A DNA stretch of 64,000 nucleotides from Uloborus diversus (GCF_026930045.1 NC_072740.1:29556384-29620383), one strand, 5' to 3'. Positions 1 to 64,000 are shown, counted from the first letter of the stretch. Notes: generated by a model not told the origin, from the sequence alone. Program-made: numbers and translations.

Positions 1-144
1 TTTGTATTTCTTTGAAATTCGGCCAATCGATTGTATTTTCAAGGTTATCATAAGTCCAAATTTTCAGATTTGTATCTCTTTTATTTTTTTATTAATGAGA
101 CGTGAATTTGTAAAAAAAAAAAAAAAAAAAACTCTTTTTTTTTT

Positions 145-550
145 CATGGATGTTTGAACATAAAATGGATCATAACTCAGCACCAAATATAGATAGAAAG
201 ATTTGGTAAAAAGCAATTTAAAGTACATTAGTTGCTGTTTAATATGATATGCAACATGAATAGTTTTTATTTTTTGAAAATGAAATTTAAATTTAAAATG
301 TAAATTTCTCTGAAAACATATGATGATTTTTTTTCAATTTTTTAAAAAAGTTTTTGTGTACTTTATTACTGTTTGAGCAAAGTTTCCAGTTGGAATCTCA
401 ATGGGATAACATTTTTATGAATTTTTGAATAAAATTTGACTTAGGAAAAAATGATATTTTTCAGATTCTATTTCAGATTCTAAAATTTTATCAAATCATT
501 CTATCTATAGTTGGTGCTGAGTTGACTCATTTTATGTTCAAGCATCCATG
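145..550. mobile_element. MITE-like element, about 400 bp, with roughly 55-bp terminal inverted repeats
   Basis: catggatgtttgaacataaaatggatcataactcagcaccaa(a)tatagatag at 145-200 is the reverse complement of ctatctatagttggtgctgagttgactcattttatgttcaagcatccatg at 501-550. Confidence 0.6.
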
Positions 551-1192
551 AAAAACAGAAGGTTTTTATAAAAATCCTAGTCACACAAATAAAAAAATAA
601 AAGTTGGACTTTTGATTACCTCAAAGGGTACTATAGATGAGCCAAATTTCAAAGAAATACAAAAATGTGAGGGAAAAACTTACTCAGATTTTGGATCACT
701 TGACATGGAATGACCCACTATGTTCCTGAAGCTATTGCAAACTTCTGGAAATTATGATTTTAAAAATTTAGTGCTCTGCTTCAAATTTTACAATTAATGT
801 AATAACAGGAAATGTGCTTAATTGAGTATATTTGCATTTTAAAATAAAACACAGAAAAGTTAGGCAGTTTCAAATCTGTTTTGCTTCCCAAATATTTTTA
901 TTAATTGTCATGTGATTTATAAGATATCTATTAATGTTTGAGAAATTACAATTAGTGAAAGCCATAGTTCAGAATGTAGCAGTTGTAAAAAACGTTAGTT
1001 ATTTTTTCTGGGATTTGTGAACTGCTCTCTGTGTTAAACAGAGAATTTTTATGCCTTTTTTTTTTTTTTTCAAAATTTTCAGGGATATTTTCAATAAGTA
1101 CTATTTATTTCATTAGTTTCATTTTGTAATAAGTATAGGCTTTTTATGTTTGTTTTCTACATATTTTTTTATCTTATATTTTTGGAAAAAAG

Positions 1193-1348
1193 GTTTATTG
1201 CCCAAAGATCAAGTGGAGGTCAACTCACATGTGTAGAAAATATTGATACTAAATATGGTTTGCTGGATGTTTCAAAGCCAAACAGACGTTTTCAAGTTTC
1301 TAATAAAACTGAAGAACAAACTATTTCCCCTTTGGCCAAAATACCCAA
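1193..1348 (+). CDS. NWD1: NWD1-like gene, coding exon (first seen in window; 5' boundary uncertain, alternative acceptor at 1207/1208). Encodes ...QRSSGGQLTCVENIDTKYGLLDVSKPNRRFQVSNKTEEQTISPLAKIP(K)
   Basis: ORF 1146-1352 in frame. GTAAGC donor at 1349. Ends phase 2 (AA), which joins G1872 to give K, then WHTVRIFISS in the next exon. Polypyrimidine tract upstream of the candidate acceptor. Confidence 0.55.
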
Positions 1349-1871
1349 GTAAGCATTTCTGTTATGTCTAGCTATGTTTTTCAAGGATTGTTTTGTTCTT
1401 GTATTGAAAACATAATTGTAAACCATTCATATTGCTTAAGGCTATATTCATGGATGTATTTTTTGTTGGATGTCATAGGCTCCCTTTATTTTGCATTATA
1501 AAGGGTTCCCCCTCCCTCAAACAAGACCCAAAATGTGAGCATGTTATTTTTTTGCTGCAATATTGTGCTTTAAAAGCTGTTTTTTTTATGTATGTGTTGT
1601 TTTAAATTAAAAATAAATCAATGTAATTTTTGCATATTATAAAGAAAAATAGCATCTCAAGGCAAAAGAAAAGTATGATGTAATTGTAACATAAAGACCT
1701 GGAACTGCTTGGAAATACAAAACTTTGATGTGTAGTACATCATATTAATATTTGTTACCCTATTTTAAACAGAATGTGTTTTATTGATTTACATTTGGAT
1801 CAAAAATTTCAGTATTAAAAAATCAGTTTTCACTACTGGTATTGTTTATCATGGCACATTCTACATTTTAG

Positions 1872-2048
1872 GTGGCATACTGTACGTATATTTATTTCAT
1901 CCACCTTTAAGGACATGCATTCAGAACGGGATTTATTAATAAAATTTGTTATGCCAGAACTTCAAAGAAGGGCTGCTTCTATTTTCATCCGTATAAATGA
2001 AGTTGATCTAAGATGGGGCATCAGTGAATCAGGCACTGAAAACAAACG
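1872..2048 (+). CDS. NWD1: NWD1-like exon: DUF4062-type N-terminal motif (K)WHTVRIFISSTFKDMHSERDLLIKFVMPELQRRAASIFIRINEVDLRWGISESGTENK
   Basis: ttttAG acceptor at 1870-71; GTATGT donor at 2049. The FISSTF-DM--ERD...PEL...VDLRWG motif is the DUF4062 signature found N-terminal in NWD1/NWD2-type STAND proteins. Phase continuity with flanking exons. Confidence 0.8.
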
Positions 2049-2799
2049 GTATGTATTTTACTAGGTTTTAAATGGTATAAAGTTTTGTTTTCATGATTTT
2101 TTTTGTACTAATTAGTGTTATGCTCTCCCCTCCCCTACAAAAAAGAGAAAATTTCTAACTTTAAAATATGCTTGAGTATTGCACTAAACAGGAACTCTTA
2201 ATTTTATGTTCTACAGTCCACTGTTGTTAAATGCTAACTCAAATACAAATACAAAAGTGACGACCAGCAACAGGCTCTGGGCCCAGCTAGAGGGTCACTT
2301 TGCGCCATGCTATGTGCAAAGTGGTGATTTTTCACTTTTTTTCTCTCTTTAGGTACCATAACTTTCACATTAAATTTCTAACTTTTGTTCATTTTGAAAA
2401 ATATGATTTATCTTAACTTATTTCACTTTATCGCACATTCTCCTATGTAGAGTGTTTGGTTTTCCTTTACCTTGCTGAAAGATTTCCTGAATTTTTAATT
2501 TTAAAAGTCCATTTTCGAAGTCAATTAGATTTATTAATCTGCATTCATATAATTCCTGTTATTCAGAAAGTAATATCCTTCATACTTACACTAGACACAC
2601 ATTTGAGCAGTTGAAAATAATCTGCAGCATTATTATCAGTTTTATTTTGAGTTTTCAACGTTTTTACTCAGTTGAAAAGCAGTTATTCAATACATATTTA
2701 TTTAAGTGTGGAAAATTTAAGTTAAATAGTTTTTGAAATTTATTTTAAATGAATAAATAAATAAGTTAATAAATGAAAAGTTGCAGGAAACTGCATTTT

Positions 2800-3740
2800 A
2801 GATGAATGTTTTTGTTTATAGCGAAGCTTCCAAAGCAAATGCAACTGCGCAGGTAATAATTCACATTTTTTATGAAAATCAACCCATAAACAAAATATAA
2901 CAACATAAACATAACCAAAATAAGAAACATAATTTATTGTACATTTTATGTAATGTTCAATAGTTTGCATTGAGGTAAACATCAAATTCTGTTTTTGGAA
3001 ACTTAGGCAAGTAATAATCTTGTCTATTTCCATCTTGCGAATGACCAAACATGGCGTCTGCGCGAAAAAGGCGTGATTCTAATTAGATTTTTGAATTTGT
3101 TACATAAAAGTAGAAATAAATTCAAAATCTTTAAAAAAATACGATTTAGATGAAATAGTCAGTTTTTAGCACTTTAGCCTCTAAAGCAATGAAGGTAAGA
3201 TATTCTAAGATAAATTTTTGCACTTTATAAGACACTAATTAAGAATTATCCGAAAAAAATGGCATATTTTGCATAATTTTCAACAGTTTGCATTGCAATA
3301 AACATCCAATTCCGTTTTGAAAGCGTAGGCATTTAAAGTGTCTTGCGTAGCAACATCTTGGAAATGACCAAACATGGCGACTATGCCGAAAATTAAGATA
3401 TAAATTTTTGAATTTGTTGCTAAAAAATATTTTAAAAATAAAAATCCTCATGAGGTTACATTTTAGTTGAAAAGCTTTTAGCACTTTTGCGTCCAAAGCA
3501 ATGAAGATAAGGTGAAATTTTAAATATAAAATTTTTCATTCCTCAAGAAAATTACTTTAAAAAATAAAAATAAAAGAAAACGATTTGCTGCACATTTTAA
3601 GCTATTTTCATCAGTTTGCAGTTAAATAAAACATCCAATTCTGCTTTGTTTTTGAAAACTTAGGCACTTAAGTATCCTATCTACTTCGATCTTGTGAATG
3701 ACCAAAGATGGCGACTATGTTTCTAGCTGAAATGCTGAAA
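2800..3740. repeat. Tandem satellite, unit about 320 bp, roughly 3 copies. Each unit contains the core GACCAAA[CG]ATGGCG[AT]CT.
   Basis: The blocks tttgcattg...gaccaaacatggcg... recur at about 2960, 3288 and 3613, with a partial unit from about 2800. The minus-strand ORFs 2740-3048 and 3239-3496 are read from this repeat. Confidence 0.7.
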
Positions 3741-4195
3741 GCATCCATCGCCTTTTCCGGCCAAAAAAAACGATCTATAAACGATCTTTGCAAAGTTGTA
3801 TTTATTTTTTTGTCTTTTATTTATTTATTTTTCTTTCTTTCTTTTTGTTATTTTATAAAATTGTCTGCAGGTCGCTGCGTCTCCCAGTTTCTGCTGCCGG
3901 GGACACACATAAAAGAACACAGCACGCACACCCACATTTCATTAGAGTTTATTTTCTAAAAATTCTTATGATCCCAATGAACTATCTCACCATTTTAATC
4001 GTTCTCTATCTTTAAGTATTTTAGAATGTTTATTGTGGTTCATATTTTAATGTTTTATAAAGTGTGAGATTTATTTTACATTGATCAAGCATTTGCTGAG
4101 AAATTGTTTAATCATCGAAAGCAAGTTACTATTCTTTGCTACATATGTATTGAGTCATTTTAAATGGAACTTTTTCTTCTTTTATTTTCTTTCAG

Positions 4196-4435
4196 TGCTG
4201 CAGAATTATGTTTACTCGAAGCGCAGAATTCAGATCTTTTTATTGGAATTGTTGGAGGAAGATATGGCACTCTGTATAACTTTGGTGCTCCAGATTCTCC
4301 TACTCTTGATTGGGTTACCACAGAGTGTGAATGGGAATCAGGTTTATCAATTACTGCACTAGAAATGCGTGCATTTAGCATGAAAAATCCTGAATGGAAA
4401 GCATTCTGTTATCTGAGGGATGGCTCGTTTGCTCG
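4196..4435 (+). CDS. NWD1: NWD1-like exon: (R)AAELCLLEAQNSDLFIGIVGGRYGTLYNFGAPDSPTLDWVTTECEWESGLSITALEMRAFSMKNPEWKAFCYLRDGSFA
   Basis: ORF 4164-4439. tttcAG acceptor at 4194-95; GTAATA donor at 4436. Continues DUF4062 (DLFIGI.G.RYG). Phase 2 in, phase 2 out, consistent. Confidence 0.8.
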
Positions 4436-5014
4436 GTAATATGAAAATACTACTTAGTAATATGTTTTGATGTAGCCTATCTCAGCAGTCAGTGCGATCA
4501 TGAATCAGGATTCGATTTTTTTTTGAGGAAAATAACAATATAATCCTGAATAATGGAAGAAATGGTTAAAACCATCAGAAAACAAGACAGTTATAAGTTC
4601 AAATATTTTAAAGTTTTTATTAATAAATGCTTTAGAAAGCTCACTCATAAAACTTGCATGTGTTTATCTTGCTGAATATGAGCTCAATATTTTTCATTTA
4701 TGGGGTAGATATTTCTAAGTAGTTTTATTCTTAAAGTTTAAATATGATTCTAAGTACTTTTATTCAAAAAAAAAAAAATGTCTTATTGTTCTAAACTGCT
4801 CTATAATCTCAATTATTTTAAATGCTTCATTCAAAACTTCATTTCTAAGCAACACATTATCTAAACTTTCAACATCTAGTTAATTACTTTCAGATTCATA
4901 ACATTTTTAAAAGTTATTATGAAATAGTGTTTTTTAAGTAATATTATATGCATTTTAGTTGATTTTTATTTTGTAATGTCTGATATTTTAAAATGAATAA
5001 AATTTTATTTTTAG

Positions 5015-5128
5015 GGGTTTGCCAACAAAGTGGAAATCTTATTTTGTTGATGAGGATGAAAATTTACTCTCAAAATTAGAAAAATTTAAATCTGTTATAA
5101 GAAAAAGTGGTGTAAAAGTATTCAATGG
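5015..5128 (+). CDS. NWD1: NWD1-like exon: (R)GLPTKWKSYFVDEDENLLSKLEKFKSVIRKSGVKVFN(G)
   Basis: ttttAG acceptor at 5013-14; GTATGT donor at 5129. Open in the required phase. Confidence 0.7.
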
Positions 5129-6479
5129 GTATGTTTACTTTTTCTTTTAGTTAAAACTATTTGTGTTAGTATTTCTTTCTTTCTTTTTTTGTGGGTAAAG
5201 AAAACTAAATTTCAGTTTAGTTTGAAAAAACATAAGCCACCCAAGCTGTCAAACATTGTTCACTACCTGTGGTTTTGTGGAACATTCATGTGCAAATTTA
5301 TTAGTTATTATTATTAGGCATTTTGTGTAAAGTTCTAAAATGTCTGATATATTTTTAGTAGTGTTTAAATGTCATGAAAGTTCAATAAATAAATAAATAA
5401 ATAAATAAATGAACTTGAAAATAAGTTTGGAAAATAAAAAAAAAAAAGACGAAAATTGCAGAAAAATGCCAAAAATTTTACATCTTATGTTATGCAAATC
5501 TTTTTTATTTATTTATCCTTTTTTTAAGCCAAGCCTTACTATAAGCTACCAAAATGCATTTAATTTCTCTTCACCTTCAATTTTCATGTTAAAACTTCTT
5601 TTTGTTTTGATTATATCCTCTTAGCATGAAGATGTCTATGTATGCAATTCTCTAACGAGTTATGAAATTAGTTGAGCATGTATTTTAGGTCCAAATAAAT
5701 ATCAGATGCTTTAATTTTTTGCATGATCTACAGAAACGTATTTCCTATCATTTAGAAGGCACAACTCACCTGTTCTTTCAAGATTCTCATAAAATTATTG
5801 CAATTCTAAAAAAGCGGAGGGAAGGGGGAGGGTTTAGAGAGCTATTTTAAGTTCTGTTTTAGTGTCACAAAATTTCACTTTTGAAATTCTTTTTACACTC
5901 GGTTTCATAAATTGTTTGACTTAGCAATTTTTGCTGTTCACTTTCAAGTAGAAAAGCAGAGAGGGGGGGGGGGGGGGAAGAAGTTACAAATTATCTTAAA
6001 TTTGTACAAAATTATCCACTCTTCTTGATCCAATGATTCAACATGATCCTAAAAATTAATAAACTATTGAGTTTTTCTGTCATATAAACTGCTTTTTTGA
6101 AACCTAATTAACATTATTTATCATTCTACATATTTCTGCTCGAAAAAAAAGAAAAAACAAAGTATAACAAAAAAAAATTTCATATTTAAATAGAAAGAAA
6201 TATAGCTTTCTTTTTTGAAATATGCTTTAAAGGCTCAGTGTTTGCTACTTGCATTTGATTTCTCTCATTTTTAAAAAAAAATCAACAGCATAGTTTAATT
6301 TAAAATCAACATTAATTACTTACTCTTGGGTCATTCCATCTAAAACGGTCATTTTTTCCCTCACTTGATGCCTTAGGTATGTCATTAAAAATAATACTTT
6401 AAAATATTAATGAACAAATTTCCCCTCGGTCTCTTCTTTGCTCAAGACTACATTTTAAGCCTTCTAAGCCTGGAATCAT

Positions 6480-7430
6480 AATCTAATTGGGAAAGTCCAC
6501 TTATTAGCCTTGTAGCCCGCCTTTAAACCCTTTCCAAAAAATTAATGTCTTTCGTAAGATAAGGAGACCAAAACTGAACAGCATACTCCAAATTGGGTCT
6601 TACCAAACTTCTATATAAGGGCAGAAGAACTTCTTTAGATTTGTTTGAAATAGATCTATTGATAAACCCAAGCATCTTATTGGCTTTGTTGCTAGCAATG
6701 CTGCACTGTTGGCTAAACTTTAAATCCTGACTTATTAAGACCCCCAGATCAGTAACTTTGTCTGCGTGACTAATGACTGAACCTTGCAAATAATAACTTG
6801 TACACTTATTTCCATGCCCTAATTGTAGCACTTGACATTTCCCAACATTAACAGCCATATCCCATTTATCAGCCCACTCCGTAATATGATCTAGATAATC
6901 TTGCAGCTGATTTGCTTGTTCTTCATTTTCTACAGTCCCCATAACTTTGACATCATCAGCAAAACAATTCATGTTCCCAGAAATATTTTTGTGAATATCG
7001 TTCATAAAGACAATGAACAAAACAGGCCCTAACACTGATCCTTGAGGAACCCCACTTAAGACCTCACTCCAATTAGAATAATTTCCCCTTACAACTACCC
7101 TTTGTTTCCTTCCGGTCGCCAGTTTTTTACCCAAATGAAAGTTTTCCCTCCTATTCCTATATCAGCTAATTTGCTAAGTAGAGCAACATGCGGTACCTTA
7201 TCGAAAGCTTTTTGAAAATCAATGTAAACAACATCTACAGGCTTCTTATTGTCCAAAGCCATGGTAACTTTGTCATAGAAATGTAATAAATTAGTTGCAC
7301 AAGATTTACCTTTCCTGAAACTGTACTGAAAACTAGTCAATAGATTATTAGTCTCTAGAAAATTTACTATCTTAATTTTCATCAATGTTTCAAAAATTTT
7401 GCAAACCACCGAAGTTAGACTAGCCGTAAC
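6480..7430 (-). mobile_element. Non-LTR (LINE) reverse-transcriptase fragment, copy 1. Frameshifted pseudogene inside an NWD1-like intron.
   Basis: Minus ORFs 6523-7134 and 7095-7409 are in different frames. RT motifs YIDFQKAFDKVPH, FRKGKSCATNLL and NCFADDVKV (F/YxDD box). Confidence 0.75.
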
Positions 7431-7862
7431 AGCATTTGTGCCAACAACTGTAAAAGAGACAATTTTTTAACTGATTTACCTTTTTCTTTGATTTTGCCTC
7501 ACTGACAAGACGGCAAAAGATGGTACACAATTAAGGTGCATGCATGTATTGTAGGAATGTTTTTCTGAAATCATGATCATTTGAGATGAATCATTTTTAG
7601 ATATGACAAAACTTGTGTGGAGCTTCAGCATTTTAATGTTTTTTTGATTGAAATAATTTGCATGTAATTGCTAATAAAATGTTTTGGGAGTTAAAGTTTA
7701 GAATAATGACTTATGGCAGCAATTTATAATCAAATGTTTTCATGAGTAAAGAAGTCCTAAATAATGACATTTCCCCCCCATTTAATTACTTTATGTGACA
7801 TATTGTTAAACATTTCAGCTTCTAGATTTATTTATTTATTTTTATTGAAATTTCTTAAACAG

Positions 7863-7980
7863 ATATCCATGTCAGTTTGCTGGAATTCTTAAGGGTAAAC
7901 CAATCTTGTCAGGATTAGAGACGTTTGGAAGTACTGTTATAGAAGATGTATGGAATGCCCTAAAAAGAATACATGATGAG
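7863..7980 (+). CDS. NWD1: NWD1-like exon: (G)YPCQFAGILKGKPILSGLETFGSTVIEDVWNALKRIHDE
   Basis: aaacAG acceptor at 7861-62; GTATCG donor at 7981. Phase 2 in, phase 0 out. Confidence 0.7.
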
Positions 7981-8224
7981 GTATCGTGAGAAAATTCAAA
8001 AATTATATAGCAAATTAGTGCTTTTGTTGTACTTCTCACTAAAAAAATGTGTTTCAGTAAAACATAGCTTATATAATGTGTTTTACAAAATATTTATTTA
8101 ACATAATTATGTAAAACAAAACATGAAGTTGGTGCTCTTCTAATCAAGGAACCATACCTTATTGTAAAAATTAAAAAAATCAAATAAGTAGCATTGTAAG
8201 AGCGTAGTAAAACGTTTTTTTTGA

Positions 8225-8465
8225 GACAAAAATCATTTGCCCTCATCCCTCCATTATCTAAATATAAGGTCTTAAAATTGGCAACATTTAAAAAAAAAGC
8301 CCTAAAATTTGCTATAAATGGACATTTTAAATATCGCTGTAGCTTTGTTAACATTAAAAGATATCAACATTCTGATCCCTGTTTCCAGAACCTTCCATTT
8401 CTTGCTATACTTGGTAACTTTTCATAAAATGTCCCTTACATTTTGATAATAAGGAGACAAGGGCA
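8225..8465. mobile_element. Possible short MITE with imperfect terminal inverted repeats
   Basis: catttgccctcatccctccattatc at about 8233 against gataataaggagacaagggcaaatta at about 8445. Imperfect inverted repeat. Confidence 0.35.
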
Positions 8466-8599
8466 AATTATTTATGTGTCAAAAAATATGCTTCACAATA
8501 CTTTTTCAATTGCTACTTATTTTTTTTTTTTTTTTCATTACTACACTATTTGTGTGGTTTCCTGATTAGTAAGTGCAAGTAAAATATACTTTATTTTAG

Positions 8600-8779
8600 A
8601 ATCCATGCTTGGATGAAGTAGCTGAAGAGGATATGAATCAAGTTGATCTTTTTGACTCACACCAGTTTTGTGTTGGAGAAAAAAATTCATGTATTGGAGA
8701 TGTTTTATCTGCTATTCAATCTGATTCTGAAATTGTTGTAATGTTTGGATCCCCAGGCTCTGGGAAAACATCAACAAGT
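8600..8779 (+). CDS. NWD1: NWD1-like exon carrying the NACHT Walker A/P-loop: NPCLDEVAEEDMNQVDLFDSHQFCVGEKNSCIGDVLSAIQSDSEIVVMFGSPGSGKTSTS
   Basis: ORF 8609-8833. GSPGSGKTS matches the Walker A consensus GxxxxGK[ST]. ttttAG acceptor at 8598-99; GTAAGT donor at 8780. Confidence 0.85.
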
Positions 8780-9752
8780 GTAAGTGGTTTAAAACAAATG
8801 AACTATCCTCCTAGTATGTTTTTCCTAATGTAAAAAAAAAATGTTTTATACTGTGTAAGTTATAGATTGAAACTCTTTAGATTCACACAGATGCATATAT
8901 ACACATACGTAGGGATTCCAATACCGGACCAAAAATGCAATACCAGTATTCGATATTTTTTAATGTGATACCAGAATATCAGTAATAATACTGGTATGTT
9001 TGGGGGGGGGGACAGAAGTGATAGAAATGCATGGATAATTTAGTTTCTGTAGTAGAAACAGCTTCCTCTGGTAACCTTGAAGTAATATTGCTTACTTGAC
9101 AAAAAATAAAAAAGGTAATATATACATAAAAATAAAATGAAATTTCACTTAACTGACTTCAGTTGAATGAGGGTTAGATTAAAAGAGTTTTGAAAAATCA
9201 AGGTTCTACTCTGTTATGAGTAAGTTAAATTCCATGCATCACTAAATATTTTAAACTTTTTTGTTTACTACCTAAAAAGAGATCAGTTATGACTGTAATA
9301 TTTGTGCTTGACTTAATTGTTTTGAGTTGTGTGTTTCCTAGACATGACTTAAAAAAAATATTCCGTTAAAAATAAATTCTGCCATAAAGTTCATGTACCT
9401 ATAATGAAAAGAACCTATTTCCTATGAAAACCAGATTTTTGTTAACAATTTATCTTTTAATAGATCAAAAATTCTAAAATATACTCATTCATAGCAGAAA
9501 AAAATGGCAGTAAATAAAAACATTATTAAATCAAATTAAAAATGTATGAAGATTTTGTCCATTATTGAATCTTTTAAATTTTTGCTTTACTATCATTATT
9601 TTTGTGTTTTACTTCACAATCATTTGACATCATTGCTTCTAATAATTTAGAAACACATATTTTCTTGATTGTTTGAACAACTGTGTGCTATTATTCTGTT
9701 TTTTTTTTTATTATTTATTTTATTTTTTTAAAAATTTTTATATCATTTTTAG

Positions 9753-9907
9753 GTTCAGCTATTGAAAAAACTTGAAAACTATCCAATAATAAAGTATTTT
9801 ATTGGTGGGTCTCCACAATCAAAAGATCTTTCTTATATGTTACATTACATTTGCAACTCTATAGTCAAGCAATTCCCCGTTTCTGCTGTTTTTCCACAAC
9901 TAGCTAG
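9753..9907 (+). CDS. NWD1: NWD1-like exon (NACHT): VQLLKKLENYPIIKYFIGGSPQSKDLSYMLHYICNSIVKQFPVSAVFPQLA(R)
   Basis: ttttAG acceptor at 9751-52; GTAAAT donor at 9908. Phase 0 in, phase 2 out. Confidence 0.7.
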
Positions 9908-11369
9908 GTAAATAGTATTTATTGTAGCACTGTTTCAGTGTACATTCTTTTTTGTTTCAATATTTGCTGTTGTTGTTATTCTCTTGTGCCAGCTAGGATG
10001 GCAATTCGGATTGCACTGCTTCATTTTCCAACTGTCCCGTAATTTGGTGTGTTGTTCAACTTCCATAATACACACATGCTGTAAGGAGCTGTTTGCAGGG
10101 TTAATCAGCTTGAACTAATATGAAATGTTTGCAAAATTTTGACTGTCCTTGTTTGACAAAAATTCAATAAAAAGTGATTATTACTTTCAATATGAGTTAT
10201 AGCAACCTTTTATGTTCATGAACTTCCTTTCTAACAGATGAAAATTGAAAGGGTGAAAATAGGGGAATTGAACCATTGAATTATGTAACCATTGAACCTT
10301 TACCATTGAATTAGGTAAAAGTAAACTCATTTCAAAAGTCAACTTTGGACAGCAAGCAAATGAATTAGAAATTTATTCTTGCATAAATTCAGTAGCTATG
10401 TTTAAAAGAAGTAAATAAATTAATTTAAAACAAAATGATAAGATTTCCAATACATGCAGTGAATTTCATATCCATTAAACTTTTATTTCACTTTATGCAT
10501 TATTGTTTGTTACATGAAGTTGCAGAGTTAATGTCATTTAAACTATATTTTTGAAATTATATTTAAAATGATTTTTAAACAAGATAAGCATTTCATTACT
10601 TTTATTAAAAATGGAAGCCTTTTTCCAGTTTTATGGTATGTTTTTGTGTTTTGAAAATTATTCTCTTGTTGTGAGTTATGATGAATTTGTTCTTTGAACA
10701 TTGCCATTAAATTCTGTGTTGAAAAAATTAAGTGGACATATCGTCACCTTGGTGTTGTTACGCAGATTAAATGTCTTACTGTTGCTCTGAGGTGACGATA
10801 TATATTAAAATATGAAACAAGTTTGCTCAAAACTAGTTGCCAAACAAGTATACTAATAACACTGCATGACAAAAAAAAAAAAAAAAAAAAAAAACCTTTT
10901 AAAATGCTTCCAACACCATTCTTGCTAATTCTTACATAAAATTACCCCCTAAATCCAAATATGACAGTGTTTTTTTTTTTCCATCTTTGCCCTACTTTTT
11001 GGAAATGGATTGTTAGAACCCCCCAATTTGCTTTCATTTTCGAAAGTTTCATAGCTACCACCTAAATTTGGAGGGGAAAGGAGCATTATATTAACCATTA
11101 ACATTCTTCTTTGGTTCTACAGAGCTTTATAGTCCAAAAGCATGAACATTAGTAGAAACTCGGGAGACTCCCCCTCCTAAAATATTTTTAAAATAATTAG
11201 AAGTGATCTTTTTTGCTAGGGGTTTGTTTTACAATATTTCACTTATTTTTCGGTGTAAAACTACAGTATTGGACTCACTCCTATGTGCCTCAGTTCAAAA
11301 AGTATTTACAAAAAATGTTGGAAGCATTTCATGATGCATGCAAGAGTTATCCCAGATCAACAGTAGTTA

Positions 11370-11690
11370 AACTTCCTGTGTCATTTATATTTATTCAAGT
11401 TACATTCACAGATATCATTAAGATTAAAAGTGAAATTAAGAATGTTCATAATGATGCATTGATGGCTTCTTATACTTTTGGAGACAAATTGTTTATTACT
11501 ATAAAAAGAAGGGATACAAATATATAGGATGCACGTAACAAGTGATGTCACTTCACTTAAACAATTTGCTGCATCTCCTGTGTGTGAAATATTAATCTAC
11601 AATAATGTTTCTTTATGAGCATTTTAAATTTCAAGTTTAATCTTAATTATATCTGTGAATGTAACTTGAATAAATATAAATAATACAGGA
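11370..11690. mobile_element. MITE-like element with roughly 40-bp terminal inverted repeats
   Basis: atttatatttattcaagttacattcacagatatcattaagatt at 11381-11423 against aatcttaattatatctgtgaatgtaacttgaataaatataaat at about 11638-11680. Confidence 0.55.
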
Positions 11691-12000
11691 AGTTTATTCA
11701 CTGAAGATCTGCAATGCAACTTGTGTGCAACATGCGGTGTTTCAGACGTTGAAAGCAAAAGTAAAAATACTTGATGGAAAGTGGGCATTGGGCTCGTAGG
11801 AGTGAGTTAGATACACTGGGTTTACACCAAAATATAAGTGAAAAAATTGCAACACACAAGGCAAGAAAAAAGAATAATTTTTATGATTTAAAAAATATTT
11901 TAGTTTGTAATACCCCTATGAGTTCCAAATTTGCTGCTGCTGTTCATGCTTTAGGACTTGTGACTTCTCTTGCGAATCAGTAGAATTTTGATGGTTTATA

Positions 12001-13412
12001 CACTGCTCGACATTGAAAATGCAACACCAAGAAGCAGTGGTCAGAAAGTGATGAAATTTGGAAAAAAGACAGAGACAGCAAGGAATAATAAATGATCTTA
12101 ATTTCAAAATGATAGGCAGAATACAGAGCGAGAACGGTGTCGACTCATTAGGTTGTAGGACCACCGCGGACAGCGATACACGAAGAAACACGTCCAGGCA
12201 TAGAGTCAATAAGGGTGCGGATGGTGTCCAGAGGGATGACTCTTCATTCCCTTTCAACCATTTGCCACAGTTAGTCTTCTGAACGAGGCAGGGACAGAGT
12301 CTGCAAACAGCGTCCAATCACATCCCAAACATGTTCGATTGGTGACAGATCAGGAGAGTATGGTGGCCAGGGAAGCATCTGTGTGCCTTGGAGAGCATGT
12401 TGGCAGATGCGAGCACTGTGTGGTCGGGCATTATCCTGCTGAAAAATTGCATTAGGTAGCCTTGAAGGTAAGGGATTACCACCAGCTGCAGTACATTATC
12501 CAAGTATCATTGAACCGTCATAGTGCCCTGAATACAAACTAGAGGTGATATGGAATTGTACGCAATTGCGCCCCAAACATTATGCCACATTGTTGTGCGG
12601 TGGGACGTTCCACATTTACTGCTGGATTAAATCTGTCTCCACATCGACGCCACACACGTATGCGGTGACTATCACTGGATAAACAGAAGCAGGATTCATC
12701 TGAGAACACGACATTTCGCCATTCTGTCATCCACGTCGCTCTAGTCCAGCACCGTACTAAACGTTGCTGTCTATTTTGTGGGGTCAATGGCAGTCTTCTT
12801 AGTGGACGCCGTAATTGCAGACCACTTGCGACCAAATGAGGGGAAATGGTTCTGGTTGACACGGGAACATTCAGGGTATCTTGCACCTGCTGCAGAATCG
12901 AGGAAAAAGTGACTTGTGGGTCTGCTACAGCTTGTCGGTGGATGCACGCGTTCTGTCGTACTCTGGCTGCCCCTGCACCCCTCAATCTTGCCACATTTCG
13001 TTGTTCCAACCATCTATCTTCGATACAGCCAATGCACCATGCTCGCATCCATGTGGGTATGAGGTGCGATTTGACGCACAGATCAACCTCCCCTTCTCAG
13101 TCCGATCACCATACCCCTCGTAAAATCGTCTATCTGCTGGAAGTGCCTTCGTTGACGTCGGCCTGGCATTCTCTCGTGTTACACGTATCCTCCAAGACAA
13201 AAACAAAATTTCTTCGATAATTCTCCAGTCAGAAATAACGACACGAATATTGCCCATTCTGCAAGTTTCTTCCCTTATATCTTACTTCACGTGCGCCGGA
13301 GAGCTTCGCATTTCACATCATTTACATAACTCAGTGATGTACGTCTACTCTAAAATTTGCATAAATTTCTGAACACTTCTTCTTGGTGTTGCATTTTCAA
13401 TGTCGAGCAGTG
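12001..13412 (-). mobile_element. Tc1-like DNA transposon, copy 1: 1.4 kb with TIRs, TA flanks and a degraded transposase
   Basis: TIR cactgctcgacattgaaaatgcaacaccaagaag at 12001 has its reverse complement at about 13379-13412. TA at 11999-12000 and 13413-14. Minus ORFs in three frames (12318-12503, 12539-13048, 12982-13257) carry ...WRNVVFSDESCFCLSSDSHRIRVWRR... (DDE transposase) and an N-terminal HTH-like ISDWRII. Confidence 0.8.
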
Positions 13413-16400
13413 TATAATAAATCTCTCCAAATAAAAATAATAGCAATTAAACTCAAAAACCGAAAAAAAACTGGGGACCCCATTTACAAAAATTGGGACA
13501 TGATGGGTAAAAACAATGGTCATATTTAGATTTATAGAATCATCTTAAATAACAATCAGCCAAAATGACATCAGAAGCATTTGGAACGCTCTTATTTTTT
13601 GCCCCAAAGGTGCAATTGGTATTAAGCAACCTTTTGATCTAATAATATATTTTGGAGTTTACATCATAATGCAAATACAAAACAGACTTTTAGTGTCTTG
13701 TCCAAATGTATCAACCCCCAATAACAATTAAGTGCCTTGAAACTATTAATTGAAGTAACACTTCTCAGACACTATTCAATCATTTTTCTATTCAAATAGT
13801 AAATTTTACCTATTTTTAAAATAGTGTAGGAATTTAAAGCACTTGAAATTATTAATGCTGATTTTGACATCCAGGGTCTAATTGTGCTGACCTGAAACCC
13901 TGGGACATGAGAAACTTCAAATCCTTTATCATATTTTACAATAATGCTCGGCTACCAAATTTAAACATTAAAATGTAACTGCAATGTTGATCCCATAACA
14001 AGTTCTTTTCTTCTAGCAGGAGTGGGCAGCAGATCAATCATGATTTTCTGATCCCCCTAATTTTTTCTGTTTAATCTGCATAAGTTTGTGGTCTGTTTGA
14101 CAATTTTACTCTACAAAGGTCTCTGTACGCAGCTACATGAAATTATTTGTGAATACAGCAAAAAAAGAAACTCGGAGCTAAGATTTGTATTTGAAATTCA
14201 TGCATGCAGTAAAATAGAAAATTCTGCCTCCATACTATTTTGACTTCCTTTTACAAAGAAGGAAGTATTGTATTCGCGAAAAAATTTTCTCTCAAAAATC
14301 AGCCTTAATTTCCATTTTTCTCACCCCCGAATGAATGTTGAGTTTTTTTTTTCGACCTGACCATACGTGGATATATATGTAGGAACCTACAGACACCCGA
14401 AATGTAAATTTTGACTACCCCTGAGTTAATTACAATGAATTTTCTCGTGACATCCGTATGTACGTATGTATTTGCGTATGTGTGTATGTATCTCGCATAA
14501 CTCAAAAACGGTATGTCCTAGAAAGTTGAAATTTAGTACGTATACTCCTAGTGGGGCCTAGTTGTGCACCTTCCCTTTTGGTTGCATTTGAATGTTCCTA
14601 AAAGAGTCTTTTGCCCCTTTTTGGTAGAAATCATTGTTAATTTCGATGTAAACTCAAGTGGTGTTATAAGTTGACGTACGCTTGGCAATATATCGCCAGT
14701 ATTTTGGTCGCCAAGTTTCGTTGCCAACTGTTTGACAACTTTGGCGGTTTTAATTTTTTTTTTTAATTTTAAATCTGATTTCAATTTGGCCACTGTTGGT
14801 GATATTTAGAGAGTAAACAATTGAATCACATTAAAATTGCCAATCATGGGGAAATGACATTAAGTTGAAGTAAAAGGAAGTCATGTGATGCACACATCAG
14901 CTCATTTTTTTCTCTTTTGCTATTGCATAGTTCATTGTGTGCCCCATGATCATTCTACAGTCAGTATTGTCAGTTCAGCCGGTGTTGAATTGCATAAGTA
15001 TTACTACTTCCTCATAGTTTTGTTCATTTGTTATCAACTCACTATGTGTATCATTAAAATTTTTATTGTTTCCTTTTCTAATCATTTTCCCAAAATCTCC
15101 ATATTTTAAATGAGTAAATGATATATGCCGAAACTTATTTTCATGAGAATTGAAATCTTGAATCTTTTTTTTTTTAATACCTAATGATAGATGAGTAATA
15201 GTGTTGTTTGATTTGATATCAGTAGTTATAGTCAAGAAAGCTAGCTTGGAAAAATGTTTTTCTCTTTGCTGCAATTATCAAACTGTCCTTTAAATAGTGA
15301 TTTATGAATTAAAAACTTGCTGATCTATTAGCCTAGCAAAATGGGTTTAAAAAACGCATTTCAAAATCAGTTTGAATCACTATATTTTCAATGAAAGCCA
15401 ACTGACAAAACAAACACATTACAAACAAGAAAGGCTCAAAAGTAGATTGTAACAACTTTCCACATATAAAATTCATCTTAATGACAGACAAGTTAGCTGC
15501 CTCAATAGTTTTGCGATACATTACTGAAAATATGGCACTTTTAATTCAGAAAAAAAAAAGCTGCTTAATGAGCACTCAATGCAAAAGCCTTATATACAGA
15601 GAGCAGCAAAAATAATAACATGTAGCAGTCATATTTGTCTAAATAATTTTCAATAAGAAGACTACAATGGATGAAATGCTTTCCAAATCAGGATATTTAG
15701 AAAATAAAACTACAGATTGGTTAAAAAAAGATGAAATGATTGTATAAACGCACTGCTTTTAATTTCAAATTTAGCACAACTTCAGATTCACTGGATTGCA
15801 AAAAACTTTCTTTTTTGCTCCACCTTCTATTTGTTATGAAAAAAAGTTTGACCTGACCCTCAATTTAGAAAGTTTCTGTACAGCTACTAAATTTTCATGC
15901 AATGATAAGGTCTTGCATTCAGCATTGCAAAAATTCACTCAGCAACATTTATTCTAATAAATTTAAACAAGTGAATCATTGCCCCTGACTATCTTTTGGG
16001 CAAGACTGTTTGTTGAGCCTTTTGACTCTGAAACTGTAATCTGAAAAGTAATGAACTAAAAGTGTGTAATTATTTTAATAAATATTTTTTTCAAATTTTT
16101 GATTGTTTTTAAACTTATCATACTTAAATTTTGCTTACATTTCATGTACACAAAATGAAACATGTAAGTAAGTTTCAAAATTAAGATTTTTATCATCCAT
16201 CAAAGCTATTTTCTCCAGAATTGGAATTAAGGAAAAAATTAAGGCTGATGTTTTAGAGCTAAAGGTCATCTCTATATAGTTTTAAGCTGTAATTTTCATT
16301 GGAATATCAATGAACTAAAACTGCTAGAAATTACATTAGAAACAAAATTCATACATGCATTAGATCCTTTTTACTGTTAGTCATACAAGATACACTTCAA

Positions 16401-17153
16401 ATTAGTAGCTACTTTAATGTTTTCCCTAGTGCAGGAAATAAGTCTGATACTCATTATCAATTCAATGCTCAATATTTTATCAAGTTTTTCTGTTAGTATA
16501 TTTAAATTTGCCTATAAAATTTTATCACAAAAGCAATTTTGTTGTTCATTCCATTTTTAACGCAAATTAAATTAATTGTATGTTACAGATTTAACAGAAA
16601 CCATTAAACATTAGAGTCTCATGATCTCAACATTAACTAACTCGGGCAAACCCAGAAAACTTGGCCACATTTTAGCTGGATGAAAAAAAAAACCCCTTGG
16701 CATAAAACCTGTTGCACTAGCAATCCTGAAAACTTGGTCTCTTTTTGGTTCACATTAGGCAGATTTTTTGGGATTCTACTGTACTATTCATGTTCTCACT
16801 AGTAACTACTTAATAACCTTGTTTAACTATTTTATAATGTTTTATGTAATTATTATTATTTTTTTTTAAATTTCAAGGTGTTTTAGCATATATGCAAGTT
16901 CATATCATTTATTTGTTAATAATAAAGTATAATTATGGTTAAATGTTTCATGATTTTAAACTCTTAATGCACACCTGCTTTATTGTACAGATGAATGCGT
17001 TTAAAATAAGGGTAACTTCGCCATACTATGCATTGATTTAGATATCTCAAAGTGAAAGTTATTTTACATTATCTGTGTAAATATATTGTTCTTCTTAAAG
17101 TTCAAGACTATAGCTATTTAGGTTTCTGGAAACTTTCATTTGAAGATTTCCAG

Positions 17154-17346
17154 GATTGCCAATGTAGTAATGTCATTTATTGATGTTTTACATATTTTTA
17201 GTGACATTATAAATCAATTTCCGGACATTCTGAATGAAGCAGTTAGCTCTACTGGATGTAAAAACCTCATCTTGCTTATAGATGGTTTAGACCATTTAGA
17301 ACTTGAAAGTCAAAGACTTGATTGGCTGCCTCTATCACTGCCAAAA
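17154..17346 (+). CDS. NWD1: NWD1-like exon carrying the NACHT Walker B: (R)IANVVMSFIDVLHIFSDIINQFPDILNEAVSSTGCKNLILLIDGLDHLELESQRLDWLPLSLPK
   Basis: ORF 17140-17361. LILLIDGLD is hhhhDGLD, Walker B. ttccAG acceptor at 17152-53; GTAAGT donor at 17347. Confidence 0.85.
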
Positions 17347-18312
17347 GTAAGTACAATCTAAAGATTGTTAATTTGAATGCTGATAATTTGTTGTCTTTTT
17401 ACAAAAAAGTTTTTTAGCAAAGAAAAGGATACTGTCAAATAGGAAATGTGTAAGTACCTCAAAGCTGTAAATGTTTATGTGTGTTCTATTTTTGTTAAGA
17501 TTTTTTATCCTAAATGACATCTGCACGAATTCTTAGCCATAAAAAAATTAAATAAATAGATACTCATTCTAATTTGAAGGCTTGTATAATAGAATATCCA
17601 TAAACTAAAATCAAAAGGGAAATGAAAGTTTTTTGTAGTACAATATTAATAATTAAAAAGAAAAAAAAAAGACATCAAGAAATAGTAGTCAAAATGAAAT
17701 GAAATTTTACATATGTAGGAAAGACTTTTTAAAAGATATTGATTACAAAAAGAGCAAAATGACCATTTATTATTGGAAAAATCAAATGAATAATGCTTTA
17801 GTACCCTCTTGAGCCATCTATAGCATGAATGTATGAGATAATACAGGTGAGAATTAAAGCATAAAAGTCTTCCACATGGTCCTACATCAACTCGTACCAC
17901 AGTTACTGTAAATACATCATTAATTTGATCAAACTCATAGATTGTCAAACTTAACATCCAAAGTGATCCCAGATATGCTCAGCCTGTGACAAATCAGGAG
18001 ATGAAGTAGGCCAACGAAAGTGATAATGTAGAAGAGGAAGCCTATTGAACCCTTTCTGAGTGTGACTAAGCATTGTCCACTTGAAAACAGGCACCATGAG
18101 GGCAAACACATGTGTTTGAAGCATGCCACAAACAAATTGTTTAATTATGGTGTTGTGGATAGTGATGTAAAATACCTGGGTATTTATTTTTAGGGGTAAA
18201 TACCCAGGGTATATACCTGGGTAAATACCCAAAATGGGTATTTACCCAGGTATTTATTTCAAAAATTTATTTTCAACTAAAATACTTTTCTGTATGTATT
18301 CCACTATGTATA

Positions 18313-18798
18313 CAGTCGAACCTGTCTATCTCGAATTTTATGGGAGAGAAGAAAAATTCGAGATATAGAGGTTTCGAGATACAGAGGTTTTGAAAAAAAG
18401 TTCTAAAAACAAGTAATTGGAGCAATGACTCGAAAAAAAAACTTTGGAAGCAATTTTACTAATCAACAATGTTCCCTTCCTCTCAGTTTCCGAATGGATA
18501 TAATTGCTGGAAAACTTGCTTTTTGTACATAAAGTTTTAATTCTGGTGGATTATGTGACTGCTAATATTAAGAAAAATGCTTTCTGTCTCCAAATTCCAG
18601 TCAATAAAGATCGTTGGGGATGGAATTCAAGAAAGACACTTTAGTCGAAATTCGAGTTACGCAGGTTTTCAGAAAATTTCATTCGAGACAAACATGGGGG
18701 AAAACATTCAATTAATACTTTATGTGCAGGGAAAATGAAAAACTTCGACACAGAGAGGTTTTCGAGATAGGCAGGTTCGAGATAAACAGGTTCGACTG
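18313..18798. mobile_element. TA-flanked MITE (486 bp) with termini CAGTCGAACCTGT...ACAGGTTCGACTG
   Basis: TIR cagtcgaacctgtctatctcgaa at 18313 against ttcgagataaacaggttcgactg ending at 18798. TA immediately outside both ends. Internal gagata/cgagat subrepeats. Confidence 0.7.
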
Positions 18799-19664
18799 TA
18801 TATACAGCAGGCACGTAGCTAGAACATTGTTAAGGGGGGGGTCTAAGGTTGCACGAACTTCAAAAGAGGAGGCATACTGAAGCAGACTTAGTAGCTCATA
18901 TTTACGTTAAAAAATAATTCCAATTAAAACTAATTATGAGAATGTGATAATTAACTAAGATTAATTAAATAATTGAAATTGATAGAGCAATTAGTTAGAA
19001 TTAGTTAACAAAAATTTTATATTAAGTGGCAAAAAAATTATTGTCAGTTTATAAAATTAACATTAAACTCAAAGTTATGCCATACTAAGTTTCCAAACAT
19101 ATATAGAAAAATTCCATCACATAAGCTTCCTCGGCTCTGATGCTTTGAAAATGAGTGATATAATTCCTATTAATAAAAAGTTCACAATAAAAGGAAATCG
19201 GAAAACGAACACTGTTCTAGGGATTACTTGGAAAATGCAGGTGATAATTTAATAAAATATTAAAGCTTTGTTTTATATTTCACCAAAATATGTACAAGCC
19301 ATTTTATTTGAAAAAATAAAGAAATCTATATCTATCGAGTCGAATGTATAACTGTATGAATGCTATATAACGTAATTCCCCCATTCTGTCCGATTTGAAC
19401 AAGATTTCTGGCAAAAATTCAACCACCCTCTCGACGAAAATATTAGCAAGGTTTCATTTAAAAAACTGGAACTAGTTCTTTATTTATTTACGTTTATAAC
19501 ATTCTCTTTATAATACGAAATTGAATGAAATTTCTAATTTTATCCGTTTTCTTATTATCATTTCTAACCATCATTTAAAAGCTTGAACAAACTATTAACT
19601 CTTTGAGGGACGGAAACTTCCTTTGCTGCAATCATTTGAAAAAAAAAAGGCGTATTGACGTTTT

Positions 19665-19945
19665 TTTTTTTTTTTTTTTTTTAACGTTATTATTTTTTTG
19701 CAACGAATTGGTAAAATAAGCTATCTTAAGATCCGTTATAGTATTTTTTTTTCTTTCTAATGGGGCTTCGTTAGAGGCTTTAGCCTTTTCTGACATAGTG
19801 CGAACCACCGATATGGCATCTGGTCTTTCATATGCTACCATTAAGGCGCGGATGTGACTGGCACAGGAAATGTTGACGCCGAGTTTCCACCAGATGGAGA
19901 CACTTGAGCTCTTTGCGATGCGAAACTGCACTAGAGGTTTAATTT
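19665..19945 (-). mobile_element. tRNA-derived SINE, family 1, 5'-truncated copy with poly(A) tail
   Basis: The minus strand ends ...gaagccccattagaaagaaaaaaaaa, then a T24 run on plus at about 19664-19690. The body aligns by eye to the 3' two-thirds of the SINE at 37750-38135, with shared blocks ctccatct[ga]gtgg..aaact.ggc.tcaacatt and gccccattagaaagaaa. Confidence 0.6.
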
Positions 19946-22646
19946 TGTCAAACCAAACGAATACCTGAGAGATCTCTTTACCTGACGACTAATGGAATGT
20001 ATAATGAATGAAATTAAGCATCTATGTATTTTTATTTTAACAACATTTTGGAAAAAATGTAAATGATTGCTTTTTATAAATGTTTTTTTATAAGGTCATG
20101 ACTGATTTGAACATTATTGGCAATTTTCCCCTGATGTTTTCAATTTGATGCTTCATTTAAAAGATCAAGAGGAGGCATTGCACCCACCTATCTCACCACC
20201 AAACACGAGTTCTGTTTATTCTGCTAATACAAACAACTTCTGTACAACTTCTGGGAAAATGGCAATATGCTGTGTTACGAATTATCGTGACACTATTTGA
20301 TTATAACCTGGTTACTTTACTGTCTTTATTAGCAGTAAGCAAGTGTTAGACTCGAAAATTTCATAATTTGGAGTCAAACGTCAAATTTTGATCACTAAGG
20401 TAGTCTTCGTCCCGTTTGCGATAATACAGCAGCATCAAATTAGATACATTTTCAACAATATGTATGACTAAAGCTAGCCAATTTTTGGAAACAAAACTTA
20501 TAGGTTTTTTACAGCCTCAGTTTGCAAATTTTTTGCTCCTCAGTCATCTGATGTTCCAAAGTCTACAGACAATCTTTTGTAAAAACTCTTAAAATAATTG
20601 TGGTTAAAAATCCAGTAATGATTTAAATCAATCTTCTAAAATTAATATAACAATAATAACACTTCTGATTCTTTCATATTCAAATTGGTATAACTTCCAT
20701 TATAGGAGCAATTTTTTAATTAGCCTGTATTCGCGAAAGCATATCATATTTCATAACGTAGGTATTGACTTTTTTTTTCGTTCTTTTATGTGATGTTAGT
20801 AAAATATATTCTAGTGCAAGAAATAGCAAGTAATTTTAACTTGAAGAAATTAAAAGTTAAAAAAAAAAATATACTATAGAAGTGAAAAACACAAGAAAAT
20901 TTACCTCGCATTCACCTTTTTTTTTTATTATTTGCTTGTAAAGCAGCAAATAGCAGAGATTTTCACCTGATAATTTATAGTTAAATGCACATGTCCGTTT
21001 TTACCTTTAATGCTACCTTCGCAAGTTACTAATGATGGATGCATAGATGCTTACTAAATAATTCCTCAGTACAAAGGCGGTAAATAACAATCAGAAAATG
21101 TATTCCTATTATGAAGCAAATATAAATATGCTTTACTTGAAAAACGGAACAACATCGAAGAAAGATTTTGTTCTTCAGTTAAAAGTAACTAACGGCTCTT
21201 TTCTTGGAACCATAGACTCACAATTCAGTAAGACCTAAAAGTACGAATTTCAAATAATTACTTTTAAATTACATGTGTTAATATGGCCGAACTTGCAATT
21301 TCATAAACTGATCAGAGTAGAATATTCGAGTAATTTTCAATTTCATTCTTCGCTTCATAAAATTTTGATACAGCGAAAAGTAATTTCGTTGCGTCAACTT
21401 CAAATTTTATTTATTCACTTACTTTATTTCCAAACACAAATTCTTTTTGGGCATTTAATATGTTTCATAGTCATGTTTAAATATTGGGTGGAAAAACATC
21501 CGTAAAAAATCTAGTTTGTTTCTCAGAAAGGAGAGAAGTTTCTCAGTGTTATCTTGAGCTAAAAATAAGACACAAATGTTAAAAAAAAAAGAAAAAAAAA
21601 AGAACTTTTTTTTCAGGATTACAGTTCAAAAGTTTAAGCTTCTGGGGACATAAGTAATCTATTATTGTTGAAAATAAACTAAAAAATTAAATAAGATTAT
21701 TAATCAAAATGTAAAATGAATCTGAAATGAATCATCCTAAAAATATAAACAGCAAAAATAAATTAATTAATAATTAATGTTCCTTTTTCTCATCCTCAAA
21801 CACACGAAATGTGCAGAATTTCTTTTTCGTTTCTGTCTGAACTTAATTTTTAAATGGGAAAACACATTAGCACATAAAAATGCTCGTATTGTTAAGAAAC
21901 CTTTAAAAGGGAACTACAACTTACCTAGTTTGTGTAAACTTAATTTTCTTTTGATTACAAATTTGTTCTAGATATGTTTCCTATAAGTGTGTAGTAGAAA
22001 AATACTGTGTGTTAAAACAGAAAATAATAGGAATTTCAATTACTGATTCGCCACAGATGCACCCCACTCTGACTGTCCTTCGTGCAGCATGTGTGTAGGA
22101 AATCAAGTCCAAACGGGAAAAGAGTCAAAACAAAAAAGAAAGAAAGAAAGAAAACCACGCCAATGAGACTGGGGGTACGGCAAAAGTGACAATAAATGTT
22201 TGTTTTCAATTACTTTGCCGATGGCAATCTGATGGATCGAGGGAAAGGGGCCGAATTTCAAGGTCACAACCCAGTTGAGTTGAAAGCAGAAACGAAAATT
22301 CGTCATTTTCGGATGGAGTACGCGACACAGCAAAAAAAAAAAAAAACAATGGCGGCAGGAGGGAATTGCAGTTTCACGAGGTTCTCGTGTTCTGAATTGA
22401 CTCGGATGCGGGAAAATTGCCGATTAATGGGAATATTTAAGGGGAAAATACCGGTTTTCGTAAAATTTTTCTCTTTTGAAAAATTTTTGTTGACGTGAGG
22501 TGCAAAACTGACAAAAAGCAGACAGTGGTCTTTCAGGAAGGGGGGGGGGGGGTCCGGACCCCATGGACCCACCCTTTGGCTACGTCCTTGTATACAGGGT
22601 GTTTTGTTTTAACTTTCAAGACCTCTATTTTCGCAATTGTTAGTCC

Positions 22647-23403
22647 TAGATGCATACTTCCAAGTGCAAAAATGTTCAAAATCAGATGCAGACTTAAGAT
22701 ATTGAAAGTTTGAAGTAAAAATAAAAATGAGTAAAAAAATACAAATTTTAACTTTTTACATGGGCCCCAGGTCCTCTAACTTATATTTAGGGAAATAATC
22801 TCCATTGAAAAACTATTCCAAGAAAAAAAAGTTTGACATTAGTACGGCCAATATGGCCGATATTTACCGAGGTATGAGATATGAAACTCATCGCATTGTG
22901 ACTTACACCACTTTACACTCGCAGTCAATAACATCTTTTGGGGGAAAATATAGCAGTTAATGAGCGTTTATATAAAATTATATGTGTGCAGAGTGTGGTT
23001 TTTCAAATTGTTCGAGGTTTTGCAGCATGTTTTGCATATCACGGCATAACATTTGCGTGAATATTTGAATAGCAATGAAAAATGTAAATACCTTGTGTTT
23101 TTCACTTTGCCAACCTGTCATACTTCTGAAAAGGTGATAAGTTCTAATCTCATCTTCTGCATGGTCCCTTAAAACTTTCAAATGGAATATCTCCTTGAGT
23201 TTTGATCGCACAAATTTAAAGTTTTTTTGTGTCAGTAAGTTTTAAATGGAGATCATTTCTCTAAATATAAGTTAGGGGACCTAGGGCCGTATAAAAAGTT
23301 AAATTTTGTAGTTTTTGACTCATTTTTATTTTTGCTTCAAACTTTCAATATCTTTACTCCACATCTGATTTTGAATATTTTTGTAATTGGAAGTATGCAT
23401 CTA
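22647..23403. mobile_element. Foldback-type element: two roughly 159-bp inverted arms (22647-22805 and 23246-23403) around a 440-bp core
   Basis: The reverse complement of 22647-22805 matches 23246-23403 over nearly the whole length (atggagat[tc]atttc[ct]ctaaatataagttag[ag]ggacct[ga]gg...ggaagtatgcatcta). Confidence 0.75.
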
Positions 23404-23417
23404 CACTGTAAAAAAAA

Positions 23418-23817
23418 TCCGGAAACGTTTCTGAGTATATCGTGCAGCTGTGGTTCATGAAAGTTTCAAAAACGTTTCTGAGTATTTCGGAATCCTCTTT
23501 CTGTAATGTCCAGAAACGTGTCTGAGTATTTTGGAATCCTCTTTCTGTAATTTTCAGAAACGTTTCTGAGTATTTCGGAATCCTCTTTCTGTAATGTCCA
23601 GAAACGTGTCTGAGTATTTCGGAATCCTCTTTCTGTAATTTTCAGAAACGTTTCTGAGTATTTCGGAATCCTCTTTCCGTAATTTCCAGAAATGTTTCTG
23701 AGTATTCTGTGCAGCTGTGGTTCATGAAAGTTTCGAAAACGTTTCCGAGTATTTCGGAATTCTCCAAACAATTTTCAAAAACGTTTCCGAGAATTTCGGA
23801 ATCCTTTTTCCGTGATT
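23418..23817. repeat. Tandem array, 44-bp unit in two alternating variants (88-bp higher-order repeat), about 8-9 units, directly abutting the foldback right arm
   Basis: cagaaacgt[tg]tctgagtatttcggaatcctctttctgtaat[tg]t[tc]c repeats with 44-bp spacing (tctgag at 23521 and 23565). Palindromic core gaaacgtttc. Minus ORF 23466-23771 is a repeat-encoded artefact. Confidence 0.8.
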
Positions 23818-37749: not shown

Positions 37750-38135
37750 CAGAGTGGTGTAGTGGTTAAGGCGCAATCTGCTAACTCTCAAAGGCAGAGG
37801 ATCAAACCTGGCTCCAGTCGGTGGATTTTCAAGATGCAAAAAATCAGCACCATCCATGTCGTATGATTATGCGGCATGTAAAAGATCCCTCGAGTACTCA
37901 TTTGGCATGTAGGCTCTTTTAGCAATTCCTACTGCTGTTTCGCGTTGAATAGTTGCCTCCATCTAGTGGGGAAACTGGGCATCAACATTCTCGTGCCATT
38001 AGCATTCCACCGATAGTGATACTACATGAGAGTGGATGCTATGCCCGGGGGGGGTGGGGGGGATCATACTAGGTCTGCAAAAGGCAGTGCCCTTACTGCA
38101 GCCCCATTAGAAAGAAAGAAAAAAAATGCTGTGTG
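37750..38135 (+). mobile_element. tRNA-derived SINE, family 1, full-length copy, tRNA-Glu/Gly-like head
   Basis: agagtggtgtagtggttaaggcgcaatctgctaactc...aggatcaaacctggctcc has A and B boxes. A G-rich tract at about 38044-38062. Tail ...gcagccccattagaaagaaagaaaaaaaa is shared with the copy at 19665-19945. Confidence 0.6.
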
Positions 38136-40149
38136 GCAGAATTTTATTTTGCTTTTTGCAACAAATTTTCCAAAACCAATTTCTTTCTGCAAGACTATAA
38201 TATTCTTCAGTAATAAATCTATATCTAACTGCCTTACAACAACACAAGTGTTTATAAAAATGTTAACATATAGCTTCATACATCTTAAAACTCAAAGTTA
38301 GAGCAAAATTTTTCTTGATTTTTTTCCTATCAAACTAGAAATGTTCCCTGATTTCCTATCCTCTTACAAATATATTTCTACTTTTCTTTGATACACCTAG
38401 CTTTTATACTATTTCTGACATTACTTAAGTATTGATATTCCAATTTGAACAGCAATAACATGAAATAAGTTTTCTGGCTGCTACTTCGTTAAGAGAAAAA
38501 AATAATGAATGTGATTAATTTTATTCATTTGTGCCCATCCTTTTTTTTACCAAAGAGTTGTACCTCATTCTAAAATGATCTTTGCGGGCCAGTACACAAA
38601 TAAATTTTCAAAATATTGGAAAACTTTATATGTCCAGCAGGAAAAAATTATGAACCAAGAATTGTTGTTATCATGACTTGATACTTATTTAAGCAAAAAC
38701 TTCCTGTTTTGTATGAACCAATTTATGAATATTCACTTCCAAGTTTGTAGCATTGTGACAAATTGTGGTTTTTAATTAGTAACATTGAACAAAACAACTA
38801 GCCAAATACTTCAGCTTTGCAGACCACATTGTTAGCAGGTTTTGCCTTAGACAGAGCCTAAAAACCCGCTTCTAACAAAACAGAGAGGACTCTGAAATAG
38901 CCCTTAGTGAAAAATAAACAAACCTAGAGATGCTTCACCAATTGATGTGGAGTCAATGGATATAAAAGCAATTTGGACTATAACAAACATACGCAACAAA
39001 TTTAAAGTCAACCCTAATATTTTAACATCAATACAAACATTTGACTATTTTGGCTTCAGGACAACCAAACTATTACTAACTTCTTACTGCAAAAAAAACT
39101 AATAACATCTGACTAACATTTTCACTAAGATATTCTAATTCCACTAGAAACAACATGAAACCATATTTTCCAATTCCATGCTGTAAACAACAATGACACA
39201 TGCCCAATTCAACCACTCAACTTATCGACACCTACAGCTTTTGTTTCAGACAAAAATTTCATCAACTATGTTTAACAGTGCAAAAGCATGACTTACGCTT
39301 CACTTACAGGCATCATCAAACAGATCCCTTCTCATCAACCATATTAAACACTCATGATCATTTTCATCAAGCATGATGACTCGATATCTGAACACCAAAC
39401 ACCTCACACTAACCAACACCTACTACTAATGTACCACACTTCAGTCATGTGTGTGTTACTCATTGGTCAGCTTGAAACTCCCACTTGAACTATAATGCAT
39501 AGCAATAAGCTATGTTGGCACCACTCGCTAAATGTCTCACAGAGCATGCGTCATGCAAGCACCAACTAGTGGCAAATTCAACTAGTATGGCTCAAATCTG
39601 CACAAGAGTAGCTTAGTACAATTTAAGATAAAACTAGGGTCAAAACGTAAGTACTTTTCCTTTTTATATGTGACAGTTACCTTATTTTGCTTTCTAGCAT
39701 TATACTCAGGCTTTTGTAAGCAGTGAGAACTAAATAAAGGATATTAACACTAACACATATATGACCCATAGGCCATAGGTTGTTCAGCTTTGGTTTAGTT
39801 TACTTAATAACACTGAAAGAGTGTCATTAAAAATGGAATGTTTGTTTACAATAAAAGTCAGATAACTACTAGGGAGCTCTGCTGTCTGATCATTTCGCTC
39901 ACAATCCTCTATTCGCCACCTGCAATAAATGACAATTGATAACTTTAATGATTTACCCTTGGCTATCCTCAGGACTGGACCCCTTATCTCCAACCCCTTT
40001 AGGTGAATGGCTTCCCCTGGATGTTCTGTATCAACAGTACTAGTATTGATCTGATAGACATTTCCAGATTGGAGGAGATATTGTAACAGACACTCAGACG
40101 CACACACAGACAGACATTAACAGGTTTTAATAGTATAGATTGCTCTCCT

Positions 40150-40560
40150 TACATCTTACTACCCTAGTAGCACATAACGTACGACGATATCGTAAAATTT
40201 ACCAATACTATATCGCTGCGTCATCGGGTCACGATATAAAACGATGTCTAATCCGACAGAGCGTGCGCTATCGTAACAATATCGTATTCGATATTACAAC
40301 GATAACGGAAGTGTCATTGTGTCGTCATCGTTTTGCCCATAGTTCCAATATCTCCCTATATCGTTTATGCGTCATTGTAACGATAACGTAAGCGTCATTG
40401 TGTCGTCGTCATTTTGCCCATAGTTCCGATATCTCCCTATATCGTTTATGCGTCATTGTAACGATAACGTAAGCGTCATTGTGACGATATCGTAAGTGAC
40501 ATCGTGCTGTCATCATTTGGTTGACTATTCTGATATCACCCCTATTTCGCTTTATATGTT
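40150..40560. mobile_element. CpG-rich non-autonomous repeat, family with cgatatcg and acgataacg motifs, copy 1, with an internal roughly 75-bp tandem duplication
   Basis: acgacgatatcgtaaaatttaccaatactatatcgctgcgtcatcgggtcacgatataaaacgatgtctaatccgacagagcgtgcgctatcgtaac... A near-identical block is at 46725. gcgtcattgtaacgataacgtaagcgtcattgtg appears twice. Confidence 0.65.
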
Positions 40561-43500
40561 GACATCGCCAGCTGTAATTAAGATCATCTTTTTTTACAAA
40601 GAAATAATAAAAATCAGGTTTGCTCCCCCCCCCCCCCCTCATCTCAACTCTCTTTCCTTTTTTTTTTTAATTTTTTCACTTTTTCGTAATTTCATTGATT
40701 TTTTTAAATTATTTATTTGATAATTTATTTATTTTAATTATTGTTGCTATTATTATTTTGATAGAAAAGATCTGTGCTATGCCAGTGACACACACACAAG
40801 CTAAATAAATAAATAAATTGAAGTAAATTAATAATTGAAACAAAAAATAAATAAATAAATTTTTAAAAAATGAATGCTGCCTCCCCCCCCCCCCCCCTTG
40901 CTTTTTTTTTTTTTTGTTGTTTTTTGATGCCGCAACTTGCGCCATAATCTTCCCCTGTGGGTACCTTTGATAAAAATTAATTGATAAATAGTTTAATCAA
41001 GCTTTGTTTAGTTTTAAATAGGGTTGCGGAGTCGGAGCCGTATTGATTTTGGGGTGAAGGAGAAGGAATTGAACGTTTGAAATTTCAAGAGTTGGAATGA
41101 GTCATTTTCTCCCAAAGTTTGTAATGCTGCCTGTGCTTGCGGAGTCAGAGTTTGAATCAGTCTGATTTTAAAGTAGAGTAATCAGAGAGTTGGTCATTTT
41201 TCCTCCCACTTCGCAGCTCTGGTTTTAAAGAACTATTTTTAAAAAATATTTAAACGTTAATTATAAGATTAGAAATTATTCTGATATAATTATACATGCG
41301 TAATAAAGACTGCAATGTTAAACAAAGTAGAAAAATACGAATATTAATAACAAATTAACGTAAAAGATTTCAAATAGGTTAGATAATGCAATATTTTTTA
41401 TTGAGAAGTCACAATTGTTTGTGGTTTTCTTGAACGTTGAAGTTGAAAGACATTCTTTCCTGTTTGAACACCCCCCCCCCCAGAATCCACAGACTGGTGC
41501 TCCTCCTGGGCTGTGGCATCCATGTCACCTGACCTGGAATAGATTTCATTTATGCCGGACCCACTTGACTTTATACAATCCTTTGTAGACATCCGGAACC
41601 CTGCGCACAGCATCTGGCATCCAGTTCCCTGCATTAATTTGAATTTTGACATCTTGAATTCAAATTAAGTTCTTATTAAATTATAATTACAATAGGAGGC
41701 ATTTGTAAAAACAAGAATCCCAAAGAGTATGATCCTATCATAACTTGTGGCTGCGAAAAACATAATTTGAATTCAAGATGCCGAAACTCACATGTGTGCC
41801 AGGGATTGTACTCTAAATGTTGTGAGCTAAACATTAAATCTTTTTTTTTTCTTTCCTTTTTTCTAAAAAAAATAAGGTAACTTTTTTAACATGAACTAAC
41901 AAAAACCTCTGAGGACCAGTCAAATTTTTCTGTGAACCAGTTTTTGGTCCTTGGGACCATTGGTTGAGAATTGCTGATCTGCATAGTAAAATGAACACTT
42001 ACTTCACAAAATTTCTTTACTTTACCTGATGCACTAGTCAACAGCAATAGCTATTCTTTGGGGTTATTCAATAGCAACCAGCAAGGTCATTAAAATGACA
42101 AAATAAAATTTTACCTATCAAAATCACTCAGCTAGTGTTGAAATTAATTTTCAAAACTGCTGAAAACATACTTTTTTCATTTTAAAAATATTTGACTTGC
42201 TCAAAATGCATGTTATTGCATTCAAACTTATGCATTCAAACTACATGCATCATCTCCCCCCAGATAGTCAAACTTTGGCCAAGAGCTGAGTATTAAGGGA
42301 CGGATACAAGGAGAGGATCATGGAGTCACTACCCAACTAAACATCCACAATCGCATGCAATTGTCATTTCAACCAATGCCTTTCGATTTTTTTTTTCCAA
42401 ATTTTACAGCTAACATAACTCATTTATGGTTGGTAAATTTCAAAAATGCAAACAGGATAATTTGAAAGACTGAGATTTCTACAGATTAATCATACACCAG
42501 TCACCATTAGCAAACATGGATAAACTTACACCGACAGGAATTGAAACCATGGCCATCCAGCCAGCACGGATCTGTAAATTGTAAGCGGCCCTCTTCAAAA
42601 ATTTTGCATTGTCCCAGCGGCTCACTGGATTGCCCCCCCCCCCCCCCAAACGATGAATTTTTAACCAAGTGATAGTTGCTTGTTTCTACCTGTTTCAATA
42701 TTTCTTCTCAAATTTTGGATTTATTTGTTCAAGTGTTTTTATTTCATTTTATTCTTATATTATAGTTTATTGATTTTTAACTTACCTGTTTAAGCGTATC
42801 GAGGTAGTTACGTGGGTTTTTTAATGTTGATTTTGTTAAACTCATTTCGTTTATAAGTTATGTCAGCAAAGAAACAAGTTTCCCATAATTTTACAGCTCT
42901 CCGAGATTTAACCAATCTTTTAATTTCAATCCAAGTTTAAGAACCTCAAAACTGTTTCGGTTTTGAAAGAATTTTTACATTACACGGAATCAGCTTAACG
43001 TAGTACAGGGTAGGGCTTTCATTCTATAAATCTTTCAAGTTAGGCTTACATTTTTGCCCGCTTTATAGGTTTTCTCCCAATTCGTAATTTAATCATGAGT
43101 CAAACTGAACAATGCTTCATACACTCAATGGTGAGATAAATTTACTTCACCTTTCGTTAGTTGGCATTCTCAGCTTCAATGCCATTACATCTGCCTCCAG
43201 CTTGGTTATTCACTATTTTAGACTGATGAGTTCTAATAAGAGCGGAACTGCAGTCCCTGGATGTGATAACCGCAGGCTCCGATCTGCATACCCCTGGAGT
43301 GGGGGGGGGGAGGGGGCACGTCCTTAAGAGGTTTTAAAAAAAACATGAGCACTACAACTTATTAACGTTGCAAATTTACACTGTTGGCCTTTGAGGGGCG
43401 GGCATACAGATTTTGTTGTAGGAGGGCCCAAAATTTATAGTTACAGGCCTCGATAACCGTGCTGTATTTCATGTATTTCTGCCTTAGCCCTAGCTTAGGA

Positions 43501-45276
43501 GTGGTAACTTACTGCTAAATCACTCTATATTTGTTATTGTAGCCCTGATTAAGACCACTTAAGGAATTTCGCAAAACAGTTTTAACTCAGGAGTGCCCAG
43601 CCCCCCTTAAAAATCACGAAGACCCCCCAAAAACCAAGAACCTCCCTAAAAAGGTAAAAAATACCCCCTAAAAACTTTTTGGACGCAGTCGGCACCATGA
43701 TCCTCCCCCCCCCCCCTCAGGTGGTCATCCCTATTTAACTAAAGTTAAATCTGTTTTAACCCTAATTTTAGTTTACGGCAAAATTTAACCAAGAGCCAAA
43801 AAATTGAAATATGATAGCCTTCCTCTATTTCAAGAGCAAAAAAATCAGAATACTATACTACAGTCGACTCTCGATAACTTGAAGGCTTATAACTTAAACA
43901 TTGGTTCATTTCGAAGTTTCCATTTGGTCCCAAAATAATTAAGTTTTTCTTGATACCAAGTTGTTTCTATGTCTCAAATGTACCCCTGCGACTGCACTAT
44001 AGTCTTTTCTTGTAATGGCAGCAAGAAAAAACAATAAGAATAGACGAAATGTTTTGATGGAAAATTCAAGTTTTTTCTCGCCCGTTGAGGGCGGAAAATA
44101 TTGTTTTACATTTTTACGTCAATAATTGTTCTTACTAATTTCAAATTTATTTAAAAAATTTCTCAACAAAAATATTTGAAAGCTGATCACTATTATTCAA
44201 TTACCCAGGAAAATTATTTGATTAAGCTGGAGTCTTTAATCAGGCCGGATTACACAATAGGCGACCCTAAGCCCTGGGCTAAAAGTGCAAGCCGAAAAGG
44301 GCACACGTCACGGGAAAAAAAATTAATAGCTTGTTGAAAAAAAAAAAAAAAAAAAAACTGGCATGCTATTATGAAGAAGCAAAATTCAACTTTATAGATA
44401 TGCAACCAGATATTTAGACAGAAAAAAAGCTATTTGAGGAGAACTGAGGGGGTGTATGCTTGAGTCGAGGTCCTTTTCCAGTAAAAGCAGATAATTTTCA
44501 ATATCTTTGATTTGAACAATAATTTCTTCAAAGTATAGCTTTGCTCAGGGTTAGACTGGGTCCTCTCGAAGAGCTCACAGATTCAAAGGCACAAAGAAAA
44601 AGAAAAAAAAAATGTTGCACAGGTTCAAGAGAGAAAAAGTTTGGGGATGTTTCATGACACCTCCACTGGGGCGCCTCTGCAAGACATATCACCTATTTTG
44701 CACAAAATATTTGCCATAGACTGCTTAAATTCTCTACACACACATTAATTGCGTGAAAGTTTCAAATTGATAGCAAATTATATACGCAGTTTTATATATT
44801 TTGTTCATAATTATATCGGTTATCGGAGTTTGCTGCCAACATATTTTTTGGAGCATTTTTATTCAAAATTTCATCACGAAGACCCCAACAAAGTGGATAA
44901 AAATACATGGGATGCCCCAAAATATGTTTTAAATAGAAAAAAAATAAATAAATAAATAAATAAAATGAAGAAAGTAATTTAGAATATGGTAAGGAAGAGA
45001 TACTAGCAGTTATAAATGGTCCTAAGGTAAAAAATGAATGGTGAACAAAAGTGTATCAGGAAATTCAAGAGACATATTTAAATTTAAGTAAATAAAAAAA
45101 AAATACATAAGATACCCACCTCAGCCCAAAGTATCAATAATTCCTTTTTCAGGGGGAACAAAAATTTGAGATTGAAATTTGAAAATTCCTTTATGGGAAA
45201 ACTAAAAGTTAAATATTTTTGGAAAAGAAAAAGTATGGCAGGATGCTTTACAAAATATTTTTAAAAATAAAAAATA

Positions 45277-45418
45277 CAGTAGGCTCTCTGTTTAACGACT
45301 TTCAAGGGACCACAAAAAATCATCCTTAAGTAGAAAGCGTCCTTAAATAGAATGCTTTTAACATTATAGTGGACTATCTGGGACCGTGAAAAGCCGTCGT
45401 TAAACAGAGAGCCAACTG
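45277..45418. mobile_element. TA-flanked MITE (142 bp) with termini CAGTAGGCTCTCTG...CAGAGAGCCAACTG
   Basis: TIR cagtaggctctctgtttaacgac against gtcgttaaacagagagccaactg. TA at 45275-76 and 45419-20. Confidence 0.65.
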
Positions 45419-46719
45419 TATATATTACGGACAAAGCAAAATACGAGGAAGGAGGCCTTTTCTGAGCCTAACCCCATATGGGTGGGGGGCTGATTTCGAT
45501 ATAGTTCGGATGTGAGGTGGGGCGTCATTTCAAAGTTTGGCCTAGGGTGTATATGGAACTTAATCCAGCCCTGTCTTTAAAACTGCATATATGGGGAAAA
45601 TTTTGGTTTCAGGAGGTTTTATTCATACAATTGGTGTAGTCATTTATCTGTTACCCCATTAAGTGACAGTATCTTAAAAAATTTATTCTGTTCTCTGTAA
45701 AGTTATTTTTATTTAATACATATTAATATTTAATTTATCAAAACTATGCATGTTATAATAGTTTATGTATCGGGCACTATTCTTGAGAAACAAAATAAAA
45801 ATTATACTTGAGAATGATAGGAAAGGAAATTACGGTAACTTGAACTGCTGATTACTGGAAGGTTTTAACCACGTTTTTGGGACTTTGAGTTACTGAGAGT
45901 TCACTGTATATATTGGAATTCTATTTCACTAGCTTTCTTGTCTGTTGTTGCAACCATAATGTAGAATTTCAGGCAGTTCTAGTGCGCACTAAGCCCATCA
46001 TTTAAAATTTTTTCACGGGGAGCGAGGCAATGGACTACACATTGCAAATGTTAGGAAAAAACAGTACAGTAACGCTCAATGCAATAGCATTGGGACAAAT
46101 ATATTTTGATAACAATAATCGAAAAGAATCCAGAAAAAAAAACATTTTTTTCAATTAAGCATGCAATATGCTGTAAATTAAAATTGCAATCAGTCAACTA
46201 AACTGTTTTAAATTACTAAATTAGCAGAAAAGAAAAGCAGTTTTTTCCATCAATTAAACCATTCCACCGGTGCTTTTTGGCCTATTTTTAAAACAAGATC
46301 TTCTGTGTTTTTTTTCCCGCAAGGACAGTGTACTGAGAAATACTAAAAAGAGGGCACAGGGTCTTCTTAAAATGCCAGGGGAGGGGGGGGGGAGGGGACA
46401 TAATAAGAAAATCAAAATTTATTGGGGGAAAAATGTCAAACTAAAATTCATCTTGCTGTATAATATTCAAAATTGCAGCATTTCTAGTAATGAGATGGAT
46501 AATCCAGGAGCAGGCAGAAATTTGAATTAGAAAACAGCGCGAACGCCCTCTGGCTTCTGGAAGAAGCGAAAAATATCGTTGTCATTCCTAAAAAAAAAAA
46601 TGAAAAAATATGAAACCTATTTTCGAACGTAGAATAAGTTATTTTTCGAAATTTCTTGTTTAGAGAGGAGTGACTATCCAATATAAATGGGTACAAGTAA
46701 AAAAAAAAAAAGAAATTAC

Positions 46720-47200
46720 AATGACGTACGACGATATCGTGAAAATAACCAATCCTATATCGCTGCGTCATCGGGTCACGATATAAAATGATGTCTAATC
46801 CGACAGAGCGTGTGCCATTGACAAAATCGTCACGCGTCATTGTAACGATAACGCAAGCGTCATTGTGCAGTTATCGTTTGCGATATCTGCCTATATCGTT
46901 TACGCGTCATTGTAACGATAACGTAAGCGTCATCACGTCGCGATTAGAGAAGTGCGTGAAATTTCAAATATTTGAATTTTTTTTATTAAAACTGAATTAT
47001 TTTTGATTTATTCCATTTTATTCATAAAATAACTGTACAGTTTTGAAATTTGACTATTATAAGCAATTTTGTAAAATGCCGATATCGTGCCGATGACGAG
47101 CTATACAGTAGAAACGATATACGATATCGGGTAGATGAAACGATATACGGCAATGACGTACAGATGACGCTAAGATATCGGGTGCTACTAGGGTATATCT
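46720..47200. mobile_element. CpG-rich cgatatcg-motif repeat family, copy 2
   Basis: acgtacgacgatatcgtgaaaataaccaatcctatatcgctgcgtcatcgggtcacgatataaaatgatgtctaatccgacagagcgtgtgccattg... matches 40150-40300. It continues with inverted cgatatcg-rich sequence to about 47200. Confidence 0.65.
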
Positions 47201-47239
47201 TTGTAGGTAGCCTAACTCTTTTTGGGCTTCAGTTTCATT

Positions 47240-48130
47240 AAATGTTTCAGGAACTTCTCCCAAGCCCCACCATTCCCCCAAACATCACATAAAATAGCTT
47301 AATAAAGGCTTCAATTCCGAAAAATTTACCAGGGGAAACCCCCCAGATTCACCTCTTTTAGATGAACCAAAGATAGCCTAAAATGATGTTTGATACTTCA
47401 GCTTCCAAAAAAATTTCAGGTGAGAACACCTGAGTCCTTTCTCCTATCTTTGTCAAAATGGCCTAAATTTGTGTTTCAAAGACTCCAGTTTCAGAATTTC
47501 TTCTAGGAAGATCCCCCCTCCCCACCTTTTCAACGTCAATGACAGACCAAAAGTTTTGAAAACTTCAACTTCAAAGTATTTTTGAGGGATCAACCCCCGC
47601 TCCCTTCTCCTAGGTTCACTAAAAATTGCCTAAATCTGCATTTTTATGACTGCAGTTTCAGAAATTTTTGTATGAAGAGCACACCTCCCCCTTTTTTCAT
47701 CGCAAAGACAGCCTAAAAGTCCTGCAAAAAATTTTCAAAGGGAGCCCCTTAATCCACTCACCCTTATGTCACCCAAATATATCTTGAAACAGCACATTTG
47801 ACACCCTAGTTTTGAAAATTTTTGGAGAGTGAGCACCTAAATCCCTTTTTCGGAGTTCACCATAGATGGCATAAATTTTCATTTTTAAAACTCCCATTTT
47901 AGGAAATTTAAGCCTTAAAGGAAAAGGACCTCAATTTCAAAATATTTTTGAAAGAGAGCCCCCAAACTATCTCTCCCTTTAACTCACTTGAAGATAGCCT
48001 TAATACTTCAACTTCAAAATATTTCTTGGGGGTGAACTCTCCCAACCAATTCCCTTACATTCACCAAAGATGACCTAAATTTACCCTTTTAAGTCTCCAG
48101 TTTCAAAAAATTTTCTGGAAAGAGATCATC
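47240..48130. repeat. Degenerate tandem array, unit about 115-120 bp, 7-8 copies
   Basis: A recurring unit of the form ...ttcaaag/actccagtttcagaa[at]tt.....gaaga[gt]c.cccc.cccc.......tca.caaagacagcctaaaag[tc]..tg.aaaa.ttcaa... seen about every 115 bp. Confidence 0.6.
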
Positions 48131-49100
48131 CTACTGTCCACTGTTACATACATCATCAAAGACAGTTTAGAAGTTTAAAGAATTTGATTTTGCCATTTTT
48201 TTAAATTCTCAGTAGCCTTTTTATCTTTGCAAAAGTGAAAGCTAAAAGGCAAAGATATAAGGCAATCTTAAAGGACCATGCTAAGGTTAGGGTGAGGCGA
48301 AATATTTTGACAGATGATATGCATACAACATTGCATAAATGATAGATGTGCAGATCAATATAAAATAAAAAAATGGACTTAAGGAAATTTGCGAAAGAAA
48401 TTCCTAAAATTTAAAAAAAAATCAAAATACATTAAATAATACTAAAATTTTGATTGATTGAAAAAAGAAGTGCTTTTAAAAGAAATTTATGAAATATGTA
48501 TTGTAATTGTGTGCATAAACAATAAATACAGAAACTGGAAAAAAAAAAAAGAATCAAAGTGCTTCCTCACATGTTTTGAGGAAGAAGTAGAACTGATGGA
48601 CACACATATAAGTAACCATCTCACAACCTCCTACTTTCTAAAGAAAATTGCATTAGCTCAGTAAATATTTTTAAAAATTTCTGTTGTTATAATTAATGTA
48701 AAATGATATCCTTTCATTGTAGAAAATTTCATTTATTTATTGTTTATGAAATTATTCAGCATATTTTTTGTTCTGGGTATATTTAAAGTAATTTTATTCA
48801 AATAAATTTCTGTTAATTAAATTAATTGGTAAAAATTAGCCAATTATAGACAGTCAACAAAGTGGCCAACTACCACCGATTACTGATTACTGCCTATTAA
48901 TCTGTGCATCCCTAATTCATACCACCATCATAATCATACAATTTCAGTTTTATTCCAGTACAACTTTGTTGGACTGGAATGCCTTCTTGCTGCATTTTTT
49001 CCTACCTGGAGCATTTGTTTGCTGCTACACATTTTATGTGTTTTTTTATTTTGTTCTATTTAAGTAGTCTGTTTCTGTGATATATTTTCTTGAATTGCAG

Positions 49101-49210
49101 ACACAGGTGTTTTACCCTCATTGGAACAGAGTTTGAAAAAGCTGTAAGAAAGTTCTACATGAATAAAAACTATGACACTTATTCAGATACATTACACTCT
49201 GTTTTAGCTG
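49101..49210 (+). CDS. NWD1: NWD1-like exon: (R)HRCFTLIGTEFEKAVRKFYMNKNYDTYSDTLHSVLA(A)
   Basis: ttgcAG acceptor at 49099-100; GTATGT donor at 49211. Phase consistent. Confidence 0.65.
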
Positions 49211-51441
49211 GTATGTGCTCAAAATAGCTTGTTTTATAATAATATTCTTTCTGTAAAGTATAACTGTTTGAAAATATCATTTCTTGTAATGTTTTCCATG
49301 ACTATAATTGTTCTATGTTAGGGTTACTAATATTTTTGATAGTTCATACTTTATGTATTAATAGAATTAAACTTATGTATCAAATCTCCTGGTCTTTTTT
49401 TTCTTCTTATTTTTTACTGTACATGACATATTAGTATGTATACATGTCACAGTGATTTTGTATGGCTTTTAATGTAATAGCAATTTTATGGTTATTTGAC
49501 TATGAATGAAACAAAAGATAACCTTTTTTAATGTCTCAGGCTGATGAAGTATTGTTTTAAGGCAAAAAGCAATAAATGCTGCTGGCACATGATGTAGGTC
49601 TATTGTAAGCCACTTCTGATATTCCTGTTGGTTCACTTTAGAGAAAAAAACTCATCTTTATTAATAAGAACATTGTTTATTTATTTATTTATTTTAATTG
49701 TGTGATGCTTACGGTTTTCCTTCAAAATGAATAATATATGCACTATACTTTTGCTGCCTTCTAAACAAATAGGCATTATACCAAAAATTTAAAAAAGGCA
49801 CCCAATAGTAAATTTTTACTAATGAACATTTTAATTAAAAACTTACTGCTATTCATTTTACATAAAAGTAGTTTTGTTCTAGTGTGTAATCTAGAATCAC
49901 ATAATGGCAAAAAGGTAACCTAAAATTTGAATCTGCATCCTGCTACCCTTACAAATGGATTGGAATCTAATAGTAGGAAGCTATAAGTGCTTATGCTCAT
50001 AAAATATTGTGAGAATGATTTGGACAATTTGTGTCTCCCAGCAAGTTTCACCTCTTTGATGAGTCGATTAAAGTGTTTTAAAACCTAAGTATTTTTTAAA
50101 TAAATGATTCACGTAATTAATTTTAGCATTATTAATTTCAGTTTACTCTGTACTTATCGCTTTAACTTCAAATTTTCTATAAAGATTTGTTTACATAAAG
50201 TGTTTATTCATTTTGAGTGTACTCACATTATTCATCTAACATTGTGTAGCATCGTTTTTATTGTTAATTTCATCATAATTGTTTTGTCAAATTTGAAATT
50301 AACAGCTAAAGCAGTTTGGCTCTTGAATATTAATTACGAAGAATATAATTTGTGTACAGTTTACTTCATTATACAAAAGCTATCATACCTAATATAAAAT
50401 ATTAAGTTCATTGAAAACTGACCCAATTATCATTGACTGTTTGAAAACAAGCAATTGTTCTGGTTTAGTTCTGCAAAATAAAAGAGCAAATTAAAAAAAA
50501 TTGCAAAACCACATCTGGAATTGCTGCATGCAAGAACACACTAACAGACAAAATGACAAAAACATCCACACTTGCAGCATGGGAGAGGGCAACAAAAATA
50601 CTTGTTTCCACTCTGATTTTTGATACCAATATGTTAAGGTTGTAAGGAAACATTGTCAACTATATAAAACATAATATCAATACCAGACTGAATTTTGAGC
50701 ATTTAATTACAAAAAATCAGCTGTGTATCTAACTATTTGATAAGGGATTGCCTTGTAAAACTTCTCAGTCCAAAATGTTACTTCCTAATAAAGCTACCAT
50801 ACACTCTGACAAAATGCATATTGGCATTCGTTGACTCATGAAATGAGCAAAAGTATTTGATAAAGCAAGTACGATTTACTAAATTTTATGATTTTTTGTT
50901 TACAAATGCTGAGAAAATAAAAAAACAAAACTATCATATTTAAGACCCAAATAACCTGCAGCACTCCTGTCTCCTTCAATGACTCAGTGCCTGGAAAAAA
51001 AACCTCCCCTCATTCCTTTGTTTTATGCATTAAAAGAAGTGCTGTATTTTGATACCCTTGAGAATGCAGACACAGCTAAATTTTAATACCCTCAAGAACG
51101 GATCTTGAAAGTTCCAAATAACAGCAAAATATTTTTATTTTAATGTTTATTGCATATTCATGTTGAGTACATTTTTCTTTGGCAACAAATAAAAAGTGTT
51201 AGCATTTCATCTTGCTGCATTAAAATTTCATTGACTTTCATGGTAACAAAAAAAAGAGGGGGGGGGGCTTGCTTCGCATCCTATAAATTGAAAATTTGCA
51301 GGTATTTATTGTGTTGTCTAATTGCCGAAATAGAGTTAGATGCTGGGAAAACTTTGTTTTTTAAATTTAAAAGTAAATCCGTATTTTTTATGATGTGTTG
51401 TTAGAGACTTTTGTTTTTAATTTTTTTGTCAATTTTTTTAG

Positions 51442-51748
51442 CCTATTATAAAACTAACTGTGATCCTCAAAATAATGGAAGTTGGAGTGGAAGTTCAAGA
51501 TCTGCTCTACGAAATTTGCTGCATCATTTATATAATGGATTTTGCTACCATGAACTTGCTGAGTACCTGTGTTGTCACAAATTCTTAGAGGCTGTTTTTC
51601 GTTTGAATGCTGCTGACAGTATACTTGGATATTATTCATCCTTGCTCTCTGAGCTGAGACAAATTAATAACAAAACTAAAGGAATAGATGCTGGTAGATT
51701 ATTGCAATTTTCTGAATTTGTTTCCAGAAATATTCATATATTTCATCA
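51442..51748 (+). CDS. NWD1: NWD1-like exon (helical linker): (A)YYKTNCDPQNNGSWSGSSRSALRNLLHHLYNGFCYHELAEYLCCHKFLEAVFRLNAADSILGYYSSLLSELRQINNKTKGIDAGRLLQFSEFVSRNIHIFH(Q)
   Basis: ORF 51411-51815. tttttAG acceptor at 51440-41; GTATGT donor at 51749. Confidence 0.75.
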
Positions 51749-53279
51749 GTATGTACATTTCTTTTTAAATCTTAAGAGTTTCATTCATTTTATGCTTTCT
51801 CATCTTTCATTATAATTTTGAGTGTACATTTCTCATTACATAATTGTTGATTATATGTGACATAATGAAACCGGGTTATGATTTTGTCCTAAATAGTTGT
51901 TCGAGTGCAATTTGCTGGTATATTTTTTTTCTTTATTTCATTTATGAAAGGTTATTATGATAAAAAGTTTTTACTATTGAAGCTAAATTAATTTAGTTAA
52001 TAAAGTCTTTTTTTGAGAGCTAGTAAAATTTAGAAGAAAAAAATTTCTTGTAATAATGTCATGACACTTTAGAGGAATGAAACTGAAGCCTTGAACATAG
52101 TTATTTTTAAAATAATATTCCTGGTAATATTAGTCTTTCTAGTTTTTGTTTGCATTTTCATATGTGGTAAATGCTTAACTTAAAATTATTTTATTTTAAT
52201 ATTAATAATATTAAATTAATTTAATTTAATATATAAATTATTAAATTAATTTAATATATAAATTATTAAATTAATTTAATATATAAATTATATTATTTTA
52301 TATATTAAATATATACTTACATTTTGGAGCCCTTTGATTTTGGAGGAGAAGCACATGCTTCATGTATCTTTTAGATAATCAGTCCCGACTGGACATCTGA
52401 GGAGGGGACAAAACACTTGCAACTATTGTTTGAAGAATTTTAACAGATAAGGTGGGAAACCAATATACAAGCGGGGAACCAATCATGTCTGAAATGGTTG
52501 CATTTTATCACATGATAAATGGATATTTTTTAACTTATAAAGGGAATAGCTAATGCTTACTTTCACCTATAGGAATAATTTCAAGAAATAGGCTAATAGT
52601 GGCCTTTTTTATGCAGGGCAAGGGTTGGGGTAGTCTTTTATTAAATGTTGTATAAATATCAACACCAGAATCTCCTTTTTATGAATCACGCTTCCAATGG
52701 AATATTTAAAAGTTAAGGTGTTGATCAAAGTAAAATGTCAGCTATTGAGCATTAATAAATTTATAAACTTATTTTTCAACTTTTTAACACAGAGTGAGAA
52801 ACTGATCTCAAACAAACGTTGTTATTTGTGCGCATATGTCACTTGTGTGCTACATCTTGTTATTTAATATGCAAAAAAATATCTGCACTGAACTTGCCCA
52901 CATTTTTTGGACAGACTGCATCAAATAATGTGCAAAAATTCACTTTAAACAGCCCCTTGTTTGAGTTTAATTCAATCATTAGGAGATTTTTTAACTTAAA
53001 AATGTTTATGTTTTAAATGTAAAACTGATATTTGCTATTAAGAATTGAAATTCAATATTGTGGGGCATTAAACACCCTCTGAATGTTCTTTTATGGTCAA
53101 GTGAGTAGAGCTGATGCTGCTATATTAAATATTGGTTTCAACTTTTTATGTTTCTCGTAATTTTGAAACCCCCAATGATTAAGTAATTTTGTTTTGTTCC
53201 AAGATTTATATTTAATATTTATTTATTCATAGTGTATTTTGTACTAATTTTATGTGAAACGTTTTAACCATACATATAG

Positions 53280-53433
53280 GTACCCCCAGTTAGTCGTCCA
53301 GCAAGCTATGAATGAGCCGAAAAATTCTGCTGTTTTACTCCAACAAAATAGTAGTACTACAAGTACTTTTGAATGTCTTTCACGTTCTTCTTTGGTTGAT
53401 TTTCGACTTGCGACTTTTAGTGGCTTTTTAAAG
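53280..53433 (+). CDS. NWD1: NWD1-like exon: (Q)YPQLVVQQAMNEPKNSAVLLQQNSSTTSTFECLSRSSLVDFRLATFSGFLK
   Basis: ORF 53254-53565. atatAG acceptor at 53278-79; GTAATT donor at 53434. Confidence 0.7.
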
Positions 53434-54504
53434 GTAATTTTCCTACCTCTGATTTTTTTAAAAGTTTTCCGGCTTGAAAAAATTCTCTTTAAAGTTTTGT
53501 CTGTTACGTTATACTTTTTAAACCCAATACCTTTTTTAAACTTAAGAGAGCAGACACACACATAGGGAGTAAGAAATACCAGTTTTTCCTTGTTTTTGAA
53601 AGTTGAAGTACAATATTAGGGAATTTTCAAGAGATAAAAATTTCAAACAGCAAGATTTTATTGCAGTTAAATAGTTTGATATGTTTTGAAAACATGTTAA
53701 AATTCAAGTTTTTTTAGTTCTATTGCTGTTGTGCAATCTTGGGGATAGTGAAGCGAACCCAAGCAGATATGACACCATCCCTAATTGAGTCGCTTCAAGA
53801 CCGTAATCTAAGTGCCAAAAGTGTTATTATAATGCCTAAATATTGAAACATTATTGTAAAATATTATATAAAAAAATATTTAATTGTAGTTATGCAGGTG
53901 GACACATTGTCAGTTTTACCACCAAGCTCCCCTTTCCCCTACCTTACTCTTTTCAATCTGTACTATTCCAATTCTGAATAGGGTGCCCCCACTGCCCCTA
54001 CCCTACTTTCGGACTTTCCTGACGTACCCTCTCACCTGGATAGTTTTTCCTACTAATTGTGAATGCTTTATAGAAAAAATGAATTATAAGTTATTGAGAT
54101 AGTTTGACTATTCACAATTATTTGGTGGTTGACCCAGAATATTTATTAATTAACTACACTAGTCAGTTACTAAAAAATATGCTTTTCCTGAATAAAAGTT
54201 CTATTTTATTTTATCTGAAGTAAAATGTTTATAATTTATTTGAGAAAAAAAAGCTTTCTAAAACCAACAAAATTTCATTACTTGACCATTTTGGTTAATT
54301 TCTAGCACTGATAGCATTTTCGACAACTAGTAGTTGACTACCCCTTAACCCCAACAAAAACGATTAGTTATGAAGCGTTTTTTTGCTTATTTACTTAAAA
54401 CAAAAATGGATGATCTACATATCTCAATAAATAAGCCTGTAGAATTAAATATAATCTCAAGCAGTTCGATAAAGCATTTTATCTCATAACACTTCTCCCC
54501 AGTA

Positions 54505-55273
54505 CAGTAAAACCTGTAAAGTTGACCACCTTTGTAAGTTGACCACCTGTCTATGTTGACCGCTTTTGTCTGGAACGGAATTAGTCCTATCTTATATAAT
54601 GAAGGAAAACCTCTGTAACTTGACCACCTCTCTATCTTGACCACTAATGAACACCAAGTTTGGTTTGGAGTATTGTAAAAAACCCTTTGTAAGTTTACCA
54701 CTTGGTTTATTTTTCAAAATTTTATTTAGCAAATTATTTTTTTTATTATTATTTTTTTTATAGCTTTCCAAGAATATTTTTGATGTCAGACCAGCATTTT
54801 ACCAACTAAATGAAACAGCAGCATAACTAAACCTCCTTTTGAGTTTGAGTAGATCATCATGGGGTTATAAATGTATATGAGAAAAAAATAAAGCGAAAAA
54901 TTTGTAATTTTTGATTAGCTATGAATTTTTAGGAACTATTAATATCAAATGAGTAACTTTTCATAAACAATAAGACTTTTTTTTTGATCAATTTACTGAA
55001 ATTTTAAATTTGCATGGCACATTATATGTCATTCTGGGAAAATAATCTCTAAAAATATTTAAATAACATTTTTAATTATTGTTTCAAAGTAATGTTAAGC
55101 AATGAAAGTGAGTTGAACGGAAAGAGTAAGTGTCAATTAGTCAAAAAATGAATACATGGTGCAAGAAACGACAAAAAAAGAAAAATCATTACCCCCTTTA
55201 TAAGTTGACCACCTGTCTAAGTTGACCACCAAAGTACTGCACCGCAAGTGGTCAACATACACAGGTTTCACTG
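54505..55273. mobile_element. TA-flanked MITE (769 bp) with termini CAGTAAAACCTGT...ACAGGTTTCACTG and subterminal GTTGACCACC repeats
   Basis: TIRs at both ends. TA at 54503-04 and 55274-75. Five or more gttgaccacc/cttgaccacc copies near both ends. Confidence 0.7.
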
Positions 55274-55789
55274 TACTAAAATTGACTTTCTAGAAACTTG
55301 CTAGATATACCTTTGTTAGTGCTCTGCCTAGCCTCCAATAAAAAATTTTAGTTACTACTATAAGTTACTTCCGAGTATTTCATGGGATTTTAAAAATTAG
55401 TTCTAGCAATCAGAATATCTACTTATTTATTCTTAAGGTTTTACATTTTTTGTGCTCCATTAGTCAATTACTGATAGATTGCTTTACATATTATACCAAA
55501 AAAAAAAAGACAATTCATTCACTTATATATACATCGTGTACATATACATCATGTTTCTGAAATCCAGAGTGTGTTTTCCCAGTCCTGGCCCTCAAAATTA
55601 TGGACCTGCATTTTATGTTCTCTTCGTTCAATGTAAGCATATTTCCTGTTTTTTGAAAAGATGTATTTCAAATACATTTAACTTTATTTTTCGGCATTAT
55701 TAGAAATGAGTCAGAGCCTAGTAATTCTGCAGATGCAATCATTTTTGTACACACAAGCAATTAAAAAGTAAAAAAGTATTTACTTTCAG

Positions 55790-55885
55790 AATATTATATC
55801 TATTGGTTGGGAAAATAATCAACCATATGCAGTACTTGGAAGTGAAGATGGATATTTGAAAGTATTGGATATATCATCCAGAAAG
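55790..55885 (+). CDS. NWD1: NWD1-like exon, WD40 repeat segment: NIISIGWENNQPYAVLGSEDGYLKVLDISSRK
   Basis: tttcAG acceptor at 55788-89; GTAATT donor at 55886. 96 nt, phase 0 in and out. WD40-like residues (SEDG.LKVLD). Confidence 0.7.
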
Positions 55886-57356
55886 GTAATTAGACCCTTC
55901 TTTGTTATGGGGAAAATGTTTGTTTTCAGGATAAATGCTTAATTTTTTGAATAAAATTTAAAATCTTGCATTCATTTCCATTGAATGTTGATATAGCTAA
56001 TCTTTACAGTGCTTTGTCTTTCAAGACTTCAAAGTGTAAACATCATCAAAAAAAAAAAAAAAAAAAAAAATCCTGGAAAGATTTGTCAAATCACAAACCA
56101 ATGCCAAGCATATCATGCAGTAGGGGTCATTCTCCAGAAAACATAACTTTTGAACACAAATATGTTTCAATTCCGAAACATTTTGTTGTCTTTTTTTTTC
56201 ATTCTTACGTCAAAGTGTAACCTTTTAAGTGTAATTATTTTACTCATAAATAAAAATAAAAAAAATTAAAAAATGCCTTGTTCACTGAAATGATAAAAAA
56301 AGAAAAAACTTTTAATATTTAAAAATTGAGGCCAATTTAGTATCAAAGTAGCAATTTTATTAATTGTACAAACAATCAGCTATTTCAATGATTAGTGGGA
56401 ACATAATATTAAGCTCTCTTAATTTAAGTATAGCTTGATTAGTAGTTTCAAATATATGTTAAAAAATAGAATTTAGTAAATTTGAGGATATAGTGGCAAT
56501 TTATAATTTTGGTAGAATGCCTATTATTGAGGTATTTCCCCTCCATCATTTATTTTCACCTCAGAAATAATGACATTGGTAAGGTTTGTCATGGAGGTGA
56601 GATTCACGGAGATGAGGAATTTTCCATTAATATAGACCTAATAGATACATTTTTCAGGGAAATTTTTTTTTCTTCATTGCTACAAACTGCACCTGTTAAG
56701 CATATAAAACATGTTCACTTCTTCTTTTACATTAATTTGCATCCCTGAAATTCAAGTTCACAGATGTGAGAGTTCACAATAATCACCCTTGGTTTTTCAA
56801 AAAAAATCTATCTTCTTGTTTTTCGACAAAAATCTCACAACTTCTTTATATCTGAAAATAAACAAGGGGTTTTTTAGTCCCTTGTATCATGGAAAATAAA
56901 ATGTCATGTCATTACTTCCACGTGTTAATGAGAAATGGTGTTTTCTGTTTAGGTAACAGAGGTGAGAAATTATTGTGGGACATGACTCTTTGTCCTACTT
57001 AAACGAACTAAAACACAATATTAAAAAATTAAATACACTTAAACCATTAGTATTTGAGACACTTGTGAAAGGAATAATAATAATAAATAAGTATATACTT
57101 TTAGTTAAACAAGTTATTAAGCAACCTAAACAGACACACAAGGTATGTGACATGCCATGGAGGTGAGAATTCACATGTTGTGAACCAAAAATTTACTAAA
57201 ATAAAAACTATTGTTAAAAAATTGTTGGCAGGTTTAAATAGATGAAATTAAAATATTTAATAAAAATATTTTTGATGAAATTAAAAATCATTGTTAAATG
57301 AATTGTTCCTTAAAGTTTTTACTGTAAAAGGTGTGTGACAGAAAAGTTACACATTT

Positions 57357-57358
<2 letters not shown>

Positions 57359-57416
<58 letters not shown>
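57359..57416. repeat. (AT)n microsatellite, about 28 repeats
   Basis: Uninterrupted atat... run. Confidence 0.95.
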
Positions 57417-57423
<7 letters not shown>

Positions 57424-57898
57424 GTTATATATTTGTAAATTTACATTTAGACAATACCATGATGTTCAAAAACTCAAACTCTGTAAATACAAGTTTGGAA
57501 TGATTCGAACTTTTGTTAAGTCTCCATCAAGTTTGAATTATTAAATGTTGACTGTATACCAAGTATGTTTGTTATATATAATAGAGATTATGCTCACTGT
57601 ATTTTTTGCATTATTTGCTGGTTAACTAAAATATTAAAGGAAATGTATGATAAAATATTTGTTTTAAGTGTACAGAAAAATAGAGTGTTATAAATTAATC
57701 CATTTGTACAGAATGTTGTACTGTAAATTTTTAATGCATAGGTAAATTAAATCAAAGGCAATTTTAAGACTCATTTTAGTTATTTAGTTTATTCTAATTT
57801 TTAGGTAAAACCTTTCCTTGCATGTGTACTTGCAATGTTGACTCTGTTGTCTATAGTTTTGCGAATTTCCAACTTTACTCATGAGTCTATATTTATAG

Positions 57899-58023
57899 AT
57901 GCTTAGGACAATCAAAGGTCATTCATCTGCAATTTCTTTTGTCTGCTTTGCTGGGAAAAATCGTATCTGTCTTTCATCTGCTGATACTACACTAAGCATA
58001 TGGAATGTTGAAAATTTTAGCAG
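57899..58023 (+). CDS. NWD1: NWD1-like exon, WD40 repeat: MLRTIKGHSSAISFVCFAGKNRICLSSADTTLSIWNVENFS(R)
   Basis: tatAG acceptor at 57897-98; GTATTC donor at 58024. KGH...S..D.TL.IWN matches the WD40 consensus. Confidence 0.75.
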
Positions 58024-59365
58024 GTATTCTTTTTTTTAAATCCATAACATTACTTTAAAAATTTGATTGTTTGAAATTGTTACTATTATTTTGTTATATC
58101 TATATAATTTTACTCAGTAGCAGCATTGACAGATTGCTATCATCTGAAATATATCATGATTAAATATGCTTATGTAAGTCAAAATATTGCACCCTATAAA
58201 ATAAAATCAACCACCAAATTTACCTTACTTAAACTTCAAAACACCTTAAACTCATCTTAAATCCACTGATTCATTTCTAAGTAAATGATTATTTTAAAAA
58301 AAATATATAATGGAAGAAATAAAAAAAATTAATTGCTTTAGACATCATGAGCACAAGTGATGAGACCTAAAATTAAAAAAATCTGTTGTGATAGTGATTC
58401 TCTCTTTTGATTTTGACTTCCCAGTTGTCAAGTAACACCCTAAGCTAGTAGTGTTAGGTTATTTTTCTAATATTTTATGTGACTCAAATCAAAATCAGTA
58501 GAAATAAAAACTTTTGCTTCCCTGTTCTTATGGTATAACCAAGTTAGAAGTACATACACAGTCAAATTCGACCAATGCGAAATTGTTTAACATGAAGTAT
58601 TGCTTTACATAAATTACTTGTTTGGTCCTGTGAGTTAACTACTCTTAACTCACTTAATAATTTATCACAGGGGTCCCCAATCCTATGCTCGCTGACACCA
58701 CAGAGCCCACCAAGTCTTTAACATGTGCCCTCCATGTGCAATCTGGACAAAAAAAATAATAATTTTTAATAAAATGTCATGCAAAAGTTTTTTCACTTTT
58801 AATGATTAACTATCCAAAGGTAGAAGTTGCATGCAATGCAAATAAAAGCACACATTTCAGAACTTGTTCCTAAAAAACAGAAGAGTTGGAGGAGGTATAG
58901 AAATTTTGTATATTAAGGGTAACATAGTCCTAAAATCCATTATATGATGTGAGAATTTCTGAAAAATAATTTCAAGAAACATATTAGAAAATAGAAATGT
59001 ATTCAAATTTTATACACTTGTGCAAATTATATTTTTTAACTGTAAGTGTGACATAGAATCAAAGTACATATCACGACTTATACTACCATGGGAAGATAAA
59101 GTGGTATTTGGAATCTTTATCTATCTTTTCTCAGAAACTTCATTTCCCTCTTAAATTAAGATTGACTGAAGGGACAACCTTCCTTTCAACCTCCCCCTCC
59201 ATCCTTCTATTAAATTATATGACAATTTCCTCCAACAAAAGGCAGTGAGGATTGAGAAAGGTTTATTTAGTGTTGTGTTCCTGTGTGTGGAGGAGGGGCA
59301 ACATTATCAATAAACCCCCCTTTACTTATATCTTTTTATGCGTTAATAATTGAAACTTGACAATA

Positions 59366-60916
59366 CACTGATGTGCAAAAATTAAGGACGAAGTCGAAAA
59401 ATTAGCATATCAGCTGAACGAAGAGGCAGAGTGGACAGAAAGAACAATCAGGAGATAAAGTAAGGTGATGTACGGTAGCACATGCGCAGATATGCAGGCA
59501 GACGTAATGGGGGAGTGTCTGAGTAGTATAAAGCATGTTGTCGGTGTAAGATCAGTATTTCTGACAAAGAGATTGCACACCGTATAGCAGTTAAAATCAC
59601 ACCGAGTTGCTGCCTCAGCGAGAAATGGCAAATAACCAATCTGTTAGATGACATCTGGATGCTTTTATCCGAGGTCGAATCATTGGGAAGTTGGAGGAAA
59701 GCCGCAGTGTGACAAGTGTGGCTGCAGAGTTCGGAATTGTTCACAGCATCCTTTCACAACTTTGGAGACAATTTCAAACTACAGGAACAGCTATCCGGGG
59801 GTTCAGTAATGGTCGTCCACGAGGAACCACACCCGCCGATGACCGGTATATTTTCTTACAGGCCAGAAGAAACAGGCGGCAGACAGCGGGAGAAATTGCT
59901 AGACACACGACGCAGGCGACTGAACGACCGATATCACGTTTTACCGTAGCCAGAAGACTGCACGGTGGTGGTCTGTTTGCACGACGCCTTATACGGTGTG
60001 TACCTCTAACGCCTGCCCACCGGAGAAGGCGTTCTCTGTGGTGCCGGGAACACCGGAATTGGAGAGACAATGAATGGGGACGAGTACTCTTTACAGATGA
60101 GAGCAGATTCAGTCTGAGTAGCGATTCTCATCGCATACTCATCTGGAGAGAGCTGGGAAGCCACAATCATCCCTCAAACATCACTGAAAGGGACAGGTAT
60201 GGAGGTCGCGATGTTCTTGTTTAGGGAGGCATCATACTTTGTACTCGTACAGACCTTCACATCTTCGATGCAGGTTCAGTCAACGGGACCCGTTATTGTA
60301 ACGAGATTCTTCTTCCATATGTGCGTCTTTTTAGAGGAGCTATGGGTCCGCAGTTCCTTTTCATGGATGACAATGCACCATGTCATCGCACAGTAGCTGC
60401 CGAACAACTCTTAGAGAGTGAGGCTATTGAACGTATGGATTGACCGGCACGATCTCCGGATCTCAATCCCATCGAGCATGTATGGGATTTTCTAGGCAGA
60501 CGCTTGGCAGCACGTACCTTACCACCAGTAACGATTCGGGAGCTTCGATTGGTGCTGCAAGACGAATGGGCAGCAATGCCTCAACAACTCATTGACACCC
60601 TCATTCTTAGCATGGGCAGACGCTGTGAAACCTGCCTAGCAGTCAGGGGAGATCATATCACCAACTAAAGACCGGATGTTTCTTGCTGGACACCCATCAC
60701 AGGGATGTTTCGGCCTTCAGTCGGATTGCGCTCCATGCTACTTTTTCAATAAAGCTTCTTTTTATCCCTCTGATTTCTCTTTTAGTAAGTGTTGCTTACA
60801 TTACACATGTCCTTACGTGTTGGGGATCTTATGGTATTAAATGTGTTGATTTGGAAAGCTTTTGTACAAAGTTATATTGAAAAAACCGTCTCGTCCTTAA
60901 TTTTTGCACACCAGTG
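59366..60916 (+). mobile_element. Tc1-like DNA transposon, copy 2 (1551 bp), with TIRs, TA flanks and a frameshifted transposase
   Basis: TIR cactgatgtgcaaaaattaaggacga at 59366, with reverse complement tcgtccttaatttttgcacaccagtg ending at 60916. TA at 59364-65 and 60917-18. ORF 59691-60224 has ...RLHGGGLFARRLIRCVPLTPAHRRRRSLWCREHRNWRDNEWGRVLFTDESRFSLSSD. A shifted frame gives MDDNAPCH, then ...[23 protein letters not shown]. Confidence 0.85.
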
Positions 60917-61326
60917 TATATATAGTTAGAAATGTGAAAAAGGCCATGTAAAGGGCCTATTTTTTAATCTGCTGGGAGAGTGGGAATTCTGAATACCCAA
61001 TCTTTCGATATTTAAACTGATAATTTCCAATGCTGCTTGACAGCAGCAATTGAATACTGATATTTTCTCCACTGTTACTGTTTTGTATTAAGGGGCTCTC
61101 CACAATTGATGTCACAGGGGTGGGGACATGTTAAGGAGGGAGTGGCCTTCATGTATCATCAAATTTTTTTATTAGAATACTTTTATGAAAAACAATGTGA
61201 TATATGACAAGGGATGGAAGTTTAAAATGTTGAAAAAAAAGTGTAACAACATTTATGGACAGTCCCTTAACTAAAGATTAACTCTGAGTTTCTTTTGACA
61301 AATTTTTATTGAAAATGTTATTTTAG

Positions 61327-61476
61327 AATTGCTGTCTTAAAAGGACACCGGGATATTGTTACTTGTTGTTGTGCTGATCCTGATGGAAGTATTTTATTTT
61401 CATCTGGATGGGATAATTCAATTCGCTTGTGGAGTTTGCATGATGGAAGACCCATTTCTGTTTTCGATGATTTTAA
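61327..61476 (+). CDS. NWD1: NWD1-like exon, WD40 repeat: (R)IAVLKGHRDIVTCCCADPDGSILFSSGWDNSIRLWSLHDGRPISVFDDF(K)
   Basis: ttttAG acceptor at 61325-26; GTAAGT donor at 61477. Classic WD40 (LKGH...V.......DG..L.SGS.D..IRLW). Confidence 0.8.
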
Positions 61477-61639
61477 GTAAGTAATTATGAAATCATTGAT
61501 GAAATGTGATAACTGTGTTTCTTCTTTGGGCGTTATTTTCAATGTTCCTGAGTGCCTGAGTGTAATTTATTCAGTTACCTGCATACAATTTTTTAAAAAT
61601 TTGATAGTAATGTACATAGTCTTTTAACTGTATTTTTAT

Positions 61640-62150
61640 GCATATTATTCATGGCGGTGTACAATCTGCAGGTCTTAAAATTGTCCTAGAGAAAAAAAAA
61701 TGTCTTTTTATAATCTGCCCCATCTTTTCATCTTCAAAATAATACGATGTAAAAAAGCAAAGTTTTGACTTTAACATACAATTTTAGCAACTAAATTAAA
61801 AACCTGAAGGAGTAATTACTTTTAAGGTGGTATCAAAATTAATCTGAAAAATTATGAATTCTTGAAATCGTGAATGTGGTACGCCAATTATTTTCAGACA
61901 AAGAGTCGAGACAAAGAAGCAAATGATCTAATCTTGTGCAAATGCAGGCTTCTTTCTTGACTGTATGGTTGTTTATTTTACATAGCCTGAAACCTGTAAG
62001 AGGAACATTCAAGCTATTTAAAATAAACAACCCTAGAGGCAGTGTAGCAGTCTCCATTGGTGAATCCTGCTGTAAATTGAGGTTTGATGCATTCATGTTG
62101 AGAAAAAAAAGCACAAATAATCCGCAGCAGTGTGTAATCCGCACCTCATT
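61640..62150. mobile_element. Second copy, truncated at both ends, of the MITE that is nested in the LINE fragment at 34571-35198
   Basis: aatctgcaggtcttaaaattgtcctagagaaaaaaaaatgtctttttataatctgcc...gtacgccaatta...gtcgagacaaagaagcaaatgatctaatcttgtgcaaatg... aligns to 34600-35170. Confidence 0.65.
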
Positions 62151-62238
62151 AATTTTTTAAACAGGTAACCCATGGATAATGCACTGAAAAGTACTGTATT
62201 TCAGCATTTTAATCCATTTTTCTCATTTTCATTTTTAG

Positions 62239-62347
62239 GTGTCCTGTAAATTGTGTTGCTCATCATCCATATAAGCAAAATATTTCTAGTGGTCTTTGGA
62301 ATGGGTATATAGAGATATGGGATACAGTATCAATGACAAAAAAACTT
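62239..62347 (+). CDS. NWD1: NWD1-like exon, WD40 segment: (K)CPVNCVAHHPYKQNISSGLWNGYIEIWDTVSMTKKL. The gene continues beyond this exon.
   Basis: ttttAG acceptor at 62237-38; GTAAGC donor at 62348. Phase 2 in, phase 0 out. Confidence 0.7.
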
Positions 62348-62441
62348 GTAAGCTCCATTTTATTCATAAACATGTTTAAATTTTAGCTTAGAAAACCAAC
62401 CCACTGACTTTTCTTTGAAATAATTTTTTGTATTAAATATA

Positions 62442-63978
62442 CAGTGGTGGACATAATTATAAAACACCTCTCTAATTTGACAGATAGTAAAAGAAAAGAT
62501 TCATAGCCTAAAAATGTTTTGTCAAATATGTCAGAAACATCAATTTATTCTGTCATCATATATAATTATTTTATAATTATGATATTTTTTTACAATTTAA
62601 TGAAAAAATTTAAAAACATAATGGACAAAATTATAAGACACTAACTGTTTTTTCAAAATACAGTGGTTAACATAGTTAGCAGACACTATTGGTCTAAAAG
62701 AAAATCATCTAACATGGTCATTCAATATTTGGTGGAGCCGCCATTGTTTTTTATAACATAAAAGATGCAATTCGGCATTGAATCTATCAATTCTAACAAA
62801 ATATCACAAGACAGTTCTTCCCAAGCACATTTCATATTATTCTTTAGGTTTTCGATTCATATAAACTGACTCCCATTTTGGTAAACAACACGAACTAAGA
62901 TCGCCCATGGAAGAACATAGATACTTGGCTCTGAAAACCACTGTTTTGTTTCATGTGATGCATGAATCCGCTCTTTATCATGCTGAAAGTGTAGTTTCCA
63001 CCACAAGAAGTTCACCGTATATGGCTAGTTGATCTTCAAGAAAATTCTTATAGTTTTCGAAAGTCATTATCGAATGCACAAAAATAGTATCCGTTTTCCT
63101 TTGGGCCGGAAAACCAGCTCAAACCATTACTGAGCCTCCACCCATTTGGCGGCTCAGTAGTAAATGAGAAGACTTCCATAAATCATGCAAATAATATTGA
63201 AACCCATCAGGACCATCCAAGTTAAACTTTTTTTCATCAGAAAAGAGCAAAAAGTACCATTTAGAGGTCCAGGCCATAGTTTGTTTAGCAACTTTTCCAA
63301 GATCCATTTTTTTGTGCCGGCTCAGAAACAATGGTTTTTCATTTTTTTAATGTTTCACATAGGAAGCATTATGCAACACACTATGAATGGTTCTCCTTAA
63401 AAAAAGTCAGTTTCAAAGCATTTTTAATGCCTGTAGTGGTCATTTGATTCTGTATAGCGAGTAAAAGCACATGGTGTCTGTCTCTTGAGGACAAACAAGG
63501 AAACGTCTAGATCTTATAATTAGCGATCCATTAGTTCCTTTTTTCAAAATATTTCTAATTGTGCATCTAGAGCATTTAATAAATTTTATAATATGACTAA
63601 TTAAAGCACCCGTTCCATTAAATCACCGAATTTTGCAAGTTTCACATTCTTTCACTTCTGTACCTCGTGTTATGTTTGTAAATGTGTGAAATCAGTTCTG
63701 AGGTCATAACAGCATGCAGAGCATTTGCATACTGCACATTATTTTCGAAAAAATGCATGTGTTTTAATTAAAATGTTAGGTTGTCTTATAATTTTGTCCA
63801 TGGTATTTTTAAATATTTTTATTGAACTTTAACTAAATATCATTCCTGTAAAACAATTATGCATGATAACAGAATAAATTTATGTTTTTGATGTATTTGA
63901 TAAAACATTTTTAAGCTCTCAATCTTTTCTTTCACTATTTGTAAAATAACAGGTATCTTATAAATATGTCCACCACTG
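62442..63978 (-). mobile_element. Tc1-like DNA transposon, copy 3 (1537 bp), with TIRs, TA flanks and a degraded transposase
   Basis: TIR cagtggtggacataattataaaacacc at 62442, with ggtatcttataaatatgtccaccactg ending at 63978. TA at 62440-41 and 63979-80. Minus ORF 63119-63331 reads ...KWYFLLFSDEKKFNLDGPDGFQYYLHDL. Confidence 0.8.
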
Positions 63979-64000
63979 TAATGACCTTGAAGGTGCATCT

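Follow-up and report, generated by a model that had tools for sequence, protein, structure and literature searches.

A probable TEP1 orthologue in the spider Uloborus diversus: exons and domains of its central 978 residues

TEP1 (telomerase protein component 1), a well-known STAND protein associated with vaults and with telomerase, is among the founding members behind the name of the NACHT family. NWD1 and NWD2 belong to the same STAND superfamily and have a DUF4062-NACHT-helical-WD40 architecture but begin at DUF4062, without the TROVE and vWA regions. DUF4062 (NIR) domains also occur in the STAND defence systems of bacteria and archaea (Avs with NIR effectors, Swarozyc, Vulcan/Vesta, and Evangelion), where the TIR-like NADase domain, with its catalytic Glu, is often fused to a STAND NTPase. 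APAF-1, which comprises an N-terminal effector, a STAND NTPase, a helical domain, and WD40 propellers, is the accepted model for the oligomerisation switch that is likely in proteins of this kind. In preprints from 2026, the DUF4062 domain of TEP1 is shown to be a TIR-like NADase; a fragment of human TEP1 (residues 886-1113) is active, with E1008 as the catalytic residue and three active-site arginines (R908, R954, and R976), and the R908-to-Ala mutant has lower activity (10.64898/2026.05.01.722283). As reported in the same work, the DUF4062-NACHT layout is common to NWD1, NWD2, NPHP3, and TEP1, and purified full-length human NWD1 and NWD2 show no NADase activity in vitro (10.64898/2026.05.01.722283).

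The window, a stretch of 64,000 nucleotides from Uloborus diversus (GCF_026930045.1 NC_072740.1:29556384-29620383), very probably encodes, as judged from its sequence relationships, 978 residues from the centre of a TEP1 orthologue. It is an ordinary orthologue, an additional member of the known TEP1 family, rather than an unusual NWD1-like gene. With human TEP1 and the TEP1-like proteins of arthropods, echinoderms, and molluscs it shares the order of DUF4062/NIR domain, P-loop NTPase, helical region, and WD40 repeats, probably with the TEP1 linker in front, and it differs in that the window covers no more than 978 residues from the middle of an expected 2,000-2,600, the TROVE/vWA region and the distal propellers lying outside the observed part. 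In contrast to NWD1 and NWD2, the window protein has a probable TEP1-type exon that precedes DUF4062. At the sequence level, prokaryotic DUF4062-NACHT(-WD40) proteins are clearly related (e.g. a protein from a Methanoperedens MAG, 334 bits) and have the same fusion to a STAND NTPase, but they are encoded by intron-less anti-phage genes, whereas the window gene comes from an animal, belongs to the TEP1 lineage, and is rich in introns; PADLOC 2023 gave no match to it. APAF-1 differs in having a CARD instead of DUF4062 and an NB-ARC instead of a NACHT-type NTPase, and is not orthologous.

The gene model was rebuilt independently from tblastn HSPs and a phase-keeping search for GT/AG sites. In what follows, P0019 denotes the TEP1-like protein of Stegodyphus (XP_035227346.1, 2,010 residues) and P0001 a fragment of the Araneus orthologue. 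The model comprises 18 exons between 1193 and 62347, the same number, the same ends, and the same coding length of ~2.9 kb as in the first-pass annotation.

Exon 1, 1193-1348, + strand: residues 1-51, entered in phase 2; probable tail of the region between TROVE/vWA and DUF4062, and linker; AG acceptor, GTAAGC donor
Exon 2, 1872-2048, + strand: residues 52-110; DUF4062/NIR TIR-like domain begins (RIFISSTFKDMHSERDLL, VDLRWGI)
Exon 3, 4196-4435, + strand: residues 111-190; DUF4062/NIR core
Exon 4, 5015-5128, + strand: residues 191-228; NIR-domain extension of TEP1 type, matching P0001 residues 264-304 and P0019 residues 616-660
Exon 5, 7863-7980, + strand: residues 229-268; last part of the segment that corresponds to the human crystal construct (TEP1 886-1113)
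Exon 6, 8600-8779, + strand: residues 269-328; start of the NTPase domain, Walker A GSPGSGKTS at 8747-8773
Exon 7, 9753-9907, + strand: residues 329-379; NTPase domain
Exon 8, 17202-17346, + strand: residues 380-428; Walker B LILLIDGLD at 17266-17292
Exon 9, 32466-32750, + strand: residues 429-523; C-terminal part of the NTPase, tblastn E=5e-26 (P0019) and 1e-31 (P0006)
Exon 10, 35653-35785, + strand: residues 524-567; winged-helix region, weak HTH_NWD1 match (17 bits)
Exon 11, 37510-37690, + strand: residues 568-627; winged-helix/helical region
Exon 12, 49101-49210, + strand: residues 628-664; helical region
Exon 13, 51442-51748, + strand: residues 665-766; APAF1_C-type helical domain, tblastn E=1e-22 to P0019
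Exon 14, 53280-53433, + strand: residues 767-818; helical domain ends, first beta-propeller begins
Exon 15, 55790-55885, + strand: residues 819-850; WD40 blade
Exon 16, 57899-58023, + strand: residues 851-891; WD40 blade (KGHSSAISF...LSIWNVEN)
Exon 17, 61327-61476, + strand: residues 892-941; WD40 blade (KGHRDIVTC...IRLWSL), E=3e-17
Exon 18, 62239-62347, + strand: residues 942-978; WD40 blade, GTAAGC donor in phase 0

The exons total 2,935 nt, or 978 codons, and contain no stop. AG is present at 18/18 acceptors and GT at 18/18 donors, so that all 36 dinucleotides are canonical, and the phases join unbroken across the 18 exons, as had been described. Residues 427-1416 of P0019 are colinear with 18/18 exons, no query residue is left unplaced between exons, and single exons give E-values as low as 5e-26 with this protein; against the spliced peptide it aligns in one BLASTP HSP that covers residues 1-978 with 52% identity. 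Exon 9 is the most conserved of the 18. The boundaries of exon 4 are the sole AG/GT pair that leaves the frame open, and the GTAATT donor of exon 14 is supported because the P0019 alignment runs through to 53433. The gene model is well beyond chance.

Position 1193 lies directly after an AG acceptor and 62347 directly before a GTAAGC donor. The gene extends past the window at the 3' end, as had been proposed: exon 18 ends at a donor, and the WD40 blades are unfinished. Additional exons were looked for in 62348-64000 and none was found; the part downstream of the window would, by comparison with the relatives, supply about 600-830 residues more of WD40 propellers. The earlier view of the model as incomplete was correct for the downstream side but missed the upstream one, where exon 1 enters in phase 2 after an AG and the relatives are longer. 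Because exon 1 appears to correspond to the pre-DUF4062 linker of TEP1 and is entered in phase 2, the gene extends upstream of the window too, and relatives have about 430-800 extra residues there, TROVE included. Nothing recognisable was found in 1-1192, where a TROVE-like exon was looked for, and neither TROVE nor vWA is present within the window; the relatives suggest that the TROVE/vWA exons lie farther upstream.

The encoded order is predicted to run from the tail of the linker through the TIR-like DUF4062 ("NIR") domain, a P-loop NTPase of NACHT type, and a winged-helix and APAF1_C-type helical module to WD40 blades, of which approximately the first four appear to be encoded within the window. 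An order of DUF4062, P-loop NTPase, helical domain, and WD40 in a large, intron-rich STAND NTPase gene agrees with the first-pass reading, and the peptide motifs quoted then were all recovered on the + strand: RIFISSTF (1885-1908), SERDLL (1921-1938), VDLRWGI (2002-2022), DLFIGIVGGRYG (4233-4268), GSPGSGKT (8747-8770), and LILLIDGLD (17266-17292). The DUF4062 motifs, which had been placed in the first two coding exons, are actually in exons 2 and 3, and exon 1 (1193-1348) is also coding. In the Pfam scan that had been suggested for DUF4062, NACHT, and WD40, the spliced peptide scored above the cut-off for DUF4062 (PF13271, 52 bits versus 24.7) and gave 83 bits in 3 stretches for WD40 (PF00400), but NACHT (PF05729) gave 20.5 bits, below its cut-off of 26.7, with profile positions 2-164 of 167 aligned and Walker A (GxxxxGK[ST]) and Walker B (hhhhDGxD) present. 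NPHP3_N, another P-loop NTPase model, gave 29.3 bits (cut-off 24.8), and APAF1_C gave 28 bits (cut-off 22.8) over residues 659-786. Multiple propeller families match residues 812-974; Beta-prop_TEP1_2nd reaches 45 bits, well under its cut-off of 89, since no more than the first blades are in the window.

Relatives were collected by an exhaustive HMMER search with P0001, the best matches to which are proteins of 2,000-2,900 residues. P0019, P0020, and P0022 contain TROVE (186-366 bits) together with DUF4062, WD40, Beta-prop_TEP1_2nd, and Beta-prop_TEP1_C, and proteins named "telomerase protein component 1-like" in their sources come from Stegodyphus (spider), Tachypleus (horseshoe crab), Lytechinus (sea urchin), and Mizuhopecten (scallop). 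The DUF4062-to-helical core (residues 52-804) gives 822, 669, and 495 bits with the top TROVE-positive proteins; its nine best matches are all (9/9) TROVE-positive, those with a source name being TEP1-like, and among full-length proteins lacking TROVE the top score is 334 bits. In a neighbour-joining distance tree, drawn without labelled NWD1 or NWD2 from vertebrates, the window protein is sister to P0019 within a clade of 30 terminals, 25 of them TROVE-positive. Human "Telomerase protein component 1" (PDB 11gz_A) aligns with residues 53-266 at E=1e-53, with 42% identity over 211 aligned residues. This match spans the whole 216-residue TIR construct, the extended TIR-like domain of TEP1 type (human 886-1113), and the alignment is nearly gapless; therefore the TEP1-specific inserts are present.

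The label of NWD1-like given to the gene at first pass has to be replaced by that of TEP1 orthologue. Because NWD1 shares the DUF4062-NACHT layout with TEP1, the guess fell in the right superfamily, and a DUF4062-NACHT-WD40 gene without TROVE, either of NWD1/NWD2 type or from an invertebrate expansion, would encode a protein that starts at or just before DUF4062. Such a reading is consistent with the order DUF4062-NACHT-helical(-WD40), which is found in NWD1, NWD2, and NPHP3 as well as in TEP1, with the many detectable relatives that begin at DUF4062 without TROVE, with the lack of a visible TROVE in the window, and with a weak match to HTH_NWD1. We consider it very unlikely, however, as the HTH_NWD1 (PF25469) score of 17.3 bits is under the cut-off of 27, the human TEP1 match extends across the TIR construct, the nine top matches all carry TROVE, the tree places the window protein inside the TEP1 clade, and coding exon 1, with its AG acceptor and phase 2 entry, appears to be homologous to the pre-DUF4062 segment of TROVE-bearing proteins only. 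Exon 1 aligns to this segment in P0001, P0019, P0020, P0021, and P0022 with E-values of 1e-8 to 1e-3 (tblastn with P0001 residues 75-127, E=1e-7), and in phmmer every full-length protein that it matched is TROVE-positive, the match lying just before DUF4062. The 51-residue exon 1 peptide alone gave no match to Pfam, including DUF5920 (PF19334). It is likewise very improbable that exon 1 is joined to a TROVE-less 5' end, which would make the gene a lineage-specific, TEP1-derived, NLR-like NADase; in that case the NADase would be uncoupled from vault or telomerase RNA binding, and the protein would be a free-standing immune STAND sensor of arachnids with a TIR-like, NAD+-depleting effector.

As a TEP1 orthologue, the window protein can be compared with the human active site through its alignment to 11gz_A. 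The catalytic E1008 corresponds to E167, in the SITALEM sequence of exon 3 (4362-4364), and R976 to R133, in GGRYG (4260-4262, exon 3). R954 corresponds to R111, the codon of which is split by the exon 2/3 junction (2047-2048 and 4196), whereas R908 is replaced by K65 (exon 2), so that one active-site Arg is a Lys in U. diversus. The catalytic Glu and both Walker A and Walker B are thus kept in this TEP1; this conservation, the gene structure, the orthology, and the domain content are shown by the sequence comparisons, and expression, enzymatic activity, and vault association are predicted. If, as an orthologue, the protein works like human TEP1, its TROVE module, which presumably lies upstream, would tether it to vault RNA or to telomerase RNA within vault particles. 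WD40 repeats and NTPase together may form a switch of the APAF-1 kind, in which nucleotide controls oligomerisation, and oligomerisation would activate the TIR-like domain, which would then cleave NAD+ (and NADP+) by hydrolysis to ADP-ribose and nicotinamide via the conserved E167.

Introns that are long and contain a small number of dead LINE and Tc1/mariner elements, as found here, are normal for spider genes. Detectable mobile DNA makes up about 9% of the intron DNA and consists of non-LTR (LINE-type) reverse transcriptase (RT) fragments and Tc1/mariner copies:

6526-7466, - strand, intron 4: frameshifted non-LTR-type RT fragment (Pfam RVT_1)
34239-35269, intron 9: RT copy of the same family (Pfam RVT_1)
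11996-13417, - strand, intron 7: dead Tc1/mariner (HTH_Tnp_Tc3_2 42 bits, DDE_3 27 bits)
59363-60919, + strand, intron 16: dead Tc1/mariner (HTH_Tnp_Tc3_2 55 bits, DDE_3 tail)

The two RT copies score 57 and 45 bits with RVT_1 and share 92-94% identity. The intron 7 element has terminal inverted repeats of 65 bp that are 92% matched, and its ORF is broken; that in intron 16 has terminal inverted repeats of 29 nt that are 97% complementary, and stops interrupt its transposase frame. Pfam detected no LTR, Helitron, hAT, or piggyBac domain in the introns, so the description of every major transposon class as nested there reduces to these LINE-type and Tc1/mariner remnants. Nor is the intron burden extreme by the standards of the host's lineage, as had been claimed: the introns have a mean length of 3.4 kb and a median of 2.1 kb, and the mean is short beside that of the velvet spider, in which introns average 8,058 bp across the genome (PMC4273655). 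That the locus is a TEP1 copy in decay or without function, whether as a unitary pseudogene or as a leftover duplicate from the arachnopulmonate whole-genome duplication, might be suggested by the dead transposons built up in the introns, by the active-site change to K65, and by an identity of only 50-54% to other spider TEP1 proteins, but is extremely unlikely given 978 codons free of stops and frameshifts, canonical splice dinucleotides at 36/36 positions, retention of the catalytic Glu, of 2/3 Arg, and of both Walker motifs, and exons in which no base overlaps repeated DNA. The low identity reflects the rate of change in the family, not decay, because the Araneus and Stegodyphus TEP1 proteins are equally divergent (54-59%).

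The 18 exons of the gene that lie in the window were rebuilt independently of the first-pass annotation by tblastn with spider homologues, chaining of colinear HSPs and a frame-keeping search for AG/GT boundaries. All lie on the + strand, and the rebuilt model (1193–62347) has the same start, end, exon count and coding length as the earlier one:

Exons 1–6, + strand: 1193–1348, 1872–2048, 4196–4435, 5015–5128, 7863–7980, 8600–8779
Exons 7–12, + strand: 9753–9907, 17202–17346, 32466–32750, 35653–35785, 37510–37690, 49101–49210
Exons 13–18, + strand: 51442–51748, 53280–53433, 55790–55885, 57899–58023, 61327–61476, 62239–62347

All acceptors are AG and all donors GT (mostly GTAAG or GTATG), and the 2,935 nt of coding sequence in the window translate without a stop into 978 residues. 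The 2,010-aa TEP1-like protein of Stegodyphus (P0019), which played no part in model building, gives an independent validation. Its residues 427–1416 align in order to 18/18 exons with zero unaligned query residues between exons, and BLASTP against the window protein gives one HSP that spans 1–978 at 52% identity; such agreement cannot be a product of chance. The window is AT-rich (32% GC) and depleted in CpG (observed/expected 0.53), consistent with an animal genome.

The spliced peptide has the architecture proposed earlier (DUF4062, NTPase and WD40), and the peptide motifs quoted for it are all present on the + strand in their described places. In Pfam searches, DUF4062 is found at residues 57–144 (52 bits against a cut-off of 24.7), a helical APAF1_C domain at 659–786 (28 bits) and WD40 repeats at 812–974 (83 bits). 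The P-loop NTPase (residues 308–477), with intact Walker A (GSPGSGKT) and Walker B (LILLIDGLD) motifs, passes the cut-off with the NPHP3_N model at 29 bits, whereas the NACHT model reaches only 20.5 bits, under its cut-off of 26.7, yet matches nearly end to end. The profile check proposed for the peptide thus holds for DUF4062 and WD40, but for NACHT only by way of this other P-loop model.

The same architecture had been labeled NWD1-like, and here the two readings diverge. The nearest proteins in the database are fragments from spiders, automatically named "Telomerase protein component 1." Exon 1 (1193–1348), which lies 5′ of DUF4062 and enters in phase 2 after AG, is homologous to the segment that precedes DUF4062 in an Araneus fragment (P0001) and in a barnacle protein (P0007), the N termini of which match PF19334/DUF5920; the exon 1 peptide alone gave no DUF5920 match in Pfam. 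All full-length proteins matched by exon 1 are TROVE-positive. The sole solved structure that matches the non-WD40 part is 11gz_A, the human "Telomerase protein component 1" (residues 53–266, E=1e-53). Both the exon 1 homology and this structural match point away from NWD1.

An exhaustive HMMER search of representatives, in which P0001 served as proxy query for the window protein, returned two tiers. The top tier comprises proteins of 2,000–2,900 aa, matched at ∼730–1200, that carry TROVE (186–366 bits) and TEP1-specific propeller models and include sources named "telomerase protein component 1-like" from Stegodyphus, Tachypleus, Lytechinus and Mizuhopecten. The weaker tier, without these models, comprises proteins of ∼1,200–1,800 aa that begin right at DUF4062 and includes an amoebozoan transcript and a protein from a Candidatus Methanoperedens MAG. 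When the core of the window protein (residues 52–804, without exon 1 and WD40) was scored against all 168 collected proteins, the best nine were all TROVE-positive, at 822, 669, 495 bits and downward, as compared with 334 bits for the best full-length TROVE-less protein. A neighbor-joining tree of the core places the window protein as sister to P0019; the clade that holds both has 30 terminals, 25 of them TROVE-positive, and its other four members are short gene models. The NWD1/NWD2 alternative was judged by the HTH_NWD1 Pfam model and by TROVE co-occurrence, as substitutes for labeled vertebrate sequences. The TROVE-positive top matches, the tree position, the exon 1 matches and 11gz_A identify the gene, at the level of sequence, as a TEP1 orthologue, and this name replaces the NWD1-like label. 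When the C-terminal half was the query of a second word-indexed search, the only homologues returned were the two spider fragments already known.

The Methanoperedens protein (P0076, MCX9011172.1) is archaeal, 1,407 aa long and built as DUF4062-NACHT-APAF1_C-WD40. Its score of 334 bits against the core is on a level with those of many animal TEP1s, which fits the prokaryote-eukaryote link drawn in the 2026 DUF4062 papers.

Three 2026 preprints show DUF4062 to be a TIR-like NADase. Human TEP1 hydrolyzes NAD+ and NADP+ to ADP-ribose (or its phosphate) and nicotinamide, whereas NWD1, NWD2 and NPHP3 do not; residues 886–1113 suffice for the activity, E1008 is catalytic, R908, R954 and R976 lie around the active site, and TEP1 is active inside reconstituted vaults (Osinski et al., 10.64898/2026.05.01.722283). 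The same conclusion on the human NADase was reached independently by Le Mouellic et al. (10.64898/2026.09.04.749371), and the 2026 work relates the TEP1 DUF4062 domain to bacterial anti-phage effectors. Scanned against PADLOC 2023, the non-WD40 core had no match. With the numbering offset of 11gz_A set by how the four named residues are spaced, the human positions map to the window as follows:

1909–1911: codon of K65, at the position of human R908
2047–2048 and 4196: codon of R111, at the position of human R954, split by the exon 2/3 junction
4260–4262: codon of R133, at the position of human R976
4362–4364: codon of E167, at the position of the catalytic human E1008

The alignment between 11gz_A and the window protein covers 211 residues almost without gaps, and the TEP1-specific inserts are therefore present. 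Orthology predicts that the protein would act as an NTP-dependent oligomerizing switch of the APAF-1 type, the N-proximal TIR-like domain of which would deplete NAD+. The protein may be expressed, active and associated with vaults. With its catalytic Glu and NTPase motifs retained, this arachnid orthologue adds one more data point for an ancient activity conserved in animals. The value added by the locus is limited to this residue conservation in an arachnid and to the exon map; it is otherwise ordinary and answers no open question.

Judged by its relatives, the protein should have ∼430–800 residues (TROVE/vWA) encoded upstream of the window, and ∼600–830 residues (further WD40) downstream. 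The gene had been taken to run on past the 3′ end, which is right, but it is truncated at the 5′ window end as well, exon 1 being in phase 2. Low-stringency tblastn of the window edges (1–1192 and 62348–64000) with the flanking residues of P0019, P0001 and the full-length TROVE-positive relative P0020 gave only noise, so that neither edge showed a further exon. Identities over the compared regions are 53–54% between the window protein and Araneus, 50–51% between the window protein and Stegodyphus, 54–59% between Araneus and Stegodyphus, and 69% between Araneus and Trichonephila; full-length comparison of the window protein gives 36% with a horseshoe crab and 33% with a sea urchin. The host is most likely a spider that belongs to neither Araneidae nor Eresidae, or else a closely related arachnid. 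No protein at least 90% identical to the window protein was present in a collection of 5.8 billion sequences. Spider annotations of TEP1 are split into short models or partial (P0001 and P0002 in Araneus ventricosus, P0006 in Trichonephila, and P0019, labeled "partial," in Stegodyphus), presumably as a result of long introns, and the exon map of the window offers a clean guide for merging and annotating them.

The 17 introns total 58.2 kb and average 3.4 kb (median 2.1 kb), the three largest being 15.1, 11.4 and 7.3 kb; the mean exon is 163 bp. In the velvet spider, the mean intron is 8,058 bp and the mean exon 230 bp, in a genome of 33.6% GC and 54% repeats (Sanggaard et al. 2014, PMC4273655). 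Set against that mean, the introns of this gene are unremarkable for the lineage, or even compact, and the "extreme" intron burden of the first-pass annotation was overstated; the intron and transposon content is typical for spider genomes. The recognizable transposon remnants are the following:

6526–7466, − strand, intron 4: frameshifted non-LTR-type RT fragment
34239–35269, intron 9: second copy of this fragment, 92–94% identical to the first
11996–13417, intron 7: dead Tc1/mariner element with 65-bp TIRs (11996–12059 and 13353–13417, 92% matched)
12542–13096 and 12274–12495, − strand: HTH_Tnp_Tc3_2 and DDE_3 transposase pieces of the intron 7 element
59363–60919, intron 16: dead Tc1/mariner element with 29-nt TIRs, 97% complementary
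17954–18241: transposase tail, seen by eye only, with nothing found there by Pfam
62440–63980, 3′ of exon 18 and beyond the span annotated earlier: third TIR element, with 225-bp inverted arms, 80% matched

The transposase frame of the intron 16 element (59652–60665, + strand) is broken by stop codons. Pfam searches of 116 intronic open segments from both strands (10 searched first and 106 pooled, the latter each of at least 66 aa) detected RVT_1, HTH_Tnp_Tc3_2 and DDE_3 only. Domains of LTR elements (gag/pol/integrase), Helitron, hAT or piggyBac were absent from the matches, and no host gene was found nested in these segments. "Every major transposon class" is not supported; two classes are shown, non-LTR-type RT and Tc1/mariner. 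Recognizable elements make up ∼5.2 kb (9% of intron DNA, at the protein level), and ∼8.1 kb of the window (∼13%), none of it in exons, is repeated within the window by self-comparison, both figures being lower bounds obtained without a spider repeat library. Neither Rfam, at its gathering thresholds, nor ARAGORN detected an RNA gene in the window.

The RT copy in intron 9 is interrupted by ∼570 bp (34574–35147) that resemble 61631–62152 in intron 17 at 69–72% identity, which suggests nested insertions. The third TIR element encloses a DDE-like fragment (63122–63346, − strand, "FSDEKKFNLDGPDG") with no significant Pfam match. Intron 11 contains direct repeats (40174–40493 and 46721–46933) that are 83% identical, 6.5 kb apart and contain an 81-bp tandem unit; their reading as an LTR pair was rejected, since the interval has no retroelement (gag/pol) domains. 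A 44-bp tandem array of 9 copies (23418–23818) adjoins a 183-bp inverted pair (22647–22829 and 23222–23403, 86% matched), and the long − strand "ORFs" of this region (22647–23819) are simply translations of this tandem repeat. Imperfect palindromes at 11177–11903 (727 bp, 67%, intron 7) and 29452–29805 (354 bp, 71%, intron 8) may be foldback or MITE-like elements. A family of short motifs recurs in introns 8 and 14 (30691–30981, + strand; 54390–54713, − strand; 54525–54561; 55191–55227), with translations such as "...RQVIIIDSIVIHRFYC" and "...DRWSTYKGGQLYRFYC," and is probably an unclassified short interspersed repeat.
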